Source: Candidatus Doudnabacteria bacterium RIFCSPHIGHO2_12_FULL_48_16
GTDB taxonomy: Bacteria; Patescibacteriota; Doudnabacteria; UBA920; O2-02-FULL-48-8
Direction of reading: 5' to 3'
Assembly (NCBI GenBank): GCA_001780035.1
Contig: MFEY01000007.1
Span: 6,212-70,211 of the forward strand
DNA length: 64,000 nucleotides
A program made the translations under genes and the position numbers. This document shows, piece after piece, positions 1 through 64,000 of the stretch. The notes below the pieces were generated by a model. The model was not told where the DNA came from and ran no database searches. It was given only the letters and a program-made list of their open reading frames with translations. How positions within the stretch are numbered: position 1 is the stretch's first letter; each line of letters begins with the position of its first letter.

Positions 1-639
1 AACCCTCACCTTCCTTTGGGTTGGCCCGCGGGATAATTGTTTTTTCAAAAATTTCCGAGCCGCGCCGAATCGTATAAACGGCAAGCTGGCCCGCTGCTTG
101 TTTGGTCAGGGCCTGGATTTGTTCCACCGAAGTGATTGCCTGCCCGTTAATCTGGAGAATTGAATCCCCGGCCTTAAGGCCGGCCAGCGCCGCCGGACTG
201 GCGGCTTGAATCTCCAAAATTCCCACTGAAACGTTGCGCAAATGCGCGCCAGCGGGCAAGGGGTCGGTTTCGGACACGATGGTGGGCAAACCGGCGGCCA
301 TGCCGACAGAGAGCAAAACCCAGGCCAGAATCACATTCATGCTCACTCCGGCAATCAAGACCCCAAACCGCTGCCAGAAGCTTTTGTTGTTGAACGATCG
401 GGGGTCGGCAGTTTCTGAGCCGTCTTCGCCTAAAATTTTTACAAATCCCCCCAACGGTATCAGGTTTACTGAATAGGTTGTTTCGCCGCGGGTAAAACCG
501 AAAATCCGCGGCGGGAAGCCAAAGCCGAATTCATCCACCCGCATGCCGGCGCGCTTGGCCATAATAAAATGCCCAAGTTCGTGGACGAACACGAGTAAGC
601 CGAGAATGACTATAAAAACCAATATTGTAAGCAGTATCA
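1..639 (-). CDS. rseP: Site-2 protease RseP-like (M50 zinc metalloprotease with PDZ domain), N-terminal part; the gene continues past the window start
   Basis: Minus-strand translation from ATG near 639 gives MILLTILVFIVILGLLVFVHELGHFIMAKRAGM... with the HExxH motif, then a PDZ-like stretch (GDSILQINGQAITS). No stop codon before position 1. Confidence 0.75.
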
Positions 640-1197
640 TTATATCGTCAAAACCTCTTTCTCTTTTGCCTCGGCAATTTTTTTGATTTCGTCATTAAAT
701 TTATCCACCATTTTCTGCAAATCTTCCTTGCCGGAAATTTTACCGTCTTCACCTATCTTGCCGTCCTTTTCCATGGTCTGAATTTCTTTCCAAATATCTT
801 CGCGGATGTTGCGCACGCTGATGCGCGCCTTTTCCGCCATTTGAGACACGACCCTCACCAGCTCCTTGCGGCGGTCCTCGGTCATCTGCGGAATCGTTAA
901 GCGAATGTATAATCCGTCGTTAACCGGGTTGATTCCCAAATTTGAAGCTTGGATGGCTTTTTCAATATCCTTCAGCGAATTTTTATCGAACGGCTGAATC
1001 GCAATCATGCGCGGCTCCGGGACGCTGATCTGAGCCATGTGCATGAGCGGCGTTGCGGTCCCATAAAAATCGACAACGATATTTTCAACCAGGCCGGTAG
1101 AAGCTCTTCCTGTGCGCAGGGTTGCCAGCTCGTTTTTTAAATGATCCACGGCCTTTTGGAATTCCGGCTGTTTCTTGCTGATAATTTCAGGTGTCAT
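640..1197 (-). CDS. frr: Ribosome recycling factor
   Basis: The 185-aa product aligns along its whole length to RRF (…LRTGRASTGLVENIVVDFYGTATPL…RRKELVR…). Confidence 0.9.
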   Translation of the reverse strand: MTPEIISKKQPEFQKAVDHLKNELATLRTGRASTGLVENIVVDFYGTATPLMHMAQISVPEPRMIAIQPFDKNSLKDIEKAIQASNLGINPVNDGLYIRLTIPQMTEDRRKELVRVVSQMAEKARISVRNIREDIWKEIQTMEKDGKIGEDGKISGKEDLQKMVDKFNDEIKKIAEAKEKEVLTI

Positions 1198-1206
1198 AAA
1201 TTTGAA

Positions 1207-2265
1207 TTATGGATTGCTGAGTCCTAAATATAGCTCATTACTTGTTTGCGGGTCAATGACGATCCGCTTAACTTCGGCTCGGGTCGGCAGGATTTTGGTT
1301 TCCCAGGTCACGCCGCCGTTGGAACTCTGAAAAATGGTGCTACCTACGGCAACAAACAGGTTGTTGGAATTGTTGGGATTGACCGCGGCGCTGCTGACCC
1401 GCAAGGAGGCGTTCTTAAGCGGCAAAGACAGAAACGACCAAGTCTTGGCGTCGTTAACCGAGCGGAATAGCCCTTGATCGGTCGCCAAATACAAAACCTG
1501 CGGCTGCTTGCGATCCAGAGCCAGGTCATCAAACTGGCTGACCGACGCCTGAACGCTGGTGCTGCTGCTTAAACTTTGGGCGGTCAGTGCCGGCGTGGCC
1601 TGAGTCCAGGCAATGCCGCCGTCCGAACTGACAAACAAACCTTTGTGCAAAGTCAGGGCGTAAACCCGGCTCGACGACCCGAATTCAATTTCCAAAATCC
1701 GGTCCGCTAAATCTTTGGTCGCTTGCCAAGTATGCCCGCCGTCGAGCGAGCGGATAATTTCACCGCTTGATAACCCGGCCAGCACCAGCGAGGAATTGCC
1801 TTTGGAAACATCAATGGCCAGAACCGGGTTGCTTTTGGACGGCTCGGTGTAAATATCCACCCAAGAAGTGCCGCCATCCAGGCTTTTAATGATCTTGCCA
1901 TTGGTGCCGGACAACCCGGAGGCATAGACCACTTGCGGTTGGTAAGCATCCACCACAATCCCGGCCGCGGAAATGCCGGACAAGATATACCGCCACTGTT
2001 TGGCGGCATCGGTTGTTTTGTAAATACCATTGCTGGCGGCCAGATAAATCGTGGCTGAAGTGGAGGAATCAAACGCTATTGCGTTGACGTTGACTCCCGT
2101 AATGTCACCCTTAGGAAGGCTGCTGGCGAGGCGATAGCTCTCCCCCGCGTCTTCGGATTTAAACACTCCGCGAGCGCCGCCGCCGGTGCCCAAAAGCAGA
2201 TCCACGGTATCACAGGATGCCGCCATCAAGCTTAAGCCTAAAATTAAAAAAATAATTTTCCGCAT
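1207..2265 (-). CDS. BNR/Asp-box repeat beta-propeller lipoprotein (Ycf48-like or sialidase-like fold)
   Basis: Signal peptide with a lipobox (LMAASC). Repeated S-x-D-G-G-x-(T/S)-W Asp-box motifs (SLDGGTSW, SLDGGHTW, SSDGGIAW, SSNGGVTW). Confidence 0.55.
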   Translation of the reverse strand: MRKIIFLILGLSLMAASCDTVDLLLGTGGGARGVFKSEDAGESYRLASSLPKGDITGVNVNAIAFDSSTSATIYLAASNGIYKTTDAAKQWRYILSGISAAGIVVDAYQPQVVYASGLSGTNGKIIKSLDGGTSWVDIYTEPSKSNPVLAIDVSKGNSSLVLAGLSSGEIIRSLDGGHTWQATKDLADRILEIEFGSSSRVYALTLHKGLFVSSDGGIAWTQATPALTAQSLSSSTSVQASVSQFDDLALDRKQPQVLYLATDQGLFRSVNDAKTWSFLSLPLKNASLRVSSAAVNPNNSNNLFVAVGSTIFQSSNGGVTWETKILPTRAEVKRIVIDPQTSNELYLGLSNP

Positions 2266-2266
2266 A

Positions 2267-3049
2267 TTAAATTTTGATCATTAAATTGGCGAGCAATAAT
2301 TTACTGTTGACGTTTTGATTAAGGAGGCGCTGCGCCTCGGCCACGGCAGAGATTTTTTTTGTAAGCGCCAACGAAGGCTCGCGCCTGAGCTCGAGTTGAA
2401 GGTCAGCCAACCAACGCTGCAACAAAACCTGCAGATCCGGACTTTCCCAGTCCGCCAAATCTTGGACCAAAATCAGCTTGTCCGCCAGATCCGCGGCTGT
2501 GACTTTTTTGTAATACTCCGTGGCTTCGGCCAGTTTCGCGCAAGCAGCGGGCTCGAGAGCGGGCAGCTGCCGAATTTCTGATTCGTCCAAAGCTCCAAAG
2601 TTAATCTTTTGAACTCGCGAAATAATGGTCTTCGGCAGGCTACTTGAGTTGCTCGTGATCAAAATGATAACCGTCTGGCTCTTGGGTTCTTCTAAGGATT
2701 TCAAAAGTGCGTTGGCCGCTTCGGAATTCATCTCGTGGGCCGAGTCAATCACCGCCACCTTATAAACGCCCGAGTAAGGTTTAAGGGACAGCTTGTAAAC
2801 CAATTCGCGGATCTGAGCGATTTTGATTTCCCCTTCCTGGGCTATTTCAATGTAGTCGGGATGGAAAAAATCATCTCGATGTTCGAGTCCGGGAAGCAGA
2901 GCCTGGGCTAGCCTGCGGGCCACGGCTTTTTTGCCAATGCCGGCCGGGCCGGCAAACAGGTAAGCGTGGGCCAGCTTCGATAGAGCGATGCTTTGGGCCA
3001 GAAATTCCAGTTGTTTTTTGTGTCCTATAATTTGCCAATCCATAAGCAA
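2267..3049 (-). CDS. holB: DNA polymerase III delta-prime subunit
   Basis: AAA+ clamp-loader signature (FAGPAGIGKKAVARRLAQALL, then a sensor region TSNSSSLPKTIISRVQ). The 260-aa length is typical of HolB. Confidence 0.75.
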   Translation of the reverse strand: MLMDWQIIGHKKQLEFLAQSIALSKLAHAYLFAGPAGIGKKAVARRLAQALLPGLEHRDDFFHPDYIEIAQEGEIKIAQIRELVYKLSLKPYSGVYKVAVIDSAHEMNSEAANALLKSLEEPKSQTVIILITSNSSSLPKTIISRVQKINFGALDESEIRQLPALEPAACAKLAEATEYYKKVTAADLADKLILVQDLADWESPDLQVLLQRWLADLQLELRREPSLALTKKISAVAEAQRLLNQNVNSKLLLANLMIKI

Positions 3050-3070
3050 ATTTTACCACGTTTCCAAAGC

Positions 3071-3099
3071 ATTGACAAAACCACGAAAAAACCGTATAA
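3071..3099 (+). promoter_or_regulatory. Consensus sigma70-type promoter (TTGACA-N17-TATAAT), followed by GGAGG and then ATG at 3131
   Basis: I read ttgacaaaaccacgaaaaaaccgtataat, then ...gcggaggaacatac ATG. The -35, spacer, -10 and Shine-Dalgarno are all textbook, which is unusual for this genome. Confidence 0.4.
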
Positions 3100-3130
3100 T
3101 AGTATGTTCAACTCAAGCGGAGGAACATAC

Positions 3131-3411
3131 ATGCGAATCGATCACCGCGACAAGGACGGCGACGGGAAATTCCAGTCAGTTCGTCTGATCGGCTCGGCGA
3201 CGACGGCAAGGTCGTCTTCGGCGTCGGAATCGCCCTGCCCGGTGAATATCCTTTCGGGGTCCACAAGAACCCGGAAACGATCCGGGTTCTCACGGGCGTA
3301 ATGGAGATCAACGGCGCTATCTACCGGCCCGGCAGCAAACCGTTCCGGATCGAAGCCGGAGAAAGCGCCACAATCAAGGTCGAGGTTCCCTCGGCCTACC
3401 TGCGGACCTAA
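3131..3411 (+). pseudogene. ppnP: PpnP/YaiE-family (DUF1255 cupin) pyrimidine/purine nucleoside phosphorylase-like gene, interrupted by a +1/-1 frameshift near 3175-3190
   Basis: The ATG frame gives MRIDHRDKDGDGKFQSV... Another frame, ending at TAA 3409-3411, gives ...SSSDRLGDDGKVVFGVGIALPGEYPFGVHKNPETIRVLTGVMEINGAIYRPGSKPFRIEAGESATIKVEVPSAYLRT. That second stretch is collinear with E. coli PpnP (SVGVMVEGEYTF…VISGAL…YLCRY). The start and stop are in different frames, and the region is about 60% GC. Confidence 0.5.
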
Positions 3412-3544
3412 ATCAAAGGAGGTGACGCATGAAGCGCAAATCTGATTGAGGGTGTAGTTTGGCGAACACCTTCAATGAGTTAACCTAGGATGTCATTCCT
3501 TGAAGGTGCCGGTTCTCCCGACATCCTTCAAGCGAGCTGACATC

Positions 3545-3877
3545 ATGTCCAAGAAGACCATCGCCAGGTTCAGCACGGTCAGGTGGGTGCGGATGCAGGA
3601 CGAACTCGTGGACAGCGACGAGCAGGCCTACGAGATCTACCTCGCCGAGGGCCGGCTGCTGGTATCCACACCCGAAGCGGCGGCCCTCCCCCTGCTCACA
3701 TTCCTCGAGCGCGAGCAGGCCGGCCGGCGCATCCGCTACCTCTACCGCCGGCTCGGCCATAAGCGCCTAACAGCGCTTAACGGGGCTATCCTCGACTTCT
3801 ACCCGAAGGGGTCGGAGCGGGACGGGTTGCCGAGCATCGGCATCGAGGGCGGCGAGCTGAACGGACGGCAATTCTAG
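3545..3877 (+). CDS. Hypothetical protein inside the high-GC island
   Basis: ORF MSKKTIARFSTVRWVRMQDELVDSDEQAYEIYLAEGRLL… at about 65% GC, versus about 48% for the surrounding sequence. I recognise no domain. Confidence 0.3.
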   Translation: MSKKTIARFSTVRWVRMQDELVDSDEQAYEIYLAEGRLLVSTPEAAALPLLTFLEREQAGRRIRYLYRRLGHKRLTALNGAILDFYPKGSERDGLPSIGIEGGELNGRQF

Positions 3878-3883
3878 GGACAA

Positions 3884-3926
3884 CGGGGATCGTGCCTGCA
3901 AGGCGCGACCCCCGTCTTTTTTTGGA
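3884..3926 (+). terminator. Possible rho-independent terminator after the high-GC ORF
   Basis: An imperfect GC-rich stem (gggatcgtgcc…ggcgcgaccc) is followed by cgtcttttttt. Confidence 0.3.
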
Positions 3927-4184
3927 ACAAAAAACAGTAAGTCCTTTTTGACCGCTGCCGACGTATGGGGTGCGACAACAGTTCGGGCTTACTGATTTTT
4001 CTAAACGTTTAGTTAGGCTTAACCTTAATCAGTTTACGGAAGTGAAATTTTCCCGTCAAAACAATTTAAAACCTCTAACTACATTGGGGTTTCCGCCGTT
4101 GCTGTGACAAATTTGTGCGAAACTTGTGGGTAAGGTGTAAATTAAAAACCCATTCCTTTCGAAATGGGCTTTAATTCGATGTCA

Positions 4185-4568
4185 TTAGGACATTGTTGCC
4201 ATTGACCCTTTGTTCATTGAAGCATAGAGTGCCCAAACGCCAACCGCCAAATGCAGGATGGTGTCGGCCGGATTTTCCAGGTTCGCACCCAGGAAACTCT
4301 GATTGAAAATACTGTAAAGACCGACCAAAATGCCGACAACCCCCAAAACCATAACCAGGACTTTTTGGGAAGCCGCCGGGAAGGTGAATGCGGCCAACAG
4401 GCCGACCACGCCAAGAACTAAGTGGGCCCAGTTCTCGCCGTTATCAAACCACCAGTTGGAGCCGAAGATGCTTTTGTCAGCCGTCGGCCCGATTACGCCG
4501 ACAAAGCCCAAAACCCCCAGCAGGACCAAAATAAGGCCGCCAATAACTAAAAATTGCTTTGAATTCAT
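4185..4568 (-). CDS. Small multi-pass membrane protein
   Basis: 127 aa with four hydrophobic helices (LVIGGLILVLLGVLGFVGVIG, HLVLGVVGLLAAF, VLVMVLGVVGILVGL, LHLAVGVWALYA). Confidence 0.5.
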   Translation of the reverse strand: MNSKQFLVIGGLILVLLGVLGFVGVIGPTADKSIFGSNWWFDNGENWAHLVLGVVGLLAAFTFPAASQKVLVMVLGVVGILVGLYSIFNQSFLGANLENPADTILHLAVGVWALYASMNKGSMATMS

Positions 4569-4617
4569 AAACTCACCCCCTCTCTAGCCACATTATAATA
4601 TAAACTTAAGCAAACGG

Positions 4618-5082
4618 CTATTTGGAAGACGGTTTTTCGATTATGACCGTGCCGACCATTTCATCCGCCAAATGATCATGAAAATTATATTGCCCAGGCC
4701 GATTAAGGACGAATTCAAAACTTTCGCCCTGGTGGAGTCCCCGTCCCGCGTCGAAGCCCGGATAAGAACTGTGTGTGGGATGCGGCCCGACAGCCGGCCA
4801 GCGCAAAACAGAATCGTCGTTGCGGAAAACCAAATGATCGCAGACTGCCGCGGCCAGCGATGCGGGATCAAATTTGCCATCGTTCATAACTACGGTCAGG
4901 GTTTGAGAATTTACCACTCCCAAACAATCATAGGCTTTTGCCGGCGGCAACTTGATAATTCCGGCATGCACGAGCGGATAACCGCCGACCATCAGAAACA
5001 TAACCAAAAACAAAACTTTTTTCCAGAATGCAAGCTGCCTGAATTCCTCCACAAATTGTTTGAAGATGTTTAGCATAAGCAA
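4618..5082 (-). CDS. Membrane-anchored cupredoxin-like protein (HPTH…FHDH motif); paralog of 57511-57918
   Basis: N-terminal transmembrane segment. WPAVGPHPTHSSYPGFDAG…ESFEFVLNRPGQYNFHDHL aligns with WPASAPHPTHTDYPEFDS…ETWSFTFGKVGSWKFHDHL in the later ORF. Confidence 0.5.
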   Translation of the reverse strand: MLMLNIFKQFVEEFRQLAFWKKVLFLVMFLMVGGYPLVHAGIIKLPPAKAYDCLGVVNSQTLTVVMNDGKFDPASLAAAVCDHLVFRNDDSVLRWPAVGPHPTHSSYPGFDAGRGLHQGESFEFVLNRPGQYNFHDHLADEMVGTVIIEKPSSK

Positions 5083-5377
5083 ATTATATCATAACTATAA
5101 AAAACCACCTGACGGTGATTTTTTATTAGACCGGTGTGCTGTCAACTCCACTAATCTTGCCCTTACGGACTCCACTAGCCTAGGAACTGGTTCAAGAGGT
5201 TGCCCTTACTTGTTCTAAACCCGGGTTGTTTCTTCCCCGAGCGCACCAATTCGGATTCAACAGTGCCTGATCCCCGAACGACCTTTTTAGAGCCGTCCAT
5301 CTGGCAAAAGTTGCCTCTCACCAGAACGATCGTAGAGACATTATAGAAATCCCCACTCAGCCGGTCAAGAAAAATAA

Positions 5378-5406
5378 AAACCCTGCCAAATGCAGGGATT
5401 TTTATA
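5378..5406 (-). terminator. Rho-independent terminator downstream of mreB
   Basis: On the minus strand: ccctgc-attt-ggcaggg, followed by tttttattttt. Confidence 0.5.
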
Positions 5407-5491
5407 TGAATGTTTATAACCTGTGAGCAACTTTGGGATAAACTGTGCTCAAATTTTATTTCCAGTAGTTTTACGCGCTCTGCGCCGAGCG

Positions 5492-6499
5492 TCACTTACT
5501 GGCAAGAATGCTTTTTTTGTAACTTTCAAGGTTATCGAGAGCCACGCCGGTGCCTTTCACCACACACAGAATCGCGTCTTCGGCCACATAAGCCGGCACT
5601 CCGGTTGATTGGCCAATCAGCTTGTCCAGGTTCTTAAGTAAGGCGGTGCCGCCGGTCATAACCATACCCTTATCAATAATGTCCGCGGCCAATTCGGGGG
5701 GCGTTTCCTGCAAAACTGATCGGATAGCCTTAATAATCTCCCGCAACTCATCTTGAATCGCCTCCACCACTTCATTGGTTGAAATCTGAATCGTTTTCGG
5801 CAGGCCCTGGACCATATCCCGACCGCGGATTTCAATGGTGGTTTGTTTTTCGACCGGCAAAGCGGAACCAATTTTGATCTTGATTTCCTCCGCGGTCCTA
5901 TCGCCCACCGCCAGGCCGTGGCGCTTCTTGATATAAGCCGCAATGGCCGCGTCCAGTTTATTGCCCGCCACCCGAACCGAAGTTTGGGTTACGATTCCGC
6001 CTAAAGATAAAATTGCCACGTCAGTGGTGCCGCCGCCGATATCGATAATCATGTTGCCGGAGGCAGCAGCGATATCAATCCCCGCTCCGATGGCGGCCGC
6101 CACGGTTTCCTTGATGACATAGGCGGCCTTGGCCCCGGCGGCGGTGGCCGCGTCAATCACAGCGCGGCGTTCGGTCGAGGTAATTCCGCCCGGCACGGAA
6201 ATCATAACTTCCGGCCGAAAAAACCGGATGTTGCCCGCGGCCTTGTTTATAAAATAACGAAGCATTGCTTCGGTTACACGGTAATCGGCAATCACGCCAT
6301 CTTTCATCGGCCGATGCGCGACAATCGTATCCGGCGTGCGGCCCAGCATTTCTTTGGCTTCGCCCCCGACAGCCATAATTTTATTATCCACGGTCGAAAT
6401 GGCCACTACCGTGGGTTCGTTGATTATGATGCCTTTTTTCGGGACAAAAACCAGAGTGTTGGCTGTGCCGAGATCAATGCCTATTTTTTGTAAAAACAT
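5492..6499 (-). CDS. mreB: Rod-shape-determining protein MreB
   Basis: MFLQKIGIDLGTANTLVFV… is an actin-fold MreB. The start is trimmed to the internal Met because the upstream ORF extension is low-complexity. Confidence 0.9.
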   Translation of the reverse strand: MFLQKIGIDLGTANTLVFVPKKGIIINEPTVVAISTVDNKIMAVGGEAKEMLGRTPDTIVAHRPMKDGVIADYRVTEAMLRYFINKAAGNIRFFRPEVMISVPGGITSTERRAVIDAATAAGAKAAYVIKETVAAAIGAGIDIAAASGNMIIDIGGGTTDVAILSLGGIVTQTSVRVAGNKLDAAIAAYIKKRHGLAVGDRTAEEIKIKIGSALPVEKQTTIEIRGRDMVQGLPKTIQISTNEVVEAIQDELREIIKAIRSVLQETPPELAADIIDKGMVMTGGTALLKNLDKLIGQSTGVPAYVAEDAILCVVKGTGVALDNLESYKKSILASK

Positions 6500-6569
6500 A
6501 GGGTTAGTGGGTAGTGCGTAGTGATTAGTTTGTAGAGTAGAGTTATTACCCACTACAAACCACCAACTA

Positions 6570-7823
6570 CTAACCAATTCTTTTAATATCCGCCCCCAAA
6601 GCTTGTAATCTTTCCTCTAATCTTTCATAACCGCGATCAATATGCTCGACGCCGGCGATTTCCGACTGGCCATCCGCCACCAGGGCCGCGATTACCATGG
6701 TCATCCCCATGCGAATATCCAAGCTTTCTATTTTAGCACCCTTCAGGGCCACCGGGCCAATGATTTTTACGCGATGGGGATCCAAAATGTCCGCTTTGGC
6801 CCCCATTTTCTTGAGTTGATCGACATACCCCAGCCGGTTTTCATACAGCCATTCATAAATTAACGATTCGCCCGCGGCCTGGGTGGCCAGCACGGCCAGG
6901 GTCGGCATATCGTCCGAAGCCAGCTTGGGATAAAGGCCGCATTGAATTTTGGTTGCCTTGTAAGCCTCAGCTGGCGGCAAGACATGGACAAAATCATTGC
7001 CGATTTCAAACTTAACTTTCATTTGGGAAAGCTTCAGTAAAAAATCGTCAAGAAAATCCGGATTGAGGCCGCTAACAGTAATATCACTTTTGGTCGCGCT
7101 AGCCAGCGTGATCAAACTTGCCGCCTCATTCGAATCCGGAATTATCCGAACCTGCGCGCCATGGAGCTTGGCCACCCCCTCGATAATAACCGTCGGCGTG
7201 CCGATGCCGAAAATTTTTGCGCCCATGAGGTTCAAAAACTCACAGAGTTGCTGGACATGCGGCTCCATGGCCGCCAGTTTGATCGTAGTCAGTCCTTCGG
7301 CCCGGCATGCGGCCAAAACGATATTTTCTGTCGCGGTCACAGAGGATTCTTCCAAAACAATTTTGGTGCCAATAAGCGCCGTGGCTTCAATTTTGATGCC
7401 ATCGGCAACCATAACACGGGCGCCAAGCTTTTGAAATGCAGATAAATGCGAATCGATCGGCCGTTTACCGATCAAGTCACCGCCCGGAAAAACCATACTG
7501 GCGGATTTTTCACGGCCCAGAAGCGCGCCAAGGAGGACAATCGAACCGCGAAGCTTGGCTGCCAAAACCGAATCCAGGCCGGTTTTTTTTAAATTTACGG
7601 CTTTGATCCAAACTTCGTCGCCGCTTACCGTTACTTCAGCGCCCAAATCTCGGATCAAATCAACAATTACTTCCCTGTCCTTGATCGCCGGCACGTTGGT
7701 GAACCGGCATTCTTCCTTAGTCAAAAGCGCGGCCGCAAACAGCGGAAACATCGCGTTTTTGGAGCCAGCCACCCGAATTTCCCCGGATAATTTTTTACCG
7801 CCTTGGATAATAAATTTAGACAT
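6570..7823 (-). CDS. murA: UDP-N-acetylglucosamine 1-carboxyvinyltransferase
   Basis: The 417-aa product matches MurA along its full length (MSKFIIQGGKKLSGEIRVAGSKNA…). Confidence 0.9.
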   Translation of the reverse strand: MSKFIIQGGKKLSGEIRVAGSKNAMFPLFAAALLTKEECRFTNVPAIKDREVIVDLIRDLGAEVTVSGDEVWIKAVNLKKTGLDSVLAAKLRGSIVLLGALLGREKSASMVFPGGDLIGKRPIDSHLSAFQKLGARVMVADGIKIEATALIGTKIVLEESSVTATENIVLAACRAEGLTTIKLAAMEPHVQQLCEFLNLMGAKIFGIGTPTVIIEGVAKLHGAQVRIIPDSNEAASLITLASATKSDITVSGLNPDFLDDFLLKLSQMKVKFEIGNDFVHVLPPAEAYKATKIQCGLYPKLASDDMPTLAVLATQAAGESLIYEWLYENRLGYVDQLKKMGAKADILDPHRVKIIGPVALKGAKIESLDIRMGMTMVIAALVADGQSEIAGVEHIDRGYERLEERLQALGADIKRIG

Positions 7824-7834
7824 AAATTTAAAAT

Positions 7835-8989
7835 TTATGATTTATCATTTGGAATTTCAAAATATTTCGCCAGTTCTTGCTCGCTAAACCCGACCCATTC
7901 CGGCTCGGAAACCAATCGCATCCCCGTTTTGGCAAAGACTTCCTGCCTGACGAGCTTAAACAAACCGGCCACGTCCCGGGCTTTGGCGCTCCCCGTGTTT
8001 ACTATAACCAAAGCCTGATTTTTCCACAACCGGGCGGCCCCGATGCTTTGGCCCTTGAGGCCGCAAATATCAACCAAAAAAGCCGCCGGAATTTTGATCC
8101 GTTTTTCTTCGGCAAACCGAAGCTTGAGTTCCTGCAACCTGGATACAATTTCCGGCGAAAAATTCCGGCCCAGCGTCTGTTCCAATCTCAAATAGTTTTG
8201 CGGGGTTAAAATTAAATTCTTAAAACACGATCCGGCGCAGCCGAACTCATTAAGATCCGGAAATTTTTTGCTCCGAATAGCGATCACCGCCTGGCGGATT
8301 TCGGGCAACCCCGGCGATGGATTGTTGGCGCCAGCGAAATAATTACTCAGGTCGATATAGCTTAAATTCGGCTTGGGTTGGCGCGCCAAGGTAAAAGTTA
8401 CGCTGAGAATCGCATATTTATTTTTCCAAATCGTATTAAAATTGCTCTGCCGGTATTCAAATCCACACTGGTCATTGTTGAAAATTTGGATTTCCAACTC
8501 TTCGAGGTCCAAAACCTCAACCGAGCTGACTACCCGCGATGCTTCTTGTCCGTAAGCGCCAACGTTTTGAATCGGGATTGCCCCGCTTCGGCCGGGAATA
8601 CCGGAAAGATTTTCGATGCCCCAAAGTTCCTTGAGTGCGCAAAGGGCGGCAATATCGTCCCAAACTTCCCCGCTACCAACCCGGATCTCCACCCGGTTGT
8701 CGTCGTCATGTAAAATTTCAATGCCTTTGATTGCGATGTTGATGACCATTCCGCGAAAGCCGGCATCGGCGAAGAGCAAATTGCTGCCGCCGGCCAAAAT
8801 AAATACCGCCAAATCTTTGCCGCGGGCAAATTTTAGCGCCTCTTTCAGCTCTTCCAGTGTTTGCACCACGCAATAAAAATCGGCCGGGCCGCCGATACGG
8901 AAGGTGGTTACCTGGTCTAAATTAAACTTTTCTTTGATCTCCATAAGCCTGCTTATTTTAGCAGAAATAAGGGCGCTTGAAAATGCCAT
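7835..8989 (-). CDS. murB: UDP-N-acetylenolpyruvoylglucosamine reductase
   Basis: FAD-binding MurB N-terminus (FRIGGPADFYCVVQTLEELKEALKFARGKDLAVFILAGGSNLL). The 384-aa length means a C-terminal extension. Confidence 0.8.
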   Translation of the reverse strand: MAFSSALISAKISRLMEIKEKFNLDQVTTFRIGGPADFYCVVQTLEELKEALKFARGKDLAVFILAGGSNLLFADAGFRGMVINIAIKGIEILHDDDNRVEIRVGSGEVWDDIAALCALKELWGIENLSGIPGRSGAIPIQNVGAYGQEASRVVSSVEVLDLEELEIQIFNNDQCGFEYRQSNFNTIWKNKYAILSVTFTLARQPKPNLSYIDLSNYFAGANNPSPGLPEIRQAVIAIRSKKFPDLNEFGCAGSCFKNLILTPQNYLRLEQTLGRNFSPEIVSRLQELKLRFAEEKRIKIPAAFLVDICGLKGQSIGAARLWKNQALVIVNTGSAKARDVAGLFKLVRQEVFAKTGMRLVSEPEWVGFSEQELAKYFEIPNDKS

Positions 8990-9012
8990 AATTAAAAGGT
9001 AAACTATAAATA

Positions 9013-10278
9013 ATGAACCTCAAAGCTAGATTTTCTCTGATCGGCGCCGGCATTATAATTTTTCTGATTATTACCCCGCTGCTGGTATTATACGCCCGTG
9101 GTTTTAAATATGATTTTAGCACAGGCCAAGTGGTCAAAACTGGCACTTTGGTGGTCAAAACCGACCCGGCCAAGGCCGCCGTCTGGCTCAACGGTAACCA
9201 ACAAAAAAACGACACGCCGCTGGTGGTGCGGTTTCTGTCCCCGAAAGATTATGAAATCAGCGTGACCAAAGACGGTTACCAGCCGTGGACCAAGCGCCTG
9301 AGCGTCAATGCGCAATATGTCACCTGGGCGGCCCAAAATCGCGATTACATCAATTTATTTTTCCAAACCCCGAAATTGGAGCAAACTCAACCGGTCGTCC
9401 TTGCCACTTTTTCAAAAAATCGCGATGAAATATTTTTTACCACTTCGGACAATTCAGCCCGAAGCTTAAATGTCAACAACGGCCAAACTGCACCGCTCGG
9501 TCCGGCCGTCACGTCCGATATCGCCAGTTTAACCGATCCCCGGCTTGTCTGGAGCGATGCGGCAAAAATCTATGAAATGATGCTGACCAAAGATAAACCA
9601 GGCCTGCCGGGCGCCCTGGCCGCTCAAATCGAATATGTGGAATCCAACGACGATCAGGTCTTGTTTATCGCCGGCCATAATCTTTATGTTTACAGTCCCG
9701 CCCAAATCAAATTGATTGAACGCAGCGTGGCGGCCGGAACGCTCACCTCTGATGGGACGATCTGGTATGTTCACGCCAATAATCTCTATCGGTGGCGGCC
9801 CAATTCGGAAAAACCGGACATTATTCAGTCCCGCCTGCCGGCTTCCCAGGCCGCGTCCTTGCTCGTTGCAGATAATCGGATTTTTTTAACCCTCGACCAG
9901 ACGCTTTATACCATCAACGAAACTCTGGAGCCGGTTTATTCCCCGGTAACTTTTGCTCAGTGGAACGCCTCAGCCGGGCAGCTTGTTTATAGCAACGGCC
10001 ACGAAGCTCAAATTTATAACCCGAACACCAAGAAATCCCAGCTGGTCCTGCGCAGCCTGGATGCTTTTACCGACCCGATCTTTAACAATGAAACCGGCTA
10101 CCTCTTCTACCAACAAAACGGCCAAATCAGGGCAATTGAACTCGATGACCGGAACGGTCAAAACTCGTATACAATTATTACAAACGTCAGTGTTGGCGCG
10201 AAATTTGAAATTTCCCGCTCCGGCCAGAAAATCTATGTTTACGATCAAAGAATGATTAAAGAATATACTATCCGTTAA
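9013..10278 (+). CDS. PEGA-domain membrane-anchored protein
   Basis: N-terminal transmembrane segment, then a PEGA-like module (AAVWLNGNQQKNDTPLVVRFLSPKDYEISVTKDGYQPW), then a beta-rich C-terminus. Confidence 0.55.
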   Translation: MNLKARFSLIGAGIIIFLIITPLLVLYARGFKYDFSTGQVVKTGTLVVKTDPAKAAVWLNGNQQKNDTPLVVRFLSPKDYEISVTKDGYQPWTKRLSVNAQYVTWAAQNRDYINLFFQTPKLEQTQPVVLATFSKNRDEIFFTTSDNSARSLNVNNGQTAPLGPAVTSDIASLTDPRLVWSDAAKIYEMMLTKDKPGLPGALAAQIEYVESNDDQVLFIAGHNLYVYSPAQIKLIERSVAAGTLTSDGTIWYVHANNLYRWRPNSEKPDIIQSRLPASQAASLLVADNRIFLTLDQTLYTINETLEPVYSPVTFAQWNASAGQLVYSNGHEAQIYNPNTKKSQLVLRSLDAFTDPIFNNETGYLFYQQNGQIRAIELDDRNGQNSYTIITNVSVGAKFEISRSGQKIYVYDQRMIKEYTIR

Positions 10279-10685
10279 GCTTGTTGTTCGTCCAATGCTT
10301 CGTTGACCAACTGGTCAGCGATTTTATTTTGGGCACGGGGCACGTGATTAAATTCCACCTGCAAAAATTTTTGGGTCAAAGCCAGGACTTCCGCAGCCAG
10401 GGATTTAAGTCCTGGTTCTTTTATTTTATATTGGCCCGTGAGCTGTCTGACGACTAGCTCGGAATCTAACCGGCAAACCACGCGCTCAAACCCGAGTTTA
10501 TTCGCTTCTATCAAGGCAGCGATTAAAGCGCGGTATTCAGCTTGATTGTTAGTCGCCACGCCCAAATAATGCTTAAAACGCTTTAATTCTTTGCCGCCGG
10601 CATCAAAAATAACGAAGCCAATCCCTCCTGGTCCCGGGTTACCCCTTGCTCCTCCGTCCGAATAGATAATTAATTTATCATTCAT
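10275..10685 (-). CDS. rnhA: Ribonuclease HI
   Basis: MNDKLIIYSDGGARGNPGPGGIGFVI… is the RNase H fold, and the catalytic D/E/D pattern is preserved. Confidence 0.85.
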   Translation of the reverse strand: MNDKLIIYSDGGARGNPGPGGIGFVIFDAGGKELKRFKHYLGVATNNQAEYRALIAALIEANKLGFERVVCRLDSELVVRQLTGQYKIKEPGLKSLAAEVLALTQKFLQVEFNHVPRAQNKIADQLVNEALDEQQA

Positions 10686-12388
10686 AATTTTTGATTTATA
10701 ATTCGCATGTCGATAATTTTAAATTCCATATCCTTGCGGCCATTCCATTCATTGGCCGTGAGTTCAAACACCGCGTCGAATTTTGTTCCCAAAATCAACT
10801 GGTTCGCCAAGAATCCTTGATTAAATGCAATTGCGCCTAATCGATGGTCGCCGAACTTTGCTTTTAACTTCAAATGCTGATTAGCGTTACCAACTGTGCG
10901 GTATTCTAAAATTTCCAAATCGCGGCCAGAGAGTTTGGGTTTGGGGTTACCCATACCAAAGGGAGCTAGTTTTTCAATCAGTTCTAGAGTTGGCCACGAA
11001 ACATCTGACGGCGAAACTTCCGCATCAATATGCAAAACCGGATCGCTTAAAGTTAGGCTCAAACTTTCCGCATATTCTAAAAGTTTTTGATGTAAATTCT
11101 CCAACCTTTCGTGAGAGGTGCTAAACCCGGCGGCTTGGGTGTGGCCACCGTATTTTTCTAAATGCTCTTGGGAATACCCCAAACCAGCCACAATGTCGAA
11201 TTCTGCAATTGATCGGGCTGAGCCTGTGGCCGCCCCGGCCGCGTCCACGCTGACCACTAGAACGGGTCGGTTGTGCTCTTCCATCAGCTTGCCGGCAACC
11301 AAGCCCACTACGCCCTTCGGCCAATCTGTGCCGGAAACCAATAATACTTTTTTGTCCAAATTCAATTCAGCCTGGGCCCGCGCTTCGCTAAGCACCTGAT
11401 CAGTCAGAATTTGGCGCTGACGATTAAGATCAATCACTTCTTTGGCCAATTGTTCGGCTTCAGCCTTGTCATCTGAAATCAAAAGTTTGAACGCCACGTC
11501 CGCGTGCTTGATACGGCCGGCGGCGTTGATCGGCGGCGCTAAAATAAAACCCAAAGTGAATGTATCGAATTTCTGGCCCTCAATCCCGGCAGTTTTGATT
11601 AGCGCGGCCAGTCCCGGCCAACGGGTTTTGGGCAAAACTTTAAGCCCGAAATTAACCAGGATACGATTTTCGCCGGTCAGACTCTGCAGGTCAGCCACTG
11701 TGCCGATCGCCACTAAATCCAAGAGCCATTTTTCCCACCCATCCGTAATTCGTAATTCGTAATTCGTAATTCGACTAAATAGGCCTTGAACCAGCTTATA
11801 CGCCACCCCAACCCCGGTCAAATACAGAAACGGATAATTATCCGCCGGATTTTTGGGATTGATCACGGCAAACGCTTCCGGCAAATCGCCGATAACTTCG
11901 TGGTGATCGGTAATAATCAAATCGATCCCCAACTCGCGGCAAATTAATGCTTCGGCGCGGGCGTTAATCCCGCAATCAACCGTAATGATAACTTTGGCAT
12001 TCTGAGCGTGTAGTTGCTTAATTCCTTCGGCGCTCATCCCATAACCTTCGCTAAATCGATCCGGGATATAATAAATCACTTGCGCGCCGAGTTTCTTTAA
12101 GGCCAAGTAAGCGACCGCGCAAGCAGTCACCGCATCCGCGTCATAATCCGCGTAAATCGCGATAATCTCTTTTTGTGCAATCGCGCGCTCGATCCGTTCG
12201 ACAGCCTTCTGCATATCCTGAAACAAGAACGGATCATGCAGTTTGGCGTAATCCGGGTCCAAAAAATCGCGGATCGCTTCGGCCTCAGTAATCCCGCGCA
12301 AAGCGAGCAACCGCAAAATGAGCGGCGAGTATTCTGCCAAATCCGGTATTGCGGTTTTCAGTTCTTTGGTTCGCCACTGTTTTTTCAT
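10682..12388 (-). CDS. recJ: Single-stranded-DNA-specific exonuclease RecJ
   Basis: DHH/DHHA1 motifs (…IITVDCGI…, …ITDHHE…). 568 aa. Confidence 0.85.
   Translation of the reverse strand: MKKQWRTKELKTAIPDLAEYSPLILRLLALRGITEAEAIRDFLDPDYAKLHDPFLFQDMQKAVERIERAIAQKEIIAIYADYDADAVTACAVAYLALKKLGAQVIYYIPDRFSEGYGMSAEGIKQLHAQNAKVIITVDCGINARAEALICRELGIDLIITDHHEVIGDLPEAFAVINPKNPADNYPFLYLTGVGVAYKLVQGLFSRITNYELRITDGWEKWLLDLVAIGTVADLQSLTGENRILVNFGLKVLPKTRWPGLAALIKTAGIEGQKFDTFTLGFILAPPINAAGRIKHADVAFKLLISDDKAEAEQLAKEVIDLNRQRQILTDQVLSEARAQAELNLDKKVLLVSGTDWPKGVVGLVAGKLMEEHNRPVLVVSVDAAGAATGSARSIAEFDIVAGLGYSQEHLEKYGGHTQAAGFSTSHERLENLHQKLLEYAESLSLTLSDPVLHIDAEVSPSDVSWPTLELIEKLAPFGMGNPKPKLSGRDLEILEYRTVGNANQHLKLKAKFGDHRLGAIAFNQGFLANQLILGTKFDAVFELTANEWNGRKDMEFKIIDMRIINQKL
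11744..11773. repeat. Tandem heptamer (CGTAATT)x4 inside the recJ coding sequence
   Basis: I read ccgtaattcgtaattcgtaattcgtaattcgac. On the minus strand it encodes …NYELRITDG…. A seven-nucleotide unit means any unit gain or loss shifts the frame. Confidence 0.7.
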
Positions 12389-13116
12389 GCAATTGCATCC
12401 AAAATAATTTGGTTAACTTTTTTAACTTCGTCCAGATTGCGCCGGTAATCATGACCAACGCCACGAACCAGAATAAATTTTTTCGGTTCATTAGCTTCGT
12501 CAAAAATCTTTTGTATGGTTTCTGGTGGACAGATTGTATCTTTTTCTCCGGCTATTAGTAATATAGGAATATGCAATCCCTTTATCTTGTCCAGCGTATC
12601 GTATTTACTTGAATCTTCAAAAAAGGACAGGGGTACTGAATATTGTTTATTTTGAGTAGGGTTACCAGGAATATCTCGATTGTTAACCTCAACTGCTCGG
12701 TTATTACGTAAAGTTTTTTTGTTGCTCGACATAATAGCCAGAACCTTAGAAATATCTGGATCTGATTCGGCATAAAGTAAAGACATCCTTCCTCCCATAC
12801 TATGGCCGCCGGCGAGGAGAAAATTATATGTGCCATTTGCCAACATATAATTTTTTACGCTTCTTATATCATTTAAATACTGAGTGGTTGTGTAGTCTGA
12901 GATTGATCCCTCGCTTTCCCAAGTACCCGTAGGATCAAAACGGACAACAGTATACCCTTTTGCAGCTAAATCGTTAGCCAAATAAAGCAACCCATTATAA
13001 TCTTTCGAATCCAGATAACCTGGACACAAAATCGCCAACTTGTCAGTAACTTGGGTTGACCGGTGAATCGCCGCTGCTAATTTATTTTTTCCAGATGGGA
13101 TTTTAACTAGTTCCAT
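12385..13116 (-). CDS. Alpha/beta-hydrolase family serine hydrolase
   Basis: GxSxG nucleophile elbow (LLAGGHSMGG) and a later GHD triad residue. This gene is about 38% GC. Confidence 0.6.
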   Translation of the reverse strand: MELVKIPSGKNKLAAAIHRSTQVTDKLAILCPGYLDSKDYNGLLYLANDLAAKGYTVVRFDPTGTWESEGSISDYTTTQYLNDIRSVKNYMLANGTYNFLLAGGHSMGGRMSLLYAESDPDISKVLAIMSSNKKTLRNNRAVEVNNRDIPGNPTQNKQYSVPLSFFEDSSKYDTLDKIKGLHIPILLIAGEKDTICPPETIQKIFDEANEPKKFILVRGVGHDYRRNLDEVKKVNQIILDAIA

Positions 13117-13889
13117 AAAATTTTTTTTAAATTACTACCGGTTTTAATTAAAGTGAATAACTCGTCATAAAATTCCGGGTTACCACCCACAAAAACTCTA
13201 TCCGATGGATTAATATTGGTCGCGCCTTCGATATTAGTAAATTTACCGCCGGCTTCTTGAATAATAAACCCTCCAGCAAACTCTGGAAATGCATCTTTAG
13301 TAAAGGTCGCGATACCATCAACACGGCCGCAAGCGACGGCGCAATATTCAACTGCGATCGAATTCCAGTTATTTTCAACCATATAACCACTTAGTAAGTT
13401 TGCTACTTTCTCGATCACTTCCGGTCTTTTCCATGCAATAGATGGTCTTAAGATAACCTTGCTATGTGCTTGGCTAACTTTTATGGGCCGATTATTTAGA
13501 AATGCTCCCTTACCTGCGAAAGCTGTAAATAATTCATCTGCTGTGGGATTATAGACTGCAGCAAAGACCGTCATATGATTAACTAGATGCGAGATTACTA
13601 TTGAGTATGAATTTGGCGCTCCTTTAATAAACCCACTCGTCCCGCTTATCGGATCCACCACCCAAAGATTATCGGAGTTTTGAAATAAGTCATGTTCCTC
13701 TTCGGCGTAAAGTATGTGGTTGGTTCCAAAACTCGCAATAATATTTTGCAAACCTCTTTCAATGGCCAAATCTTCTTCGGTCAAGTGAACTTTTGTGATA
13801 CCAATATCAACAATATTACCGGCTCGGGTAGCTAATCTTTTACCCGACGCCACCATAAAATCAATTATTTTCTGATAATCTATATCCAT
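13107..13889 (-). CDS. Inositol monophosphatase family protein (SuhB/CysQ-like)
   Basis: IMPase motifs WVVDPISGTSGF and …YAEEE…. 260 aa. Confidence 0.7.
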   Translation of the reverse strand: MDIDYQKIIDFMVASGKRLATRAGNIVDIGITKVHLTEEDLAIERGLQNIIASFGTNHILYAEEEHDLFQNSDNLWVVDPISGTSGFIKGAPNSYSIVISHLVNHMTVFAAVYNPTADELFTAFAGKGAFLNNRPIKVSQAHSKVILRPSIAWKRPEVIEKVANLLSGYMVENNWNSIAVEYCAVACGRVDGIATFTKDAFPEFAGGFIIQEAGGKFTNIEGATNINPSDRVFVGGNPEFYDELFTLIKTGSNLKKILWN

Positions 13890-13986
13890 TTATGCATCAT
13901 AACAAAAAATCGCAGGTTCGGCGATTAAATCAAAACCTATTCATAATCAACCCTTCGTCCAATCTTTTGACCGATCGTCCATAAAG

Positions 13987-14466
13987 TTGTACATTATAAA
14001 TATGCACAAAACTGAATTCCAAGAATTTCTCGAACAAACTGCGGGACTACTGGACGACATGGTTCTCGGCCGTTTAAGTATCCGCAGTCTTTACTATCCC
14101 CGCTCAACTTATTATTACAAATTACGAAAGTTTAAAAAACAAGGATTATTAAAGCCTCAAAACCGCAAAAAGTATCCGAATACCCTTATCCTGACTGATA
14201 AAGGCCGCGAGCTGATCAAAAAATCTAAAGCTGCTGTCAAGCGAACCGACGGTCTGTCTACTATTGTTCTGTTCGATATCCCGGAAGAAAAACGGAAGGC
14301 GCGCAATATTTTGCGGCGCTATTTATTACGTAATGGTTATATCCAGATTCAAAAAAGTGCTTTTCTGGGTCAGATTAGGTTCAGCGACGAACTTCGTGAA
14401 TTAGCCGAGGAATTAAAAATTATTACTGATCTTAAAATTATCTCCGGTCGCATCGACCAAATTTAA
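13987..14466 (+). CDS. Winged-helix N-terminal domain fused to a Cas2-like C-terminal domain (PaaX-like architecture)
   Basis: The C-terminus STIVLFDIPEEKRKARNILRRYLLRNGYIQIQKSAFLG fits the Cas2 beta1-alpha1-beta2 signature (xxVxxYDI…RRRL…GxRVQxSVF). The N-terminus …YKLRKFKKQGLL…LTDKGRELI looks like a winged helix. There is no CRISPR array in the window. Confidence 0.4.
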   Translation: MYIINMHKTEFQEFLEQTAGLLDDMVLGRLSIRSLYYPRSTYYYKLRKFKKQGLLKPQNRKKYPNTLILTDKGRELIKKSKAAVKRTDGLSTIVLFDIPEEKRKARNILRRYLLRNGYIQIQKSAFLGQIRFSDELRELAEELKIITDLKIISGRIDQI

Positions 14467-14513
14467 CATTGTCTAATTTTTTGGCCGATCGACCATTTAG
14501 TTGGACAATTCTG

Positions 14514-14954
14514 TCAAAATAAATTTGCTGGCGGGCGATCGTCTTCTTCCATCGGCTGTAAAGGACGATGGGCCATTCCCCGTTCAGAGTTTTTTAAAAG
14601 AGTTTTGGCGGTATCCAAAATATCAGCGGGCGGGTCGTAGCCTTTAACTTTAAACTCGACGTTAGAAAGCATTTTGGCCTGGTCGCGGTCTTTTTCCCGC
14701 CCTAAGTGGGAAAAAATAATCACCGGCACGGGAGAGAGAGCCTTGTTGTTGCGAATTTTTTCGATCAGCTCAAATCCGGTCATTCGCGGCATCATAATGC
14801 CGGTAAACAGCAAGTCGGGATATTCGCTCTGGGCTTTTTCCCAGGCCTCCTGGCCGTCGTTGGCCGGGATAACTTCATATCCCGCGGCTCTAAAAAGCTC
14901 GACGTATAAATCGCGTTGCAAAAAATCATCATCCGCTACTAGAATTTTTTTCAT
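14514..14954 (-). CDS. Single-domain response regulator (CheY-like receiver)
   Basis: MKKILVADDDFLQRDLYVELF…DLLFTGIMMPRMTGFELIEKIR… has the conserved Asp pocket, and there is no output domain. Confidence 0.75.
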   Translation of the reverse strand: MKKILVADDDFLQRDLYVELFRAAGYEVIPANDGQEAWEKAQSEYPDLLFTGIMMPRMTGFELIEKIRNNKALSPVPVIIFSHLGREKDRDQAKMLSNVEFKVKGYDPPADILDTAKTLLKNSERGMAHRPLQPMEEDDRPPANLF

Positions 14955-15061
14955 CCCGTTAGAAATAATGGTTAGTTAATAAATATAATTTTTTATAATC
15001 AATCCGTTGAGTGTATTCTTTGCGATAAATTCAACTATGTAAAATTTCTAACGGGATTCAT
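14955..15061 (-). mobile_element. IR-A miniature inverted-repeat element, copy 1, inserted at the gpmI stop / response-regulator start junction
   Basis: Minus-strand orientation: ATGAAT-CCCGTTAGAAAT…(75 nt)…ATTTCTAACGGG-ATGAAA. The arms are a perfect 12-14 bp inverted repeat and the loop contains TTAACTAAC. If the element and one ATGAA are removed, gpmI and the regulator overlap as …GGGATATGAAAAAA, an ATGA start-stop overlap. Confidence 0.55.
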
Positions 15062-16701
15062 ATCCCTGCTTGTTTGGTCAGTTGCGGCAACAAACTGATG
15101 CCGGTCATTTCAGCGGGTTTTTCTATCCCCATCAATTCTAGCATGGTCGGCGCTACGTCCGAAAGTACCCCCACGGGGACAATCCCCGCTAGCGACACAA
15201 TTCCCCCTTCTTTGGGGTGCTTGCGCTTGAGTTGGCCCATAACCGCGACTAAGGGCACCGGGTTGGTTGAATGCTCTTTATCGATCCCGCCAGATCGAAT
15301 ATCCAGCAACTCCTCGACATTGCCGTGATCCGCGGTGATCAGCAGCGCAATGTTTTGGTTTAGGCATTCGGCCGACAGTTTTTGTAGGCATTCGTCGATT
15401 ACCTTGATCGCCTTGATCGATGCCTGCATGTTTCCCGTATGCCCAACCATATCAGGGTTGGCGTAATTAATCAGGTAAAACGTATAATTTTCTTTCAGCT
15501 TCCCAATCAACTCGTCCGTTGTCTTGTATGCGGACATTTCCGGCACATCGACATAATTTTGATAATTGGACGCGGGCGAAGTGATGATTTTTCGCTCCTC
15601 GCCGGGAAAAGGATTGATCACTCCGCCGTTGAAAAACACCGAAACATGCGCGTATTTTTCTGACTCGGCAATATGAAACTGCCGCAAGCCCTTCTTGCTG
15701 ATTAACTCGGCCATGCCGTTGGTAATTTCCTGGGGCGGGAAAGCCATTTTGACATTCAGGTCGTGAGCGAATTCGGTCATGGTGACAAATAACAGGTTTT
15801 TAAAAACCTTGGCCGGCTGGGTAAATTTATTGAAATTATTCTCCGCAAACGCGCGGGTGATCTGCAGGGCGCGATCCGGCCGGAAATTAAAATGGATTAC
15901 GGCATCATTGTCGGAAACCAGCGCCGGTTTGCCCAGCCTCGACTCGCCGTCGAGGCGAGGCGGGCCATTTTCCTGCAAAATCACATTCGGCGGCACCATT
16001 TCATCAAAAATATGCTGGGCATAACTATCCTCGATCGCCGCCTGGGCCGAACCCACCTGCTTGCCTTCGCCAAAGACCATGGCACGGTAAGTTTGCTCGG
16101 TCAAATTCCAATGCTCAGCCCGATCCATGGAATAAAATCGGCCGGTCACGGTGGCAATTTTGCCGACATCAAAATTCCGCATTTTCTTGCTCAGTTTATC
16201 CAATGTTTCCAGCGCAATTTGCGGCGGCGTATCGCGGCCGTCCAAAAACATATGAATATAGACGTTTTGGATTTTTTGTTCGGCCGCCAAGCCCAATAGC
16301 GCATAAAGATGCTCGTCATAACTGTGCACGCCGCCCGGACTGACCAGCCCGACCAGATGCAGATTGGAGTTGTTCTTCTTGACATGCTCGCAAGCCTGCA
16401 GGAATGCCGGGTTCCTAAAAAAACTCCGGTCCTCGATGGATAATGTAATCCGCGATAAATCCTGGCCAATAATTCGGCCCGCGCCTAGATTCAAATGCCC
16501 GACTTCGGAATTGCCCATTTCACCCCAGGGCAGGCCCACCGACGGTCCCGAAGCCTGCAAGGTGGTGGCGGGATAATTATCGATCAGGTAATTGATGTGT
16601 GTCGGCTGCGCCATAACAATGGCATTGCCTTGCGATCCGGTGGCAATACCAAACCCGTCGAGGACCACTAAGACTAATTTTTTATAAGGTTGGATGGTCA
16701 T
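15058..16701 (-). CDS. gpmI: 2,3-bisphosphoglycerate-independent phosphoglycerate mutase
   Basis: The 547-aa product is collinear with iPGM (…VVLDGFG…, …SEVGHLNLGAGR…, …ADHGN…). Confidence 0.9.
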   Translation of the reverse strand: MTIQPYKKLVLVVLDGFGIATGSQGNAIVMAQPTHINYLIDNYPATTLQASGPSVGLPWGEMGNSEVGHLNLGAGRIIGQDLSRITLSIEDRSFFRNPAFLQACEHVKKNNSNLHLVGLVSPGGVHSYDEHLYALLGLAAEQKIQNVYIHMFLDGRDTPPQIALETLDKLSKKMRNFDVGKIATVTGRFYSMDRAEHWNLTEQTYRAMVFGEGKQVGSAQAAIEDSYAQHIFDEMVPPNVILQENGPPRLDGESRLGKPALVSDNDAVIHFNFRPDRALQITRAFAENNFNKFTQPAKVFKNLLFVTMTEFAHDLNVKMAFPPQEITNGMAELISKKGLRQFHIAESEKYAHVSVFFNGGVINPFPGEERKIITSPASNYQNYVDVPEMSAYKTTDELIGKLKENYTFYLINYANPDMVGHTGNMQASIKAIKVIDECLQKLSAECLNQNIALLITADHGNVEELLDIRSGGIDKEHSTNPVPLVAVMGQLKRKHPKEGGIVSLAGIVPVGVLSDVAPTMLELMGIEKPAEMTGISLLPQLTKQAGI

Positions 16702-16705
16702 AAAA

Positions 16706-17947
16706 TCACTTCCCTTCCAATGCCTTAATTGCCGGTAATTCTTTGCCGGCTAAAAATTCCAGCATGGCGCCGCCGCCGGTGGAAACATGATCCACGAACT
16801 GCGAGACTTTGGCCAGGTCAAACACTTCCACCGTTTCCCCGCCGCCGATCACTCCGAACGCCTTGCCTTTTGACCGGCTGGCGAACACTTGCGCCAAAGA
16901 CTTGCTGCCAAAAGCAAATTTCGGATTTTCGAACAAGCCAAACGGCCCGTTCCAAACCAAGGTTTGGGCCTGCTTGATCAGGCCGGAAAATTTGCGCACG
17001 CTTTCCGGTCCAATGTCCAGAATCTGCTCGGCTTTTTTTACACCATCCACTTTGACTAAGCTAGCTGTGCCGGCCGGGTTTGGGGCCGTAACCAAATCCA
17101 CGGGTAAAACAATTTTGGTTTTGTAGCTCCGCAGCAATTGCCTGGCCAGCGGAACATCGGAAACTTTTGACCCGCCAATTTCATAACCGTGCGCGGCCAA
17201 AAAGGCATTCGCCACGGCCCCGCCGACAATGATCTGTGAGGCGTGCTGGGCCAGATTGTGAATTGTTTCAATTTTATCATCAATTTTTGCTCCGCCGACC
17301 ATAAACACAAACGGCTGGGCCGGGTTGCTGATGATTTTCTGCAGTGATCTAATCTCTTTGATGAAATTCACACCACCATAGGCCGGCAGCTTACGAGCCA
17401 AGCCGAAGGTCGAAGCATCCTTGCGGTGGGCTACCGAGAACGCCTCATTGACGTAAACGTCGCCAAACCGGGCCAGAACCTCGACAAACTCTTCATCGTT
17501 TTGCTGTTCGCCCGGATAAAACCGCAAATTTTCCAGAAACAAAATGTTACCGGCCGAAATTTTTTTGCTCCAGCCGGAGTGGTCTTGCTTAGTGATGTCT
17601 TGGGCAAAAAAATACAGGTGGGGCACGGAATAGCTCGGTATCCGATCCACTATCTCGACGAATTTAAAATTCAACAGTTGGGCCAATTTTTCGGCCACCG
17701 GCCGCAGACTCTTTGATTTATCCCAACCCTCCGGCCGGCCCAGATGGGACATGACGATAATTTTGGCTTTTTGTCCGATCAAATACTTCAAGGTCGACAA
17801 AACGTCTTTGATTCTCGTATCATCTGCAACTATCAATTCTTCCCCCTCCCCCTTCCCCCCTCTACCCTCTTTTAATGGCACGTCAAACCCGGCGCGCAAA
17901 ATCACGCGCCGGCCAGTTACTTTGACACTTGTAATGCTTTTTATCAT
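16706..17947 (-). CDS. pgk: Phosphoglycerate kinase
   Basis: 413 aa with PGK motifs (…VIVMSHLGRP…, …FLENLRF…, …GGGA…). Confidence 0.9.
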   Translation of the reverse strand: MIKSITSVKVTGRRVILRAGFDVPLKEGRGGKGEGEELIVADDTRIKDVLSTLKYLIGQKAKIIVMSHLGRPEGWDKSKSLRPVAEKLAQLLNFKFVEIVDRIPSYSVPHLYFFAQDITKQDHSGWSKKISAGNILFLENLRFYPGEQQNDEEFVEVLARFGDVYVNEAFSVAHRKDASTFGLARKLPAYGGVNFIKEIRSLQKIISNPAQPFVFMVGGAKIDDKIETIHNLAQHASQIIVGGAVANAFLAAHGYEIGGSKVSDVPLARQLLRSYKTKIVLPVDLVTAPNPAGTASLVKVDGVKKAEQILDIGPESVRKFSGLIKQAQTLVWNGPFGLFENPKFAFGSKSLAQVFASRSKGKAFGVIGGGETVEVFDLAKVSQFVDHVSTGGGAMLEFLAGKELPAIKALEGK

Positions 17948-17971
17948 AAATCGTATAATCTCCTCGAAACC

Positions 17972-18085
17972 GTCTTTGCGAGCGGCCGCTTTATAATCTA
18001 TATAAACTTAGCGGCCGCGAAGCAATCTCTTTATTGGGGTAAGATTGCTTCGTCGTCCCGACAAGTCGGGACTCCTCGCAAAGAC
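17972..18085. repeat. IR-B element, copy a (GTCTTTGCGAG … CCTCGCAAAGAC)
   Basis: The terminal inverted repeats flank internal hairpins agcggccgc…gcggccgct, cgaagcaatct…agattgcttcg and gtcccgac-aa-gtcgggac. The element sits just upstream of the pgk start. Confidence 0.55.
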
Positions 18086-18099
18086 AGAAAAAATAATAT

Positions 18100-18279
18100 C
18101 TATCTTTTCTTCGTCTTCGCATCCCTGATCATCACTCCGCCCGGGACTTTCGTCAGCAGCAAATACTGACGTTCGCGCCAGCCAAACGACCGGATAAACT
18201 CTGCGGGAACAATCAGCGCCAGGGATTTTCCCGCGCCAACTCTGGTCAGTTTTCTTTTTGAATTGATCGGCCTTGCCAT
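18100..18279 (-). CDS. AbrB/MazE/SpoVT-family small DNA-binding protein (59 aa). It is not in the ORF track, which only lists ORFs of 60 aa or more
   Basis: MARPINSKRKLTRVGAGKSLALIVPAEFIRSFGWRERQYLLLTKVPGGVMIRDAKTKKR is a swapped-hairpin AbrB/MazE signature (…vG.S.a..iP.e…g…). A paralog lies at 22836-23009. Confidence 0.5.
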   Translation of the reverse strand: MARPINSKRKLTRVGAGKSLALIVPAEFIRSFGWRERQYLLLTKVPGGVMIRDAKTKKR

Positions 18280-18321
18280 ATTTAACTACTTACTTAAGTA
18301 AGTAGTTTAGTGCTGAGTTAC

Positions 18322-18927
18322 TTATTTCGTAAACTTGAAAGTGGACAGGATTTGATCCACCAAAGGAGATACTTTATTAACATAATCATTACTATCGCTT
18401 AAAACATCCGTAAAACTTAGAAAATAAGTTAGAGCAAATGCATTGTTGTTTTTTTCAAAGACAACAATTCTCATGACCCCTAATCCTGTATCGTAGACCA
18501 ATTCGAACGCATCTTCCTGCGCAAATACTATTTTCTGGTTAGATATTAATTTGAACCCTCTAGCCGCGTTGTAAACATTTAACCAATTATTTGCTACTGT
18601 CGATGCCGCTTTATTTTCATATACATACCAGACTGTACCCGAGGGTGCCTGACCTTGAACTTTAGGACCTGTTACCGATACTAAATTCTCATACCACAGC
18701 GAATCGCTCGCGTCGGACTTTGGAAGATGTCTGTCGATTAACTCCCAATTGCTTGGATACTTAAACTCAAACCCGTATTTGGTATTGGTATAAGTTTTCC
18801 AATTCACGGTTTCATTTGTTGTGACTGGAGCCTTAACAATTCTGGGATTCTGCCACAGGTAAATGCCACCGACCACAACGATGGCGGCCGCAGCGAGAAA
18901 TAGATAGCCTAAAATTTTATGCTTCAT
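18322..18927 (-). CDS. Membrane-anchored extracytoplasmic protein, member of the W-TY-N-KYGFEF-YP family, paralog 1
   Basis: N-terminal transmembrane segment, motif [20 protein letters not shown], and a C-terminus …ILSTFKFTK shared with 22033, 23093, 23907 and 45219. Confidence 0.5.
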   Translation of the reverse strand: MKHKILGYLFLAAAAIVVVGGIYLWQNPRIVKAPVTTNETVNWKTYTNTKYGFEFKYPSNWELIDRHLPKSDASDSLWYENLVSVTGPKVQGQAPSGTVWYVYENKAASTVANNWLNVYNAARGFKLISNQKIVFAQEDAFELVYDTGLGVMRIVVFEKNNNAFALTYFLSFTDVLSDSNDYVNKVSPLVDQILSTFKFTK

Positions 18928-19655
18928 TTTAATTCTTTAATTTTCTTAATTAAATTTTCTGGATACCAAACTGGTCCGATTATAACTGGTGCTATTGAAT
19001 TATAATCTGTTGTTCGCAGAACCACATTACCACTTTTGGAATCAGATAATTTAGCCAAAGATCCTAACACAGCGGTCGCTGGTATCGTCCGGCCCCGTGT
19101 TGAAATCATCTGCCAATAAGAAAACTTGGTTGGATAAATTTCAGTAATATTTTTGATATAAATCGTGCGGAGATTATACATTAATGGCAGCAATCCTTTG
19201 ATCTCAACTCTGTCGCTATAAAGGATAAATTTTCTGGAAAATGCGCTAAAACCTAGAAAAATAATAATAATTAATATAACCAATCCGACTATTAATAACC
19301 TTATATCCAGTTGATCAAATGCTTTAAGTGCTCCATACAGAATAAATACACTCATAAAGCCAAAATATCCTAATACCACATAAAATCCGGATCTATCTTG
19401 CTTAATTTCAATCCCGTTCGTAATGAACTCATATTTATCAGCTGTCTTATTTTGTTCTTGAGGTATATTGCCCAGGCCAGAAAAGAAAAGAATCGCGCCC
19501 AACACCATCATAAAAATGCCGACAATTTGCAAATTCTCGTTTGGTTTTAATCCCCAAACCAATACTGCTCCGGCAATGGCGAAAATTAAACCAAATAAAA
19601 TTAACGTTTTAGATGAGATAAATTCTGACTTCTGTTCCATATTACTCTTTCCCAA
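18924..19655 (-). CDS. Polytopic membrane protein with a possible bacterial PH-like (YdbT/DUF304-like) segment
   Basis: 243 aa with several transmembrane helices. Its stop overlaps the start of 18322-18927 by 4 nt. Confidence 0.35.
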   Translation of the reverse strand: MGKSNMEQKSEFISSKTLILFGLIFAIAGAVLVWGLKPNENLQIVGIFMMVLGAILFFSGLGNIPQEQNKTADKYEFITNGIEIKQDRSGFYVVLGYFGFMSVFILYGALKAFDQLDIRLLIVGLVILIIIIFLGFSAFSRKFILYSDRVEIKGLLPLMYNLRTIYIKNITEIYPTKFSYWQMISTRGRTIPATAVLGSLAKLSDSKSGNVVLRTTDYNSIAPVIIGPVWYPENLIKKIKELK

Positions 19656-20733
19656 TTAAGATTGCCTGCTCCACAAAGCGGTTGGCATAGCCGAATTCAT
19701 TGTCATACCAGGCCACAACCTTAACCATATCGCCGTCGACCACTTGGGTCAGGGACAAATCAACTACCGCGGAGTGCGGGTTACCAATGATATCAGAAGA
19801 AACGATTGGATCGGTCGTAACTTCCAGAATGTTTTTCCACATCGGATGCTTGGCCATCTCAATAAAAGCGTTGTTCACTTCCTCAACCGTGGTTCTTTTG
19901 TTCAACAGCGCGGTAAAATCTGAAAGAGAACCGCAGGCCACCGGCACCCGGAATGCAATTCCGCCAAACTCACCCTTGAGCTCCGGGATAACTTCAGTCG
20001 CCGCGATCGAGGCGCCGGTCGAGGTCGGTGTGATGTTGAAACCGGCGGCGCGCATTCGGCGCAGATCTTTATGCAATGGCGGCGGCGGCCCATCCACCAA
20101 ATTCTGCTCCACGGTCAGGGCATGAATCGTCGACATCATCATTTTTTTGACGCCAAACTTGCTATGCAGAATGGCTGCCACCGGCGTGATACAGTTGGTG
20201 GTGCAAGAGGCGTTGGAAATCACATTCTGGCCTTTGTATTGATCGCTGTTGACCCCCAAAATAAACGTCGGGGTAATTCCATCATCTTTCGCCGGGGCGG
20301 AAATAATGACTTTTTTGGCGCCGGCTTTGAGGTGAGCGGAGGCCAGCTCGGTGGTAATAAATCGGCCAGTCGATTCCAGCACCACGTCCACATTTAAATC
20401 CCGCCAGGGCAGCATAGCCGGGTCTTTTTCGGCGAAAATCGGAGTTTTCCGGCCATCGACGGTCAGTGTCCCGGCCGAAGAAATCAACGGGTTGGCTTTT
20501 TCTTTTTTGGTATCAAAACTCACCGGCTTGTCGTAAACGCCGTAGACCGAATCGTATTTTAAAAGGTTGGCCAGCACATCCGGTTCGGTCAGATCGTTGA
20601 TGGCCACCACCTGCAGTTCGGGTTTGGTCAGGGCAATTTTAAAGGCCTGCCTCCCGATCCGGCCAAATCCGTTGATCGCTATGCGAATTTTGCTCGCCCC
20701 GTTAGATTTTACAGAATTTTTATCGTTAATCAT
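19642..20733 (-). CDS. gap: Glyceraldehyde-3-phosphate dehydrogenase, type I
   Basis: INGFGRIGR Rossmann motif and the ASCTTNC active site. The N-terminal 14 aa (MINDKNSVKSNGAS) are encoded by the IR-A2 element, so the ancestral start is probably near KIRIAINGFGRIGR. Confidence 0.9.
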   Translation of the reverse strand: MINDKNSVKSNGASKIRIAINGFGRIGRQAFKIALTKPELQVVAINDLTEPDVLANLLKYDSVYGVYDKPVSFDTKKEKANPLISSAGTLTVDGRKTPIFAEKDPAMLPWRDLNVDVVLESTGRFITTELASAHLKAGAKKVIISAPAKDDGITPTFILGVNSDQYKGQNVISNASCTTNCITPVAAILHSKFGVKKMMMSTIHALTVEQNLVDGPPPPLHKDLRRMRAAGFNITPTSTGASIAATEVIPELKGEFGGIAFRVPVACGSLSDFTALLNKRTTVEEVNNAFIEMAKHPMWKNILEVTTDPIVSSDIIGNPHSAVVDLSLTQVVDGDMVKVVAWYDNEFGYANRFVEQAILIGKE

Positions 20734-20782
20734 AAGTTATCATCCCCGTATTGATTTTTCTAAAAAATCTAACGGGGTGAAT
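20697..20782 (-). mobile_element. IR-A2 element, copy 2, at the 5-prime end of gap
   Basis: Arms CCCCGTTAGATTTT / AAAATCTAACGGGG. The interior is homologous to the 42555-42637 copy, including an ATG that is in frame with gap. Confidence 0.5.
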
Positions 20783-20905
20783 TTATTTTACAATAGTTAA
20801 AAGAAACGCTGCCACAAACAGAGCCCACGCCATAAAAATGATATGTTCGGTGGGGTCCGAGAAATGGAAGTATTCATGCAATTTTTTGGTCTGCTTTTTT
20901 GCCAT
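20783..20905 (-). CDS. Possible 40-aa small membrane peptide
   Basis: MAKKQTKKLHEYFHFSDPTEHIIFMAWALFVAAFLLTIVK ends in a single hydrophobic helix. It sits between fba and gap. This is a weak call. Confidence 0.2.
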   Translation of the reverse strand: MAKKQTKKLHEYFHFSDPTEHIIFMAWALFVAAFLLTIVK

Positions 20906-20938
20906 TTGAATTATTCCTGGTGAATTAATTATTATTTT

Positions 20939-21820
20939 CTAAATTTGGTTGCTTGTTTTCAAAACCTTCAGCTTGTGTTCGGCGACCTTTTGTAAGGCGT
21001 CAGTCGCGGGGGCCAGGAGTTTTCGCGGATCATAGATTTGAGGATTCTTTTTGAGATTGGCCCTTAAAGCTTTGTTAAATGCCACTCGCAGATCGGTATC
21101 GATATTGAACACGGCGACATTAAATTTGATTGCCGCCCGCAGCTGGGCATCGGGCACGCCGGACGCGCCATGCACGACCAGGGGAATTTTGACCTTCTGC
21201 CGGATCGCGGCCAGACGTTTGAGATCGATATGCTCCCTCAGGGTGGTTAAAACTTTTTTAATTCGCGGATCAATCGGAATGCCGTGCATCGACCCCACGG
21301 CTACCGCCAGCGTATCGATTCGGGTTTGAGCCACAAAATCCGCGGCCTGATCCGGATCTGTCATCAAATCTTCCCCCGATTTCACGTTTTGCCAATCTTC
21401 GTTGCCGAGGATCCGGCCGAGTTCGGCCTGGACCCAGACTCCCCGCTTGTGCGCGTAAGCAACCACTTGTTTGGTCAGCTTCAAATTTTCTTTGTAGGGC
21501 AAATGCGAGGCATCAATCATGACCGAGCTATAACCGAGATCGATTAATTTTTTTAATAAATTAAAATCATGGCAATGATCCTGATGCAGAGCAATCGGCA
21601 CGCGGGCTTGCCGCGCTTCGGTTTTGATCAAACCAACCAGTTCTTCGATCCCGGCGTATTCGAGAGCGCCAACCGAGGTCTGGATGATGATTGGAGCTTT
21701 CTGCGCTTGTGCGGCTCTTACGATCCCCAGTGTGGTTTCCAAATCCTGGGTGTTGAATGCCGGCACGGCATATTTGCCGAGCATGTGTCTGTTGATCAGT
21801 TTGCCAATATGGACGAGCAT
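20939..21820 (-). CDS. fba: Fructose-bisphosphate aldolase, class II
   Basis: Class II FBA metal-binding motifs (…IALHQDHCHDF…, …HGASG…). 293 aa. Confidence 0.9.
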   Translation of the reverse strand: MLVHIGKLINRHMLGKYAVPAFNTQDLETTLGIVRAAQAQKAPIIIQTSVGALEYAGIEELVGLIKTEARQARVPIALHQDHCHDFNLLKKLIDLGYSSVMIDASHLPYKENLKLTKQVVAYAHKRGVWVQAELGRILGNEDWQNVKSGEDLMTDPDQAADFVAQTRIDTLAVAVGSMHGIPIDPRIKKVLTTLREHIDLKRLAAIRQKVKIPLVVHGASGVPDAQLRAAIKFNVAVFNIDTDLRVAFNKALRANLKKNPQIYDPRKLLAPATDALQKVAEHKLKVLKTSNQI

Positions 21821-22027
21821 TTAGAATTTGATTCCGGCCTTAAAGATATCCATCAGGCTGGGCAGTTTGGGGTTGCCGGCCTTGGGCTTGCAAACAGCAT
21901 AAATCAATTTGTATTCGCAATTAAAATTCTTCGCGGTCGAGGCGGTTAGGCCGCGCCAAAATATGAAGCCGAGCACTATTACTACAACCAGGATAATTCG
22001 ATTTCTCATTTTTTTCTTGATGTACAT
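21821..22027 (-). CDS. Small hypothetical secreted or membrane protein
   Basis: 68 aa with an N-terminal hydrophobic segment. Its stop abuts the fba start. Confidence 0.3.
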   Translation of the reverse strand: MYIKKKMRNRIILVVVIVLGFIFWRGLTASTAKNFNCEYKLIYAVCKPKAGNPKLPSLMDIFKAGIKF

Positions 22028-22032
22028 ATTAA

Positions 22033-22839
22033 TTATTGTATTTCAAGGGTGGATAATAGCTTTTGAAACTCAAGTTTCTTATGAGCTAAATCTGGATCCT
22101 TATCAGGATTTGGGATATAGAGCTCGAAGGCAATTCCTGAAAAATCCTTCGATGACTTGAGATTAAAAATAGCACCATAACGCCAGGGATAATACCACTC
22201 CATCCCGACGTAAGTTATAGGGTCAATAAAAATACCTGTAGTATTCACACCTGTAACCTCACTAATTAATTTGGAATCAAGCAGATATTTGGTGTTTTGA
22301 ATATATTTGAAGTAATATGCTGTAAGATTTTTAACGTAACCTGTACTATCAAAAAATTGTCCACCTCGATTAGTCTGGAAATCGGAACTAATGCCACCAA
22401 ATAATGCATAACGACTGTTTTGCCCTGGTGGTTTATAATATGCAGCAAATGTTTTCCCTTTGACCTGATCGGGATAAGATGTGTACCCGTAAGTTTCACC
22501 ATTTTTAATTTCGAGGGATATCTCGCCCCAATCGGATGGATATTCAAACTTTACCCCAAGCTCTTTACTTTCAAATGTCTTCCAGTTCAAGGTGTCATTT
22601 GTAGTTTCGGATTTTCTACAATTAGTTCCAGCATCAGGAAAATTGTCTTCCGGGATACAGGTATATCCAGAAGTCGGACAAGGAATGCCGGCAACACTAC
22701 CGCAAAAAATTTCACCTTTGTCTTGGTGGACCACTGGGCCTGGGATCGCCTGGTGCGCCACCTGCCAATAATAAAGCACTGACACGACTGCCGCGCCGAT
22801 CGCCACCAGAAATATGATTCCTAAAACTTTGTATTTCAT
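22033..22839 (-). CDS. Membrane-anchored extracytoplasmic protein, same family, paralog 2
   Basis: LNWKTFESKELGVKFEYPSDW motif with an N-terminal transmembrane segment. Its ATG overlaps the TGA of the upstream AbrB-like gene (ATGA). Confidence 0.5.
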   Translation of the reverse strand: MKYKVLGIIFLVAIGAAVVSVLYYWQVAHQAIPGPVVHQDKGEIFCGSVAGIPCPTSGYTCIPEDNFPDAGTNCRKSETTNDTLNWKTFESKELGVKFEYPSDWGEISLEIKNGETYGYTSYPDQVKGKTFAAYYKPPGQNSRYALFGGISSDFQTNRGGQFFDSTGYVKNLTAYYFKYIQNTKYLLDSKLISEVTGVNTTGIFIDPITYVGMEWYYPWRYGAIFNLKSSKDFSGIAFELYIPNPDKDPDLAHKKLEFQKLLSTLEIQ

Positions 22840-23009
22840 TTGGTTTTCTTATGTTTCGTCATGGCGTCCCGGATCGAAATGCCCCGGGGCATACGCTTCA
22901 CCAAAACCCTTTGTCGCTCGCGCCAGCCCAAGGTTTTCAGTAATTCTTTTGGAATTACAACGGCCAATGATCTTTTGCCAACTCTGGTTACTTTATAAAC
23001 GTTTTTCAT
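22836..23009 (-). CDS. AbrB/MazE/SpoVT-family small protein (57 aa, not in the ORF track)
   Basis: MKNVYKVTRVGKRSLAVVIPKELLKTLGWRERQRVLVKRMPRGISIRDAMTKHKKTK is a paralog of 18100-18279. It is translationally coupled to the downstream family member. Confidence 0.5.
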   Translation of the reverse strand: MKNVYKVTRVGKRSLAVVIPKELLKTLGWRERQRVLVKRMPRGISIRDAMTKHKKTK

Positions 23010-23092
23010 TTGCTTTTGCTACGTAGCATGCTACGTAATTATATTATTTTTTAGGGAGTTTTCTCGAAGCCAATTAGCAAGCTATCTAACAT

Positions 23093-23818
23093 TTATTTAC
23101 TAAATTTAAATGTTGAGAAAATTTGATTAAGCAAATCCATTCGGCCGGAAATATGATATACACGTCCACTTAATTCTGTTAAATAGTCTGAATCACCGAG
23201 TTTCGTCCAAGAAATTCCGTAATAATTTGCAGACGTTTCTGTTTTATTTTTTAAATACTGGTTATCTCTTTTCACTATTGCGAGTTGTGAATTATAAACA
23301 TCAACCCGGGCATTGAAATCTTGTACCGGATACCTCTCAAATATCGCCACAAAAGTTCGAGAATCTGGCATATAGTCAATAGAACTAGCTGGATATTCTT
23401 TTGCTGTCCAGGTTTTTGGATATTGGAACTCAAAACTATATTTTTCGCTGCAGTAAGTCTTAAATTCTCGAGTTTCAACAATACCTGTACAGAAATTGGT
23501 TGTACTTTCATGATGTATAATCTCGGATATAGATTTATCTGGCAAAAATTTTATCAGTAACACTAAACTTACAATACCAAGACCTAATAACGTTACCAAG
23601 ACCGAAGTTAATTTTGATTTCTTCCGCAATTGCCATGCAAATAGCATAAGCAGTATTACAAACATCAACGCTAGTAAATCTAAATTTTCAGTCAACCAAT
23701 TGCCTGAATTATCGCTAAAAGATGTCACTAGAACTAAAAAGAATACGAATCCGCCAAAAATAATCAGTCCAATTACGAACCAAAACCATCCTTCGTTCTT
23801 CTGATCTTGTGGGTTCAT
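23093..23818 (-). CDS. Membrane-anchored extracytoplasmic protein, same family, paralog 3
   Basis: …EFKTYCSEKYSFEFQYPKTW… and a C-terminus …IFSTFKFSK. Confidence 0.5.
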   Translation of the reverse strand: MNPQDQKNEGWFWFVIGLIIFGGFVFFLVLVTSFSDNSGNWLTENLDLLALMFVILLMLFAWQLRKKSKLTSVLVTLLGLGIVSLVLLIKFLPDKSISEIIHHESTTNFCTGIVETREFKTYCSEKYSFEFQYPKTWTAKEYPASSIDYMPDSRTFVAIFERYPVQDFNARVDVYNSQLAIVKRDNQYLKNKTETSANYYGISWTKLGDSDYLTELSGRVYHISGRMDLLNQIFSTFKFSK

Positions 23819-23906
23819 AAGCTATATTTCCCTTGCTCTAAATTTCGGATGCTTTTTCATATAGGCTTCGATTTCCGGAATTTTTATGATAAATGCTTTC
23901 ATAAAA

Positions 23907-24752
23907 TCAATAAAATTTGAAGCTGGAAAGGATTTGATTGATAGTTTCAATGTTATTAACAAATACTTGTCCTGCGGTGAAAACTTGCACTTCAACCACT
24001 TTTTGCTCATGCTCAAAGAAATAAAGATTACCACCACCAAAAACATTAGGTCCAGCTTCCGCCTTATATCCAATATTATCCCCGACTATTATCCTCTCCG
24101 CATTTATGATATAAGGATCTGGTCCTAAAGAATATTTGCTTATAAAATCATTTAAGTCTTTTGTTCCCAATTTTTTCCAGTCAAGTTGTGAAAGTTGAGA
24201 ATATAGAGTGGCTCTAAATAAGTAAGGTAAATCCGTGTCGACATGACTACTGGAAGAAACAGAAGGAGGATCAGCTAACAAGACATCAGCTCCCCTATTC
24301 GACAGGCTAGTTTGAAAATGCCAATCGCCTGGATACTTAAGCTCAAAACCGTATTTCTCATCCCTATATACTTTCCAATTCCCGGTTTCAGCAGCCTCCT
24401 TGGCCTTCCTTTGTTGTATTAGTTGGTCAGCATTATATAAAAAACTGTTTTGTGTACTTATGTTTTGCAAATACGAAATAGCGCCAAGTACTATTCCCAC
24501 AATTAATAATAAAACGGCATATTTAAAAATTTTCTTCCTGATATTTTCTTTCTTTATGGGGAGATCATGTGCTCCAACGAGTAATAATAGTCCTACCAAA
24601 AGCAACATGATAAGTATAAGATAGTTTCCTCCTGAATCGAGTTCTCCTAAAGCAGTCTTGACATAAAACCAAAAAGCAATTGATCCAAGGGCCAAAATAA
24701 CGAATGAAACGCCAATGATATATAATATAGTTTTTATCATTTTTATATTCAT
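23907..24752 (-). CDS. Membrane-anchored extracytoplasmic protein, same family, paralog 4
   Basis: …NWKVYRDEKYGFELKYPGDW… and a C-terminus …ILSSFKFY. Two N-terminal transmembrane helices. Confidence 0.5.
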   Translation of the reverse strand: MNIKMIKTILYIIGVSFVILALGSIAFWFYVKTALGELDSGGNYLILIMLLLVGLLLLVGAHDLPIKKENIRKKIFKYAVLLLIVGIVLGAISYLQNISTQNSFLYNADQLIQQRKAKEAAETGNWKVYRDEKYGFELKYPGDWHFQTSLSNRGADVLLADPPSVSSSSHVDTDLPYLFRATLYSQLSQLDWKKLGTKDLNDFISKYSLGPDPYIINAERIIVGDNIGYKAEAGPNVFGGGNLYFFEHEQKVVEVQVFTAGQVFVNNIETINQILSSFKFY

Positions 24753-24755
24753 AAT

Positions 24756-25196
24756 CTATATTTCTCTGGCTCGAAATTTCGGATGCGTCTTTAAATATTT
24801 TTCAATCTGCGGCCTGGTCTGTAGCCCGGCATGCGGCCCGATATGCATCACGACATTGCCGCCGTTTATAGTTCCCCAGGCCATAGCTTCTCCGACATTT
24901 TTTCCGTAAAAAATCGCGGCAGTAAATGCGGTGCCAAACGCGTCCCCGGCTCCGGTGGCTTCGATATGCGGGCCTACAAATTCATCCATTTTAAGCTGGC
25001 TACCAACCGCATCCAAGACTTCTGCGTCTATTTTATCTACAAGCTGAGACAAAATCGCGTCAAAACCCGCTGTTTCCAGCTTTAGTTCGTCTTTAGACAA
25101 TGGCCTATCCAAAGAGGATACTTTTACATCATGACCGGCCTGAGCCAATAAATCCAAACCTGTTTGTGGAATTTTTCTTGTAACGAATATTTTCAT
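24756..25196 (-). pseudogene. Chimeric gene remnant: an N-terminal fragment of a D-2-hydroxyacid dehydrogenase fused to the C-terminal third of a PfkB kinase
   Basis: MKIFVTRKIPQTGLDLLAQAGHDVKV…DKIDAEVLDAVGSQLK looks like a 2-Hacid_dh N-terminus. It is followed by GPHIEATGAGDAFGTAF…YLKTHPKFRAREI, which matches the last roughly 75 aa of the pfkB product at 25637-26611. A third 13-aa copy (…YMKKHPKFRAREI) ends ORF 23822-24073. Confidence 0.45.
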
Positions 25197-25208
25197 AGAA
25201 TTTTTTCT

Positions 25209-25317
25209 GTCTTTGCGAGGAGGAACGTCTGACGTTCCGACGAAACAATCTCTGGAAGAGATCGCCGCGCGACTGCCGAGAATAATACTTATTGATAAAG
25301 CAGTCGCTCGCGAAGAC
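25209..25317. repeat. IR-B element, copy b
   Basis: gtctttgcgaggagg … cgctcgcgaagac, with internal hairpins ggaacgtctgacgttcc and caatctctggaagagatcg. Confidence 0.5.
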
Positions 25318-25359
25318 GTAATTTATTGATTAATTTTTCTTGTGACAAATATTTTCATG

Positions 25360-25635
25360 TTAAATCAAGGAGTTGAATATATTTTTCCAGATATTAAAGG
25401 TTAAAACCACGAAAGAAACAATAAACAACAATGCCCCCGGTATAAATTGCCTTCTCATAAAAATAGCGCCACCATACAGCAAACCAAATAACGCCAGTGG
25501 ATAAAGAAAAATAGCGATCATGAGTTTGCCGTAATCGATAAATCCAATCTCTCCGCGTAAACCAAAAAACATTAGCAACTCAACAGCTGACAATACTAAA
25601 GGCAAAACCCAATTTAGCAACATCTCTTTTTTCAT
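25360..25635 (-). CDS. Small two-helix membrane protein
   Basis: 91 aa, hydrophobic throughout. Confidence 0.3.
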   Translation of the reverse strand: MKKEMLLNWVLPLVLSAVELLMFFGLRGEIGFIDYGKLMIAIFLYPLALFGLLYGGAIFMRRQFIPGALLFIVSFVVLTFNIWKNIFNSLI

Positions 25636-25636
25636 C

Positions 25637-26611
25637 TTAAATCTCCCGCGCCCTAAACTTAGGGTGCTTATTCAGATAATTCTCGATCTGCGCTCTAGTT
25701 TGCAATCCTTTGTGCGGTCCCACATGCATTACCACATTGCCGCCGTTGATCGTGCCCCAGGCGATGGCTTCGCTGACAGGTTTACCCAAGGCAATGGCTG
25801 CGGTAAACGCGGTTGAGTAGGCATCACCCGCCCCGGTGGCTTCGATATGCGGGCCCGGATATTCATCCAGATACCAAACGCGGGTCTGGCCCGAAGCATA
25901 AGACCCCTGCCGGCCGTCAGTCAGCACGGCAATTTTGGCGCCCAGCTTGTGCATGCCTTTGAGCAATGTTTTAACATTGCGCGTATTTTCCTTCAGCACC
26001 AGCTGCGCTTCTTCCCGATTGAGGAACAAAATTTCCGTGCGCTTGTAAATCCCGTTCAGTTTTGAAGCCCCCATCCGCATCTGGAACGTGCCGGGGTTGA
26101 ACGACAACCTGATTTTGGAATTTCGGTTCAAAAAACTTTCGATCTCCTTGTGAAATTTCTCGGTGCCGGCAGCCATGGAGGAAAAATAAATCCAATCGGT
26201 ATTCAGTTTCGGCAATTTATAAGCGAACTTGTTGTGCTTAATCAAGATCGTGCGCTCACCCTGAAACGACAGGACGAAATGGAAATTGGTCAAGACGCCC
26301 TGGTTGGCATGGATAAACTGCGTGTCGATTCCTTCGGCCTTCAGCTCCCGGACAATCTTACGGCCGTTTTCATCATCGCCGACCGAGGTCACAAACGCGT
26401 TACGCAAGCCGAGGCGAGCCGAACCCACGGCATTATTGGTCGAATTGCCGGCCGGGAGCATGGTCAAGCTTTCATAAGGAACTTTATCCGCATAAGAAAG
26501 ACAAAGCTGGCAGTTGGTATGGTCAACTGAGCAATGAACCGACGCCTCGTGCAGTTCAATAAACGCATCGATGGTCGTATCACCAATTGAAACTATGTCG
26601 TATTTCGGCAC
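25637..26611 (-). CDS. PfkB-family carbohydrate kinase (ribokinase/fructokinase-like)
   Basis: …VGDDENG… and a C-terminal GAGDAYSTAF…TINGGNV motif. 324 aa. Confidence 0.8.
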   Translation of the reverse strand: MPKYDIVSIGDTTIDAFIELHEASVHCSVDHTNCQLCLSYADKVPYESLTMLPAGNSTNNAVGSARLGLRNAFVTSVGDDENGRKIVRELKAEGIDTQFIHANQGVLTNFHFVLSFQGERTILIKHNKFAYKLPKLNTDWIYFSSMAAGTEKFHKEIESFLNRNSKIRLSFNPGTFQMRMGASKLNGIYKRTEILFLNREEAQLVLKENTRNVKTLLKGMHKLGAKIAVLTDGRQGSYASGQTRVWYLDEYPGPHIEATGAGDAYSTAFTAAIALGKPVSEAIAWGTINGGNVVMHVGPHKGLQTRAQIENYLNKHPKFRAREI

Positions 26612-26684
26612 TTTTTTGTTTCGGAAAGTTACTTTTACCTGTTTATTATAATGAATTGTTAAAAAATATGCAAATTAAAAAACC

Positions 26685-26781
26685 GTCTTTGCGAGGAGGC
26701 CAATTTTTGAGCCTTAACTTAGTGGCTGATGAAGCAATCTCTTTTCTCGTGATGAGATTGCTTCGTTTCGCTCGCAAAGAC
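26685..26781. repeat. IR-B element, copy c
   Basis: gtctttgcgaggagg…gaagcaatctcttttctcgtgatgagattgcttcg…cgctcgcaaagac. Confidence 0.55.
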
Positions 26782-26789
26782 AATCTTTT

Positions 26790-27821
26790 CTATCTTTTTC
26801 TCTGGATAACTTTCTTTACCGCCGCGATGATCGCTTTTGAATCCATACCCCACTTGGCAATCAGTTCGTTGGGTTCGCCGCTTTCGCCAAAGTGATCAGG
26901 CATACCCACAAATTCCTGCGGCACCGGGAAATTTCTGGATAAAACTTCCGCCACCGCGCCCCCAACGCCGCCGGTAATCTGGTGCTCTTCGGCGGAAACC
27001 ACACAGCCGGTTTTTTTCACAGAAGTAACCAGAGTTGGCTCATCGATCGGCTTGACCGAAACTAAGTTGATCACTTCGCATTCAATTCCTTCTTTCGACA
27101 GCTGGTCCGCGGCTTGGAGCGCGTAGTAAACTTGCGGCCCGGCCGCCGCGATCGTGCAATCCTTGCCTTGGCGGAAAATAAAAGCCCGGCCAATTTCAAA
27201 GGGCGTCTCTTCCGTGGTAAATTGGGGGGTTTTTTCTCTGGCCAGGCGGATATACACCGGCCCGTTGAATTTGGCGCTCGCAACGGTGGCCTTGCGGGCC
27301 TCCAGGGCGTCACACGGCACCAGCACGCTCATCCGCGGTAGGACGCGGGTCATGGCGATGTCTTCCATGGCCTGGTGCGTGGCGCCATCCGGCCCCACCG
27401 AAATACCCGCGTGGGAGCCCACGATTTTCACATTATTGCCAGAATAGCAGATCGAAACCCGGATCTGATCCCAGTTGCGCCCGGGCGAAAATGTGGCGTA
27501 GGATGTGATAAACGGAATCTTGCCTTCGTGGGCCATGCCAGCGCCAAGGCCCGCTAAGTTCTGTTCAGCCACGCCGACTTCCACGAACCGGTCCGGATAG
27601 GCCCGGGCGAATTCTTGCGAGCGGGTCGATTCGGTCAGATCGCAGCAAAGCACGATGACATTGGGATTTTCTTTGCCCAAAACCATAAGCCCATCGCCGT
27701 AACCGTTACGGATCGGGACTTGCTTGATATCGGGCGCAAATAAATTATCTGTTAATTTAGCTGGCATTTGTATCTTTGTTCTCGTGAATAAAGGCTTTGT
27801 ATTCGGATAATTTTTTATCAA
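26790..27821 (-). CDS. tktB: Transketolase C-terminal subunit (pyrimidine-binding and C-terminal domains)
   Basis: 343 aa covering the second half of transketolase (…GPDGATHQAMEDIA…). Together with 28173-29078 this is a split transketolase. Confidence 0.85.
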   Translation of the reverse strand: MIKNYPNTKPLFTRTKIQMPAKLTDNLFAPDIKQVPIRNGYGDGLMVLGKENPNVIVLCCDLTESTRSQEFARAYPDRFVEVGVAEQNLAGLGAGMAHEGKIPFITSYATFSPGRNWDQIRVSICYSGNNVKIVGSHAGISVGPDGATHQAMEDIAMTRVLPRMSVLVPCDALEARKATVASAKFNGPVYIRLAREKTPQFTTEETPFEIGRAFIFRQGKDCTIAAAGPQVYYALQAADQLSKEGIECEVINLVSVKPIDEPTLVTSVKKTGCVVSAEEHQITGGVGGAVAEVLSRNFPVPQEFVGMPDHFGESGEPNELIAKWGMDSKAIIAAVKKVIQRKR

Positions 27822-27960
27822 TCAATTCTAAATCATCACTTTTCATGGCTTCTTCCAAAACTAGCATTTTTTCATCTGCTAGATTTGTATATTTTTCATG
27901 CTCTTCGTCGCGGAACATGCGGCTCCGACGAGCGGCAAATTCTCTTCCTAATTCGCTCAT
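27757..27960 (-). CDS. Small hypothetical protein inserted between the two transketolase subunit genes
   Basis: 67 aa, charged and helical (…EEHEKYTNLADEKMLVLEEAMKSDDLELIDKKLSEYK…). Confidence 0.3.
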   Translation of the reverse strand: MSELGREFAARRSRMFRDEEHEKYTNLADEKMLVLEEAMKSDDLELIDKKLSEYKAFIHENKDTNAS

Positions 27961-28148
27961 GCCGCCTCCTCTTCAAAGGTCGGGTCAATGGCCCGAATCT
28001 CCCCGGTTAAAATACTCCTTTGCTCTTGAATTTCTTTGATCTTTGAGGTATCTCTGTCTTTTATAGCTTGGTCTAAATGCGGCTGCAAAGCATACCATTC
28101 TGTGAGTAATTCATCAATCCTTGAGCTACGTTCTGGTATTGTATTCAT
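27957..28148 (-). CDS. Small hypothetical coiled-coil protein inserted between the two transketolase subunit genes
   Basis: 63 aa (…IDELLTEWYALQPHLDQAIKDRDTSKIKEIQEQRSIL…). Its stop overlaps the next gene's start by 4 nt. Confidence 0.3.
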   Translation of the reverse strand: MNTIPERSSRIDELLTEWYALQPHLDQAIKDRDTSKIKEIQEQRSILTGEIRAIDPTFEEEAA

Positions 28149-28172
28149 AAATTATTTTTCCTTTCTTTGCGA

Positions 28173-29078
28173 CTATTCATGTTCGCTCCTAATCTTCCCT
28201 CCCAGGGTTCTTAATTCTTTTAAGGCAATATGGGCTTGCTCATTTTTCGGCGGCGCGCCGGACGGCTCGATTGTGCCTGGCGGGTTGCCATGCCACTCGT
28301 AGCGATATTCCATAAAATCCACGCCCTTGCCCGGAATGGTGTGGCAAATGATGACCGTGGGCTTTTCGTAGATGGCCTTGGCCTGATTGCAGGCGTCGAT
28401 AATCTCGCGCATGTTGTGCCCGTCGATTTCCAAAACATGCCAGCCAAACGCTTCCCATTTGGCCGCAAGAGGCTCGAGCGGCATAATGTCTTCCGTGTAG
28501 CCGTCAATCTGGATGTTGTTCCGGTCAATTAACGCGGTTAAATTCCGAAGTTTGTTTTTGGCCGCAAACATCGCGGCTTCCCAAGTCTGGCCTTCTTCCT
28601 GCTCACCGTCGGACATGACGCAATACACGCGCCATGGCTCTTGTTTTCCGCCAGAGGCGGATCCGCCTTTGGCGGACATTCTCAGCCCGACATAAGCCAT
28701 ACCGGCGGCCTGCGACAATCCCTGGCCCAAAGGCCCGGAAGAATTCTCGGCGCCCGGCAATTCCTCGCCGTGCGGATGGCCCTGCAGCCGGCTTCCCAGT
28801 TTGCGCAGCGTGGCCAATTCCGCATGGGGAAAAAATCCGGCATGAGCCAAAGTCGCATACCAGACCGGACAAATGTGCCCGCAGGACAGAACAAACCGGT
28901 CGCGATCGGCCGCCGCCGGATTCTTACCGTCGACATTCATGACCGCGAAATAAAGCGCCGTGAACACATCCGCCATGCCCAAAGGGCCGGCTGAGTGCCC
29001 GGACTTGGCATGCACCAGCATCTTAATAATATCCTGACGGATTTCGTTGGCTTTTTGTTCCAGTTGCTGAATGGTCAT
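28173..29078 (-). CDS. tktA: Transketolase N-terminal subunit (thiamine-diphosphate-binding)
   Basis: …SGHSAGPLGMADVF…GHPHGEELPGAENSSGPLGQGL… The start is trimmed to the MTIQQLEQKANEIRQ Met. Confidence 0.85.
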   Translation of the reverse strand: MTIQQLEQKANEIRQDIIKMLVHAKSGHSAGPLGMADVFTALYFAVMNVDGKNPAAADRDRFVLSCGHICPVWYATLAHAGFFPHAELATLRKLGSRLQGHPHGEELPGAENSSGPLGQGLSQAAGMAYVGLRMSAKGGSASGGKQEPWRVYCVMSDGEQEEGQTWEAAMFAAKNKLRNLTALIDRNNIQIDGYTEDIMPLEPLAAKWEAFGWHVLEIDGHNMREIIDACNQAKAIYEKPTVIICHTIPGKGVDFMEYRYEWHGNPPGTIEPSGAPPKNEQAHIALKELRTLGGKIRSEHE

Positions 29079-29083
29079 AATTT

Positions 29084-29293
29084 TTATAGTGGCAACGGAC
29101 AGCTTTGATTGAGGCAATTTTGCTTCTGAACCCTTTGCTCGGCTTTCCATTTCAAATAATCGTTCATCGTTTTTCTGGAAGTATAATTATTTGGCCAATA
29201 TCCTTCCGTAACCTTAACAATCGGGATTTGGAACCAACCATACAAGCCCACGGCCGTCAGAATCAATATCGTGCTAATAACTTTATTAGTCAT
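29084..29293 (-). CDS. Small membrane protein
   Basis: 69 aa with one transmembrane helix (VISTILILTAVGLYGWF). Confidence 0.3.
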   Translation of the reverse strand: MTNKVISTILILTAVGLYGWFQIPIVKVTEGYWPNNYTSRKTMNDYLKWKAEQRVQKQNCLNQSCPLPL

Positions 29294-29309
29294 ATTTATG
29301 TTTCTCGAC

Positions 29310-29439
29310 GTCTTTGCGAGGAACCGCTTTATTATTTTAGGTTTAACCTTGGCGGCGACGAAGCAATCTCTTTTAAGCGGCGAGATTGCTTCGCGGCGGC
29401 TTAAACTAATTCTTAATAAGTTCCGCCGCTCGCAAAGAC
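29310..29439. repeat. IR-B element, copy d
   Basis: gtctttgcgagg…cgaagcaatctcttttaagcggcgagattgcttcg…cgctcgcaaagac. Confidence 0.55.
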
Positions 29440-29452
29440 AAAAGCTTTTTAC

Positions 29453-30127
29453 TTATGTTTCAATGTCTGCTTTCAAAGATTCGATTGCCATTTCTTCATC
29501 TTCGGAACGCGTAATTGCGGAGCCAGCGACCAAAATATCGGCTCCGGCTTTGGCCAGCTGCCGGGCAATTCCCACTTTCACGCCCCCATCTACACAAATT
29601 ATGACACTTTTGGATAGCTGCCGCAATTCTTTGACTTTTTCAATAATGGCGACCTGAAACGGCCGGCCCTGGAACCCGGGGTGAATGCCCATGAGCTGAA
29701 TCAGCGGCACCTGATCGAGAAATTTGGCGGCGGAATAAAGCGGCGTTTCGGGATTGAGCACCAGGCCGGGCTTTAAGCCCAAGGCCGCGGCCGCGGCGAT
29801 CGTGGCCGCAAACTCCTGATCGTTTGTCATGGCTTCGTAGTGAAACAAAACCCATTCGAACCCGGCGGCTTTGGCGGCGGCAAAATATTTTTGGGGGTCA
29901 ATGGTCATAAAATGCGCAACGAGCGTAAACGGCGAAGATTTAAGAAAACCCAGGTCCGCCGGCAGAACGGTCAGGTTGTGTATAAATTTATCATCAATGA
30001 AATCAACGTGGAGTTTTTTAAAATAGTGGCCTAAAGCAAAAAGTTCCGCGTATTTTTTGCGGAAGTCCGAAACATCATTGGTTAGTATCGCTGGTGAAAT
30101 CTCCGTCATGGCATTACTACGATACAT
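29453..30127 (-). CDS. rpe: Ribulose-phosphate 3-epimerase
   Basis: A TIM-barrel RPE (…KLHVDFIDDKF…, …VDGGV…). 224 aa. Confidence 0.85.
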   Translation of the reverse strand: MYRSNAMTEISPAILTNDVSDFRKKYAELFALGHYFKKLHVDFIDDKFIHNLTVLPADLGFLKSSPFTLVAHFMTIDPQKYFAAAKAAGFEWVLFHYEAMTNDQEFAATIAAAAALGLKPGLVLNPETPLYSAAKFLDQVPLIQLMGIHPGFQGRPFQVAIIEKVKELRQLSKSVIICVDGGVKVGIARQLAKAGADILVAGSAITRSEDEEMAIESLKADIET

Positions 30128-30279
30128 GGAAGTATCATAGTAGTAAATCCTTATTTAGAAGAATTACGTTTAATTCTGTTCCTTATAGACTTTTGTATGG
30201 CCCGAGCGCCGACAGAGACAGCGTCAAACAATACCGTTTCTCCTGTCAGTTTTGGTCGAGTTCGTCTTTCAAGATAATC

Positions 30280-30627
30280 TTATTTTTTTATGATTTTACG
30301 CTGTCTGCTGCGATCCAATCTGTTTAATTTATCATGAGCCTTTCTATAGCCATTGCCTTTTTGGGCCAAAATATTGCTAACTTGGGCAATCGTGCCCTGA
30401 GTTACATGGAGTTCTTCAGAGATCTGATCGTATTTTTGTGCTTCAAGAAGACGTCGTGCGATTTCCAAACGTTTTGCAAACATTTTGTATTCTGTATGCG
30501 TAAACATGTCTTTAAAAAGTAACTGGATATCATCCTTACTGTCCATCAAAGCAAAAGCTGCCCCTAGGTTATTCACGTATAAACCGAAGTCTTTTGGATC
30601 AAGCCCTAATTTAGATAATTTCGCCAT
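30280..30627 (-). CDS. TrpR/YerC-family small DNA-binding protein
   Basis: …ISEELHVTQGTIAQVSNIL… is an HTH in the Trp-repressor-like YerC/YecD family. 115 aa. Confidence 0.55.
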   Translation of the reverse strand: MAKLSKLGLDPKDFGLYVNNLGAAFALMDSKDDIQLLFKDMFTHTEYKMFAKRLEIARRLLEAQKYDQISEELHVTQGTIAQVSNILAQKGNGYRKAHDKLNRLDRSRQRKIIKK

Positions 30628-30678
30628 TTTTATTTATTAGCACTACGATACATGGAACTATTAGAGTATTTAAACTGA

Positions 30679-31167
30679 TTAAAGATTGATATCAATCTTC
30701 TTAACTTTGTTGACGCGGCGGACGAATCGTTCCTGCGGATCAAACGGCGTGGTCAGAAAAGTGTGGACAATTTTTTTGGCTTCGGGAATGCTCGTGTAGT
30801 CGGCGGCCAGACACAAAATATTCGCGTCATCGTCATTTCTTGCCGCATGAGCGGTTTTGTCATTCCAGGCCAGGGCCGCCCGGGCGCCTTTGGCTTTGTT
30901 GGCCACGATCGATTCACCTTGCCCCGAACGGCAGATCAGCACGCCCATGGAGCCTTGCATGCTGCCCACTTTCACCGCCACCGGCCAGGAAAAATCCGGA
31001 TAATCATCATCGGGTGTATATGTATGAGCGCCGAGATCTTGAAATTCGAAGTGCCACTCCGCGAGCCAAGTTTTAATTTCTTCTTTCAATTTATAACCAC
31101 CATGGTCAGCCCCTAAATATACTTTCATTTTTTTCTTTAAGCGAGGGCTGCTATTTTTTGAGGACAA
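30679..31167 (-). CDS. rpiB: Ribose-5-phosphate isomerase B
   Basis: MKVYLGADHGGYKLKEEI…GVLICRSGQGESIVANK… is the RpiB/LacAB fold. Confidence 0.85.
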   Translation of the reverse strand: MSSKNSSPRLKKKMKVYLGADHGGYKLKEEIKTWLAEWHFEFQDLGAHTYTPDDDYPDFSWPVAVKVGSMQGSMGVLICRSGQGESIVANKAKGARAALAWNDKTAHAARNDDDANILCLAADYTSIPEAKKIVHTFLTTPFDPQERFVRRVNKVKKIDINL

Positions 31168-31248
31168 CGTCGAGGACTTTCCAATGTCCGAGACTTTAGT
31201 CCGCCTACAGCGGACGTGTCCGAAAAAAATAATCTGCCCGAGCGGCCC

Positions 31249-32043
31249 TTACCGATGTATACTTTCACGTTCGAACTCCTTGATTATTTCATAAAAATTA
31301 TCGGCGTTGAGGCTGGCCGCGCCGACCAAAGCGCCGCTGATTTCCGGATAGCGAGCATAGAGGCTGACATTGTCTTTGTTCACGGTGCCGCCATAAAGCA
31401 CTTTGGCCTTTCGGGCCTTAGCTGCCGGCATATGGCGCTCCAATATTTGGTAAATATGCTCGATGACATCCCGCGCATGTTCGCCGCTGGCCGGTTTGGA
31501 ATTTTTCATGGTCGAGATGGCCCAGACCGGTTCATAGGCATAGACAATTTTTTTCAGATCCTCCGCGGCAACATTGTGGATGCATTTAACAAACTGTTTG
31601 GTGACCAGAGTTTTCATTTCGCTCTCAATCGCCCCCTCTTCGCCGCCTAGGCACAAAATCGGAATCAGTTTGTGTTGCAGAGCGGCAATCAATTTGGCAT
31701 TAACTACTGAATCGGTTTCACCCTGATACATCCGCCGCTCCGAATGACCCAAAATCACATACTCAACGCCGAGATCGGCCAGTTCGCCGGCGGAAATTTC
31801 ACCAGTCATGCTGCCCGCTGCCGCAAAGCTTACATCCTGGGCGCCTAATTTTAAATTATGGCGCCGCTTGGCACATTCCGCCAAAAATACAAACGGCGGG
31901 CAAATCACGTTCTCGCAATTTGGCTCGCTGTCCTTCAAATAACGCTCCAGCGATTTGATCAGTTCGACGGCTTGCTCTTGCGTCTCCGGGTTCATTTTCC
32001 AATTACCGACAACCAACTTTTTCAAGTGCAAATTAGTCCTCAA
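31249..32043 (-). CDS. tpiA: Triosephosphate isomerase
   Basis: …VVGNWKMN…, …ILGHSERR…, …YEPVWAI… 264 aa. Confidence 0.85.
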   Translation of the reverse strand: MRTNLHLKKLVVGNWKMNPETQEQAVELIKSLERYLKDSEPNCENVICPPFVFLAECAKRRHNLKLGAQDVSFAAAGSMTGEISAGELADLGVEYVILGHSERRMYQGETDSVVNAKLIAALQHKLIPILCLGGEEGAIESEMKTLVTKQFVKCIHNVAAEDLKKIVYAYEPVWAISTMKNSKPASGEHARDVIEHIYQILERHMPAAKARKAKVLYGGTVNKDNVSLYARYPEISGALVGAASLNADNFYEIIKEFERESIHR

Positions 32044-32563
32044 TGGGAATAAGATTAAAAGTCAAAAGAATTTTGTTAATGTCGGATTTGGATCCCCGGA
32101 TAACGTAAATATGCCGGTCCGTTTTGGCTAAGACGACACCCTCCACACGGCCACCGCCCAAATCATTGACGATACCGGTGGCTTTCACGCCGTCAACCAT
32201 GACTGGGCTTTCCGAGATAACGTTCAACGGTTTGCGGATCGTTCGTTCGGCATTCGGTTTATAAACGCTGACTTCGATTCCCTGTCCGCTCTCCGGTGCA
32301 AATATGGCGCTGACCTCATCGGCTTCCACGGCCCAGGAGGCCGGATAGCGCAGCGAAAAACCCAATTTGGGGTTTTCGTAAGTGTGCCAGGAAACAAAGG
32401 TTTGTTCGGCGACCTGGCTGCTCTGAGCTTCGTCGCTGACTTTGATGTATCCGATCAATGCGATAGCCACGAATAATACATAGGCAATGGCCCAAATCAG
32501 CCAGCGGTTATGATGGACTTTAATTTTATGCAAGCGGTAGATTGGGTGTTTTTGTTTGGCCAT
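32033..32563 (-). CDS. Membrane-anchored extracytoplasmic protein, distantly related to the paralog family
   Basis: An N-terminal transmembrane segment, then …VSWHTYENPKLGFSLRYPASW…. Confidence 0.4.
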   Translation of the reverse strand: MAKQKHPIYRLHKIKVHHNRWLIWAIAYVLFVAIALIGYIKVSDEAQSSQVAEQTFVSWHTYENPKLGFSLRYPASWAVEADEVSAIFAPESGQGIEVSVYKPNAERTIRKPLNVISESPVMVDGVKATGIVNDLGGGRVEGVVLAKTDRHIYVIRGSKSDINKILLTFNLIPIED

Positions 32564-32592
32564 AGATTTATTTCTGATTTTTAATTTAAAAT

Positions 32593-32997
32593 TTATAATT
32601 TTTTGTCGAGGTATTGCTGCAGCATTAGCTGGGCCGCGATATTGTCTTTCATGTCTCGTTGCGATTTTTCCGACAGGCCCTGGCTGGCCAGGGTTTTGCC
32701 GGCGGCCACGGAACTAAATCGCTCGTCCAATATTTCAACCGGCTGAACCAGCTGGCTTTTCAACAGGGCGATGAACACCTCAGCGCTCTGGGTGCTGGCC
32801 GTATCCTGTCCGGCCAATCCTTTAGGCAGGCCAATCAACACCTTTTCCACGCCCAGGTCGCTGATTATCTGTTTAATTTCCGCCAGGGCGTTTTTGCTGT
32901 CAATGAATTTTTCGAGCGGAAAAGAAAATTTTCCCTCCGGATCCGACACAGCGCCGCCGATCCGCACTGTCCCCCAATCAAGCGCCAGCATTCTCAT
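32593..32997 (-). CDS. ruvX: Holliday-junction-resolvase-like nuclease YqgF/RuvX
   Basis: MRMLALDWGTVRIGGAVSD…LIGLPKGLAG… is the RNase H-like YqgF signature. Confidence 0.8.
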   Translation of the reverse strand: MRMLALDWGTVRIGGAVSDPEGKFSFPLEKFIDSKNALAEIKQIISDLGVEKVLIGLPKGLAGQDTASTQSAEVFIALLKSQLVQPVEILDERFSSVAAGKTLASQGLSEKSQRDMKDNIAAQLMLQQYLDKKL

Positions 32998-33003
32998 CGG
33001 ATA

Positions 33004-34239
33004 TTATTTCGTTTCCCCCAAAGTAACCGTGATATCCTTCGTGGTCCCCTTGGTTAAAATTTTCATCTTCACCACATCATCGGGATTGTAATCTTTGATC
33101 ACCTGAGCCAGACTGTGCTCCTGGTTGATTTGAACGCCGTTAAATTCCAAAATAATATCGCCCTCCTTAAGACCGGCCTTTTCCGCAGACGAGCCAGGGG
33201 CCACGGCCGGATTGCCGGCTGTGCCGGGGACGATGAACGCCCCATAATTTACGGCCAGTTTGTTTTCTTCTTTGATCGTATCGTTGATTAAGACATAGCG
33301 CACCCCCAGAAACGGCTTCACGATCCGGCCAAATTTATTGAAACTTTCGAGGTCTTTTTTGAAATCGTTGATTGGAATGGCAAAGCCCACCAGCTGGCCC
33401 TGCCGATCAATGGCTGTATTAATGCCGATCACGCTGCCGCCGATATCGAGCAGCGGCCCGCCGGAATTTCCCGGATTGATGGCAGCATCGGTTTGGATGA
33501 CTCCCTCCAACTGTTCCGAACCGGAACTGACCCCATTGGCCGTGATGGTTCGACCGATGCCGGAGACAACCCCGGTCGTGACCGTGTTGCGATACTGGCC
33601 CAAAGAATTGCCGATCGCGATGACTTTCTGGCCGATCTCGAGTTTCGTCGTGTCGCCGAGGCTCAGCGTCGGCAGGCCGCTGGCCTTAATTTTAACCAAA
33701 GCCAAATCGTTGATCGGGTCGCGCGACAGCACTTCCGCGTCATATTTTTTGCCGTCATTGGTCAATACGGTATAAGTGGCGGCGGTGTCTTCCACCACAT
33801 GCTTGTTGGTCGCGATCAATCCGTCACTCGAAATAATAAAGCCGCTGCCGCCACCGACTTCTTGAATGTTCGGCTGAACGGAGCCAGAATTGTTGCGGTT
33901 GTTATAAAACGGATCGAGGCCGAACGGCCCCAGATCAAACGGCGAAGTTGAGTAACCGGGAATCTTGTTTAAATCCTTGGAAATAATAATCGAGACCACG
34001 GCCGGGCTGGCCCGCTTAACCACGTCGACCACGGCCGACTCTTCCGAAACCTGGATGGTTCTGACTCCGGTTAGCGATTGATTGGCCGGACCTTGGGAGA
34101 GAAAAGTCGAACCAAAGATCGAACCGGCAATGCCGAATAAAAAACTTAGTAAAATTACGAACGTAATCTGCCGGATACTGGATTTGTCCCCGTCCCGCGG
34201 GATGTCCGCAGTCAAGGCTTTATGAGTGTTATCGTCCAT
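33004..34239 (-). CDS. htrA: HtrA/DegP-family serine protease with a C-terminal PDZ domain
   Basis: Trypsin-like catalytic GNSGGPL, an N-terminal transmembrane segment, and a PDZ domain (…GDIILEFNGVQI…). Confidence 0.85.
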   Translation of the reverse strand: MDDNTHKALTADIPRDGDKSSIRQITFVILLSFLFGIAGSIFGSTFLSQGPANQSLTGVRTIQVSEESAVVDVVKRASPAVVSIIISKDLNKIPGYSTSPFDLGPFGLDPFYNNRNNSGSVQPNIQEVGGGSGFIISSDGLIATNKHVVEDTAATYTVLTNDGKKYDAEVLSRDPINDLALVKIKASGLPTLSLGDTTKLEIGQKVIAIGNSLGQYRNTVTTGVVSGIGRTITANGVSSGSEQLEGVIQTDAAINPGNSGGPLLDIGGSVIGINTAIDRQGQLVGFAIPINDFKKDLESFNKFGRIVKPFLGVRYVLINDTIKEENKLAVNYGAFIVPGTAGNPAVAPGSSAEKAGLKEGDIILEFNGVQINQEHSLAQVIKDYNPDDVVKMKILTKGTTKDITVTLGETK

Positions 34240-34316
34240 GTTTTAATCTTAATTTCTTTATTTTTTTATCGTTTTGAATCATTCGGCATTACAGTGATGA
34301 GTTTATTATACCATAT

Positions 34317-35078
34317 TTACGCTGTAAGTATGTCGCAACCAGTTGCGGTCACGAGCAGCGTATGTTCCATATGAGCCGAGCGGGAGCCGTCCGCAGTGCG
34401 GATCGTCCACCCGTCCGGATCAAAGGTGATGGCCCAATCCCCGGCGTTGACCATGGGCTCCACTGCAATAACCATGCCTTCAACCAGTTTTGTTCCCACG
34501 CCTTTCTTGCCAAAACCCGGAATTTCCGGTTCCTCGTGGACCGCAGCTCCGACGCCGTGGCCGACCAGATTCCTTACCACCTGAAACCCGTAGCGGGTGG
34601 CGGCCGATTCGGTCGCGAAGCCGACATCGCCCGTGGTTTTTCCCGGAGCAACCTGTTCAATCGCCTTCTTTAGGCATTCAGTGGCAGCTTCAATCAGCTT
34701 CAAGGATTGCTTGTCGACCTGCCCAACCGGAACGGTTATGGCGGCATCGGTAAAAAATCCTTGGTAGTTGACTCCCAAATCCAGGCCGACGATATCGCCG
34801 TTTTTTAAAATTTTATTCTTAGCCGGGATGCCGTGGACAACCTCATCGTTGACCGAAACGCAAAGGGTCGCCGGAAACGGCTTGTCGTCCGGGCTGGATT
34901 TATAATTTTTAAATGCCGGGACCGCCCCCGCCTTGCTGATTTCCTCTTCTGCCAATTGATTCAGCTCATAGGCGGAAACGCCGGGAGCCACCCGGCGAGC
35001 GACAAGCTTTAAAGTCCGGGCCAAAATTTGCCCGCTTTGTCTAAGTAGTTCGATTTGCTTGGGATCGTGCGTAATCAT
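34317..35078 (-). CDS. map: Methionine aminopeptidase, type I
   Basis: Pita-bread fold with metal ligands (…VDGV…, …HGIGR… replaced here by the HGVG context). The 253-aa product is collinear with MAP. Confidence 0.9.
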   Translation of the reverse strand: MITHDPKQIELLRQSGQILARTLKLVARRVAPGVSAYELNQLAEEEISKAGAVPAFKNYKSSPDDKPFPATLCVSVNDEVVHGIPAKNKILKNGDIVGLDLGVNYQGFFTDAAITVPVGQVDKQSLKLIEAATECLKKAIEQVAPGKTTGDVGFATESAATRYGFQVVRNLVGHGVGAAVHEEPEIPGFGKKGVGTKLVEGMVIAVEPMVNAGDWAITFDPDGWTIRTADGSRSAHMEHTLLVTATGCDILTA

Positions 35079-35637
35079 TTATTGTTTTTTGAATATCGCG
35101 GGTAACCTTAAATATGTGCTGGTTCCCATTTATAAATTTAAGTTTGCCCAAAGCCTGAAAATATTTTACGGTCTGCCCCACTTGTTTTTTGTGCCAATTA
35201 ATCCGCCGTTCAATCAGGGCCTTCCTTAAATCATCGTGGCGCATCCGATAAAAACTCCGCTTGATAATTTCCTTAACCGGAAGTTTGACGTAAAAAGCCA
35301 AAAAATCCCGACTGTGTTTCTTCAAAAGTTTGACTAAAAACTGGGCTTCGGGTTTAAGTTTGGGGTTGCCGACGAAAACCAGATTCTTCTTTTTCGGGGC
35401 GATTTGAATTTCTTTGGTTAGAAAAATTTTCATGACGGCCACCGGGGCCGGTTTGGCCTGGCCGACCGTGCGCCGCAGGGTTTTTCCGAACGCAGATTTG
35501 TCCCTTATGTGCCGCCGAAAATACTCACCTGATTCCACTCGTTTTAATTCGTAGTGGTTCGCTAACAGACGGGCCTGGGTGTCTTTGCCCGAAGCCGGAG
35601 CGCCCAAAAAAATTAAATCAAATCCAAGCTTTTTCAT
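35041..35637 (-). CDS. Divergent P-loop nucleoside-monophosphate kinase (adenylate-kinase-like paralog)
   Basis: LIFLGAPASGKDTQARLLANHYELKRVESGEYFRR resembles the adk P-loop and NMP-binding region GAPGSGKGTQ…ISTGDLLR. The rest is divergent. 198 aa. Confidence 0.5.
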   Translation of the reverse strand: MKKLGFDLIFLGAPASGKDTQARLLANHYELKRVESGEYFRRHIRDKSAFGKTLRRTVGQAKPAPVAVMKIFLTKEIQIAPKKKNLVFVGNPKLKPEAQFLVKLLKKHSRDFLAFYVKLPVKEIIKRSFYRMRHDDLRKALIERRINWHKKQVGQTVKYFQALGKLKFINGNQHIFKVTRDIQKTINDYARSQANRTT

Positions 35638-35646
35638 AGATTAGGT

Positions 35647-35748
35647 TGTCTTTCGGGACTGCCGCTTAAGCTAAAGGTCCGACCTTTTGCTTAAACTGGC
35701 GCTTTGTATCAAGGTCGGACCTTGAACCAAGCGGTCGCTCGCAAAGAC
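35647..35748. repeat. IR-B element, copy e (variant left arm)
   Basis: gtctttcggga…aaggtccgaccttt…aaggtcggaccttg…cgctcgcaaagac. Confidence 0.45.
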
Positions 35749-35749
35749 A

Positions 35750-36328
35750 TTACTTAATTCCCAATTTTTTCAATATCTCCTGGTGCACAGCTTCAATCGG
35801 CTGATCGCCGTTAATGTGGATCAAAAAGCCCTTCTGTTCGTAATAATCCTTAACCGGAGCGGTTTTTAACATGTATTGATCGAATCTTTTTTCAACTACA
35901 GCCGGATCGTCATCCGCGCGGCCGGCAACTGAGCCGCGTTTGAGTATCCGGTCTTTTAATTTTTTCTTATCGACTTCCAAAAATAAAGCTTGAAGATTGC
36001 GAATCTCATACCTTTCCATTATGTTTTCGAGCAGTTGGGCTTGTTCAATCGTTCTGGGGTATCCATCCAAGATGACACCGGGTTTGTCGACCAGAGTTTC
36101 AAATTTTTTGGTAAAAATTTCCGTAATGATATCAATCGGCAAAATAAACCCCTGATCGATAATTGATTTTATCTTATGGCCAAAATCATCTTTATGAGTT
36201 GCATATTCGCGCGACAAGGCTCCGGTGCTGAAATATTCATAACCTGATTTTTTCGCTAAAAGTTCGGTCTGCGTTCCTTTGCCCGAACCGGGCGCGCCCA
36301 TGAAGACAATGATATTTTCGAGTTTCAC
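35750..36328 (-). CDS. adk: Adenylate kinase
   Basis: VFMGAPGSGKGTQ P-loop, …GFILDGYPRT… and the LID-region motifs. It uses a GTG start immediately after the IR-A arm. Confidence 0.9.
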   Translation of the reverse strand: MKLENIIVFMGAPGSGKGTQTELLAKKSGYEYFSTGALSREYATHKDDFGHKIKSIIDQGFILPIDIITEIFTKKFETLVDKPGVILDGYPRTIEQAQLLENIMERYEIRNLQALFLEVDKKKLKDRILKRGSVAGRADDDPAVVEKRFDQYMLKTAPVKDYYEQKGFLIHINGDQPIEAVHQEILKKLGIK

Positions 36329-36434
36329 CCCGTTAGAAATAATGATTAGTTAGTAACTGATTTAATTTATAATCTGTGCAATAAATACTCGTTGATCCTG
36401 TAGAATACTATGTGCAATTTCTAACAGGATTCAT
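36329..36434 (-). mobile_element. IR-A element, copy 2, upstream of adk
   Basis: Minus orientation: ATGAAT-CCTGTTAGAAAT…CTAACTAATCATT-ATTTCTAACGGG-GTGAAA. Confidence 0.55.
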
Positions 36435-36516
36435 GTAATTATTATAGCCAATTTTAAGCAAAATTTAAAGGGTCAACCGCTGTTGGCCCTTTAAATAATA
36501 CTGATTTAAATCAGTA

Positions 36517-37812
36517 TTAAAAATCCTCGTAGTCCCGCATGACCATTTGGGCCTGAACCTGTTTCATAACTTCGATCACCACCGCCACTACGATCAGAAG
36601 GCTGGTGCCGCCCAGAGCCAGACTCTGCGCACCGGTAAAGTATTGCATGATGTTTGGCAAAACCGCGATCAGGCCCAAAAAGATGGCGCCGACCAAAGTG
36701 ATCCGGTTTAAAACCTTATAGAGGAACTCGGCGGTTTGCCGGCCTGGCCGTAGGCCCGGAATGAATCCGCCTTGCTTCTGGATATTTTCCGAAATTTCAT
36801 CGGGATTGAATACGATGGCGGTATAGAAATAAGTAAAAGCCACAACCAAGATAAAGTAAATGATCCCCTGGTAAGTCTGGTTTTGGAAAAAAGTGTTTAG
36901 AGCCGTTGCAGCGTGAGCCAGCCAAACGGTTTTGGCGCTGGAAAAAAAGTTCGCGATCAAGCCCGGGAACAACAGGATGGAAATGGCAAAAATGATCGGA
37001 ATGACGCCGGCCTGGTTGACGCGCAGCGGCAGATGGGTGTTGACCCCGCCATACATTTTGTTGCCGCGAATCCGCTTGGCATACGACACCGGGATATTGC
37101 GCTGGGCTTCGGTAATCATAACCACTCCGGCAATAACCACCAATGCCAACGCCAGATACGACAATCCGGTGACCAAAGATTGCGGGCTGATTCCGCCCGA
37201 GGTGTTCAAGCTCAAGAATGATTGCTGGGCCACAACTGGAATGCGGGCAACGATCCCGGCAAAGATAATTAAGGAGATGCCGTTGCCAATTTTGAATTCC
37301 GAAATCATTTCGCCCAGCCAGAGCAACACCATGGTACCGGCCGTAACCGACAATAAGGTAATAAACCACTGAAACGGGCTGAAGTTCGAGGCAATGTTGG
37401 AACCGGCCTGCCGCGACAACAGCATAATCGTGCCGTAAGCCTGGATTGCAGCCAGCGGCACAGTCAAATATCGCATATATTGGTTGATTTTGGCCCGGCC
37501 CGCTTCGCCGCCTTCCTTGGACAGTTCCCCGAGCTTGGGGATGATCACGGTCAGCAACTGGATGATAATCGAAGCCGTGATGTAAGGCCCAACGCCGAGC
37601 ATAGCCACGGAAAAAGTGCTCAAGCCGCCGCCGGAAAAGATATCGAACAAGCCCAACAGCTGGTTGCTGTTGATCAATTGTCTCAAATCAGTGATGCCTA
37701 TTCCCGGAATCGGGATATGGGACAGGATTCTGGTGGCCACCAACAAACCCGCCACAATCAGAATTCGATTGCGAAGTTCTTTGACCTTCCAGATTTGAGA
37801 AATTCTCGACAT
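36517..37812 (-). CDS. secY: Preprotein translocase subunit SecY
   Basis: 431 aa with ten transmembrane segments and SecY-conserved loops. Confidence 0.9.
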   Translation of the reverse strand: MSRISQIWKVKELRNRILIVAGLLVATRILSHIPIPGIGITDLRQLINSNQLLGLFDIFSGGGLSTFSVAMLGVGPYITASIIIQLLTVIIPKLGELSKEGGEAGRAKINQYMRYLTVPLAAIQAYGTIMLLSRQAGSNIASNFSPFQWFITLLSVTAGTMVLLWLGEMISEFKIGNGISLIIFAGIVARIPVVAQQSFLSLNTSGGISPQSLVTGLSYLALALVVIAGVVMITEAQRNIPVSYAKRIRGNKMYGGVNTHLPLRVNQAGVIPIIFAISILLFPGLIANFFSSAKTVWLAHAATALNTFFQNQTYQGIIYFILVVAFTYFYTAIVFNPDEISENIQKQGGFIPGLRPGRQTAEFLYKVLNRITLVGAIFLGLIAVLPNIMQYFTGAQSLALGGTSLLIVVAVVIEVMKQVQAQMVMRDYEDF

Positions 37813-37816
37813 GATT

Positions 37817-38257
37817 TTAGCTGATCTTGCCGCCGGCCTTTTCGATTTTATCCTTCGCCGCGGCGGACACTAATACTTTTTCAAATGACAGGGACTTTTT
37901 AAGTTCGCCCTGATTGAGGATTTTGATCTTACCGTTGGCATCTTTAACCAAGCCCTTGTTGAACAAGGTTTTAGGATTAACCATTTCGCCGGCCTGAAAT
38001 TTCTGTTCCAGCAAATCCAGACTGATCGGTATGGCTTTGGGAATTCGGCTGGTAAAGCCGCGGCGCTTGGGAATCTGCCGGTGCAACGGCATGCGGCCGC
38101 CTTCAAAACCGACCGGAATTGAGGCGCCCGAACGGGCCAGCTGGCCCTTGGCGCCGCGGCCCGAAAAGGTGCCGTGGCCGGAGCCAACACCACGTCCGAC
38201 AGTTTTGCGGCGCTTGGTTGATCCCTTGTATGGCCTGAGTTCAGAGAGTTTCAGCAT
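37817..38257 (-). CDS. rplO: 50S ribosomal protein L15
   Basis: MLKLSELRPYKGSTKRRKTVGRGVGSGHGTFSGRG. It directly follows rpsE with no L30 gene between them. Confidence 0.9.
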   Translation of the reverse strand: MLKLSELRPYKGSTKRRKTVGRGVGSGHGTFSGRGAKGQLARSGASIPVGFEGGRMPLHRQIPKRRGFTSRIPKAIPISLDLLEQKFQAGEMVNPKTLFNKGLVKDANGKIKILNQGELKKSLSFEKVLVSAAAKDKIEKAGGKIS

Positions 38258-38258
38258 A

Positions 38259-38762
38259 TTATTTCTTAAAATTCAGCATGGTGTCTTTGGACTTCATTTT
38301 AGACAAAGCCAGATAGGTCGCCATGACATTATTTACCTTGTTGGAAGAACCGATCATTTTCGACAGCACATTCTTGACGCCGACCAAGTCGAGCACCTGG
38401 CGGATCGAGCCGCCGGCGATAATTCCCGTGCCCGGCCGGGCCGGTTTGAGAAAGACCACCGAGGATTTATACTTCAGCTTCATTTCGTGCGGAATGGTAT
38501 CGTTGACCAGGTTGATGCTCACCAGAGTTTTCTTGGCCGCGTTAACCGCCTTGTTCACAGCTTCCGAAACATCGGCGCCTTTGCGCAGACCGATGCCCAC
38601 CCGCCCTTTTTTGTCCCCGATCACCACTAGGGCGCGGAAACGCATGCGCTTGCCGCCAGCGACCACGCGCGTCACGCGCTTGATCTCGACGATCTTTTGC
38701 TCAAATTCTCTGGGGCCCTGTTCGCCTTGGCGGCCGCGACCGCGGCCTCTGTTAAATGCCAT
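38259..38762 (-). CDS. rpsE: 30S ribosomal protein S5
   Basis: …RVTRVVAGGKRMRFRALVVIGDKKGRVGIG…. Confidence 0.9.
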   Translation of the reverse strand: MAFNRGRGRGRQGEQGPREFEQKIVEIKRVTRVVAGGKRMRFRALVVIGDKKGRVGIGLRKGADVSEAVNKAVNAAKKTLVSINLVNDTIPHEMKLKYKSSVVFLKPARPGTGIIAGGSIRQVLDLVGVKNVLSKMIGSSNKVNNVMATYLALSKMKSKDTMLNFKK

Positions 38763-38781
38763 AAAGATTCTTTCTTCTCTT

Positions 38782-38945
38782 TCTTCTCCCCTTGCGGGAG
38801 AAGATGTCAGCCTTAGAGATTTTATTAAAGCCGGCTGACAGATGAGGGGTATCTAAGGGTTAGTAGGCTCCTAAATCACCCTCACCTGTCACTCAACGAA
38901 GTTGAGTGACATCCTCTCCCGTCAAGGGAGAGGATAAAACTGAAA
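38782..38945. repeat. SR-C structured repeat, copy 1, upstream of rpsE
   Basis: Modules: TCTTCTCCC-cttgc-GGGAGAAGA, tgtcagc…gctgacagatg, gaggggtatctaag…, aaatcaccctcacctgtc…, ATCCTCTCCC-gtcaa-GGGAGAGGAT. Confidence 0.6.
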
Positions 38946-38952
38946 GTTACGT

Positions 38953-39294
38953 TTAAAACTCCAATCCCGCAGCGCGAGCGCTGTCAGCTAATTCTTTTAC
39001 CCGGCCGTGATACTGGTATCCGCCGCGGTCAAACACAACTTTTTTAATCCCGGCCGCCTGGGCTTTCTGGGCGGCGAGCTTGCCGACCTCAACCGAGGCC
39101 TGCTTCTTGCTGTTTTTACCCTTAAGTTCCGAACTGGCGGCGCTGGCCATGGTCTTACCGTTTTCATCATCGATGAATTGCACGTAAATCTGGCTTAACG
39201 ATCGGAAAACATTCATGCGCGGAACTTGCGCCGTTCCTTTGACTTTCGAGCGAATCCGGTTATGTCTAAATTTTCTCTGGGTTCTTTTGTTCAT
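38953..39294 (-). CDS. rplR: 50S ribosomal protein L18
   Basis: …RPRLSVFRSLKHIYAQ…-type L18. 113 aa. Confidence 0.9.
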
Positions 39295-39314
39295 AGAATT
39301 ATAATTTCTAGATT

Positions 39315-39869
39315 CTATTTTCCGCCTCCGACGGCCTTAACGACTTTGCCCGCTTTACGCCGAATAACTTCATCGGAATATTTTATGCCTTTGCCCTTGT
39401 AAGGCTCCGGTTCCCGCTGGGAGCGCACAACAGCCGCAAACTGGCCGACCAACTGGCGGTCAATGCCGGCTACGGTCATAACGTTCTTTTCCACTTTGAC
39501 GTCCAGACCATCCGGGATTTCCATTTCAATCGGGTGCGAATAACCAAGATTCATGACCAATTTTTTTCCGGTCACCGCGGCTTTGTAACCGACCCCGTTG
39601 ATTTCCAAGGTTTTGCTAAACCCGGCGGTCACACCAGAGACCATATTGTTAATCAGCGCGCGCGATAATCCCCACAACGCCCGTTCGCTCTTTACCTTCT
39701 CGTTTTTTACGCTGACGACCAGATCCTGGCCATTCTGAGCAACAGTAACTTTGGGATGAACATGCAGCGTTAATTCGCCCTTGGGTCCTTTGACCTTCAG
39801 AGTCTGATCCTGAATCTCGGCGGTCACACCGGATGGCAGGGTTACTGGTTTTTTACCGATTCTGCTCAT
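39315..39869 (-). CDS. rplF: 50S ribosomal protein L6
   Basis: [33 protein letters not shown]…. Confidence 0.9.
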
Positions 39870-39887
39870 TTGATTCTTTCTTCTTGT

Positions 39888-40036
39888 TCTTCTCCCCTTG
39901 CGGGAGAAGATGTCAGCGTTATTTGGGTTATTATTAGTCGCTGACAGATGAGGGGTATCTAAGCTTACTTAGCTCTTAAATCACCCTCACCTGTCCCGAC
40001 TTTGTCGGGACATCCTCTCCCGTTGAGGGAGAGGAT
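39888..40036. repeat. SR-C structured repeat, copy 2, upstream of rplF
   Basis: About 96% identical over roughly 150 nt to copy 3 (40469-40617). Same module order, with an inner hairpin gtcccgac-tttgtc-gggac. Confidence 0.65.
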
Positions 40037-40052
40037 TAAGCTGAAAATTACA

Positions 40053-40451
40053 TTACCAAATTTGGCAGACAATTTCGCCGCCGACTTTGGCCTTGCGGGC
40101 TTCCTTGTCCGTCATTAATCCTTTCGAAGTCGAAACTACCGTGGTGCCCATGCTGCCCATGACACGCGGCAAATTTTCCCGGGAAGCATAAATACGCTGT
40201 CCCGGCTTGCTGACCCGTTTGATGCCGGAAATCGTCGGTTGGCCGGAGGCATCGTATTTGAGCTGCAGCATCAAATTTTTGAAGCCGCCGTCTTCCGACA
40301 CTTCCACTTTCTTAATCCAGCCTTCTGTTTCCAGAACTTTGGCCAGGCTGAGCTTGAAATTGGAGTGCGGCAAAGAAACTTCGCTCTTGCGGGCGAGCAA
40401 TGCATTGCGAATGCGGGTTAGCATATCTGAAATTGTGTCGTTCATCGTCAT
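40053..40451 (-). CDS. rpsH: 30S ribosomal protein S8
   Basis: MTMNDTISDMLTRIRNALLARK…. Confidence 0.9.
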   Translation of the reverse strand: MTMNDTISDMLTRIRNALLARKSEVSLPHSNFKLSLAKVLETEGWIKKVEVSEDGGFKNLMLQLKYDASGQPTISGIKRVSKPGQRIYASRENLPRVMGSMGTTVVSTSKGLMTDKEARKAKVGGEIVCQIW

Positions 40452-40468
40452 AAGGTTTTTTCTTATTT

Positions 40469-40617
40469 TCTTCTCCCCTTGCGGGAGAAGATGTCAGCGT
40501 TATTTGGGTTATTATTAGTCGCTGACAGATGAGGGGTATCTAAGCTTACTTAGCTCTTAAATCACCCTCACCTGTCCCGACTTTGTCGGGACATCCTCTC
40601 CCGTTGAGGGAGAGGAT
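40469..40617. repeat. SR-C structured repeat, copy 3, upstream of rpsH
   Basis: Near-identical to copy 2. It ends …caaggggagaagaaaataagaaaaaacctt just before the ATG. Confidence 0.65.
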
Positions 40618-40633
40618 TAAGCTGAAAATTACA

Positions 40634-40828
40634 TTACCAGGAAGATTTAACTATACCGGGGATTTCACCATTGGAAGCCAGTTCTCGGAAACAAATGCGG
40701 CAGATATCAAAATCGCGCATATAACCATGCTTGCGGCCACAGCGCCAGCAGCGGCGCACGACCCGGGTCGAATATTTCGCCTGGGTGCGGGATTTAAGAG
40801 ATTTTAAGTATTGAGCCTTGGTTGCCAT
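40634..40828 (-). CDS. rpsZ: 30S ribosomal protein S14, type Z (zinc-binding)
   Basis: 64 aa with CWRCGRKHGYMRDFDICRICFRE, a CxxC…CxxC zinc motif. Confidence 0.9.
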   Translation of the reverse strand: MATKAQYLKSLKSRTQAKYSTRVVRRCWRCGRKHGYMRDFDICRICFRELASNGEIPGIVKSSW

Positions 40829-40833
40829 AGTTG

Positions 40834-41370
40834 TTATTTGGAAAACGGGAACCCTAATGATTTAAGAAGCGCTAAAGCCTGTTTGTCATCGTCAGTCGAA
40901 GTTTGGATGTTAACTTCCAGGCCGAAAGTGTATTCAAAGTGTTCCCGCGTGGTCTCCGGAAATACAATCTGCTCCCGCAGACCAATGTTGTAGTTACCAT
41001 GGCCGTCAAATTTCTTGGGATCCAGGCCGCGGAAATCGCGAACGCGAGGAAGAGCAACCTTCACCAGTTTTTCCAAAAAATCATACATTCGATTGCCGCG
41101 CATGGTGACGACCAGACCAACTACCTGCCCCTCGCGGATTTTAAACCCGGCGATGGATTTCTTGGCCAGGGTTTTGACCGGAGTTTGGCCGGTAATGCGC
41201 TTGACGTCTTCCACAATCGCCTCGAGCATTTTGGCATCTTTCAATGTTTTACCGACGCCGACATTGACCACAACTTTCTGGATTTTCGGTACAGCCATAA
41301 CATTGCCCAAATGCAAATCCTGCATCAGGCTCTTGGTTACTTTTTCTTTGTATAAAGTCTTGAAATTCAT
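40834..41370 (-). CDS. rplE: 50S ribosomal protein L5
   Basis: MNFKTLYKEKVTKSLMQDLHLGNVMAVPKIQKVVVNVGVG…. Confidence 0.9.
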   Translation of the reverse strand: MNFKTLYKEKVTKSLMQDLHLGNVMAVPKIQKVVVNVGVGKTLKDAKMLEAIVEDVKRITGQTPVKTLAKKSIAGFKIREGQVVGLVVTMRGNRMYDFLEKLVKVALPRVRDFRGLDPKKFDGHGNYNIGLREQIVFPETTREHFEYTFGLEVNIQTSTDDDKQALALLKSLGFPFSK

Positions 41371-41476
41371 CCCGTTAGAAATAATAATTAGTTAATCGAC
41401 AATCTTTGTTATAGCCAGCCCGTTGAATATTATGCTCACTATTGGTTAAATATGCAAAATTTCTAACGGGATTCAT
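41371..41476 (-). mobile_element. IR-A element, copy 3, between rplX and rplE
   Basis: TAA-TGAAT-CCCGTTAGAAAT…TTAACTAATTATT-ATTTCTAACGGG-ATGAAT: a perfect 6-bp direct repeat ATGAAT flanks a 14-bp inverted repeat. Removing the element and one repeat gives TAATGAAT, the common TAATG stop-start overlap. Confidence 0.6.
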
Positions 41477-41781
41477 TAGATTACCTTTCCACACTTTTTA
41501 CATTTGCGAAAATTGCCGCGATCGGAAAGTTCGCGTCCGACCCGGGTCGGCTTGCCGCAGAGGGGGCAAATTAACTGAGTTTTGGAAGCATCGATCGCCC
41601 CAGGAAGTTCCAAGCGCTGTCCTTTTTCGCCCTGCCGTTTCGGCCGAGAAAATCGGACCCGGATGTGCAGCCCTTCGACGACCAGCTTGCCGGTTTTGGG
41701 AAACACGTCCAAAACCTTGCCGGTCTTACCCCGTTCTTTGCCTGCCAAAATTTTAACTGTATCGCCTTTCTTTATTCTCAT
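41476..41781 (-). CDS. rplX: 50S ribosomal protein L24
   Basis: MRIKKGDTVKILAGKERGKTGKVL… is the KOW motif. Confidence 0.9.
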   Translation of the reverse strand: MRIKKGDTVKILAGKERGKTGKVLDVFPKTGKLVVEGLHIRVRFSRPKRQGEKGQRLELPGAIDASKTQLICPLCGKPTRVGRELSDRGNFRKCKKCGKVI

Positions 41782-41794
41782 ATAATTCTTAATT

Positions 41795-41880
41795 TACGTC
41801 TACGAACTTACGAAATTTTTACGAAAATACGAAGTGAGCTAACCCTTTTCGTATGTTCGTATTCTGTTCGTAATTTCGTA
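41795..41880. repeat. Long imperfect hairpin built from iterated TACGAA (x4) and TTCGTA (x4) units, between rplN and rplX
   Basis: ctacgaacttacgaaatttttacgaaaatacgaag-tgagctaaccctt-ttcgtatgttcgtattctgttcgtaatttcgtag. The same TTCGTAAT unit is the recJ heptamer repeat. Confidence 0.55.
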
Positions 41881-41884
41881 GCCA

Positions 41885-42256
41885 TTACACTACTTCTTCG
41901 GCTAATGAAATAATTTTAGTGAACCCCAGATCGCGCAACTCCCTCGGCATCGGGCCAAAAATACGGGTGCCCCGCGGTTCCGGATCATCTTTGTTAACCA
42001 AAACTGCGGCGTTGTCATCAAATCTGATGTAAGATCCGTCAGAGCGGCGCACTTCCTTGCGGGTGCGGACGATCACGGCGTAAACCTTATCGCCCTTCTT
42101 GACTTGGCCTTTCGGACTGGCGATTTTGACGGAAGCGGAGATAACATCACCGATCGTCGCGAAACGGCGCTTGTTTTTCCCGTTCACGCTAAAAGCCGCG
42201 ATCTCGCGAGCGCCGGTATTATCTGCAACTTTTAAACGTGTTCTTAACTGTATCAT
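41885..42256 (-). CDS. rplN: 50S ribosomal protein L14
   Basis: [19 protein letters not shown]…. Confidence 0.9.
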
Positions 42257-42315
42257 AATTTATTAGGTTGTTGTCCGCCGGAGGCGGATCCGCCTTTGGC
42301 GGAAATCATAAAATA

Positions 42316-42588
42316 TTAAATCTTGCTGACAACTTTCCAATTAACGGTTTTACTGTAAGGCCGGGATTCTTCGATTATGACCTTATCGCCGATTTTCAAT
42401 CCTTCCAAATCGTTATGGGAAGGGTATTTCTTTGAAACCGTGTAGCGCTTGTGATACTTCGGGTGCACTTTCACGGAATCGACTTCCACGATGACCGTCT
42501 TGGTCATTTTGTCGGAAATAACCCTGCCGGTTAATTTTCTGTGAATCTTATTCACCCCGTTAGATTTTACTGAATTATTATCTGTCAT
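42316..42588 (-). CDS. rpsQ: 30S ribosomal protein S17, with about 10 extra N-terminal residues encoded by an IR-A2 element
   Basis: MTDNNSVKSNGVN-KIHRKLTGRVISDKMTKTVIV… The S17 core starts at KIHRKLTGRVISDK. An alternative GTG at 42553-42555 directly follows the inverted-repeat arm. Confidence 0.85.
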   Translation of the reverse strand: MTDNNSVKSNGVNKIHRKLTGRVISDKMTKTVIVEVDSVKVHPKYHKRYTVSKKYPSHNDLEGLKIGDKVIIEESRPYSKTVNWKVVSKI

Positions 42589-42637
42589 AATTTTCTGCTT
42601 ATCCCATTGATTTTTCTAAAAATCTAACGGGGTCAAT
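42555..42637 (-). mobile_element. IR-A2 element, copy 1, between rpmC and rpsQ
   Basis: Minus orientation: TAA-TATTGA-CCCCGTTAGATTTTT…TTATGACAGATAATAATTCAGT-AAAATCTAACGGGG-TGAAT. The interior is homologous to the gap copy. Confidence 0.55.
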
Positions 42638-42638
42638 A

Positions 42639-42821
42639 TTATTTGGAATTAATGAGAGTTAAAATGCGGGCAATGTCTTTCTTGATATTCTGGAGGGTGT
42701 GGCTGTTCTTAACTTCCTTGGAATGAATCTTGAAAGTCAGATCACGAACCTGTTCGCGCAGGCTCGCCAGCTGGCGGCCCAGTTCCTGTTCACCCATGGC
42801 TTGCAATTCTTTCATTTTCAT
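42639..42821 (-). CDS. rpmC: 50S ribosomal protein L29
   Basis: MKMKELQAMGEQELGRQLASLREQVRDLTFK…. Confidence 0.9.
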   Translation of the reverse strand: MKMKELQAMGEQELGRQLASLREQVRDLTFKIHSKEVKNSHTLQNIKKDIARILTLINSK

Positions 42822-42822
42822 C

Positions 42823-42924
42823 CCGTTAAAAATTAATAACTAAATTAATCATATCTGTGATCGATAATCCTGCTAATATACTTTGCCCATCAACGAACGT
42901 CTCAAAATTTCTAACGGGATTCAT
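42823..42924 (-). mobile_element. IR-A element, copy 4, between rplP and rpmC
   Basis: TAA-ttt-ATGAAT-CCCGTTAGAAAT…TTTAGTTATTAATT-TTTAACGGG-ATGAAA. Confidence 0.55.
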
Positions 42925-42927
42925 AAA

Positions 42928-43341
42928 TTAAGCCTGATCCCTTAAGACAAACCGAGTCTTGATCGGCAGTTTGTGCGAGGCCAAGCGCATCGCTTCCGCA
43001 GCCTGGTCGGCGGTTACCCCGTCCATTTCAAACATAATCCGGCCCTTCTGGACGACGGCGACGAAATGGTCAACAGCTCCTTTGCCGGAACCCATCGGGG
43101 ATTCATTACCGTGAGAAGTGATCGGCTTATCTGGAAAAATGCGGATCCAAATCTTGCCGCCGCGCTGGACATATCGGGTCATGGCTCGGCGCGCTGATTC
43201 AATCTGGCGCGAAGTCACCCAGCTGTTTTCCAGGGCTTTGAGGCCATAGCTGCCAAAGGCAACATAATTGCCGGACATGGCCTTGCCGGAAGACTTTCCG
43301 CGGTGGTGCTTTCGATGCTTGACCTTTTTAGGTATTAACAT
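42928..43341 (-). CDS. rplP: 50S ribosomal protein L16
   Basis: [16 protein letters not shown]…. Confidence 0.9.
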
Positions 43342-43453
43342 AGTAGTTTAACTTAAAATCAATAAATATTCTTAAATATTTCCGGTTCTCGCCCCGTACC
43401 GGAGCGAAGCGACTGGTGCGGGGTGTTTTACTTTCTTGGGAATCAACATAAAA

Positions 43454-44131
43454 TTATACGCCTTTCAGTCTAAGTTTATTACCGGTAAACACTTCACCTT
43501 TGTTAATCCAAACCTTGACTCCGATCGTGCCGTATGTGGTAAAGGCGGTGACGCGGGCAAAATCAATGTTGGCGCGCAGGGTGTGCAAGGGCAGTTTGCC
43601 TTTAAACAACCGTTCGCTGCGGGCGATTTCTGCGCCGCCCAACCGGCCGGCGCATTCGATTTTGACGCCCAAAGCCCCGGATTCCATAACCTGTTCAATG
43701 GCGCCTTTCATGGCGCGGCGAAAGGCAATCCGTTTTTCAATCTGATCCGCGATATTCTGCGCGACCACTTGAGACTGCAGATTGACGTCTTTGACTTCTT
43801 CGATGTTCAACTTCAAATCCAGCTTTTTTAAATTCAAGTGGGCCAAAATTTTCTTTTTTAAATCCTCAACGCCGCCCCCGCCCTTGCCGATAATCATTCC
43901 GGGCTTGGTGGTTTTGACCGTGACGCTCACGGTGGGACCGAAACGTTCGATATCGATCCGAACTAGGCCGCATTTTTTCAGTTGCAGCATCAAAAACGCG
44001 CGGATGCGGGTATCCTGTTCCAGCTTGGCGGCAAAACCGGTCTTGGAAAGCCATTTGGATTTCCAAGTGTCGGTAATGTTCATTCTTAAACTGTTGGCGT
44101 TGACTTTCTGTCCCATAAAATTTACCCCCAC
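43454..44131 (-). CDS. rpsC: 30S ribosomal protein S3
   Basis: MGQKVNANSLRMNITDTWKSKW… with the KH and S3-C domains. Confidence 0.9.
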   Translation of the reverse strand: MGVNFMGQKVNANSLRMNITDTWKSKWLSKTGFAAKLEQDTRIRAFLMLQLKKCGLVRIDIERFGPTVSVTVKTTKPGMIIGKGGGGVEDLKKKILAHLNLKKLDLKLNIEEVKDVNLQSQVVAQNIADQIEKRIAFRRAMKGAIEQVMESGALGVKIECAGRLGGAEIARSERLFKGKLPLHTLRANIDFARVTAFTTYGTIGVKVWINKGEVFTGNKLRLKGV

Positions 44132-44135
44132 ACCA

Positions 44136-44252
44136 AACGAGCTTCTGTTTCGGCTACGCCGAAACAGTTTACTCGCAGATTAGTTCGCTCGTTGATTATT
44201 GGTATTCTAATTATCATAAATTTATTATAACTGATTAAGCTCGTTCTGGTGT
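44136..44252. repeat. IR-flanked element between rpsC and rplV
   Basis: A 19-bp inverted repeat acccccacaccaaacgagc / gctcgttctggtgtgggggt encloses the hairpin ctgtttcgg-cta-cgccgaaacag. Confidence 0.5.
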
Positions 44253-44258
44253 GGGGGT

Positions 44259-44843
44259 TTATTCTCCAGATTTACGGTTAAATAATCGGCGCTTCAAACT
44301 GATAAAACTATTCTTGCGTTTTTCGCTCGAGCGCGGGGCCAATTTCGGCCCTTGCTGCTTGGTCGGTTCAACTTCGCCGGCTTCCCGTTCAACTTCGTTG
44401 AATGATGCTCGCCCCTTCGGGACGGCCGGTTCCGTTGATTTAGGGCGGAGTGTGAAAATAGATCGCTTGCTGACTGATTTCTTCGGGGCTCGTTCGCCCA
44501 ACACAAGATTGATGTGGCTGGTACGCTTGCGTTCAACGAAAGCCCGGCCCTGGGCACGCGGCGCGTATCGTTTGAAAACCGGTCCGCCGTCGATGGTTAC
44601 GGATTTAATATATAAATTATCCCTATTCAGATTAAAATTGTGGATGGCGTTGGCGATAGCGGAGTTGATAACCTTGGTTAAAGGCAGGGCGGCATTTTTG
44701 GAAGAAAAACGCAGCTGTTCCAACGCCACGTCCACTGAATTCGTGCGCACCAAATCCGCCACCAACCGCAGCTTGCGGGGGCTGACATGGATATAGCGGG
44801 CAAATGCCTTCACTTCCTTGATTTTAGACTTTTCTTGTGCCAT
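44259..44843 (-). CDS. rplV: 50S ribosomal protein L22, with a long C-terminal extension
   Basis: The L22 core is MAQEKSKIKEVKAFARYIHVSPRKLRLV…, followed by an extra Lys/Pro/Glu-rich tail of about 80 aa. Confidence 0.85.
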   Translation of the reverse strand: MAQEKSKIKEVKAFARYIHVSPRKLRLVADLVRTNSVDVALEQLRFSSKNAALPLTKVINSAIANAIHNFNLNRDNLYIKSVTIDGGPVFKRYAPRAQGRAFVERKRTSHINLVLGERAPKKSVSKRSIFTLRPKSTEPAVPKGRASFNEVEREAGEVEPTKQQGPKLAPRSSEKRKNSFISLKRRLFNRKSGE

Positions 44844-44848
44844 AAAAG

Positions 44849-45217
44849 TTATTTTTTAACTCCTTCAGCCGGGGCTTTGGATGCTTCTTGGGCCCGCTTT
44901 TCGGCTTCGGCCGCAGCCATGGCTTCGTCTTTGGCCATTTTGCCGCCGTGTCTGGTAAATTTGCGGGTGGGGGAAAATTCGCCGAGCTTGTGGCCAACCA
45001 TATTTTCCGAGCAGAGAACTGAGATAAAAATCTTCCCGTTGTGCACGAGGAAAGTCATGCCGACCATTTCTGGAAAAATCGTGGAGTCGCGAGACCAGGT
45101 TTTGATCTCAACTTTAAGTTTTCCGCCGGAGGCGGATCCGCCGCTGGCGGAAACTTTCTGGATTTTGGCCAGCAGTTTCGCGTCGATAAAGGGTCCTTTT
45201 TTTAACGATCTTGACAT
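44849..45217 (-). CDS. rpsS: 30S ribosomal protein S19, with a C-terminal extension
   Basis: [21 protein letters not shown]…, followed by an Ala/Lys/Glu-rich tail. Confidence 0.85.
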
Positions 45218-45218
45218 A

Positions 45219-45764
45219 TTATTTAGTGAATTTAAAACTGGAAAGAATCAGCTTTATCTCGTCCAGATTATATTTCTGGGTCAAAATATAATAAATTGTA
45301 CCGTTATGTTTAACTAAAACTTCGTATGAGGAAACGCTCACACTGCCGTCTTCATTCGTTCCGGGATACTTTTCAACAAATGCATATCCATTTTCGCCGG
45401 CAAAAGTAATTGCGGATTCAACCGGTACGCTGCCACCCACTGCCTTCTTTAACTGCTGTCTGACGGTTTCAAAAGGCTTGGTTTCTATTCGGACAGCTAG
45501 ATAAACTGTCATATTGTCAGCATCAGATTTACTTTGCAAAACAGTGTTTTCAAAGTCAATTCCGTCACTACCGTTCAGTAAATATTTGTCAGCGGGATAT
45601 TCAAATTCAAAACCATACTTAGTATTTGTGTAGGTTTTCCAGGTCGCGGGGTCAGTATCAGTTTTAGTAATTGTTTGATTCTGGGCAGGCTGAACAGCGG
45701 CTTGCTGGTTGCAGGCGGCGGCGATGAACAACATTGAAATTGTCAGAAATAAAAGTTTCTTCAT
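45219..45764 (-). CDS. Lipoprotein of the W-TY-N-KYGFEF-YP family, paralog 5, inserted between rpsS and rplB
   Basis: Lipobox LFIAAAC, motif [21 protein letters not shown], and a C-terminus …[10 protein letters not shown]. Confidence 0.55.
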
Positions 45765-45765
45765 A

Positions 45766-46599
45766 TTACCTTCGTCTCTTAACGATAAATTTATTCGAGG
45801 ATCTCTTCTTGTTGCGGGTCTTCACGCCCAAGGCATGCTTGCCCCAGGGAGTCTTCGGGTATTTCAAACCAATTGGGTTGTGGCCTTCGCCGCCGCCATG
45901 TGGATGGTCAATCGGGTTCATGGCTTTGCCGCGCACCGATGGGCGGATGCCCCGGTGGCGGTTGCGCCCCGCTTTGCCGATTCTAACATACATCCAGTCC
46001 GTATTGGAAACCTGGCCGACGGTGGCCAGCGAATTGCCCGGAATTTTGCGGATTTCACCGGACGGCAGCTTCAATGTCGAATAATCGGGATCCTGGGATT
46101 GCACGATTGCATAAGACCCGGCGGCGCGGACCATCTGTCCCCCGCCCTGGCCGAGAATTTCCACATCGTGAACATTGGCGCCGATCGGAATATTTCGGAG
46201 CATCATCCGGTTGCCCGGCTTAATTTCGGTCCGATCCGCAGTCAGTAAAATCTCGCCGACTTTGACGCCATCCGGAGCCAAAATATACCGTTTTTCACCG
46301 TCAAGGTAAGACAATCGGGTAATAAAGGCGCTGCGTCCCGGATCGTATTCCAGAGTTTCCACCTTGGCCGGAATATTCATTTTGTCGCGGCGGCTAAAGT
46401 CCAAAGTTCGAACTTTCAGTTTATGACCTCCGCCCTGATGGCGAGTGGTAATCTTGCCCTGGTTATTGCGGCCGGCGGTGCGGCCAAACGACTTGATCGC
46501 CGATTTCATGGGCCGCGTGTTCTTGGTCAAAACCGAATAATCTGTAACCGAATGAATGCGGCGGCCGGCGGAAGTTGGTTTATAAATCTTAATTGCCAT
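45766..46599 (-). CDS. rplB: 50S ribosomal protein L2
   Basis: 277 aa (…GGGHKLKVRTLDF…, …GRNNQGKITTRHQGGG…). Confidence 0.9.
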   Translation of the reverse strand: MAIKIYKPTSAGRRIHSVTDYSVLTKNTRPMKSAIKSFGRTAGRNNQGKITTRHQGGGHKLKVRTLDFSRRDKMNIPAKVETLEYDPGRSAFITRLSYLDGEKRYILAPDGVKVGEILLTADRTEIKPGNRMMLRNIPIGANVHDVEILGQGGGQMVRAAGSYAIVQSQDPDYSTLKLPSGEIRKIPGNSLATVGQVSNTDWMYVRIGKAGRNRHRGIRPSVRGKAMNPIDHPHGGGEGHNPIGLKYPKTPWGKHALGVKTRNKKRSSNKFIVKRRR

Positions 46600-46602
46600 A
46601 AA

Positions 46603-47010
46603 TTAAATCCCTTCGGCCAAACTGGAAATTTTTTCCCCGGTTTTTAATGTCACGATCGCTTTCTTCCAGTCCTGGGTCTTGCCGGTGCTGTGGCCGTGGC
46701 GGCGTTTTTTGCCGGTCACGCTGATCATATTGACCGAAACCACATGAACATCGTAAACCTGTTCGACCGCTTTTTTAACCTCAATCTTGTTTGTATTTTT
46801 GGCGACGCGGAAGACATAGCGGCCGGATTGTGAAAATAAATTGCTCTTCTCGGACAAATGGTAATTGCGCAAAACCCGGTGGGCCCGGCCGGTGTTTTCT
46901 TTTAACGCCTGGTGAGTCTTGGTCTCCACGGGCTCCTTGACCATGTCCAAAACATTCTCGTCTTTCTGAGCGGGCTTCACAGCGTCTTTTTTTCGTCCAA
47001 ATAATGCCAT
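46603..47010 (-). CDS. rplW: 50S ribosomal protein L23, with an N-terminal extension
   Basis: The C-terminal part is …YVFRVAKNTNKIEVKKAVEQVYDVHVVSVNMI…. 135 aa. Confidence 0.85.
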   Translation of the reverse strand: MALFGRKKDAVKPAQKDENVLDMVKEPVETKTHQALKENTGRAHRVLRNYHLSEKSNLFSQSGRYVFRVAKNTNKIEVKKAVEQVYDVHVVSVNMISVTGKKRRHGHSTGKTQDWKKAIVTLKTGEKISSLAEGI

Positions 47011-47011
47011 A

Positions 47012-47650
47012 TTACTTTAGGTAAGTTTTTTCAATTATCGGCAGGGCATCCGCCGTTACGATCGCATCGGCTCGCATTAAATCCAAAACATTCAAATGAG
47101 TCGCGGGTAAAATTTTAACATTGGGCAAGTTGCGGGCGGCGTTTTCCAGTTCGGCGTTATGAGTGGCAATGATCAAAATAAATTTTTTGCCCAATCCGGC
47201 TTTGGCCGCGATAGTGTTAAGCTGTTTGGCCAATTCCCCGGTTTTCGCCGTCTGGCCGATTTTATCCACGACAATCAACTTGCTCTCCTTAAACTTGTCA
47301 GTCAAAACCGTAAACAGCGCTTTGCGCCAGGCGGAGCGGTTCATTTTGAGCGACCAGTCGCGATTATTGCGCGGTCCAAACGTAATGCCGCCGTGTCGCC
47401 ACAGTGGCGAACGAACCGAACCGGCGCGCGCCCGACCAGTGCCTTTTTGCTTCCACGGCTTTTTGCCGCTGCCGGCAACCTCGCCCATCATTTTGGTGTG
47501 GGCCCAAGGGCCGCGAACGTTGTTGCGCTGCGTTCTGACAGCCGCGTGAATTAAATTGGCGTCGAGTTTTTCAATGCCAAAAATCTTCGGATTCAAAGTG
47601 AGTTCCGAAATTTTCTCGCCGCTTTGGTTGTAGACTGAGGCCTTAGTCAT
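47012..47650 (-). CDS. rplD: 50S ribosomal protein L4
   Basis: MTKASVYNQSGEKISELTL…. The start is trimmed to the Met whose ATG overlaps the upstream stop as ATGACTAA. Confidence 0.85.
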   Translation of the reverse strand: MTKASVYNQSGEKISELTLNPKIFGIEKLDANLIHAAVRTQRNNVRGPWAHTKMMGEVAGSGKKPWKQKGTGRARAGSVRSPLWRHGGITFGPRNNRDWSLKMNRSAWRKALFTVLTDKFKESKLIVVDKIGQTAKTGELAKQLNTIAAKAGLGKKFILIIATHNAELENAARNLPNVKILPATHLNVLDLMRADAIVTADALPIIEKTYLK

Positions 47651-48242
47651 AGTTCTTGATAATGTTTGGATAATCGGTAAACACTCCGTCAATTCCCAAT
47701 GCTTTCAGCTTTTGAAATTGAGTGGGATTGTTGACGGTCCAGACAAATACTTTTTTACCCAAGCGCCGGAAGCGCTGAATCAACAGTTTCTTTGCCAGGA
47801 AAGTTTTTGGATGAATGGAATAAAGTTTGAGAACTTTATCAAGCTTCGGGATAAAGGGAATCAGAAACCAGTTGGCTTTTCCGATCACTAGTCCCAGCTG
47901 GACGCTTTCGTCCAAAGCCCTAATTTTCTGCAGTATCTTGGGATACTTAGAGGAAATCAGAACACTGGATGAAAAATTTTTAATGGCGCTTAATACTTCC
48001 CGCTCAAGCCCCGCTTGTTTCAGTTCCAGATTGACCGGAACTGTGATTACGCCCAAGGCTTCAGCCAAAGTCGTAAGATTCAATTTAGAAGAGTTATTGT
48101 GGCTTAAAACTATTTGGCCCGCTTTATCACGGCGCAAATCTGTTTCAACCATATCGACGCCCAACTCCACCGCCTTTTGAAAAGAACCGATCGTGTTTTC
48201 CTTCGCAAGCCCTGCTGCTCCCCGGTGCCCGATGATCAGCAT
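47643..48242 (-). CDS. Glycerophosphodiester phosphodiesterase family protein, inserted between rplC and rplD
   Basis: MLIIGHRGAAGLAKENTIGSFQKAVELGVDMVETDLRRDKAGQIVLSHN is the GDPD signature (HRG…E.D). Confidence 0.8.
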   Translation of the reverse strand: MLIIGHRGAAGLAKENTIGSFQKAVELGVDMVETDLRRDKAGQIVLSHNNSSKLNLTTLAEALGVITVPVNLELKQAGLEREVLSAIKNFSSSVLISSKYPKILQKIRALDESVQLGLVIGKANWFLIPFIPKLDKVLKLYSIHPKTFLAKKLLIQRFRRLGKKVFVWTVNNPTQFQKLKALGIDGVFTDYPNIIKNYD

Positions 48243-48243
48243 G

Positions 48244-48834
48244 CTAGGATGCCTGAATCTTCACTATACCACCGTTGGCTCCCGGCACCGCCCCTTTCAC
48301 GGCGATCAGATTGCGCTTTACATCCACATCGATGACTTCGAGATTGGTAACGGTCCTAACCCCGGCCATATGGCCTGCCATACGCAATCCTTTGCGGACA
48401 TGCTGCGGGAACCGGCCGCCGATCGCACCGACGGCGCGGGGGTGGTCATGGCCGTGGGACGCCGGGGCGCCTTTGAAACCGTGGCGTTTAATCGGACCGG
48501 CAAAGCCGCGGCCTTTCATTTCGGCCGTGACTTTAACTTTGTCGCCGATGACAAAAGTATCAACTTTAATCTCCTGCCCTTTGGTAAAAATATCCTTGTC
48601 GGAAGTTCGAAATTCAGCCAAGGTTTTGAACGCCCCATGGCCGGCTTCGGCCTTGGTCGGATGCTTCTTTTTGCCAAAACCCACCTGCACCGCGGTATAT
48701 TTGTCCTTATCTGCAGTTTTGACCTGGACGACCATCACCGGACCGGCCTTCAACACGGTCACCGGCACGACTTTGCCGTCCTTGGTGAACATCTGCGACA
48801 TATTCAGTTTTTCCGCGATGATGAATTTGGCCAT
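48244..48834 (-). CDS. rplC: 50S ribosomal protein L3
   Basis: MAKFIIAEKLNMSQMFTKDGKVVPVTVLKAGP…. Confidence 0.9.
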   Translation of the reverse strand: MAKFIIAEKLNMSQMFTKDGKVVPVTVLKAGPVMVVQVKTADKDKYTAVQVGFGKKKHPTKAEAGHGAFKTLAEFRTSDKDIFTKGQEIKVDTFVIGDKVKVTAEMKGRGFAGPIKRHGFKGAPASHGHDHPRAVGAIGGRFPQHVRKGLRMAGHMAGVRTVTNLEVIDVDVKRNLIAVKGAVPGANGGIVKIQAS

Positions 48835-49039
48835 TTGATTCTCTTCAAATTGGTGCCACCCTCTCCCTCTGGGAGAGGGGCTGGGGGTGAGGGTTTACTT
48901 TCTTAAACAAAAACCATTCAGATCCCAGAGTAATTCAGAAACCTGAATGGTTCTTCTTGAGGATCGCCGTTGTCCATCTTGTCCGCCGAAGTTTTAGCGT
49001 AGGCGGAATCGGACCTGACACAATCTAAATATTTAATTT

Positions 49040-49363
49040 TTACATTTTAATTTCGATGTCCACGCCAGCCGGAAGGTTCATATTGGAGAGGGCATCGATG
49101 GTTTTGGGGGTTGGACTGCCGATATCAATCAATCGCTTATGAATGCGCATTTCAAACTGTTCGCGGGAGTTCTTATGGACAAAGGTCGAACGGTTAACCG
49201 TATACTTGGTCTTTTCGGTTGGAAGCGGAACCGGACCAATGACCGCCGCCCCGGAACGCTTGGCGGTTTCCACAATCTGGCGGGCTGATTGGTCAATGAG
49301 CTTATGGTCATAAGCTCTGATCTTGATCCTGATTCTTCCTGATTCGGTCTTATCTTGCGGCAT
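49040..49363 (-). CDS. rpsJ: 30S ribosomal protein S10
   Basis: …[39 protein letters not shown]…. Confidence 0.9.
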
Positions 49364-49540
49364 TCGATTGAGTTGGTAAGTTAACTGCGGGTTAATAAAT
49401 TTAGTTGGGTAACTTCAGTATTTTACACAAATTGAGGGTATTTGTCAAACCCGACGCTTACGGGTCGGGTCCCCGACAAAACGTCGGGGCAGAAGGCAGA
49501 TTAAAGGACTAGCCGGGAATTGGCTAGTCCTTTCTTGTCA

Positions 49541-50728
49541 TTATTTGCTGATTTTCAGAACCACTCCGGCGCCGACGGTGTGTCCGCCTTCGCGGATGGC
49601 AAACCGCATCTTTTCTTCGATGGCAACTGGGGTAATGAGCTTGATTTTCAAGGTCACGGTGTCGCCGGGCATGACCATTTCCTGGCCGGCAGGCAACTCA
49701 ACTTCTCCGGTCACGTCAGTGGTTCGAATGTAGAACTGAGGCTTATAACCTTTGAAAAACGGGGTATGGCGGCCACCTTCTTCCTTGGTCAGAATGTAAA
49801 CTTCGGCGTCGAATTCAGTATGTGGCGTAACCGATCCAATCTTAGCCAAAACCTGGCCACGCTCAACTTCTTCCTTCTTGGTGCCGCGAAGCAGGATCCC
49901 GGCGTTATCACCGGCCCGGCCTTCATCAAGCTGCTTGTTGAACATTTCAATTCCGGTCACAACCGTCTTGGTGGTCGGGCGGATGCCGACGATTTCGACT
50001 TCTTCGCCAACCTTGATGATACCCCGTTCGATTCTGCCGGTGACAACGGTACCGCGGCCTTCAATCGAGAAGATGTCTTCAATCGGCATAAGAAACGGCT
50101 TGTCTGTTTCGCGAACCGGATCCGGGATATAGGTGTCGAGAGCTTCCACCAGCTTCAAAATTGCCGGCTCGCCCAATTCAGAGGCATCGCCTTCCAAAGC
50201 TTTCAAGGCGCTGCCGCGAATAATCGGAGTGTCTTTGCCCGGGAAACCGTATTTAGTCAATAAATCCCGGATTTCTTCTTCCACCAAGTCCAAAAGTTCC
50301 TTATCAGGCACGGTGTCAACTTTGTTCATAAACACGACGATATAAGGCACGCCGACCTGTTTGGCGAGCAAAATGTGTTCGCGAGTCTGAGGCATCGGAC
50401 CGTCCGCAGCGGACACAACCAAGATCGCACCGTCCATCTGAGCGGCGCCGGTGATCATGTTCTTGATGTAGTCAGCGTGACCCGGACAATCCACGTGCGC
50501 ATAGTGGCGTTTGTCGGATTCGTATTCGACGTGGGTGGTATTGATGGTAATACCGCGGGCTTTTTCTTCCGGCGACTTGTCGATATCGTCATAAGCCCGG
50601 GCCTTGGCCTTGCCGGTTTTGGCCAAAACATTGGTGATCGCCGCGGTCAGCGTGGTCTTACCGTGGTCAACGTGGCCAATGGTGCCGATGTTGACGTGCG
50701 GCTTGGACCGGTCAAATTTATCTGCCAT
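49541..50728 (-). CDS. tuf: Elongation factor Tu
   Basis: [27 protein letters not shown]… with the G1-G5 motifs. The start is trimmed to the conserved Met. Confidence 0.95.
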
Positions 50729-50996
50729 TTGATTAGATTCCTTGTGGCGTTTAAGTATCAAGGTCTCCTGATGCTAGGCGAAGTTCCCCATGCCCGGGGT
50801 GCTTAGCCAAGTTCAGAAGCCAACTTAAAAAACCGCCTTAAATTAATGGTTTTTACCCGCTTAAACCCTAAGGATTTTACACAGGCTTCCAAATTATAAA
50901 GCAAACATGTCGTTTTGGCAAGCCCTGTGGATTACTTTACTAACAATTCCCAAATTGATAGTATTTAGCCGAAGGAGGAGCCTCTAAAGGCGCATT

Positions 50997-51173
50997 ATGA
51001 CCAAAACCACCCGAACCCGGGCCCTGCTGGCCATTGCGGCGCTGTGCTTTAGCACGGCAACCGGCCAACACGCGATCGCGGTCGGTATTCGTTTTTCAAT
51101 CACTTTAGCCCACTCAGCGTTCGGCACGGACGCGGCCGCCGACCTGTTCCGGTTCATCCACTAGGAGTCCTCA
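50997..51173 (+). CDS. Hypothetical small protein in the second high-GC island (signal-peptide-like N-terminus)
   Basis: MTKTTRTRALLAIAALCFSTATGQHAIAV… at about 65% GC. A weak call. Confidence 0.2.
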
Positions 51174-51358
51174 TGAGCCTGACAACCCGAGCGCGCAGCC
51201 TTGAGAGCGCGATCGATCTGATCCGAGCGACCCGGCAAGCCCAGCCAAAGCGCCGAATCGAAGTCACGGTGGATGACGAAAGCCGGATCAGCCCCTTGCT
51301 TCGGGCCGGGGCCGATTTCGTCTGCGTCGCGCCACCGGCCGGAAAGGCAACCCACTAA
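51173..51358 (+). CDS. Hypothetical small protein in the second high-GC island
   Basis: 61 aa (MSLTTRARSLESAIDLIRATRQAQPKRRIEVTVDDESRISPLLRAGADFVCVAPPAGKATH). High GC, and on the strand opposite to the operon. Confidence 0.2.
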   Translation: MSLTTRARSLESAIDLIRATRQAQPKRRIEVTVDDESRISPLLRAGADFVCVAPPAGKATH

Positions 51359-51538
51359 TGAACTGGCACTGGCGAGAGTGGGTTGCAAACAATCGAAACG
51401 GCGAACGCGTGTTGCCTAAAGCAACACCCGCGAGCCGTTTTTCATTTGGGACGGTTGCAACTTACGCGACAACATATAAATTCATAAAAATAAAAACACC
51501 TCCTCGCAAATGCAAGAAAGCGTTTCTAAAAATCTATT

Positions 51539-53671
51539 CTACTTACCAACCTGTCCCACCCGGATCTTACCGGTTTCACCGATAATCTTATCCGCGACAT
51601 TTCGCGGGACTTCTTCGTAGTGATGAAATTCCATGCTGTAGGAAGCCTGGCCCTGGGACATGGACCGGATCTGGGTGGCATAGCCGAACATTTCGGCCAG
51701 CGGCACTTCGGCGTCCACCACTTTGAGATTGCCCCGCTCCGTCATTTCATTGATCTTGCCGCGCTTGGCGTTCAAATCGCCGATGACATCCCCCAAAGAT
51801 ACTTCAGGAGTTAAAACCTCCACTTTCATAATCGGCTCCAACAGAATCGGCTGAGCTTTCCGGACCGCGGCCTGGAACGCCATGGAGCCGGCAATTTTAA
51901 ACGCGATTTCCGAGGAGTCAACTTCATGATAAGAGCCGTCGAGCAAGGTTGTTTTCACGTTCAAGACCGGGAACCCGGCGATGACGCCGCGATCCTCGGC
52001 TTCTTCGATGCCTTTTTGAATGGGCTTGATATATTCCTTGGGAATCACGCCACCCACGATTTCATTGATAAATTCGTTGCCCTTGGTCGGGTCATCTTGG
52101 GGTTCGATTTTAATCACGGCATGACCATACTGGCCGCGGCCACCGGTTTGACGAATGTATTTACCTTCCGCTTCGGCGCTGCCCTTGATCGTTTCTTTAT
52201 ACGCCACTTGCGGCCGACCAACATTGGCTTCCACTTTAAACTCGCGCTTCATGCGGTCGACGATGATCTCCAAATGCAATTCGCCCATGCCCGCAATCAA
52301 AGTCTGATTGGTTTCTTCGTCGGATTTGATGCGGAAAGTCGGATCTTCTTCAGCCAGTTTCTGTAAGGCCAACCCCATTTTTTCCTGGTCTTGTTTGGTT
52401 TTCGGTTCAATCGCGACCGAAATAACCGGTTCCGGAAATTTGATGGATTCCAATTGAACCGGAAAATCAACATCACAAAGCGTATCCCCGGTAAAGGTAT
52501 CCTTGGGCCCGACCAACGCGGCGATATCGCCGGAATAAACCTCTTTCACTTCCTCACGGGAATCAGCATGAAGTCGGACCAAGCGGCCGACGCGTTCTTT
52601 GTTGCCCGAGCGGGAGTTTAAAATATAGGAGCCGGCCTGCAGCGTGCCGGTATAAACGCGGAAGAACGCCAGTTTGCCAACAAAGGGGTCGGTGGCAATC
52701 TTAAAAGCCAGGGCCACAAATTTACCTTCGTCATTCGCCGTCAGCAACAATTCTTCTTTGGTTTTGGTGTTTATCGCTTTCACCGCGGGCTTATCGAGCG
52801 GGCTAGGCAGATAATTGACCACGGCGTCTAAAATTGAGGTCACGATCAGCCCCCGGCCGTCGCCGCCTAAAACCGGATAAAATTTACCGGTCAGCGTAGC
52901 TTTCCGGATCGCAGTTTTAAACTCCGCTTCAGTCAGTTCCTTTCCAGCTAAATATTTTTCCATTATTGCGTCATCGGACTCGACTACCCGTTCCATCAGC
53001 CGGTGACGGTATTCTTTGCATTTTTCCAGCATATCAGCCGGCACTTCACCTTCCGTAAATCCCTTATCCTTGTGTTCCTTATATGTGTAGGATTTCATGC
53101 GGACCAAATCCACGATGCCGTTGATATCTTTTTCAAATCCGATCGGCAATTGAATTGGGTAAGCATTGGGCGAAAGGCGCTTATGGATCGCATCCAATGA
53201 TTTATAAAAATCCCCGCCAGTTTGGTTGATCTTATTGATGAAGCACATGCGCGGGACCGCGTATTTGTCAGCCTGGCGCCAGACGGTTTCGGATTGAGGC
53301 TCGACACCCATTTTGCCGTCAAAGACGACGACTGCGCCGTCCAGAACGCGCAAAGAGCGCTCCACCTCGACCGTGAAGTCTACGTGGCCCGGAGTATCGA
53401 TGATATTGATGCGATGGGTATCGGAGACGTGTTCCCCATTTTGCACAGACGGTGACCAAAAAGAAGTGGTTGCGGCAGCCGTAATGGTAATGCCGCGCTC
53501 CCGTTCCTGTTCCATCCAGTCCATGGCTGTGTTGCCTTCGTGGACTTCGCCGATCTTGTGGATTTTACCGGTATAAAATAAAATCGACTCGGTCGTGGTG
53601 GTCTTACCAGCATCGATATGGGCAATAATTCCAATGTTTCTCGTGTGTTCTAAACTATATTCTCTGGGCAT
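51539..53671 (-). CDS. fusA: Elongation factor G
   Basis: [28 protein letters not shown]…. 710 aa. Confidence 0.95.
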
Positions 53672-53738
53672 AATTTTAGATTAGAGCGTTCAGCGTAGAG
53701 CGTTCAGGATCTGCGCCCTGCACGCTACCCGCTGTACG

Positions 53739-54224
53739 CTATCTTCGCTGGAATCGGGCGAAGTGGGCGAACGCTTTGTTCGCTTCCGCCATTTTATGCA
53801 CGTCTTCGCGTTTTTTGATGGCGGCGCCCGTCTTGTTATAGGCTTCCATAAATTCCGTAGCCAATTTTTCGGCCATTGGCTTGCCCTTTTTGGATCGAGC
53901 CGCGTCAATCAGCCATTTCATGCCGAGGGCGGTTTTGCGGGGTTCCTGGACTTCCATCGGAACCTGGTAGTTGGCCCCGCCGATGCGGCGACCTTTAACT
54001 TCCACAATCGGGGTGACGTTGCGGATCGCCTGTTCGAACACAGCCTTCGGATCGGTCTTCATGTCCGCTTCGATTTTGTTGAACGCGTCATAAACAATCT
54101 TCATGGCCACGGTCTTCTTGCCCCGTTCCATAATGTAATTGATAAATTTGCCGATTTTCACGCTGTTGTATTTGTGATCAGCTTCGGCCAGATGTCGTTT
54201 ATAACTTCGAGCTTTACGAGGCAT
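53739..54224 (-). CDS. rpsG: 30S ribosomal protein S7
   Basis: MPRKARSYKRHLAEADHKYNSVKIGKFINYIM…. Confidence 0.9.
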   Translation of the reverse strand: MPRKARSYKRHLAEADHKYNSVKIGKFINYIMERGKKTVAMKIVYDAFNKIEADMKTDPKAVFEQAIRNVTPIVEVKGRRIGGANYQVPMEVQEPRKTALGMKWLIDAARSKKGKPMAEKLATEFMEAYNKTGAAIKKREDVHKMAEANKAFAHFARFQRR

Positions 54225-54254
54225 AATTTATAATTTAAAATCTATAATTTCTAA

Positions 54255-54671
54255 TTACTCAGTTCTCTTGGCGCCGTATTTGCTGCGGCCCTGTTTGCGG
54301 CCTTCCACTCCGGAGGCGTCTAATTTTCCGCGGACAATATGATAGCGCACGCCCGGCAAATCTTTGACGCGGCCGCCACGAATCATAACGACGGAATGCT
54401 CCTGCAAATTATGGCCGATACCCGGAATATAAGCGGTGACTTCCATGCCGTTAGACAGACGGACGCGGGCAATTTTCCGCAAAGCAGAGTTTGGCTTTTT
54501 TGGGGTGGTGGTGGTGACTTTGATACAGACCCCGCGCTTAAACGGCGAGCCTTTCGGCAATTGGTAAGGGCGCCCTTGAAGCAGGTTAAACCCGCGGTCC
54601 AGTGCCGGGGTTTTGGATTTGTAAACTTGCTTGATTCGTCCGTGACGGACTAATTGGTTGATAGTAGGCAT
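54255..54671 (-). CDS. rpsL: 30S ribosomal protein S12
   Basis: [27 protein letters not shown]…. The 32-codon upstream ORF extension is read-through of an SR-C-like repeat (cctctccccttgtgggagaggg…). Confidence 0.9.
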
Positions 54672-54988
54672 AATGGTTATCTTCAGATTGCCCCTCTCCC
54701 CTTGTGGGAGAGGGTGGTGCGAAGCACCGGGTGAGGGGTCTAAACCCTCTCTGTCGCTTCGCGACATCTCCCCCAGAGGGGGAGAATTATTTTGAACAAT
54801 TTACTGGCAATTAAAAACGGTCTTTTAGGACCGCGTGCAACTCAATCCGCCAGCAGGCGGATTGTCCGGTCGCTTGACCGGACCTTACGGCTTTAAAAGC
54901 TCAAAACAATTAATTCTTTTAATTATCCGCCTTCGCTAAAGCTTCGGCGGACTTCGCTGCCAAATCTTAACAGATTTTTCTTGTTATG

Positions 54989-55639
54989 TCAAATCCCAAT
55001 ATTGGATCCGAGCAGGAAATTAAGCAGGAAATTCAGCGGGGGTATTAATACTGTATTTAACAAACCGCTATAAAGAAATAAAATTATCAAAATAAAGCCG
55101 AATTTTTCCATAGACAAAATGGCATACATCCAATTCCGGTCCAGGAAGCCAAACAAACTTGCCAAAATTTTCGAGCCATCCAGTGGTGGAATCGGGATGA
55201 GGTTAAACAAACCAAGTACTAAATTCAGCAAAATCGTTTGAAATAATAATTCTTGGCCCATGTTTGATAAATTCGGACTCAACCGGTAAACAATCGCGGC
55301 CAGCACGGCCAAAACAAAATTTGTGGCTGGCCCGGCCAGCGAAACCAGAATCATATCCCATTTGAGGTTGCGCAAATTGCGGTAATCAACCGGCACCGGC
55401 TTGGCGGCGCCGAACAGAATCGGGGAATTGATCAGCAGTAAAAACACTGGTAAAAGAATCGAGCCGAACAAATCGATATGAGGTATAGGGTTTAGCGTCA
55501 GCCGGCCAGCATAGCGGGCCGTCGGATCCCCCAGTTTATCAGCCACCAGTCCGTGCGCAACCTCGTGAAAAATTACGGAAAACAGCAGAATGGCGACGTA
55601 GATTACAATTGATAGTGGATCCATAGGATTTATATGCAA
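54989..55639 (-). CDS. Site-2 protease family (M50) membrane metalloprotease, SpoIVFB-like
   Basis: The HEVAHGLVADKLGD HExxH motif sits in a transmembrane helix, there is a second LNLVLGLFNLIPIPPLDGS motif, and the protein has six transmembrane segments. Confidence 0.75.
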   Translation of the reverse strand: MHINPMDPLSIVIYVAILLFSVIFHEVAHGLVADKLGDPTARYAGRLTLNPIPHIDLFGSILLPVFLLLINSPILFGAAKPVPVDYRNLRNLKWDMILVSLAGPATNFVLAVLAAIVYRLSPNLSNMGQELLFQTILLNLVLGLFNLIPIPPLDGSKILASLFGFLDRNWMYAILSMEKFGFILIILFLYSGLLNTVLIPPLNFLLNFLLGSNIGI

Positions 55640-55785
55640 CCCTGAACTTGTTTCAGGGTCTCTTCGATGAGATCCTGACTTTCGTCAGGATTGCGAATGC
55701 GTAAGTCTTGCTTAATTTACTCAACCATGTTAATATATCCGAAGTTGCTCTAATTTTAACAAGCTTTAACCAGCCCTACAAATAT

Positions 55786-55977
55786 ATGGCAAGAGTCTGC
55801 CAAGTTTGCGGCAAAGGTTATCTCGCTACTTTTACCCGGTCGCATTCCATGCGCAAAACCAAAGTTCGGCTTTATCCCAATCTCCAGTGGATGAAGCTCG
55901 AACACGGCAAGCGCGTCAAGTCGTGCGTTAAATGCATCAAAACCCGGACTAAGCGGATGGCCGCAGTTGCTGCCTAA
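55786..55977 (+). CDS. rpmB: 50S ribosomal protein L28
   Basis: MARVCQVCGKGYLATFTRSHSMRKTKVRLYPNLQ… is collinear with L28 (MSRVCQVTGK…NRSHA…). Confidence 0.8.
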   Translation: MARVCQVCGKGYLATFTRSHSMRKTKVRLYPNLQWMKLEHGKRVKSCVKCIKTRTKRMAAVAA

Positions 55978-56046
55978 AAATCTCTAGAATTTCTAGAGAT
56001 TTTTTAATCTGTTCATAATATCCTCGCTATCGTTTATAATAACGAT

Positions 56047-57510
56047 ATGATCAAAACTTGGTTATCGCAAACTTCCATGTATCGCCTGATGATTTATTAT
56101 CTGGGGGCATTATTGCTCGCGGGCATGGCATTGAGCATGTTCGGCATCTTGCCATATGTCTGGTGGCACATCGGTTTTGATTTTGCCATCCTCTGGCTCT
56201 CCTGCGCCCTTACCAGCTGGTTATGCGCGAAGATTTTCAGAACCCAGCGGAACCCCGAATCAGAACTGATCACCGCGTTGATCCTGGCCTTAATTGTTGG
56301 GCCGCTGGATCCGTTAATTTATTCCAATTTATTGTTGCTCGCCGGGGTCGGGGCAATTTCACAGGCCAGCAAATATCTGCTGGCGATCAACAAAAAACAT
56401 ATTTTTAACCCGGCCGCGGTGGCCGTGCTGCTGGCGGCGCTGTTCCTGCATCAAGGCGCTTCGTGGTGGGTCGGTGACCGACACCTGCTCTGGATCATGG
56501 TAATTGGCGGCGCTCTGATTTTGCACAAATTGCGGTGGTTCCATCTAAGTCTGAGTTTTCTAATCCCTTATCTGGCCGTCCTTACAGCCCAGCAAGGATG
56601 GCGGCTCGATTATCTGGCCATCCTCTCGCCGCTGCTCTTTTTTTCAACAGTAATGCTGATTGAACCGTTAACCAGCCCGACTGGCCGACGAAAAAGGATC
56701 CTTTACGGGGTTTGTACCGCCTTGATCTTGGCCGGACTGATTAACTATTCCTCGCTGCCTTATACGCTCGAGCTCGCTTTGATAATAGCAAATTTTGCAT
56801 TTTGGTGGACCAAAATCAAGCAGCGAATAATTTTAAAATTTATAAACAAGGAGCCGGGAGCCAAGGACATCTATAAATTTTGGTTTGAACCGTTAAAAAA
56901 ATTCAGCTTCCGCCCCGGCCAGTTTCTCCAGTGGACCCTGCCACATTCGCGCGCCGATGACCGCGGCACCCGGCGCTGGTTTACTATTGCCTCGTCACCG
57001 ACCGAAGAAAAAGTATTGTTAACCACCAAATTTTCCGATCGATCGAGCACCTTCAAACAGGCGCTACGCGAGCTCAAGCCCGGCGCGGAGATTGCCACCA
57101 GTGATCCGGATGGCGATTTTATCCTGCCGATTGATCCGACAATGAAGCTAGTTTTTATCGCCGGCGGCATCGGCATCACTCCATACCGTAGCATGATCAA
57201 ATATTTGCTCGATACGAAGCAGTCGCGGGATATAATTATAATCTATGCGGCCAAAACGGCTGAAGAATTCAGCTTTAAAGAATTACTCGCCCAAGCAACC
57301 GAAATAGGACTGAATACTATTTACATTCAAACCGAAAAAACTGGTTTTATTACGCCGGAAATGATAAAAAAAGAAATTCCGGATTGGGCCCAGCGCACGT
57401 TTTACATTTCCGGCCCGGAACCCATGGTTGAAGCCTATGAAAAAATGCTAAAAGAAACCGGCATCAAGGATGCCGGAATCAGAACTGATTTCTTTCCAGG
57501 ATACGAATAA
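56047..57510 (+). CDS. Membrane-anchored ferredoxin-NADP reductase-type FAD/NAD(P)-binding oxidoreductase
   Basis: An N-terminal multi-helix membrane domain of about 270 aa. The C-terminus carries RPGQFLQW…RWFTIASSP (FAD-binding) and FIAGGIGITP (NAD-binding). Confidence 0.6.
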   Translation: MIKTWLSQTSMYRLMIYYLGALLLAGMALSMFGILPYVWWHIGFDFAILWLSCALTSWLCAKIFRTQRNPESELITALILALIVGPLDPLIYSNLLLLAGVGAISQASKYLLAINKKHIFNPAAVAVLLAALFLHQGASWWVGDRHLLWIMVIGGALILHKLRWFHLSLSFLIPYLAVLTAQQGWRLDYLAILSPLLFFSTVMLIEPLTSPTGRRKRILYGVCTALILAGLINYSSLPYTLELALIIANFAFWWTKIKQRIILKFINKEPGAKDIYKFWFEPLKKFSFRPGQFLQWTLPHSRADDRGTRRWFTIASSPTEEKVLLTTKFSDRSSTFKQALRELKPGAEIATSDPDGDFILPIDPTMKLVFIAGGIGITPYRSMIKYLLDTKQSRDIIIIYAAKTAEEFSFKELLAQATEIGLNTIYIQTEKTGFITPEMIKKEIPDWAQRTFYISGPEPMVEAYEKMLKETGIKDAGIRTDFFPGYE

Positions 57511-57918
57511 TTATTCAGTCACCGTAATCTTACCGAAAGAGCTGGAATTCAGATGGTCATGAAACTTCCAGCTGCCGACTTTTCCGAAAGTGAATGACCA
57601 AGTTTCGCCCGGAGCAATGGCGCGTTTGGAATCAAACTCCGGATAATCGGTGTGCGTCGGATGCGGCGCGGAAGCCGGCCAATGAGGCTTGCTGTCAGTG
57701 TTTACAAATTTAACCAAGTCGCCTTTTTTAATGGTCAGGGTGGCGGGATTAAATCCAGCGGCCATATTAATTTCGTATGTTTTGGGAGCCGCGGGTGCTG
57801 CTTGGTTTTGGTTGTTGTCTTGGCTGCTTGGGGGATTTGGATTGGCCGCCGGTTGGGATTTATTGCAGGCCGCGGCCAGAAGCGCCAGGCCCAGAAACAA
57901 AATTGCAAGTTTTCGCAT
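57511..57918 (-). CDS. Cupredoxin-like lipoprotein (paralog of 4618-5082)
   Basis: Lipobox LLAAAC, a Pro/Gln/Asn-rich linker, then WPASAPHPTHTDYPEFD…FHDHL. Confidence 0.5.
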   Translation of the reverse strand: MRKLAILFLGLALLAAACNKSQPAANPNPPSSQDNNQNQAAPAAPKTYEINMAAGFNPATLTIKKGDLVKFVNTDSKPHWPASAPHPTHTDYPEFDSKRAIAPGETWSFTFGKVGSWKFHDHLNSSSFGKITVTE

Positions 57919-57942
57919 ATTTTTTGTGGTTAATTGTTTTAA

Positions 57943-58338
57943 TTATAATTGAGAGGTACAGAAAGGACACCGAGTCGCGTTGATACTGACGCTGTTGCGG
58001 CAATAAGGACATTCCTTGGTGTGCACAATGTCGGATTGCCGGCGGCGAAACCGGTTCATTTGCTTGACCACGAGGAAAATCACAAAGGAGACGACGGTGA
58101 AATTGATAACCGTATTAATAAACGAGCCTAAGGCCAAGGTGTGTCGCCCGGGCAAACCGATGGTAATATTGTGGAAATCAACTTGGCCGATGATTAAAGA
58201 TAATATCGGGTTGAATAAATCATTGATAATCGAATTCACGACTTGGCCGAACGCGGCCCCGATAATTACGCCGACCGCCAGATCCAGGGCATTGCCTCTG
58301 ACCGCGAATTCCTTAAATTCTTTCCAGATTTGCCTCAT
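57943..58338 (-). CDS. mscL: Large-conductance mechanosensitive channel MscL, with a C-terminal CxxC…CxxC tail
   Basis: …[31 protein letters not shown]… is the MscL TM1 signature. The C-terminus [23 protein letters not shown] is zinc-ribbon-like. Confidence 0.8.
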
Positions 58339-59233
58339 GAGCTTCGCTGTTAACCAAGGTTAGTTTAGTAATTCCTATCAATAAAATCAAGCCGCCGATG
58401 ATCTGCATGCTCTCCAGCGTGGCACCCAAAAATATCCAGTTCACGATCACGGCCGCAACCGGAAAGGCCAGTTCGCAAAGCGTAGCCACGGCCGCCTTGG
58501 TCGAGCGCAGACCGTAATAGTAGAGCAAAAGCGAGGCAAATCCCGCAATAATCGCGGTTATAAACACAAACAGCCAATCCTTGCGCGTGGTCAAATTAAT
58601 TTGGGACAGCGTGTGGTAGTAAACGTTCATGAAAAATAGAAAGACCAACGCCGACAAAAACCGCAGGGATGTCATCATCTGGAAGCTTACTTTATTGAGC
58701 ACGTAGCGGCCAAAAACTGTGGAACCGCCCCAGAAAAACGCCGCGCCGAGCGCCAGCAGAACGCCAAGCGTGTCGGAATTCCACGTCCAGCCAGCCGGTT
58801 TGAAATCCGGAAACGTCACCAGGTAGGCGCCAAAAACAGCCACAACCGTCCATGTCCAGAAATCTTTCGATAATTTCTCACCCAACACCCATACTGCCAG
58901 TAGTATGGCGATCAGCGGCTGCAGCTTTTGCAGCAAAATTGCCACCGTGGGATTAAGATAGTGGAAGCTCTGAGTAAACAGCACTGTGGCCAAGGCCGAG
59001 CCGCCAAAACCGATAAAAATCACGGACAACCACTCGCGGCCGGATAAATTTTTTAACTCCCTCAGGCGCGGTAAGAAAATCGGCAGGACGAAAAACGCGA
59101 TCAGGATATGCTCCATGAGCACAATTACGGTCGAAGACAGCTGACCGCTTAAATATTTGCGAAACGGCGCGTCCACTGCCCAAAGCACCGCAGCCAAAGC
59201 CACCATCCAGGGACCAAAATTTTTATTAGTCAT
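58313..59233 (-). CDS. EamA/DMT-family transporter
   Basis: Ten transmembrane helices with duplicated EamA halves. The start is trimmed to MTNKNFGPW…; the upstream ORF extension is read-through of SR-C copy 4. Confidence 0.7.
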
Positions 59234-59243
59234 TTCAGATCTT

Positions 59244-59385
59244 TCTTCTCCCCTTGCGGGAGAAGATGCCCGCAGGGCAGATGAGGGGTAAAAAAAATAA
59301 TAGCCCTCGTTCGGGGCATAGCGAGAAATCACCCTCTCCTGTCCGGTCAGTTGACCGGACATCCTCTCCCGTCGAGGGAGAGGAT
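59244..59385. repeat. SR-C structured repeat, copy 4, upstream of the DMT transporter
   Basis: TCTTCTCCCCTTGCGGGAGAAGA…AAATCACCCTCTCCTGTCCGGTCAGTTGACCGGACATCCTCTCCCGTCGAGGGAGAGGAT: the same module order as copies 1-3, with the middle modules diverged. Confidence 0.55.
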
Positions 59386-59593
59386 TAAGCAGAAAGAGTC
59401 TTTCGCCTTCTTTCATCCAGACTATACTGTCGCCTCCGGAATCAAACCGGATCGTGCTCTTTCAAGCTCGCGGGGTATACCGCCGGTGGGGAATTCTCTG
59501 CCCGCCGAAGCCTCGGCGAAGGAGGGTCACCCCGCCCTGAAGGTTAATTGCTTTGATTATAGCTTATACAAAATTGGTAGGCAAACTATTCGC

Positions 59594-59950
59594 CTATTCG
59601 CGCGAATTAGACCCAAAGAATTCTCTAGCCGCCTTTTCGTCTTTCTTCATTTGCTCCACTAACTCAGATTGCGAATCAAATTTTTTATTCTCGCGAATTT
59701 TTTTTAGAATTTCAACTTCTATCTCCTGGCCGTACAAATCGCCATTATAATCCAAAATATGAACTTCGCCATGTCTGACAGTTTCGCCGAAGGTTAGATT
59801 GGACCCAATGAAAACTAGTGACGGCCGATTATTCGCCAAACCAACATAAATACCATCCTTAACCTCTTGGGCCAAATCAAAATTCGCCGTGGGAAATCCC
59901 ATCGCTCTTCCTCGTCCCTGGTCTTTTTTTACTAATACTTTATACTTCAT
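59594..59950 (-). CDS. Riboflavin kinase (stand-alone RibF C-terminal domain)
   Basis: …GRGRAMGFPTANFDL… is the riboflavin kinase beta-barrel motif. 118 aa. Confidence 0.75.
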   Translation of the reverse strand: MKYKVLVKKDQGRGRAMGFPTANFDLAQEVKDGIYVGLANNRPSLVFIGSNLTFGETVRHGEVHILDYNGDLYGQEIEVEILKKIRENKKFDSQSELVEQMKKDEKAAREFFGSNSRE

Positions 59951-60380
59951 ACCTTATACTTCTTCGCAACTTCGAACTCTTATAAATCTGCGGCCAATGG
60001 GGTTTGAGCCGCACGACCTTGGTTTTCTTCAACCCATGCTTCTGCAACTCTGTCTCGAGGGTTATTATCTGTTTTCTGTTATCTGTTATCTGACTAATAT
60101 ACAATCCTTGATCATACCCCAGGGCAATCACATCCGGTCGTGCTTTCACAATATGCGGCCAAGGGTCAATTTTGCCCCCCAAAACGATTTTATCGACATA
60201 AGGGACGCTTCCCAGGTTTGCCAGGCGCTGTTTTTCATCGTGGACCGGCCGCTGACCTTTGATTTTGATGACATTTACATCGCGGGCCACGGACACGATC
60301 AGAAAATCACCCAAAGCTTTGGCCTGCTTGATAAAATCCACATGTCCGGGATGCAACAAATCAAAGACTCCAAATACCAT
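59940..60380 (-). CDS. FMN adenylyltransferase / cytidylyltransferase-like nucleotidyltransferase (stand-alone RibF N-terminal domain)
   Basis: MVFGVFDLLHPGHVDFIKQAKALGD… has the HxGH nucleotidyltransferase motif. It overlaps the riboflavin kinase gene by 11 nt. Confidence 0.65.
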   Translation of the reverse strand: MVFGVFDLLHPGHVDFIKQAKALGDFLIVSVARDVNVIKIKGQRPVHDEKQRLANLGSVPYVDKIVLGGKIDPWPHIVKARPDVIALGYDQGLYISQITDNRKQIITLETELQKHGLKKTKVVRLKPHWPQIYKSSKLRRSIRYEV

Positions 60381-60396
60381 GACTTTAATTTTTTTT

Positions 60397-60663
60397 CTAA
60401 CTGTAAATATCATGATCACCGATATCGATAAAACCAACCCGGCCTTTCCCTAGAAACTCAAAAAGCACTCGATATGAGTGCGTAATTGAAAAAGACCAAT
60501 ATTTTTTCTGTTTACCGCCAAGCTTATGGGTCTTCAGTCTAGGATCGAAGCAGTTATTTTTAAAAATTTTTTCCCGTTCTATAACAATTACTTTTTGATC
60601 TCGATCCAATTTTCTTAACGCTCTCAAAAAATGATTAGAATAACTAATCTCTTTGATTTGCAT
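60397..60663 (-). CDS. RelE/ParE-family type II toxin
   Basis: …KKYWSFSITHSYRVLFEFLGKGRVGFIDIGDHDIY is the RelE/ParE C-terminal signature. 88 aa. Confidence 0.7.
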   Translation of the reverse strand: MQIKEISYSNHFLRALRKLDRDQKVIVIEREKIFKNNCFDPRLKTHKLGGKQKKYWSFSITHSYRVLFEFLGKGRVGFIDIGDHDIYS

Positions 60664-60666
60664 AAT

Positions 60667-60894
60667 TTAGCCCATCAAATCCGCCAAAGAACCTTTAAGA
60701 ACCTTTAATTTGCCTTCCCGCTTCTCTTTTTTATAAATCTTAATTGCTTGTTCCATTTCCATCTCCTCCAAATAGCGGCGTAAGGCTGTCCTTAAAAATT
60801 CCGAACGGGTCATGTGTTGTTTTCTTGCAGCTTTCTCTGATTGAGCCACCATTTCCGGCGGCAATGACACCGTAACTAAAGACGAAGTTCTCAT
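60667..60894 (-). CDS. Ribbon-helix-helix (CopG/ParD-like) antitoxin
   Basis: …LVTVSLPPEMVAQSEKAARKQHMTRSEFLRTALRRYLEE… is an RHH fold, and the gene is immediately upstream of the toxin. Confidence 0.65.
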   Translation of the reverse strand: MRTSSLVTVSLPPEMVAQSEKAARKQHMTRSEFLRTALRRYLEEMEMEQAIKIYKKEKREGKLKVLKGSLADLMG

Positions 60895-60985
60895 ATATTA
60901 TTAGTTAATACTAAGTATTAATAGTGTATCATGTCATAATTATTACGTCAATTAGTCTGCTTGCCGTTTTCTTTTTTTTGCCATT

Positions 60986-62365
60986 TTACTTTTTACCTTT
61001 TGATTTTAACTTTCGAACAATCCCCATATTCGCATCGACTTCGACCAGCTCGCCGTCTTTTAATGATTTGGTCGCTATCTTGGTTCCAATTATACATGGA
61101 ATATTAAGCTCCCTGGAAACGATTGCCGCATGGCAAGAAAGACCTCCTTCATCAGTTACAATTCCTCCAGCCTTTTTCATAATTACTGTATAGTCCGGCG
61201 TAGTCATGTTAGTTACCAAAATATCACCAGGTTTTAGCTTATTAAATTCAGCCTGCCTAAGAATGATTTTGGCCTCACCTTGTACTAACCCACGGCAGGC
61301 TACCTGACCCTCAAGTCCATTTTTATTGATTTTGTCCGGCTTAGTAACGTGACTATATAATTTCTTTACAATTGGGCCGGTCCATAAAATTTCCCGATTA
61401 TTTAAATAACCATGCGCGTATCCCTGATGACGGTTTTTGACATCACGCTTGGCTACCAATATGTTGTTATTGCGCAAAGACTGAACGACTTCCTCATCAC
61501 GCATCTGAAAAAAATCCTCCCTTTTAATATTCAAATCAGCCGCCAGTTGCTGGGCCAAGGGTTCAAAACTAAACCAAATTTGCTGAGAAATTTCTTTCAT
61601 TCGGTTACGTAAATAAATGCCAGCCTGAAGGCCAACGAGTATATAATTATTTCCCACATGGGGATGGCCGGATAGTTTTTTCGAACTAATATTTTTTATT
61701 TCTTCTCGAACATCCTTTTCTGTATAGTTATCAATAATATTGTATGCTGTTTTTATCCAACCATATTTCTTAACATGGTTACGGATCATTTCCTTCTGTT
61801 TGCTTCCCGAATTAGATTTAATCGAGATCAAAGATAGGTGGAGGCGGTCAACGTCCAACACTTTATAAGATCTGGCACCCGCAAGGAGTGTCGGATTTTT
61901 CAATTGTAACTCCTTCTCACAATAGTTAGTTAAAGGAACGGCTACGATATAATACTTTTGTATGCGCAAAAGCAGAGTCTTATATTTTTTTAAAGTAGTC
62001 AATTTCTCGGTTACGGTGGCCTGTGACCAGTTTTTATGCTTTAAATATTTACAGAACGAATGAGCCTCTCCCGCTGCCTTGTCGATTTGTTGAACCAACT
62101 TCAGAGGCCATTTTTTATCCTGCTTGAATGCAGCGATAAATTTATCGTAGAAATTTTTTGTCGCTGCATTATCGTATAAGTTAGCATCGTTAACCCAAAA
62201 AATTGAATTATATTTAAGCACAACCGACCGCGAAATATTTAAGGGTTGCAACTCTGCCTGACTTACAATTGCGCGTGATTGCAAATACCCGGGTCTTTTA
62301 ACCCTTAAATCCCAATCCTGAGAAACAAATTCTTTTTCAAGTTGTTTAGTGGGTATGGTAATCAT
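60986..62365 (-). CDS. Protein with a C-terminal PEP-utilising-enzyme mobile (swivel phosphohistidine) domain and an uncharacterised N-terminal region
   Basis: The C-terminus …GDILVTNMTTPDYTVIMKKAGGIVTDEGGLSCHAAIVSRELNIPCIIG… matches PF00391-type swivel domains. The start is trimmed to MITIPTKQ, whose ATG overlaps the upstream stop (ATGA). Confidence 0.6.
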   Translation of the reverse strand: MITIPTKQLEKEFVSQDWDLRVKRPGYLQSRAIVSQAELQPLNISRSVVLKYNSIFWVNDANLYDNAATKNFYDKFIAAFKQDKKWPLKLVQQIDKAAGEAHSFCKYLKHKNWSQATVTEKLTTLKKYKTLLLRIQKYYIVAVPLTNYCEKELQLKNPTLLAGARSYKVLDVDRLHLSLISIKSNSGSKQKEMIRNHVKKYGWIKTAYNIIDNYTEKDVREEIKNISSKKLSGHPHVGNNYILVGLQAGIYLRNRMKEISQQIWFSFEPLAQQLAADLNIKREDFFQMRDEEVVQSLRNNNILVAKRDVKNRHQGYAHGYLNNREILWTGPIVKKLYSHVTKPDKINKNGLEGQVACRGLVQGEAKIILRQAEFNKLKPGDILVTNMTTPDYTVIMKKAGGIVTDEGGLSCHAAIVSRELNIPCIIGTKIATKSLKDGELVEVDANMGIVRKLKSKGKK

Positions 62366-63975
62366 AACTTCCTCACAATCCCCTTGTTCGCATCGACTTC
62401 GACCAGCTCGCCGTCTTTGAAATTCGTCATGGCGTTTTTTAACGCCACTACGCACGGAATGCCAAATTCCCGCGACACCACGGCCGCATGGCAAGTCAGG
62501 CCCCCGACCTCGGTGACGATCGCTGCCGCGCGCTTCATCGCCGGCAGATGATCCACACATGTCGCATAGGTAACCATAACATCTCCATTTCTAACCTTGT
62601 CATTCTGACCGGAAAAAGCCACGATCCGAATTTTGCCCCTGACTTTTCCCGGGCTGGCGCAGGTTCCCTTACTTTCATCCCCACCCTGGATGGGTTTAAC
62701 ATAACTTTCTATATGTTTAAATAAATTTTCCGCTTCGATAGGGTTAAGGTTAAGTCTTTTTTTCATACCCAAATCATAACCCCAGCCTCCATACTTTCCC
62801 TTTTTCGCCTGTATATTTTCTATGAACTGTTTACCCCGCAATGCATCCACTAGTTCTTTTTCGGTTAACCCACGCAGCTGTTTAGAAGAAAGATATAATC
62901 TCGCCTGGGATTCGTTGAATAAAGGCATGAGAAACTTGCCTGCATAACTTACAAAATATTCGGCTTCGTTTCTTACGTCTAAAGCCAAACCAAAATCTAT
63001 GAATATTTGCAGACTTTTTTTCCCAAGCCTGTATTTTTTTACAATCTTAGAAATATCGCGGTTGCGAATAATCCTATAGTACTTTAGTTCTTCCAGTTCT
63101 TTTATTAAATCTTTTAATTTACTTTTGGTTAAGTCTTTTAATCCCTGGGTATAATGTTCAGCTTGCCAACCATCTCCGTAAGTAAATATCGGCATCCAGC
63201 CAAATTGCTGGGCTAATATTTTAGACGCGGCTAAAAAAGAGGTTTTCTTATTTTTTATTTTTATCGCTTGAAACAAAACAGCTCTTTTCTCAGTCAGTGT
63301 GGTTGAAATTTGTTCGGGTTTGATTAAAGCAAACATGACTTCGTTATACTCTTTGCTTCCGAAATTTAAACCGGCTTCTTTTTGCAGAATGTTCTTCATC
63401 AATGGGGTCCAGTATTCTTCCCCCAGCCAGCCAAATTGATCAAAAACCACCACATGATGGACCCAACGTCTGATCTCCTCTATAGATTTAGCCAAACCTG
63501 CATTCGAAAGTTTATGAGGGTTTTTATAAATTCCTCGCACCGCGGCCTTGGCTTTTTCGTCTAAGGAATAAAAAGTTCTAAGCTTACGGCTTAAGGCCAG
63601 GTAATCGTTTTGGTTTATTTGGACAATTTGCTTGTGCAGTAAAGTGAAATATTTGGTGGGCACATAGGCGTGCATATATCCATCCTCGCCTGTATACATC
63701 GTCAGAATACCCTTGGGGATGCCAAAGGTTTGTTTGAAAAATTCATTGGTATTTTCGCCATACCAAGTGCCGGTGTCCAACGGCGGGGTATTCCACTTCC
63801 CCATTTTGGTCACCCTAGTTTTGAAATAATGATTCCGCATTGCGTTCATTATACGATAAACCGCAGCATTGACAAAATCGCCAAAAAGTGCTAATATATA
63901 TAGTTCGTAGCTGTTCTTTTTTAGATGCTGAATTCTGTGAGTTTTTCTGTGCCCTGGAATTTCCAGTTCAGACAC
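62362..63975 (-). CDS. Paralogous PEP-utilising swivel-domain protein with an uncharacterised N-terminal domain of about 430 aa
   Basis: The C-terminus …GDVMVTYATCVDHLPAMKRAAAIVTEVGGLTCHAAVVSREFGIPCVVA… is swivel-domain-like. The N-terminus has no ATP-grasp signature I can recognise. Confidence 0.6.
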   Translation of the reverse strand: MSELEIPGHRKTHRIQHLKKNSYELYILALFGDFVNAAVYRIMNAMRNHYFKTRVTKMGKWNTPPLDTGTWYGENTNEFFKQTFGIPKGILTMYTGEDGYMHAYVPTKYFTLLHKQIVQINQNDYLALSRKLRTFYSLDEKAKAAVRGIYKNPHKLSNAGLAKSIEEIRRWVHHVVVFDQFGWLGEEYWTPLMKNILQKEAGLNFGSKEYNEVMFALIKPEQISTTLTEKRAVLFQAIKIKNKKTSFLAASKILAQQFGWMPIFTYGDGWQAEHYTQGLKDLTKSKLKDLIKELEELKYYRIIRNRDISKIVKKYRLGKKSLQIFIDFGLALDVRNEAEYFVSYAGKFLMPLFNESQARLYLSSKQLRGLTEKELVDALRGKQFIENIQAKKGKYGGWGYDLGMKKRLNLNPIEAENLFKHIESYVKPIQGGDESKGTCASPGKVRGKIRIVAFSGQNDKVRNGDVMVTYATCVDHLPAMKRAAAIVTEVGGLTCHAAVVSREFGIPCVVALKNAMTNFKDGELVEVDANKGIVRKL

Positions 63976-64000
63976 AAACTCATAGCAATTCCCATCAACC

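What the first reader, a model, noticed from the sequence alone, without database searches (positions are those of the whole stretch)
3060..3930. High-GC island carrying a textbook E. coli-like promoter and RBS, plus a frameshifted ppnP-like gene
The interval 3060-3930 is about 60-65% GC against about 48% in the flanks. It begins with TTGACA-N17-TATAAT and a GGAGG spaced 7 nt from ATG 3131. That is a perfect consensus expression signal of the kind found in engineered constructs or in high-expression proteobacterial genes, and it is atypical here. The gene is a PpnP/YaiE-family nucleoside phosphorylase homolog broken by a single-base frameshift near 3175-3190. A second high-GC ORF of unknown function follows at 3545-3877, and downstream there is a possible terminator at 3884-3926. 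An inverted repeat caccttcaa…ttgaaggtg at 3464-3507 contains the GTTAAC and CCTAGG palindromes. The options are recent horizontal acquisition, contaminating or chimeric assembly, or a sequencing-error frameshift.
Basis: seen in the sequence. Interest (0 to 1): 0.6.

Follow-up and report, generated by a model that had tools for sequence, protein, structure and literature searches.

The report
Conserved GC-rich small-protein operon, Doudnabacteria
The GC-rich "island" is not contamination or a fresh foreign insert: it is a native operon of Doudnabacteria (tiny uncultured bacteria) with a strong promoter, a dead nucleoside-phosphorylase-like gene, a 6-codon leader with a structured RNA lock, and a small unknown protein that stays oddly GC-rich in every relative.

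Summary
The interpretation mostly fails.

**Source and assembly.** The window is a Candidatus Doudnabacteria genome from the candidate phyla radiation (CPR). Four other assemblies match 2001-5200 at 100%, frameshift included, so chimera and sequencing error are unlikely.

**The second ORF (3545-3877).**
- It is not an orphan. Seven homologues exist (39-59% identity), all in Doudnabacteria-like contigs.
- At least four sit at the same place, divergent from holB.
- All have a TTGACA promoter where the upstream DNA is held. All have a 5-9 codon mini-ORF with a strong Shine-Dalgarno and a leader that hides the start site.
- ORF2 has diverged about as much as holB. Yet its third-codon-position GC (GC3) is 0.76-0.90 everywhere, against 0.37-0.63 for neighbouring genes. 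High GC is a heritable family trait, not a transfer scar, and it is unexplained.

**The PpnP-like cupin (3131-3411).**
- It is a real pseudogene with a 1-nt deletion at about 3185-3200.
- It occupies a variable cargo slot between the promoter and the leader. Other lineages carry different genes there, or none.

**Function.** ORF2 has no Pfam, PDB or fold match. My best mechanism is that ORF2 translation is gated by the leader mini-ORF (inferred, about 40%).

**Verdict.** New variant of a known kind; moderate interest.

The parts
3072..3100 (+). Sigma-70-type promoter, TTGACA-17-TATAAT, divergent from holB (holB ATG at 3043 on the minus strand)
   Evidence: It matches 12 of 12. It is unique in the window, where 0.05 are expected. 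The -35 TTGACA is invariant and the -10 is near-consensus at the homologous place in L011, L012, L013, L014, L015 and L016.
3119..3123 (+). Shine-Dalgarno GGAGG, 7 nt before ATG 3131
   Evidence: Read directly from the sequence.
3131..3301 (+). 5' part of the PpnP-like cupin pseudogene in frame 0 (56-aa product, stop 3299-3301). Only about 3131-3196 still encodes cupin-like sequence.
   Evidence: ORF list. GKFQSVRL aligns with GKVKSIGF of PpnP structures. The same 56-aa product is called in the other assemblies.
3185..3200 (+). Zone of the 1-nt deletion (frame 0 to frame -1). No slippery heptamer and no homopolymer.
   Evidence: Three-frame translation. The Pfam and PDB alignments cross the junction.
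3199..3411 (+). 3' part of the cupin pseudogene in the -1 frame (stop 3409-3411)
   Evidence: Pfam Ppnp at 23.6 bits alone and 27.5 bits when joined to the 5' part. GC at codon positions 1/2/3 of 0.64/0.45/0.78 (measured on 3190-3411) fits coding in this frame.
3415..3449 (+). Strong Shine-Dalgarno AAAGGAGGTGA (3415-3425) plus the 6-codon mini-ORF MKRKSD (ATG 3429, TGA 3447-3449)
   Evidence: Read from the sequence. A Shine-Dalgarno plus a 5-9 codon mini-ORF lies at the equivalent place in L011, L012, L013, L014, L015 and L016.
3446..3475 (+). Helix 0:1, TTGAGGGTGT (containing the mini-ORF stop codon) pairing with ACACCTTCAA
   Evidence: Present in the minimum-free-energy fold. The equivalent helix folds in L012 and L015. 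Pair counts (73% of cells paired).
3467..3508 (+). Alternative helix 1:2, CACCTTCAA / TTGAAGGTG. It competes with helices 0:1 and 2:3.
   Evidence: 100% of cells are paired in the three type I leaders. A central segment complementary to both sides is beyond chance (0/100 shuffles in W).
3488..3544 (+). Long ground-state hairpin. GGATGTC(A) pairs with (T)GACATC at 3538-3544, abutting the start codon. CTTGAAGG (3499-3506) pairs with CCTTCAAG (3525-3532). It buries the ORF2 ribosome-binding region.
   Evidence: Minimum-free-energy fold. Opening the RBS costs 18 kcal/mol in W. The core is invariant in W, L012 and L015.
3545..3877 (+). ORF2, 110 aa, a member of a new small-protein family restricted to Doudnabacteria-like genomes
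   Evidence: Homologues found. 25 invariant columns. GC at codon positions 1/2/3 is 0.65/0.43/0.89. dN/dS is about 0.4-0.6. AlphaFold2 with 7 sequences gives pLDDT 73 and pTM 0.65.
3883..3923 (+). Intrinsic terminator: stem ACGGGGATCGTGCC / GGCGCGACCCCCGT followed by a run of seven T
   Evidence: L016 has a terminator of similar sequence, and L012 and L015 have a hairpin plus T-run after ORF2.

Best explanation
The island is a native, lineage-conserved transcription unit of Candidatus Doudnabacteria.

Layout:
- A near-consensus promoter divergent from holB drives the whole unit.
- A variable cargo slot follows. In this genome it holds a PpnP-like cupin gene (nucleoside salvage) that a 1-nt deletion has killed.
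- A strongly ribosome-loaded 6-codon mini-ORF follows.
- Next comes a leader RNA whose ground state buries the ORF2 ribosome-binding site in a long hairpin.
- ORF2 follows: a 110-aa cytoplasmic protein of a new family.
- An intrinsic terminator closes the unit.

Shown:
- The unit is real.
- It is old and syntenic.
- ORF2 is a protein under purifying selection.
- Its high GC3 is kept in all lineages.
- The leader has a central segment that can pair either upstream or downstream.

Inferred (about 40%): ORF2 translation is gated kinetically by ribosomes on the mini-ORF.
- Ribosome present: a ribosome reaching the stop codon, which lies inside helix 0:1, keeps segment 1 free to capture segment 2 as it is transcribed. 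Segment 3, the Shine-Dalgarno and the AUG then emerge unpaired and ORF2 is translated.
- Ribosome absent: helix 0:1 forms first, segment 2 pairs with segment 3, and the message is locked.
- Consequence: ORF2 would be a translation-status-responsive protein made from an abundant, stable, mostly locked mRNA.

Its biochemical activity is unknown.
For: Real, not an artefact: four other assemblies are 100% identical over 2001-5200. ORF2 is in four NCBI genome bins of Doudnabacteria.

Conserved family: a full HMMER scan and a profile search give seven homologues of 105-130 aa.

Synteny: L011, L013, L014 and L016 have ORF2 divergent from holB. L011, L013 and L014 also show mreB on the far side. L017 shares the downstream non-coding block.

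Age: ORF2 amino-acid identity is 0.45-0.59, against 0.49-0.60 for holB between the same genomes. dS is 0.7-1.4.

Coding: GC at codon positions 1/2/3 is 0.65/0.43/0.89. There are 25 invariant columns. pLDDT is 73 with only 7 sequences.

GC as a family trait: in each of the six loci tested, ORF2 GC3 (0.79-0.90) exceeds the maximum of the neighbouring genes, with z from 3.4 to 20.

Promoter conserved.

Leader:
- The mini-ORF plus Shine-Dalgarno is present in all 7 loci where that region is held.
- The RBS is sequestered in every minimum-free-energy fold. Opening it costs 9-20 kcal/mol.
- Double complementarity of the central segment exceeds shuffles in all 8 leaders (0-3 of 100).
- Two leader types carry unrelated segment sequences, CACCTTCAA/TTGAAGGTG/CCTTCAAG versus GCAGAGG/CCTCTGC/GCAGAGG. 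Both keep the same architecture.
- The type I core is far better conserved than ORF2's synonymous sites.

Cargo slot: W has the cupin, L013 has 96-aa and 257-aa genes, L016 has a 131-aa gene, and L011 and L014 have none. The L016 cargo and the L013 257-aa gene are homologous.

Cupin identity.
Against: Leader mechanism:
- At equilibrium, blocking the mini-ORF and the 9-15 nt after its stop codon does not open the RBS. P(unpaired) stays at 0.25 in W. The gate must therefore be kinetic, which I could not test.
- Covariation inside each leader type is weak. Most pairs never vary, with 3 and 5 sequences.
- In type II leaders no clear helix 0:1 includes the stop codon.
- W's own Shine-Dalgarno before ORF2 is poor (GCGAGC, against TAGGAG in L012 and L015).

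ORF2 function: no Pfam, NCBIfam, PHROG or PADLOC hit and no fold match.

Vertical inheritance:
- Codon usage looks foreign. The host uses Leu TTG and Glu GAA; ORF2 uses CTC/CTG and GAG.
- The module occurs in two genomic contexts: next to holB, and between a DEAD-box helicase gene and a PMT_2 glycosyltransferase gene.
- W's leader type matches the other context, and W groups with that context in the ORF2 tree, weakly (48% bootstrap). Some mobility on evolutionary time is therefore likely.
- Only 8 family members are known, and the taxonomy of most contigs is inferred from synteny.
Confidence: 0.65

Rival explanations
1. Recent horizontal acquisition of the whole 0.8-kb island from a high-GC donor. 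The foreign composition has simply not yet been ameliorated.
For: GC and GC3 are far above the host's. Codon choice is unlike host EF-Tu and core genes and looks like that of a 60-65% GC genome. Horizontal transfer is frequent in Patescibacteria, reaching up to 13% of genome length (PMC12455944). The cupin has no relative in the other loci.
Against: ORF2, its promoter and its leader are present at the same holB-adjacent site in at least four other lineages. Their divergence equals that of holB. No homologue exists in any high-GC organism among 1.8 billion representative proteins. There are no mobility genes, no tRNA and no flanking repeats. The GC-rich state persists although synonymous sites are near saturation.
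Confidence: 0.1
2. The promoter-leader-ORF2 module, with its cargo, is a small mobile or exchangeable cassette. It circulates within a GC-richer Doudnabacteria gene pool and is repeatedly re-imported by homologous recombination through the conserved flanks. In that case the GC-richness reflects the pool and not the resident genome.
For: - There are two genomic contexts: next to holB, and between a DEAD-box helicase gene and a PMT_2 gene.
- W sits at holB but has the leader type of the other context, and it groups with that context in the ORF2 tree at 48% bootstrap.
- The cargo is variable.
- In L013 the same ~85-nt repeat follows each cargo gene.
- All genes of the unit are GC-raised whatever their identity.
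- The flanks are very conserved: mreB at 91% amino-acid identity, plus a structured RNA.
Against: There is no integrase or transposase, no terminal repeats and no target duplication. There are no viral or plasmid relatives. The copies are 45-68% identical, so any exchange is ancient. The other genes of the same inter-flank region in W (DUF4383 and cupredoxin, 4185-5082) are not GC-rich.
Confidence: 0.15
3. The frameshift is an assembly or sequencing error, or a programmed -1 ribosomal frameshift, and the cell makes an intact PpnP-like enzyme.
For: There is a single shift only. The -1 frame is open for 102 codons (3103-3408) and still shows coding periodicity. The joined protein passes the Pfam cut-off.
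Against: The sequence is identical in contigs from at least 4 samples in the Logan, ENA and JGI collections. The context CGTCTGATCGGCTCGGCGACG has no homopolymer and no X XXY YYZ heptamer. The only strong hairpin (3266-3290) lies about 70 nt downstream of the shift zone, too far to stimulate slippage.
Confidence: 0.05
4. The leader is not a ribosome-sensing attenuator. It is a riboswitch or a protein-binding operator, for example autoregulation by ORF2, and the mini-ORF is incidental or serves only to protect the mRNA.
For: - The type I core GGATGTCATTCCTGGAGGTGCCGG is invariant, including its unpaired bases, in lineages whose ORF2 proteins are 54-68% identical.
- A pseudoknot (1:2 plus GGATGTC:GACATCC) is possible, with 100% of cells paired.
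- The type II inner hairpin has a conserved ACUAAC loop and two compensatory pairs.
- The equilibrium ribosome model fails.
Against: The mini-ORF with a very strong Shine-Dalgarno is kept in all seven loci although its peptide sequence is not. In all three type I leaders its stop codon lies inside helix 0:1. There is no Rfam match.
Confidence: 0.25

Closest known systems
PpnP / YaiE pyrimidine-purine nucleoside phosphorylase (Pfam PF06865, formerly DUF1255/UPF0345; PDB 2OYZ, 7EYJ-7EYM)
   Same: A single ~92-aa cupin domain. The match covers the full profile length (positions 8-89 of 92). The GEY-x-F and SAYL motifs align.
   Different: It is very distant: 27.5 bits against a cut-off of 25, and 17.7 bits against the NCBIfam equivalog cut-off of 143. 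It is interrupted by a 1-nt deletion. It lies in a CPR genome, inside a leader region. Activity is untested.
Leader-peptide translational attenuators of inducible resistance genes (ermC, cat-86, cmlA) - from established knowledge
   Same: A short upstream ORF with its own strong Shine-Dalgarno. Mutually exclusive helices. The RBS of the downstream gene is sequestered in the ground state. The mini-ORF peptides are rich in Lys, Arg and His.
   Different: The leader ORF is only 5-9 codons. Its stop codon, not an internal stall site, sits in the first helix. No inducer is known. The downstream gene is not a known resistance gene. The equilibrium model does not open the RBS.
Locked, stable toxin mRNAs of type I toxin-antitoxin systems (hok/mok/sok; symE/symR) - from established knowledge
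   Same: A strong promoter. A heavily folded message with a buried RBS. A small leader ORF, like mok. The downstream protein is of SymE-like size (about 110 aa).
   Different: No antisense RNA promoter lies within or opposite the unit. The neighbouring minus-strand RNA candidate shows no specific pairing with the leader. ORF2 is not hydrophobic and has no SymE or AbrB Pfam match.
Compositionally deviant genomic islands from horizontal transfer
   Same: GC, GC3 and codon usage differ sharply from the host's.
   Different: The deviation is inherited along with a syntenic, equally diverged gene in several lineages. There is no mobility machinery.

Membership tests
PpnP (PF06865) nucleoside phosphorylase | Sequence matches the family profile above the curated cut-off over its full length | tested here: met
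   The joined frames score 27.5 bits against a cut-off of 25, over profile positions 8-89 of 92. The -1 frame alone scores 23.6, below the cut-off. The top 4 PDB hits are PpnP structures.
PpnP (PF06865) nucleoside phosphorylase | Equivalog-level similarity to characterised PpnP (NCBIfam NF007875) | tested here: not met
   17.7 bits against a cut-off of 143. It is a distant cupin of this family, not an orthologue.
PpnP (PF06865) nucleoside phosphorylase | Intact reading frame encoding the whole cupin | tested here: not met
   Frame 0 stops at 3299-3301. The rest is in the -1 frame. The same holds in the other assemblies.
PpnP (PF06865) nucleoside phosphorylase | Phosphorolysis of purine and pyrimidine nucleosides | not testable with these tools
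   Needs an enzyme assay of the repaired gene.
Recently acquired genomic island | Composition and codon usage deviate from the host | tested here: met
   GC is 0.59-0.66 against 0.47. GC3 is 0.78-0.89 against a host mean of 0.53 and maximum of 0.67. Codon choice differs.
Recently acquired genomic island | Absent from the same site in related genomes | tested here: not met
   The promoter, leader and ORF2 are present next to holB in L011, L013, L014 and L016. Only the cupin is absent there.
Recently acquired genomic island | Mobility signatures (integrase or transposase, tRNA target, flanking direct or inverted repeats) | tested here: not met
   No such ORFs, no tRNA, and only chance-level repeats of 10-11 nt.
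Recently acquired genomic island | Close homologue in a plausible donor | tested here: not met
   For ORF2 there is none outside Doudnabacteria-like contigs.
Engineered construct or vector contamination | DNA similarity to plasmids or vectors, or junctions not reproducible | tested here: not met
   No plasmid or phage match in blastn distant mode. The junctions are identical in four other assemblies.
Leader-peptide translational attenuator (erm/cat class) | Short upstream ORF with its own Shine-Dalgarno | tested here: met
   AAAGGAGGTGA-N3-ATG, 6 codons, 3415-3449. Equivalents in all seven loci where the region is held.
Leader-peptide translational attenuator (erm/cat class) | Mutually exclusive helices, one of which hides the RBS of the downstream gene | tested here: met
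   Segments 0:1, 1:2 and 2:3. The RBS is paired in all minimum-free-energy folds. The statistic exceeds shuffles, 0-3 of 100.
Leader-peptide translational attenuator (erm/cat class) | A ribosome held on the leader ORF shifts the fold to the open-RBS form | tested here: inconclusive
   The equilibrium fold with the leader blocked keeps the RBS paired (P unpaired 0.25). A co-transcriptional, kinetic effect cannot be computed here.
Leader-peptide translational attenuator (erm/cat class) | Defined stalling peptide and inducer | not testable with these tools
   The peptides MKRKSD, MKHQTC, MTKHK, MNHRA, MRPRR, MSARRS and MGRQPLIRL share only basic residues. Three of the seven contain a basic-any-basic triplet, which is not significant for peptides this short.
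Programmed -1 ribosomal frameshift site | Slippery heptamer X XXY YYZ in frame, with a stimulatory structure 5-9 nt downstream | tested here: not met
   No such heptamer in 3160-3210. The nearest strong hairpin is at 3266-3290.
Known RNA family (Rfam 15) | Covariance-model match at or near the gathering score | tested here: not met
   Nothing in 2800-4400 at E up to 1 except an 18.5-bit chance hit outside the unit. Nothing in the related loci.

The most novel reading that the evidence does not exclude
An entire small transcription unit (ORF2 plus whatever cargo sits in it) is held at GC3 of about 0.7-0.9 in genomes whose other genes have GC3 of 0.37-0.63. This has lasted over a divergence at which the synonymous sites of neighbouring genes are saturated.

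That would require one of two things. One is selection on synonymous sites of a protein-coding message, for example an RNase-resistant, translationally locked 'stored' mRNA opened by ribosomes on a 6-codon leader. The other is a locus-specific GC-biased repair or conversion process. Neither has been described in CPR bacteria.

ORF2 and its two leader types would then be a new regulatory module specific to Doudnabacteria.
Probability: 0.25. Interest if true: 0.7.

Novelty: new variant of a known kind. Interest (0 to 1): 0.5.

Why it matters
1. It shows that a sharp compositional anomaly, together with 'textbook' expression signals, can be an inherited property of a native gene. It need not be a mark of transfer or contamination. 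This is a caution for island-calling and for decontaminating CPR genome bins.
2. It defines a small protein family with no Pfam, NCBIfam, PHROG or PADLOC match, and two Rfam-unmatched variants of a leader RNA with a mini-ORF. CPR bacteria cannot yet be manipulated genetically, so such cis-regulatory logic can be tested in surrogate hosts.
3. The long-term maintenance of GC-rich synonymous sites in a low-GC genome is a clean natural test case. It can separate selection on synonymous sites from biased gene conversion.
4. The dead PpnP-like gene is a minor point. It records a lost nucleoside-salvage function in an organism that depends on salvage.

Tried and rejected
**Database searches with no useful result**
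- Rfam on the island, the whole window and the related loci: no family found.
- Plasmid and phage blastn: nothing.
- Viral contigs searched with the ORF2 profile and two leader patterns: nothing, apart from two chance matches that I read and dismissed.
- HolB-based scans of genome and metagenome contigs: only 31-37% relatives, so no empty-site comparison came that way.
- Word-based protein search with ORF2 and with the rebuilt cupin: self hits only. The exhaustive HMMER scan was what found the family.
- PHROGs, NCBIfam and PADLOC for ORF2 and the cupin, PADLOC and Pfam for the cargo genes: nothing.

**Structure**
- Single-sequence AlphaFold was useless (pLDDT 41).
- The model built with 7 sequences (pLDDT 73) has no Foldseek match in PDB or BFVD (best E 0.47 and 0.23).
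- A profile search against PDB sequences gave only a non-significant hit to 2JVW (E 0.29).

**Explanations of the high GC3 that were tested and rejected**
- Overlapping or antisense ORFs: open frames are no longer than codon-shuffled controls.
- Extra mRNA structure in the coding sequence: z is only -0.9 to -2.9.
- Translational selection towards host-preferred codons: the codon choice is the opposite.

**Other ideas rejected**
- Pairing between the neighbouring minus-strand RNA candidate and the leader is no better than with shuffled sequence.
- Transposon-like ends were looked for: none.
- Programmed frameshift: no slippery site.
- A thermodynamic version of the attenuator does not open the RBS.
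- Relics of the cupin or of the cargo genes were sought in the other loci: none.
- The gene-free stretches next to mreB in L011, L013 and L014 are not alignable to each other.
Full report
**1. What is there**

- The interval 3060-3930 is 58.8% GC and 3131-3877 is 60.8%. The window mean is 47.4%. This is the most GC-rich stretch of the 64 kb.
- The GC is confined to two coding segments: 3131-3411 at 60% and 3545-3877 at 66%. The promoter/5' UTR is AT-rich and the 3413-3544 spacer is 49% GC.
- TTGACA-17-TATAAT at 3072-3100 matches 12 of 12. It is unique in the window, where 0.05 such sites are expected. Four 11/12 sites also occur, against 1.4 sites of 11/12 or better expected.
- GGAGG at 3119-3123 precedes ATG 3131 by 7 nt.
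- The terminator is a ~14-bp stem at 3883-3915 followed by a run of seven T.

**2. The source, and why it is not an artefact**

ORF2 is identical to hypothetical proteins of four Candidatus Doudnabacteria genome bins: OGE87721.1, OGE89353.1, OGE89956.1 and OGE97499.1. This places the window in the candidate phyla radiation (CPR).

Contigs from two Logan runs and two ENA assemblies are 100% identical to 2001-5200. They carry the same 56-aa and 36-aa gene calls. JGI contigs carry the same truncated product. There is no DNA match to plasmids or phages. Chimera, vector contamination and a sequencing-error frameshift are therefore unlikely, although I could not inspect reads.

**3. The first gene**

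- Frame 0 from ATG 3131 stops at 3299-3301. The -1 frame is open from 3103 to the stop at 3409-3411.
- Joined, the 92 residues match Pfam Ppnp (PF06865) at 27.5 bits (cut-off 25) over profile positions 8-89 of 92.
- The four best PDB sequence hits are PpnP/UPF0345 cupins; the 7eym and 7eyl alignments shown run across the junction.
- The NCBIfam equivalog score is far below its cut-off, 17.7 against 143. It is a distant family member, not an orthologue.
- By homology the shift lies at about 3185-3200. That stretch has no homopolymer and no slippery heptamer.
- The -1 frame still shows coding periodicity (GC3 0.78) and has no second lesion.

I conclude that it is a recently inactivated pseudogene with a 1-nt deletion.

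**4. The second gene is the conserved core**

A word-based search found only self hits. An exhaustive HMMER scan, followed by a profile search, found seven homologues of 105-130 aa at 39-59% identity. One is annotated as Candidatus Doudnabacteria.

Their contexts fall into two groups.
- In L011, L013, L014 and L016 the gene is divergent from holB, as in the window. L011, L013 and L014 also show mreB on the far side. L017 shares the downstream non-coding block.
- In L012 and L015 it lies between a DEAD-box helicase gene and a PMT_2 glycosyltransferase gene.

ORF2 is a real protein-coding gene.
- GC at codon positions 1/2/3 is 0.65/0.43/0.89.
- There are 25 invariant columns.
- dN/dS is about 0.4-0.6.
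- AlphaFold2 with only seven sequences gives pLDDT 73 and pTM 0.65.

Its divergence (amino-acid identity 0.45-0.59) equals that of the adjacent holB (0.49-0.60). Synonymous sites are near saturation. The gene is therefore old at this locus.

**5. The GC anomaly is inherited**

- In each of the six loci tested, ORF2 GC3 (0.79-0.90) exceeds the maximum GC3 of the neighbouring genes, whose means are 0.37-0.63. The z-scores run from 3.4 to 20.
- Cargo genes in the same unit are also raised, at 0.67-0.78.
- Codon choice is not that of the host's EF-Tu, SecY or MreB. The host prefers Leu TTG, Glu GAA and Phe TTT. The ORF2 family uses CTC/CTG, GAG and only TTC.
- No homologue exists in any high-GC organism.
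- I tested and rejected overlapping ORFs and extra mRNA structure in the coding sequence.

The cause remains unexplained. The possibilities left are selection on synonymous sites, locus-specific biased conversion, and exchange within an unsampled GC-rich gene pool.

**6. Promoter and leader**

The -35 TTGACA is invariant, and the -10 is near-consensus, in all seven loci where the upstream DNA is held. The 'textbook' promoter is native to this unit.

Between the promoter and ORF2, every locus where the region is held has a very strong Shine-Dalgarno and a mini-ORF of 5-9 codons. The peptides are MKRKSD at 3429-3449 in the window, and MKHQTC, MTKHK, MNHRA, MRPRR, MSARRS and MGRQPLIRL elsewhere.

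Downstream of the mini-ORF, a central segment can pair either with an upstream segment or with a downstream one next to the ORF2 start.

The window's segments are:

| Segment | Sequence | Coordinates | Note |
|---|---|---|---|
| 0 | TTGAGGGTGT | 3446-3455 | contains the mini-ORF stop codon |
| 1 | ACACCTTCAA | 3466-3475 | |
| 2 | TTGAAGGTG | 3500-3508 | central segment |
| 3 | CCTTCAAG | 3525-3532 | |
| A | GGATGTC | 3488-3494 | pairs with GACATC at 3539-3544, abutting ATG 3545 |

- In all eight leaders the minimum-free-energy fold buries the ribosome-binding region. Opening it costs 9-20 kcal/mol.
- The double complementarity of the central segment exceeds dinucleotide shuffles (0-3 of 100).
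- Two leader types exist. Type I is found in W, L012 and L015. Type II is found in L011, L013, L014, L016 and L017. Their segment sequences are unrelated (type II uses GCAGAGG/CCTCTGC/GCAGAGG) but the architecture is the same.
- Within a type most pairs never vary, so covariation statistics are weak.
The GTTAAC and CCTAGG palindromes are not conserved.

**7. The cargo slot**

In L011 and L014 the promoter is followed directly by the mini-ORF. In the window, the cupin pseudogene sits between them. L016 has a 131-aa gene there. L013 has a 96-aa and a 257-aa gene, followed by a second promoter. The L016 gene and the N-terminal half of the L013 257-aa gene are homologous (30% identity, E 5e-7). 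The cupin has no relic in the other loci. The cupin is therefore lineage-specific cargo in a recurrent insertion slot. Its origin is unknown.

**8. Mechanism**

Shown: a native, old operon with promoter, cargo pseudogene, mini-ORF, a leader that hides the RBS, ORF2 and a terminator.

Inferred, at about 40%: a kinetic translational gate.
- A ribosome finishing the mini-ORF keeps helix 0:1 open.
- Segment 1 then captures segment 2 as it is transcribed.
- The Shine-Dalgarno and AUG of ORF2 emerge unpaired.
- Without a ribosome, helices 0:1 and 2:3 form and the message is locked.

A purely thermodynamic version fails. With the leader blocked, the RBS stays paired. The rival readings are a riboswitch or protein operator, and an exchangeable cassette.

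ORF2's activity is unknown. There is no Pfam, NCBIfam, PHROG or PADLOC hit and no PDB or BFVD fold match.

**9. Comparison with known systems**

- The cupin is a distant and disrupted PpnP-family member.
- The leader works like erm/cat-type leader-peptide attenuators and resembles locked type I toxin mRNAs. It lacks their defining inducer or antisense RNA.
- The island looks like a horizontally transferred island by composition. It fails the tests of absence in relatives, mobility signatures and an identifiable donor.
- Horizontal transfer is common in Patescibacteria (PMC12455944), so the prior was reasonable. Here the evidence goes the other way.

**10. Verdict**

- Novelty: a new variant of a known kind. 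It is a leader-controlled small-protein operon with an uncharacterised protein family and two Rfam-unmatched leader variants.
- The oddity is a GC-rich coding state maintained over long evolutionary time.
- Interest: 0.5.

Noticed in passing
window 5085-5340, minus strand (promoter 5368 to 5340): A structured RNA candidate of about 235 nt. It has a TTGACC-17-TATAAT promoter and an intrinsic terminator, and it is conserved in L011, L013 and L014. The consensus fold has 69 pairs, 19 of them with compensatory changes in only 4 sequences. It matches no Rfam family. Gene callers place a 106-aa ORF (5175-5495) over it.
   Followed up: partly
window 3927-4140: A conserved non-coding block downstream of the ORF2 terminator. 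It contains a long hairpin, CAGTAAGTCC...GGGCTTACTG (3931-3998), flanked by an A-run and a T-run. The outer stem covaries in L013, L014 and L017. It is followed by TAGGCTTAACC (4014-4024) and a minus-strand promoter-like site, TTGACG-17-TAAACT (4059 to 4031). It may be a bidirectional terminator plus a small minus-strand RNA. It shows no specific pairing with the ORF2 leader.
   Followed up: partly
L013 3367-3759: The ORF2 homologue of another Doudnabacteria genome bin (MBX4191528.1) carries its own 1-nt frameshift after residue ~62. The C-terminal half continues in another frame. So one of the eight known family members is also disrupted.
   Followed up: partly
L013 2165-2250 and 3083-3170; L016 294-686: In L013, each of the two cargo genes upstream of ORF2 is followed by the same ~85-nt repeat (gatcggcagtaaccgatcac...acgacgac...gtcgtcgt...), which resembles cassette boundaries. 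The L016 131-aa cargo is homologous to the N-terminal half of the L013 257-aa cargo (30% identity, E 5e-7). Neither has a Pfam match.
   Followed up: partly
L011 7010-7600; L014 3250-3800; L013 4425-4790: Gene-free stretches of 350-590 nt next to mreB, with minus-strand promoter-like sites. They match no Rfam family, tRNA or tmRNA, and they do not align with each other. The window has DUF4383 and cupredoxin genes (4185-5082) at this position instead.
   Followed up: partly
window 12385-13889, 18322-19655, 22033-24752, 60986-63975: Blocks of genes with unusually low GC3 (0.29-0.45, against about 0.6 for core genes). Several have no Pfam family. The genome is compositionally mosaic in both directions.
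   Followed up: no
window 59401-59548, minus strand: An FMN riboswitch (RF00050, 87.7 bits). It is the only Rfam family in the window at gathering score. No tRNA genes occur in the 64 kb.
   Followed up: no
window 57520-57753, minus strand: A paralogue (41% identity over 78 aa) of the cupredoxin-like gene at 4618-5082.
   Followed up: no

Follow-up and report, generated by a model that had tools for sequence, protein, structure and literature searches.

Probable MITE-like inverted-repeat elements that regenerate start codons at gene junctions in Patescibacteria and other phyla

Introduction

How do inverted repeats of about 100 nt come to lie exactly between the stop codon of one gene and the start codon of the next? 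The question is raised by a 64,000-nt stretch of DNA (here, the window) from Candidatus Doudnabacteria bacterium RIFCSPHIGHO2_12_FULL_48_16, in which an initial annotation reported four homologous elements, IR-A. The elements were described as insertions, marked by a duplication of ATGAA or by use of a specific ATGAA site, with start-codon-directed behaviour.

Elements in the window

All four IR-A copies were located (the fourth within 1 nt of the reported position), together with two copies of a shorter sister type, IR-B, with arms CCCCGTTAGATTTT/AAAATCTAACGGGG, which are additional to the four first reported. The genes at all four IR-A copies are on the minus strand. The features are as follows.

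14954..15056, minus strand: IR-A copy A1 (T/A-type), gpmI/response regulator junction, empty in relative L133; arms 14955-14966 and 15044-15055 (arm span 14955-15055, plus-strand coordinates); closing pair 15056 (T in gene orientation) and 14954 (A, base 1 of the regulator ATG 14952-14954)
15057..15060, minus strand: upstream TGAA duplicate of A1; holds the gpmI stop TGA (15058-15060) and forms the old ATG with 15061
14950..14953, minus strand: downstream TGAA duplicate of A1, now bases 2-5 of the response-regulator gene
20697..20777, minus strand: IR-B copy B1 (C/G-type, 81 nt), 5' of gap; empty in relative L133
36328..36429, minus strand: IR-A copy A2, 5' of adk; arm span 36329-36428; TGAA at 36430-36433 and 36324-36327
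36434..36469, minus strand: promoter-like TTTAAA-17-TATAAT by A2 (consensus match only); 6 nt separate the -10 box from the old ATG 36432-36434
41370..41471, minus strand: IR-A copy A3, rplX/rplE junction; arm span 41371-41470, arms perfect; TGAA at 41472-41475 and 41366-41369
42555..42632, minus strand: IR-B copy B2 (C/G-type, 78 nt), rpmC/rpsQ junction, GTGAAT directly after; empty in L120
42821..42919, minus strand: IR-A copy A4, rplP/rpmC junction; arm span 42822-42918; TGAA at 42920-42923 and 42817-42820

In gene orientation the four IR-A copies read ATGAAT-CC(C/T)GTTAGAAAT...ATTT(C/T)TAACGGG-(A/G)TGAA. The perfect 12-14-bp terminal repeats first described are found in A1 and A3 (12 nt, extended to 14 bp by the T/A closing pair), but A2 and A4 have one arm mismatch each. 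In A2 the mismatch lies in the left arm (CCTG), and the element closes with a T.G pair whose G, the terminal base, gives the adk start GTG (36326-36328). The terminal A of A3 (41370) and that of A4 (42821) are base 1 of the rplE and rpmC ATG, respectively. The stops noted near the right arm are indeed present, and two of them are encoded by the arms, the left contributing TAG and the right TAA. The spacing of the predicted promoter to the old ATG by A2 suggests that the adk mRNA may have been leaderless before the insertion.

The loops share blocks as reported: TTTACAT.., CAACGGG and TTAACTAA are common to the window copies and 11 subfamily copies from other assemblies. Among copies the arms stay perfect while the interiors diverge to ~55-75% identity. 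The relaxed pattern CGTTAG-N55-85-CTAACG was counted 4 times in the window against 0.05 expected, and none of 100 shuffles reached 4; a chance origin of the IR-A pattern in the window is excluded. The flanking genes were identified with NCBIfam as gpmI, response regulator, adk, secY, rplX, rplE, rplP and rpmC. The profile alignments start at or near the ATG/GTG directly 3' of each IR-A element, in agreement with the proposal that this codon is the start of the gene.

Empty sites in related genomes

The relatives compared have 83-93% identity in L5 and 87% in GpmI. Related genomes have uninterrupted junctions at all six window sites (four IR-A and two IR-B), and the six copies are therefore insertions. 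Removal of the element had been expected to restore an ancestral junction, and the two predicted junctions, TAATGAATTTC and ATGAAAAAA, are both present in relatives. The rplX/rplE empty site is GGTAATCTAATGAATTTCAAG, an exact match to TAATGAATTTC, in L120, L121, L122, L123, L124 and L125, whereas four same-species assemblies have the site occupied by A3 with identical sequence. The gpmI/response regulator site in L133 is ACTATGAAAAAAATT, with the genes overlapping as ATGA. The rplP/rpmC site is TAATTTTATGAAAATGAAA (TAATTTTATGAAAATGAAAGAA in L120), and that of adk is TATAAT-N6-ATGAAATTG, with L122 reading TATAATAAATGC-ATGAAATTGGAA. For the IR-B copies, the rpmC/rpsQ site in L120 is AAATAATATGGACAAGATTCAC, and the gap site in L133 is GATAAATGAGTAAGATTCGC, giving the protein MSKIRIAINGFG. 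The ancestral junctions are ATGA/TAATG overlaps, and the target tetranucleotide is present once in the empty sites. No arm was found in the 33 kb of syntenic sequence of the closest relative. The tpiA start, unoccupied in the window, carries an IR-A copy in a more distant relative. The B copies look older, with decayed flanks but both 14-nt arms intact.

Distribution of the family and its target duplication

A scan of one genome per species, in which perfect arms were required and the sample was accordingly biased to intact copies, gave at least 119 loci with arms CCCGTTAGAAAT...ATTTCTAACGGG. The search in related genomes advised at the outset has shown that the family is not confined to this genome; the loci listed come from many Patescibacteria lineages and from Planctomycetota, Omnitrophota, Deltaproteobacteria and others. 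One point against a transposable element is that even very distant phyla share the same 12-nt arms, an uncommon degree of conservation for a transposase-binding site.

Among the 119 copies listed, the target duplication is 4 bp (TGAA, TAAA, TGGA); left and right flanks match by position at 0.45/0.81/0.73/0.76/0.85/0.39, and identical 4-mers stand on both sides in 74. The duplication first proposed is real, but it is TGAA rather than ATGAA, and the flanking T and A/G are the covarying closing pair of the element. The outermost pair is C-G in 69 and T-A in 43 of these copies. Since the right-hand A/G belongs to the element, the new start codon takes its first base from the element, the terminal purine becoming base 1 of the regenerated ATG or GTG. 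That the G of a start codon is supplied in this way follows from the ATGAAC...GTGAA class (at least 11 copies). In addition, the rare flanks TGGA, TCAA, TGAG, TGGG, CGTG, CATA and CTGA match on both sides, copy by copy, and TGAA- and TGGA-flanked copies coexist within one genome. On the best reading of these sequences, IR-A and IR-B would be one large family. The family matches no Rfam family, and no prior description was found in the literature.

Association with translation starts

An RTG directly 3' of the arm opens an ORF of at least 50 codons in 62 of the 121 copies listed. Among the copies listed, 52/71 (73%) in Patescibacteria lie at a translation start versus 8/41 (20%) in other phyla, where the duplication is mostly TAAA. 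All 16 distinct sites of the IR-A subfamily are at an ATG, with constant orientation. The behaviour described as start-codon-directed is thus a property of a lineage or subfamily, and the association is weak in the other phyla. If every non-coding ATGAA were tolerated equally (a crude null), ~0.4-0.47 of IR-A sites would be start sites; 16/16 exceeds this, so target preference with simple avoidance of coding sequence is not the whole explanation. The bias could come from target preference and selection instead of true homing, and the best reading is that the family prefers R|TRAA targets and is retained where expression is preserved. Copies strongly favour one orientation over the other with respect to the asymmetric duplication (30 to 3). 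Symmetric DDE chemistry does not predict this bias, which needs selection or a strand-specific mechanism.

The two types differ in how the gene start is provided. T/A-type copies rebuild ATG, and C/G-type copies usually have their own in-frame ATG, found 8-12 codons from the end in 22/34 of the C/G-type copies listed versus 3/42 of the T/A-type; control frames of the C/G-type copies have an ATG in 2/34 and 0/34. The predicted tag is of the M-x-ISNG type. In B1 the codon after the arm is GCG, a non-start codon, and of the possible starts only the internal ATG at 20731-20733 is in frame; GAPDH must therefore use the ATG of the element, with the predicted N-terminus MINDKNSVKSNG-A-SKIRIAINGFG. 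GCG follows the arm at four other genes among the copies listed. The internal ATG of B2 (42586-42588) is in frame with rpsQ and gives MTDNNSVKSNG-V-NKIHRK... The idea that the elements insert without fusion consequently fails for the C/G-type, whose own ATG adds an N-terminal tag.

RNA structure and translation context

RNA folding gave minimum free energies of -24 to -30 kcal/mol, with the terminal stem as the sole conserved structure and the start codon partly sequestered in it. No covariation was found within the IR-A subfamily, in which all pairs are invariant. Shine-Dalgarno motifs are rare 5' of the genes in the window. Most frames from the old ATG terminate early, and the frame reaches the arm TAA in 11/23 frame-compatible copies. 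These include A3, open for 33 codons to the right-arm TAA 4 nt 5' of the new ATG, and A4, open for 32 codons.

Comparison with known systems

IS1380 elements have 5'-CC ends and 4-5-bp duplications; the repeat of piggyBac is 13 bp long (CCCTAGAAAGATA), and its duplication is the 4-bp TTAA. The relationship between the two is discussed in published papers. IR-A/IR-B resemble them in their (C/T)CCCGTTAGAAAT ends and 4-bp T-R-A-A duplication, which, unlike the palindromic TTAA of piggyBac, is not palindromic; the similarity of the ends could be chance.

Correia/NEMIS of Neisseria and ERIC/IRU of enterobacteria are MITEs that are co-transcribed within operons and affect expression via promoters and RNase III/E processing (PMC10969869). 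Like IR-A/IR-B they are non-coding, ~100-150 bp long, with terminal inverted repeats that form a long mRNA hairpin, target duplications, many copies per genome and positions adjoining genes (PMC10969869). However, they are unrelated in sequence, duplicate TA, have 26-bp repeats and are each limited to one genus or family, whereas IR-A/IR-B occur in many phyla. No description of these MITEs has them cut after base 1 of a gene and restore the start codon with their terminal base, and the phrase "start codon" is absent from a 2024 review of bacterial MITEs (PMC10969869). Rickettsia palindromic elements (RPEs) and intragenic ERIC/BOX form in-frame fusions (PMC10969869); like the RPEs, the C/G-type adds a predicted peptide to host proteins. 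The insertions of RPEs fall within coding sequence and lengthen the protein internally, whereas the C/G-type sits at the 5' boundary and brings an initiation codon with a short N-terminal tag of 8-12 residues.

Structure-mediated translational coupling and termination-reinitiation at ATGA/TAATG overlaps have been described (PMC12548453, PMC6728339). As in such coupling, the new start lies at the base of a stem, the opposite strand of which is within reach of a ribosome terminating at the old junction; here, unlike in the known cases, a mobile element would bring the putative coupling structure with it.

Alternative explanations

The element may also be read as a domesticated cis-regulatory RNA module that spreads as DNA and is retained for host benefit. 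The stem and old start would then couple or attenuate translation, or the hairpin would stabilise the mRNA, and the output of ribosomal-protein and glycolytic genes would be tuned in this way. Perfect arms beside diverged interiors, their survival in the older-looking B copies, the constant orientation to the gene, the partly sequestered start codon and the over-represented open frame to the arm TAA all agree with such a module. Intact arms are, however, also expected if only intact-ended masters transpose, and the invariant pairs provide no covariation. In addition, the closest relatives manage without all six copies at the same essential genes, occupied sites vary between species as expected of a parasite, and most of the copies listed from other phyla are away from starts; we regard the module as possible but doubtful. 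A mobile outward-facing promoter, unlikely in our view, would place a sigma-70-like promoter in the IR-A interior, with TT(T/G)ACA right 3' of the 5' arm and a -10-like box 17-18 nt on, so that the downstream gene is transcribed without the 5' arm and its start codon is free. Gene-strand matches occur inside A1, A3 and A4 (TTTACA-17-AAGAAT, TTTGCA-18-CATAAT and TTAGCA-17-TATGAT), the TT(T/G)ACA block is conserved in the subfamily with a perfect TTGACA in two copies, and Correia and other bacterial MITEs carry documented promoters (PMC10969869). Yet these matches are only 9/12 in very AT-rich sequence, the region has 7 against 2.9 +/- 1.7 expected, the -10 candidates are at differing aligned positions, no match falls inside A2, and the consensus scanned is that of sigma-70 only, which may not be that of Patescibacteria.

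The orientation bias, the co-orientation with genes, the folding of the whole single-stranded element as one hairpin and the near-constant flank of each subfamily (TGAA in IR-A, TAAA in a 93-nt deltaproteobacterial type) would suit a single-strand element of the HUH/IS200-IS605 or REPIN/RAYT type, which inserts 3' of a tetranucleotide in one orientation and carries the right "duplicate" itself. Such an element is very improbable: the copy-by-copy match of rare flanks is impossible for a fixed element-borne end, empty sites hold one copy of the tetranucleotide, the inverted repeats are terminal and not subterminal, and no TnpA or RAYT gene was found near the copies listed. Removal or bypass at the RNA level, by splicing or by a ribosome hop from the first to the second ATGAA of the kind known from T4 gene 60 and mitochondrial byp elements, is scarcely credible. 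Identical ATGAA motifs do flank a stable hairpin with stops just after the first, superficially like take-off and landing sites, but the elements lie between reading frames, where the downstream ATG is a sufficient start. Moreover, the read-through of the C/G-type from its own ATG is incompatible with removal, there is no codon that matches as a landing site where GCG follows the arm, and the interiors lack conservation and gave no hit to Rfam ribozyme or intron families.

Proposed mechanism and significance

IR-A and IR-B are probably non-autonomous, MITE-like transposable elements of 75-105 bp that regenerate start codons, with translational coupling proposed for one type. The element is Y-CCCGTTAGA(A/T)(A/T)T ... 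A(A/T)(A/T)TCTAACGGG-R, with a 13-bp terminal inverted repeat and an outermost pair T...A or C...G, and would be moved by a DDE-type transposase acting in trans. A distant autonomous partner (IS200/IS605-type or other) had been suggested, but none was found around the copies listed: ~0.9 Mb around the 119 copies contained no recurrent transposase-like protein cluster, and no long-range arm pair resembling a full-length element was found.

Insertion occurs at R|T-R-A-A with duplication of 4 bp, and in AT-rich, gene-dense Patescibacteria the commonest tolerated site may be a start codon followed by Lys/Asn (A|TGAA). A cut after base 1 of the gene leaves the old ATG and any overlapping upstream stop in the left copy, while at the right copy the terminal purine recreates ATG (T/A-type, IR-A) or GTG (C/G-type, IR-B). 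In the C/G-type, translation would start at the ATG in AU-rich context ~30 nt from the end and read the right arm as ATT TCT AAC GGG, the host protein gaining an M-x(4-8)-(I/K)SNG-(V/A) tag. Coupling is proposed for the T/A-type because the A and U of the new AUG are predicted to lie in its ~15 bp stem and Shine-Dalgarno sites are few. A ribosome that reaches the upstream stop codon and terminates there, or one that reads the short frame beginning at the old ATG (MNPVRN...), may open the 5' arm and so make the AU-rich 3' arm, with the new AUG, accessible. Because the start codon is rebuilt by the last base of the element, essential operons tolerate its insertion.

Element Copies in the Window and Empty Sites in Relatives

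The initial annotation described four copies of the IR-A element at junctions between genes, and all four are present at junctions of minus-strand genes. In gene orientation they read ATGAAT-CC(C/T)GTTAGAAAT ... ATTT(C/T)TAACGGG-(A/G)TGAA with a CCCG-to-CGGG span of 97–101 nt, and a relaxed arm pattern gave 4 matches in the window against 0.05 expected. The same arm search also found two copies (~80 nt) of a shorter sister element, IR-B, with the arms CCCCGTTAGATTTT/AAAATCTAACGGGG, one before gap and the other between rpmC and rpsQ, giving a density of 6 copies within the 64 kb window. Stop codons are part of the arms: the left arm contains a TAG and the right arm a TAA, the latter 4 nt 5' of the new ATG on the right of the element. 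NCBIfam profiles identify the neighbours of the IR-A copies as gpmI and a response regulator gene, secY and adk, rplX and rplE, and rplP and rpmC, and the profiles of the downstream genes start at or beside the ATG or GTG that follows each element.

The empty sites expected from the initial annotation exist in relatives, where all six window junctions are uninterrupted and hold one copy of the duplicated bases. The relatives compared were contigs with L5 identity of 93, 89, 84, and 83% and GpmI identity of 87%.

Junctions occupied in the window and the empty site in a relative
gpmI/response regulator (IR-A, copy A1): ACTATGAAAAAAATT, an ATGA overlap
adk (IR-A, copy A2): TATAATAAATGC-ATGAAATTGGAA
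rplX/rplE (IR-A, copy A3): GGTAATCTAATGAATTTCAAG, equal to the predicted TAATGAATTTC
rplP/rpmC (IR-A, copy A4): TAATTTTATGAAAATGAAAGAA
small ORF/gap (IR-B, copy B1): GATAAATGAGTAAGATT
rpmC/rpsQ (IR-B, copy B2): AAATAATATGGACAAGATT

No arm sequence was found in 33 kb of syntenic DNA of the closest relative. Within the species, four assemblies from different samples have identical filled sites, and the window L5 is 100% identical to that of Candidatus Doudnabacteria bacterium RIFCSPLOWO2_02_FULL_49_13 (GCA_001777785.1). A more distant Doudnabacteria relative (contig L122) carries an IR-A copy at 19810-19915 in its galT/tpiA junction, ATGAAT[...]ATGAAAAAAATC, with one extra A in the right arm, and the window tpiA start (TTGAAAAAG, ~32025, minus strand) is without an element. 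This reciprocal presence and absence between relatives indicates a mobile element and not a vertically inherited leader.

Other features observed in the window and in the closest relative
Window 20790-20925, minus strand: conserved small ORF directly upstream of gap, MAKKQTKKLHEYFHFSDPTEHIIFMAWALFVAAFLLTIVK, which looks like a membrane peptide; also in a relative, in which its TAA directly adjoins the gap ATG
Closest relative (contig L120) 15046-19174: the adk position after secY holds a DUF5655 gene, an HNH/MTaX1 gene, and two DNA methylase genes, and looks like a restriction-modification-like island
Window 38763-38952, 39870-40052, and 40452-40633: unrelated ~182-nt intergenic repeat, three copies between ribosomal-protein genes, reading TAATGTAATTTTCAGCTTAATCCTCTCCCTCAACGGGAGAGGATGTC...CTGACATCTTCTCCCGCAAGGGGAGAAGAA with several internal hairpins
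Window ~17990-18300, 25197-25359, 26612-26789, 29151-29330, and 35638-35749: another intergenic repeat family (at least five copies), bounded by GTCTTTGCGAG ... CTCGCAAAGAC with an inner hairpin GAAGCAATCTC/GAGATTGCTTC
Window 59401-59548, minus strand: FMN riboswitch (Rfam RF00050, 87.7 bits)

Target Duplication and Regeneration of the Start Codon

A collection with one genome per species was scanned with the pattern CCCGTTAGAWWT-N50-80-AWWTCTAACGGG and yielded at least 119 loci; perfect arms were required, and the listed sample favours young copies. The frequencies with which the six bases on either side match each other in the 119 listed copies are 0.45, 0.81, 0.73, 0.76, 0.85, and 0.39, which places the target duplication at 4 bp. 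The duplication is exact in 74 of these 119 copies. Among the matches listed, the exact duplication is TGAA in 34 copies, TAAA in 21, and TGGA in 8, and others including TCAA, TGAG, TGGG, and CGTG occur in 1–2 copies each. A partial copy of the right terminus (..ACGGG+R), situated 10–30 nt after the left arm, serves as an internal marker of orientation; with the elements aligned by it, 30 duplications read T-R-N-A and 3 read the other way round. The target-site duplication proposed earlier is upheld by empty sites and flank matches, but the duplicated unit is not ATGAA; it is 4 bp long and reads TGAA at the IR-A copies of the window.

CCCG is adjoined by C or T, and CGGG by G or A. These closing-pair bases, complementary in 112 of the 119 listed copies (C-G in 69, T-A in 43), are part of the element. 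Start codons are cut behind their first base, and the left copy keeps the old ATG together with any overlapping upstream stop. The element's terminal purine, standing before the right copy, recreates ATG or GTG. At rplP/rpmC, for example, ATGAAAATG in the empty state corresponds to ATGAA-T[...]A-TGAA-AATG in the filled state. A recurrent class, ATGAAC[...]GTGAA (at least 11 copies), shows that the G of the new GTG is borne by the element, and the window adk starts with GTG because the terminal G of its element supplies the first base. Insertion with a target duplication that restores the start at stop/start junctions, the central inference of the initial annotation, is thus borne out.

The same geometry as at start codons is found at the 5' ends of tRNA genes in two loci:
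L057 5090-5189 (Omnitrophota): tRNA bases 2–5 (CGTG) are duplicated in the flanks, and the element's terminal G restores tRNA G1
L009 1916-2019 (Patescibacteria): element at a tRNA 5' end

Two further flanking motifs recur. The flank CTCGC/GCGAG stands beside the arms on one or both sides in the loci L009, L077, L082, and L106 and in window copy B1 (20690-20697); it extends the palindrome in L009, and the 4-bp duplication model does not account for it. ACTTGT is the second recurrent left flank and occurs in five T/A-type copies.

Two Designs and the Proposed Restart of Translation

The IR-A (T/A-type) and IR-B (C/G-type) elements differ in how the downstream gene is read. Before a long open frame, T/A-type copies have an in-frame internal ATG in 3 of 42 cases among the matches listed, and an in-frame stop lies 4–14 codons upstream of the regenerated ATG. 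In C/G-type copies, an in-frame ATG is found 8–12 codons before the end in 22 of 34 cases, against 2 of 34 and 0 of 34 in the control frames (matches listed). This ATG has an AU-rich context, e.g., ATTATG, and is sometimes preceded by GGAGG. The right arm of the C/G-type is read as ATT TCT AAC GGG, which produces tags, among them MEKKNNKISNGV, MPPKQQISNGV, and MSKKENISNGV. In five independent cases, including the window gap, the codon after the arm is GCG, which is non-initiating. The gap orthologue starts MSKIRIAING, and the window gene has no start available other than the ATG inside the element, MINDKNSVKSNGASKIRIAING; both window B copies now have ATT, a decayed form, where the old ATG stood. 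Taken at the level of gene sequence, these observations establish the internal ATG as the predicted start of the C/G-type, which would give the N-terminal peptides MINDKNSVKSNGASK in GAPDH and MTDNNSVKSNGVNK in S17; the regenerated ATG of the T/A-type would give MNFK... in L5 and MKMK... in L29.

RNA folding has shown that each window copy forms one long terminal stem, with energies of -24 to -27 kcal/mol (z-scores -2.0 to -3.4) for IR-A and -29 to -30 kcal/mol (z-scores -6.3 to -7.4) for IR-B. RNAalifold gives the terminal stem only for the IR-A subfamily, with no conserved interior structure and no covariation. In addition, the elements have no match in Rfam 15, either at the gathering threshold over the whole window or at permissive thresholds for the elements and seven loci. 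In the new AUG, the A and U take part in the pairing of the ~15-bp stem. Shine-Dalgarno motifs are rare upstream of the window's genes, and no consistent Shine-Dalgarno site was found inside the right end of T/A-type copies. With the AUG paired and such motifs rare, a free 30S subunit should find the T/A-type start poorly.

The 5' arm starts 3 nt past the old junction. A ribosome ending at the upstream stop, or translating the short frame of the old ATG (MNPVRN...), would unwind this arm and so free the AU-rich 3' arm and the new AUG; insertion would turn an ATGA or TAATG overlap into a structure-mediated coupling. Such coupling is supported by copies A3 and A4, where the old ATG opens a frame of 32–33 codons that closes on the arm's TAA, 4 nt short of the new ATG, and by 11 of 23 frame-compatible copies among the matches listed in which this frame reaches the arm's TAA. 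The idea of a conserved leader peptide that spans the entire element was rejected, as only 11 of 50 old-ATG frames reach the arm's stop and most end early (matches listed). At adk, a TATAAT box stands 6 nt before the old ATG of the window, and the adk start or its pre-insertion form lies 6–7 nt past such a box in the two loci compared (window 36434-36469; L122 ~14390-14420), beyond the hairpin that follows secY. Judged from this spacing, the adk mRNA looks leaderless at the pre-insertion start, and a leaderless transcript would stand in for the upstream ribosome. An outward promoter inside IR-A could also transcribe the downstream gene, as an alternative or additional route to structure-mediated coupling, and promoter-like parts, TT(T/G)ACA plus a -10-like box, are present in the element.

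Association with Translation Starts and Distribution

Among the matches listed, 62 of 121 copies have an RTG directly after the arm that opens an ORF of at least 50 codons; gene calls in these loci are simple ORF calls and taxon labels are those of the records. The association with start codons reported in the initial annotation holds in Patescibacteria, where 52 of 71 listed copies are at a translation start and TGAA is the commonest duplication, but it is weak in other phyla, where 8 of 41 listed copies are at a start and TAAA is the commonest. Outside Patescibacteria, the genes on either side of a copy are co-oriented, and the copy is often close to, or right at, a TAA stop or a TAAATG junction. 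A metagenome scan with the IR-A right-end signature gave 13 loci, which together with other loci make 16 distinct sites. In all 16, the IR-A subfamily is followed by ATG and an ORF in one common orientation. A crude null from the window puts ~41–47% of non-coding ATGAA sites at starts; against this value, a preference for A|TGAA combined with avoidance of coding sequence is insufficient to explain 16 of 16, and extra selection or real targeting is needed.

About 70 of the at least 119 listed loci are in many lineages of Patescibacteria, including Saccharibacteria, Nomura-, Moran-, Kerfeld-, Jorgensen-, Kaiser-, Buchanan-, Campbell-, Nealson-, and Falkowbacteria and Kazan. About 40 are elsewhere, in Planctomycetota, Omnitrophota, Deltaproteobacteria/Thermodesulfobacteriota, KSB1, Nitrospirae, Stahlbacteria, and MAGs labelled Gammaproteobacteria. 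Several MAGs have 2–3 matching contigs among the matches listed. The 12-nt arms are identical across distant phyla in the matches listed, as obtained with a scan that required perfect arms. The elements are 75–105 bp long, and their interiors are rich in stops, heterogeneous, and widely different in length and sequence; deltaproteobacterial MAGs hold a 93-nt subfamily with two conserved internal hairpins. At L066 5519-5621, a locus of a Saccharibacteria MAG, the arms CCCGTTAGATTT and AAATCTAACGGG enclose a complete tRNA-like gene (anticodon CAC, opposite strand) instead of the usual interior, which could be a passenger or a chimera.

Identity of the Element

The family is MITE-like, and thus of a known kind. 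The elements are short, carry no transposase gene, end in terminal inverted repeats, show a target duplication when filled and empty sites are compared, and are multi-copy with presence/absence differences. A DDE-type enzyme supplied in trans would move them. Only the element ends (CC...) and the 4-bp duplication are reminiscent of IS1380/piggyBac, a candidate origin. The initial annotation had proposed a search for an autonomous partner, including one of the IS200/IS605 type, and no transposase was found in the loci around the copies: all-against-all clustering of 979 ORFs around 119 listed copies gave housekeeping families only. Long-range arm pairs (up to 2 mismatches) in the loci, and arm pairs with matching 4-bp flanks, were only combinations of separate small elements; the collection scans for arm pairs cover spacings up to 600 nt.

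Several known systems have been compared and set aside. The IS200/IS605-derived PATE and REPIN elements make no duplication, insert 3' of a fixed tetra- or pentanucleotide, have subterminal hairpins, and depend on an HUH transposase, whereas the flanks here vary yet match on both sides, the empty sites reveal a true duplication, and the repeats are terminal. Integron attC core sites are ordered 5'-RYYYAAC ... GTTRRRY-3'; the arms do hold GTTAGA(T/A) and TCTAAC, but in the opposite order on both strands, 5'-GTTAGA...TCTAAC-3'. Translational bypass elements (T4 gene 60, mitochondrial byps) lie inside a reading frame and need matched take-off and landing codons for the protein, whereas these elements lie between genes, the downstream ATG is the normal start in orthologues, and the C/G-type is read through. 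The sequence ATGAATCCC resembles the IS10 outside end, a likeness judged coincidental since ATGAA is flank here. A phage-borne repeat was rejected, with only 3 matches among viral contigs.

No description of the arm sequences, the encoded peptides, or such start-codon behaviour was found in the literature searched, which included work on MITEs of the CPR and on MITEs in connection with start codons or coupling. Three features appear to be undescribed for bacterial MITEs: a cut after base 1 of a gene with the start codon rebuilt by the element's own end, a sister type that brings its own start and tags the protein, and an occurrence across many uncultured phyla with invariant ends. A broader reading, which we put forward as speculative and rather improbable, is that this transposon lineage has specialised on the first position of functional RNAs. 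Its cut would follow base 1 of start codons and, as at two loci, of mature tRNAs; its terminal purine would put that base back, and it would bring restart modules along, namely the old start as a leader ORF unzipping the stem in the T/A-type and the internal start with the ISNG tag in the C/G-type. On this reading, the elements would occupy starts through true homing, or through obligate co-adaptation with gene-dense genomes poor in Shine-Dalgarno sites, and not by mere survivorship, and the invariant arms would reflect a conserved recognition partner.

Implications

Gene callers will mis-set starts at the element sites, and in public databases dozens of proteins either bear an M..ISNG tag that stems from the element or have been annotated with a false GTG or GCG start. 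The invariant arms are also a simple marker with which horizontal exchange can be followed between uncultured phyla of shared habitats. Genomes of Patescibacteria (CPR), small and tightly packed, are thought to offer mobile DNA little room. In this case, the cell's most conserved operon carries a mobile element where ribosomal-protein genes overlap, glycolytic genes are preceded by one as well, and the genes are left intact. If the mechanism is true, a transposon would do almost no harm to a genome nearly devoid of non-coding space, by means of a rebuilt start or a start of its own.

Follow-up and report, generated by a model that had tools for sequence, protein, structure and literature searches.

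What are the five short repeats that interrupt an otherwise tightly packed operon of a Candidatus Doudnabacteria genome, and to which known system, if any, do they belong? In the 64-kb window (the whole stretch of DNA analyzed here), five IR-B elements of 97-130 nt, with ends GTCTTTGCGAG/CTCGCAAAGAC, are inserted in a minus-strand array of glycolysis and pentose-phosphate genes. All five lie between co-directional minus-strand genes in stop-to-start gaps, and each spans from the upstream stop to some 12-25 nt short of the next start. The genes that follow are pgk (element a), a chimeric 146-aa ORF (b), pfkB (c), a 69-aa ORF (d) and an adk paralogue (e). The first-pass annotation had placed the copies in such short 5'-intergenic spaces, and its coordinates are those of Table 1 save for the refined start of element e. 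The five copies are grouped in one 18-kb region of the operon and none lies in the other 46 kb; a relaxed scan of the 64 kb returned neither extra copies nor solitary halves. We argue that IR-B probably represents a sequence class new to the recently described Ssn system of nucleases and repeats, made up of REPIN-like, non-autonomous dimers of recognition hairpins, a reading drawn from sequence and from analogy with Neisseria. The main finding, missed on the first pass, is the link of these repeats to a nuclease gene.

Table 1. IR-B elements of the window and the direct repeats that flank element b.
Feature	Coordinates	Halves (strand)	Form and setting
Element a	17972..18085	17972-18030 (+), 18040-18085 (-)	Tags-outward dimer, 59-aa ORF / pgk gap
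Element b	25209..25317	25209-25253 (+), 25257-25317 (-)	Tags-outward dimer before chimeric 146-aa ORF 24756-25196
Element c	26685..26781	26685-26742 (+), 26753-26781 (-)	Tags-outward dimer, transketolase C-terminal gene / pfkB gap
Element d	29310..29439	29310-29371 (+), 29381-29439 (-)	Tags-outward dimer, rpe / 69-aa ORF gap
Element e	35647..35748 (start refined to 35648)		Peripheral/degenerate member, gap between two adk paralogues
27-nt direct repeat AATTTTTCTTGTRACRAATATTTTCAT, left copy	25170..25196		12 nt from left end of element b
27-nt direct repeat AATTTTTCTTGTRACRAATATTTTCAT, right copy	25332..25358		14 nt from right end of element b

Inspection of the termini defines the repeating unit. 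With up to one mismatch on both strands, GTCTTTGCGAG has nine matches in the window, all at element ends, against a shuffle mean of 1.03, and none of 100 shuffles reaches nine. The inner arm CGAAGCAATCTC of the long internal hairpin ascribed to most copies has seven matches (0.37 expected), all within elements a-d. The terminal repeat had been given as 12 nt; since its 12th base varies between G and C, only 11 nt of the arm are constant, and the palindrome extends outward by Y/R (at position -1 of 141 family copies, C stands in 93 and T in 40). Nor are both ends common to all five elements, as had been claimed. The canonical part of element e is its right outer arm (35738-35748) only; its left arm is, as annotated, the variant TGTCTTTCGGGA, it lacks the CGAAGCAATC arms, and a long hairpin of another kind, AAGGTCCGACCTT..AAGGTCGGACCTT, fills its interior. 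It fits the family by one arm and is a peripheral or degenerate member.

The earlier picture of an element of about 100 nt holds in that IR-B is a true dispersed family with inverted ends and internal hairpins, but the unit is a half-element of ~30-60 nt, two of which, tags outward, make up each element of the window. The half reads YGTC-WTTGCGAG-(variable apex hairpin)-CGAAGCAAT-C or, in the wider form, YGTC-(A/T)TTGCGAG-(GNA triloop or variable hairpin)-CG(AA/YG)GCAAT-C. All window halves begin with (C/T)GTC. The eight clear ones contain GCAAT-C, which varies in copy b; it also occurs in 483 half-elements elsewhere, where the terminal C was part of the search pattern. The commonest tail of the half-element is CCAG, as in the NTS repeat discussed below; the window variant GTCTTT opens its stem with a T.T mismatch and ends in CTC. 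In the predicted half-fold, a base stem of 4-5 bp (TTGC/GCAA) leads through an internal loop to a variable apex, and nearest-neighbor DNA parameters give the short half-hairpin a predicted stability no better than that of shuffles. Apex inserts take the form of C-GNA-G or GNA motifs when short, and fold better than shuffles when longer (p = 4e-33). Half-elements also occur solitary, head-to-head, in tandem arrays and beside a GIY-YIG gene, and 72 of 195 dimers are hybrids with non-complementary inner arms.

The individual window elements illustrate this architecture. The right half of element c is the minimal form, GTCTTTGCGAG-CGAAA-CGAAGCAATC, and the left halves of d and a are 80-85% identical. 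Element b departs by one mismatch at its right end (GTCTTCGCGAG) and by variant inner arms (CGAAACAATC and CGCGGCGATC). Of the two direct repeats around it, the left copy comprises the start codon and eight further codons of the downstream ORF, and the right copy is a stranded duplicate of that gene start, which runs for 11 codons before a stop. In the right half of element a, the apex hairpin is GTCCCGAC-AA-GTCGGGAC. The first-pass annotation saw this hairpin in the SR-C repeats as well and proposed modular shuffling between families. It does recur at 39993-40011 and 40574-40592, both within one exact 172-nt duplication, but the match is marginal (six matches versus 1.29 expected, reached by one of 100 shuffles) and shuffling is unsupported. 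The shared 8-bp stem occupies the variable apex position, and similar apex hairpins are seen at the same place in relatives, for example GTCCCGATAAATCGGGAC in the Doudnabacteria locus L077. Element a is ~80% identical to L077, which has no other DNA similarity to the window.

The family extends far beyond this genome. A scan for the exact termini returned at least 119 loci in more than 15 phyla, so the elements are not peculiar to the window; among the matches listed are Omnitrophota, Chloroflexota, Bacteroidota, Legionella/Coxiellaceae, Alphaproteobacteria, Nitrospirota, Patescibacteria and others, and 91 of 132 elements among these matches also carry the CGAAGCAATC/GATTGCTTCG arms. Dispersal within genomes is evident: one Omnitrophota genome holds five copies ~90% identical with unrelated flanks, and in the loop of one of them a canonical NTS dimer is inserted precisely. 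Elements adjoin unrelated genes in every gene orientation. That they are inserted intergenic elements, as first proposed, is borne out at the matching gene junctions of three syntenic relatives, where no element is present: pgk overlaps its upstream gene by 4 nt in all three, and two of the three have no element in 21 kb.

Clustering of ORFs across element loci yielded a single element-specific gene, encoding a GIY-YIG protein of 96-101 aa (PF01541, E 1e-14 to 1e-19). In loci L032, L074, L079, L082 and L096, from diverse phyla, this gene is positioned exactly in the loop between two halves, and across more than 200 loci the 100-aa nuclease is the only gene found between these ends. The association was also examined from the protein side, in 76 metagenome loci picked by the GIY-YIG protein alone and scanned over 160-nt flanks. 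GTCWTTGCGAG upstream and/or CTCGCAAWGAC downstream was present in 72 of the 76, and both in 48, against a chance of ~4% per flank; GTC is found in most flanks. The 64-kb window itself contains no GIY-YIG gene by tblastn. One Moranbacteria nuclease gene sits at the same locus in 21 of 21 contigs carrying it, and so gives no sign of its own recent movement.

Comparison with the Ssn system of Neisseria provides the context for this nuclease. SsnA nicks single-stranded DNA at the canonical NTS repeat, its published target (Chenal et al. 2025, PMC11893778). The enzyme binds the hairpin in its folded form, solely when the DNA is single-stranded, and cuts one strand a few nt 5' of the tag; in mutagenesis the greatest weight fell on GTC, the three nucleotides of the HGTC tag that control cleavage, and on the C directly after the palindrome, the most critical base for binding (PMC11893778). 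Both systems present a single-domain GIY-YIG protein (~95-103 aa) whose gene lies between inverted hairpin repeats with tags outward, many gene-less intergenic copies and a wide spread across phyla. Proteins of NTS-gene-NTS units (CGTCATTCCCGCGAAAGCGGGAATCCAG...), whose tags also point outward, match the same profile at E 1e-32 to 1e-36. As an indirect gauge of kinship with the Ssn clade (CDD cd10448), IR-B-type nucleases were compared with proteins whose genes have the exact NTS consensus on either side, to which they are 46-54% identical over their full length; their residues Y8, Y19 and E67 (GIY/YIG/Glu) parallel Y6, Y17 and E64 of SsnA. The repeats themselves follow a common frame, CGTCATT...AATCCAG, which includes both GTC and the C after the palindrome, and canonical NTS-like dimers are found in the same genomes as IR-B halves, including that of a Doudnabacteria relative. 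There are also differences. In place of the ATTCCCGCG-nnn-CGCGGGAAT palindrome of NTS, IR-B has TTGCGAG...CGAAGCAA, interrupted by an internal loop and capped by a variable apex; IR-B units are usually longer (30-70 nt), and their dimers can fold into cloverleaf-like four-way junctions; and toward its C terminus the nuclease has the motif K(A/G)GSRxxKI rather than KKW(N/R)RAWKL. The published pattern of the Ssn-related motif (SRM), HGTCWYN(0-2)YYVSBRHN(0-5)WNVSBRGN(0-2)RNCYNB (PMC11893778), matches neither strand of the window and none of the 76 nuclease-gene flanks, whereas the same regular expression finds canonical NTS copies elsewhere. A repeat found in many phyla that travels with a tiny GIY-YIG gene argues for an Ssn-type class and against a structured RNA or the relic of a classical transposon.

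The placement of the elements nonetheless invites an explanation at the RNA level, in which they would be primarily cis-acting mRNA structures (stabilizers, sites for RNase III or other processing, attenuators) kept for the expression of flanking genes. On both strands, every element is predicted to fold far more stably than its shuffled versions (z -3.9 to -9.9; -42 to -66 kcal/mol): element a as a four-way junction at -60 to -66 kcal/mol (z -8.2 and -9.9), element e as one long hairpin (z -5.3 and -7.7). All five stand just upstream of ribosome-binding sites, and REP and MITE hairpins are established to alter mRNA decay in other bacteria (PMC3733652). Folds of this stability may affect the operon transcripts. 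We nevertheless regard conservation for such a role as quite unlikely. The stem sequence is conserved across phyla and the loops vary, the opposite of what is seen in a structural RNA; neighbor genes are unrelated and in all orientations; and inner arms are often non-complementary, with the G.U-compatible strand coinciding with the gene strand in only five of 16 informative cases. Syntenic relatives express the same operon without elements. A terminator function, raised on the first pass, fares no better: none of the 22 terminator-like sites between 17000 and 36500 overlaps an element, and no T-tract does. Rfam 15 at its gathering threshold gave no match on the elements, a search of four loci by E-value returned nothing beyond weak, noise-level similarity of the long hairpin to miRNA precursors, and a tRNA/tmRNA search found none. 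Elsewhere in the window, at 59401-59548, Rfam 15 identifies an FMN riboswitch at the gathering threshold.

Inverted ends of 11-13 bp on small, intergenic, multiply dispersed elements, with ~90% identical copies in one genome, are what one would expect of classical MITEs, which derive by deletion from an insertion sequence with a DDE transposase, share its ends and are cut and pasted in trans. This reading, implied by the first-pass annotation, we hold to be extremely improbable. It fails on the target-site duplications for which that annotation had suggested looking: those of 2-8 bp occur at chance frequency among 142 copies, and the longer, offset direct repeats at ~12% of copies do not abut the element ends. 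No transposase recurs among neighbor genes, the other recurrent neighbors being generic families, and the sole gene between the ends is the nuclease. Solitary and tandem halves are likewise unlike transposon ends. The neisserial Correia/NEMIS elements and MITEs such as ERIC, RUP and Nezha resemble IR-B in size (~100-150 bp), inverted ends, intergenic or co-transcribed placement and strong RNA folding, but they have target-site duplications, DDE parents and narrow lineages, none of which applies to IR-B. REPINs moved by a RAYT/IS200-type tyrosine (HUH) transposase, like the GTAG-tagged REP doublets, come closer in form, as inverted hairpin doublets that disperse whole in intergenic DNA with no target duplications and as units flanking a small, often single-copy nuclease-type gene; both PMC3733652 and PMC11893778 draw the general analogy. 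In IR-B, however, the tag is YGTC and not GTAG, the partner gene that emerged encodes a GIY-YIG nuclease and not a Y1/HUH transposase, no recurrent Y1 transposase was found near elements in the part of the ORFs scanned against Pfam, and Di Nocera et al. report no RAYT flanked by CGTC repeats (PMC3733652). Movement by a RAYT is therefore very unlikely.

The CGTC-tagged REPs of those authors (PMC3733652), for which no associated transposase was found, share with IR-B a CGTC/TGTC tag at one hairpin end, A-T pairs at the stem start and a CCA(G) tail in the main GTCATT variant, and they too are multi-phylum, intergenic and mostly inverted pairs. Theirs is a simple stem of 8-9 bp that starts with two A-T pairs and has a 4-5 nt loop, whereas the IR-B stem is bipartite with a variable apex, and the IR-B window variant differs further in its GTCTTT start and CTC tail. 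By their text descriptions, the four described CGTC families do not include the IR-B sequence.

A different relation between nuclease and repeat is the host-serving one proposed for Neisseria NTS/SsnA, in which hairpins would mark incoming or exposed single-stranded DNA for cutting and so modulate recombination or transformation around the genes they flank, as opposed to a selfish system. SsnA does reduce the integration of transforming DNA with NTS flanks in N. meningitidis (PMC11893778), the single-copy gene at its one fixed locus in a Moranbacteria population resembles a domesticated RAYT, and the confinement of the five window copies to one operon region also speaks for this relation. But the functional evidence is confined to Neisseria, nested insertions together with dispersed copies at ~90% identity suggest that the elements are still proliferating, and the absence of elements from syntenic relatives indicates no conserved role at these genes. 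We consider a host-serving function unlikely as the primary explanation.

On the preferred reading of IR-B as an Ssn-type class, each half-element would be, by analogy with SsnA, the recognition hairpin of an Ssn-type nuclease, which would recognize and cleave it wherever replication, repair or DNA uptake, for instance, leaves the DNA single-stranded. Copying that depends on the nuclease, likened to the spread of REPINs with RAYTs, may then seed gene-less dimers in intergenic DNA and in the loops of existing repeats. Several observations weigh against this reading: the window has no GIY-YIG gene, the SRM pattern misses the elements, the short half-hairpin is predicted to be no more stable than shuffles, the window variant starts its stem with a mismatch, the Moranbacteria gene shows no recent movement, and element e belongs by a single arm. 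A bolder version, which we offer tentatively and think doubtful, is that the ~370-bp unit of half-element, GIY-YIG gene and half-element is an autonomous mobile element using a single-stranded DNA route, with the IR-B dimers as its non-autonomous offspring. The nuclease would nick 5' of each outward tag, and new copies would arise preferentially in single-stranded hairpin loops. If true, the autonomous unit would be the smallest self-mobilizing bacterial element known, it would supply the 'missing transposase' of the CGTC-tagged REPs, and its horizontal spread would account for near-identical 11-mers across more than 15 phyla.

As an Ssn-type class, IR-B extends the system, described in 2025, to a second and very abundant class of recognition sequence; since the published motif misses this class, motif-based surveys undercount the Ssn system. 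The natural protein/repeat pairs, NTS-type and IR-B-type with their distinct C-terminal motifs, can help to map how a folded DNA hairpin is read by a protein of 100 residues, and are directly relevant to the suggestion that such enzymes serve as programmable single-stranded DNA cutters. For annotation, the family accounts for a repeat that takes up the gaps between genes in small Patescibacteria genomes and is a probable source of spurious small ORFs in many annotations. Finally, the examples of filled and empty sites, from nested insertions and syntenic relatives, open the multiplication of CGTC-type repeats to experiment.

The most likely reading of the five IR-B elements of the window is that they are REPIN-like dimers, devoid of a gene, of recognition hairpins for a GIY-YIG nuclease of the Ssn type. 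The first-pass annotation had claimed five IR-B copies, and all are present at the coordinates tabulated below; each is read as two YGTC-tagged units (half-elements), predicted to form hairpins, with the tags outward. A search of both strands with the 11-mer GTCTTTGCGAG, allowing one mismatch, returned nine matches, all of them element ends, while shuffled sequences averaged 1.03 and none of 100 reached nine. The inner arm CGAAGCAATCTC gave seven matches against 0.37 expected; these are confined to copies a-d. In copy b one end differs by one base (its inner arms are also variant), and copy e has only the right outer arm in common with the others. A relaxed scan found no further copies or solitary halves in the 64 kb. 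All genes around the elements are on the minus strand, and the placement in short 5' intergenic spaces holds for every copy, as each spans the interval from the stop codon of the upstream gene to the ribosome-binding site of the next.

Coordinates of repeats and associated features in the window and in other sequences
Sequence	Feature	Position	Downstream gene
Window	IR-B copy a	17972-18085	pgk
Window	IR-B copy b	25209-25317	chimeric 146-aa ORF
Window	IR-B copy c	26685-26781	pfkB
Window	IR-B copy d	29310-29439	69-aa ORF
Window	IR-B copy e	35647-35748	second of two adk paralogues
Window	27-nt direct repeat around copy b	25170-25196, 25332-25358	
Window	chimeric ORF	24756-25196	
Window	ORF 3' part vs pfkB 3' end	24757-24988 vs 25638-25869	
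Window	short duplications	23814, 24748, 25629	
Window	IR-A	14953-15057	
Window	IR-A	20694-20780	
Window	IR-A	36324-36434	
Window	IR-A	41364-41477	
Window	IR-A	42544-42643	
Window	IR-A	42820-42920	
Window	SR-C	38766-38945	
Window	SR-C	39872-40046	
Window	SR-C	40453-40627	
Window	SR-C	59233-59395	
Window	exact repeat in SR-C	39887-40058, 40468-40639	
Window	palindrome	28641-28679	
Window	palindrome	42268-42306	
Window	palindrome	45116-45154	
Window	FMN riboswitch RF00050	59401-59548 (-)	
L042	array of left halves	7301-7860	
L107	array of right halves	6760-7060	
L123 (JBFOMS010000751.1)	NTS-type dimers	5231-5291, 696-780	
L033	nested NTS dimer	4187-4366	
L108	nested NTS dimer	~6053-6321	
L117	nested NTS dimer	~4695-4970	
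NZ_CP023738.1	plasmid half-element	~100184	
NZ_CP034088.1	plasmid half-element	~173237	
NZ_CP090350.1	plasmid half-element	~188321	

Comparison with relatives points to element a as an addition to the operon. Three syntenic Doudnabacteria loci (Pgk 64-69% identical) keep the order rpe-tkt-pfkB-fba-gap-pgk-gpmI. The first-pass annotation had proposed comparing orthologous intergenic regions, and all three loci lack element a at the pgk junction: in each, pgk and the gene upstream share a 4-nt overlap, whereas the window has there a 152-nt spacer filled by the element. Two of these relatives are free of elements over 21 kb; the third carries repeats of another kind, between other genes. When the window is aligned at the DNA level with another Doudnabacteria genome, the elements alone match, at ~80%. 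A direct repeat of 27 nt, with 2 mismatches, brackets element b at distances of 12 and 14 nt; it copies the first 9 codons of the chimeric ORF and leaves a gene start of 11 codons stranded on the upstream side. Element b seems to have inserted within a 5' coding end, with local duplication restoring the start. This ORF, a chimeric or decayed paralogue, shares 72% identity with the 3' end of pfkB in its 3' part and resembles a 2-hydroxyacid dehydrogenase at its N-terminus; the region holds several short duplications.

The elements are members of a wide family, and the possibility that they are unique to this window is dismissed by exact termini at at least 119 loci elsewhere (scan with one genome per species). 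Taxa among the matches listed include Omnitrophota, Chloroflexota, Bacteroidota, Legionella/Coxiellaceae, Alpha- and Gammaproteobacteria, Nitrospirota, Desulfobacterota, Cloacimonadota, several Patescibacteria lineages and others. The CGAAGCAATC/GATTGCTTCG arms are present in 91 of the 132 elements among these listed matches, the remainder being mostly CGYGGCAATC variants, and the palindrome reaches one or two bases further out (YC-GTC...GAC-GR). Stems are conserved in sequence and loops are variable, which points to recognition by a protein and not to a structural RNA.

The half-element is the basic unit of this family. Unpaired ends are common, and in a close relative of the window two halves form an inside-out pair whose tags point inward, towards one another. 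Left halves stand in tandem arrays at one locus (L042), and 45-nt repeats of right halves are present at another (L107), arrangements similar to BIME-like mosaics; up to eight left or three right halves, with a period of ~45-90 nt, precede the matching opposite half. Over 483 halves, the insert from GCGAG to CGAAGCAATC peaks at 3, 5, 9-13, 22 and 35 nt. Short inserts consist of GNA or C-GNA-G motifs, and longer ones fold better than shuffles (p = 4e-33). Inner arms of different subtypes, unpaired, occur in 72 of 195 dimers, and the strand on which mismatched inner arms would form G.U wobbles is that of the flanking genes in only 5 of 16 (5 versus 11, no signal of strand asymmetry at the RNA level). 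These results argue for selection on each half, not on long stems between halves, nor visibly at the level of RNA. A half is predicted to fold into a base stem of 4-5 bp (TTGC/GCAA), followed by an internal loop and, at the apex, a hairpin. In the shortest halves this fold does not exceed shuffles in stability under standard DNA parameters, so the half-hairpin is a reasonable model and not a demonstrated structure.

Direct repeats of at least 10 nt within 60 nt on both sides flank 17 of 139 elements, compared with 8 of 684 mismatched-flank controls. Rather than adjoining the element ends, they are as a rule 25-45 nt away (L029, L030, L040, L086, L105 and other loci). Some stem from tandem duplication and the rest are unexplained; the inserted unit may be larger than the recognisable dimer, or insertion may proceed with long local duplications.

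A nuclease gene is associated with the family. Clustering of the ORFs over the listed loci (at least 119) yielded a sole element-specific cluster, a GIY-YIG protein of 96-101 aa (E 1e-14 to 1e-19); what else recurs nearby belongs to types such as ABC transporters, glycosyltransferases and kinases. In one such locus, L074, where the gene lies at 1269-1574, the order is GTTTTTGCGAG-CTTGT-CGAAGCAATCCAGG, then ATG ... TAA, then CTGGATTGCTTCG-TTC-CTCGCAATGACGG. The gene fills the loop of a ~370-bp element, a layout identical in L032, with the gene at 2860-3159, and others. For the reverse test, 80 metagenome loci were picked by protein alone, 76 of them with sufficient flank. Termini in the correct orientation within 160 nt were found on at least one side in 72 of the 76 and on both in 48, with chance at ~4% per flank. 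The commonest end is GTCATTGCGAG/CTCGCAATGAC, and the GTCTTT/AAAGAC form of the window is rarer. The protein family is very large (at least 8000 candidates pass E 1e-8, all of those scored). Two profile matches were rejected: a weak one in Doudnabacteria (L077) is actually a 23S rRNA intervening-sequence protein, and another (L022) is UvrC. No GIY-YIG gene lies within the 64-kb window, so the five elements may be orphan copies.

In Neisseria, the 94-aa single-domain GIY-YIG protein SsnA (CAX49033.1) binds the NTS repeat, CGTCATTCCCGCGMAVGCGGGAATCYRG, as a single-stranded hairpin and nicks a few nucleotides 5' of it (Chenal et al., PMC11893778). SsnA homologues (CDD cd10448) occur in many phyla, with Ssn-related motifs (SRM) on their flanks; the order NTS-ssnA-NTS is similar to an insertion sequence, with mobility not demonstrated there, and 32 of 169 surveyed genomes with >200 SRM repeats (19%) are without an Ssn homologue (PMC11893778). 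The IR-B half has the frame CGTCATT...AATCCAG in common with NTS, including the GTC and the C after the palindrome, the positions singled out by SsnA mutagenesis (PMC11893778), but falls outside the published SRM pattern (0 in the window, 0 of 76 gene flanks). The IR-B-type nucleases are homologous to NTS-flanked ones. Viral contigs were scanned for two canonical NTS copies ~300 nt apart, and the ORFs of three such units (97-103 aa) match the profile of IR-B-type nucleases at E 1e-32 to 1e-36, with 46-54% identity to IR-B-type proteins over full length and a tags-outward layout in both. NTS-type nucleases have the C-terminal motif KKW(N/R)RAWKL where the IR-B type has K(A/G)GSRxxKI (alignment A3), and this motif is a candidate determinant of repeat specificity. 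Membership of the family, the link with the gene, the homology of the proteins, the lack of elements in syntenic relatives and the dispersal inside genomes are all established here. We infer that the IR-B sequence class is bound and nicked as single-stranded DNA, and likewise infer the way copies arise and any effect of stable RNA folds on the operon.

Canonical NTS-like dimers co-occur with IR-B elements in the same genomes, and the nearest relative of the window carries one between tktC and pfkB. Tags-outward NTS-type dimers occur in a Doudnabacteria relative (L123), where one copy (CGTCATTCCCGCGAAAGCGGGAATCCAG) is the exact Neisseria NTS consensus in a Patescibacteria genome. Dispersal within a genome is seen in Omnitrophota: in one genome five copies are ~90% identical from end to end, and their flanks are unrelated. 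A canonical NTS dimer lies exactly in the loop of one of the five, a filled-versus-empty comparison that demonstrates nesting. In such nested Omnitrophota elements (L033, L108, L117) the two repeat classes are physically combined.

The rivals weighed were a cis-acting RNA element, a DDE-type MITE, a RAYT-type REPIN and a recombination control system serving the host. As RNA, elements a-e form folds much more stable than those of shuffles on either strand (z -3.9 to -9.9), and copies a, b and d are predicted to form a four-way junction closed by an 11-bp terminal stem. At the gathering threshold Rfam matches none of the IR-B elements, the single match in the window being an FMN riboswitch (87.7 bits, E 1.2e-18); an E-value search of related loci gave no meaningful match, and ARAGORN found no tRNA-like genes. 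Intrinsic terminators are ruled out, as T-tracts are missing and no terminator-like site overlaps any element. Regarding the transposon readings, the first-pass annotation had suggested looking for target-site duplications; those of 2-8 bp are absent at copies of the family, and no DDE or other transposases were found near elements. The CGTC-tagged REPs defined by Di Nocera et al. are also without a dedicated transposase (PMC3733652).

Support for movement of the nuclease gene itself is poorer than for dispersal of the repeats. One Moranbacteria nuclease gene occupies a single fixed locus in 21 of 21 contigs carrying it, and viral contigs seldom carry a relative of the gene (only 4 do). Dimers of the GTCATT type are present in 111 viral contigs and those of the window's GTCTTT type in none; phage records gave no match. 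Literature searches with element DNA strings or spurious-translation peptides returned unrelated primers or nothing, those on GIY-YIG with repeats or MITEs mostly mitochondrial intron papers, and those on COG2827/YhbQ/UPF0213 nothing useful.

Other repeats lie in the same window. SR-C has hairpin units of the form TGAC-ATCCTCTCCC-GTCA-AGGGAGAGGAT or GGCTGACA-TCTTCTCCC-GCAA-GGGGAGAAGA. These look like the REP type, with a GAC-AT tag where others have GTC-AT, and SR-C may be a third nuclease/repeat specificity class. IR-A has inverted arms ATCCCGTTAGAAAT / ATTTCTAACGGGAT ~40-55 nt apart; some arms overlap gene ends, and the sequence is unrelated to IR-B. The palindrome TCCGCC(A/G)GAGGCGGATCCGCC(T/G)(T/C)TGGCGGA recurs at 82-92% identity, apparently within ORFs.

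The observation of the first-pass annotation is therefore confirmed and its interpretation supported only in part: IR-B is a new version, in sequence and architecture, of an already known type of system. Culturable hosts rich in elements are Kordia algicida OT-1, Maribacter algarum and Methylosinus trichosporium OB3b. A few unannotated half-elements with 94-97% identity over 30-35 nt are carried by plasmids of Methylosinus trichosporium OB3b, Methylocystis rosea and Methylobacterium oryzae, which are cultured methanotrophs and methylotrophs and possible experimental hosts.
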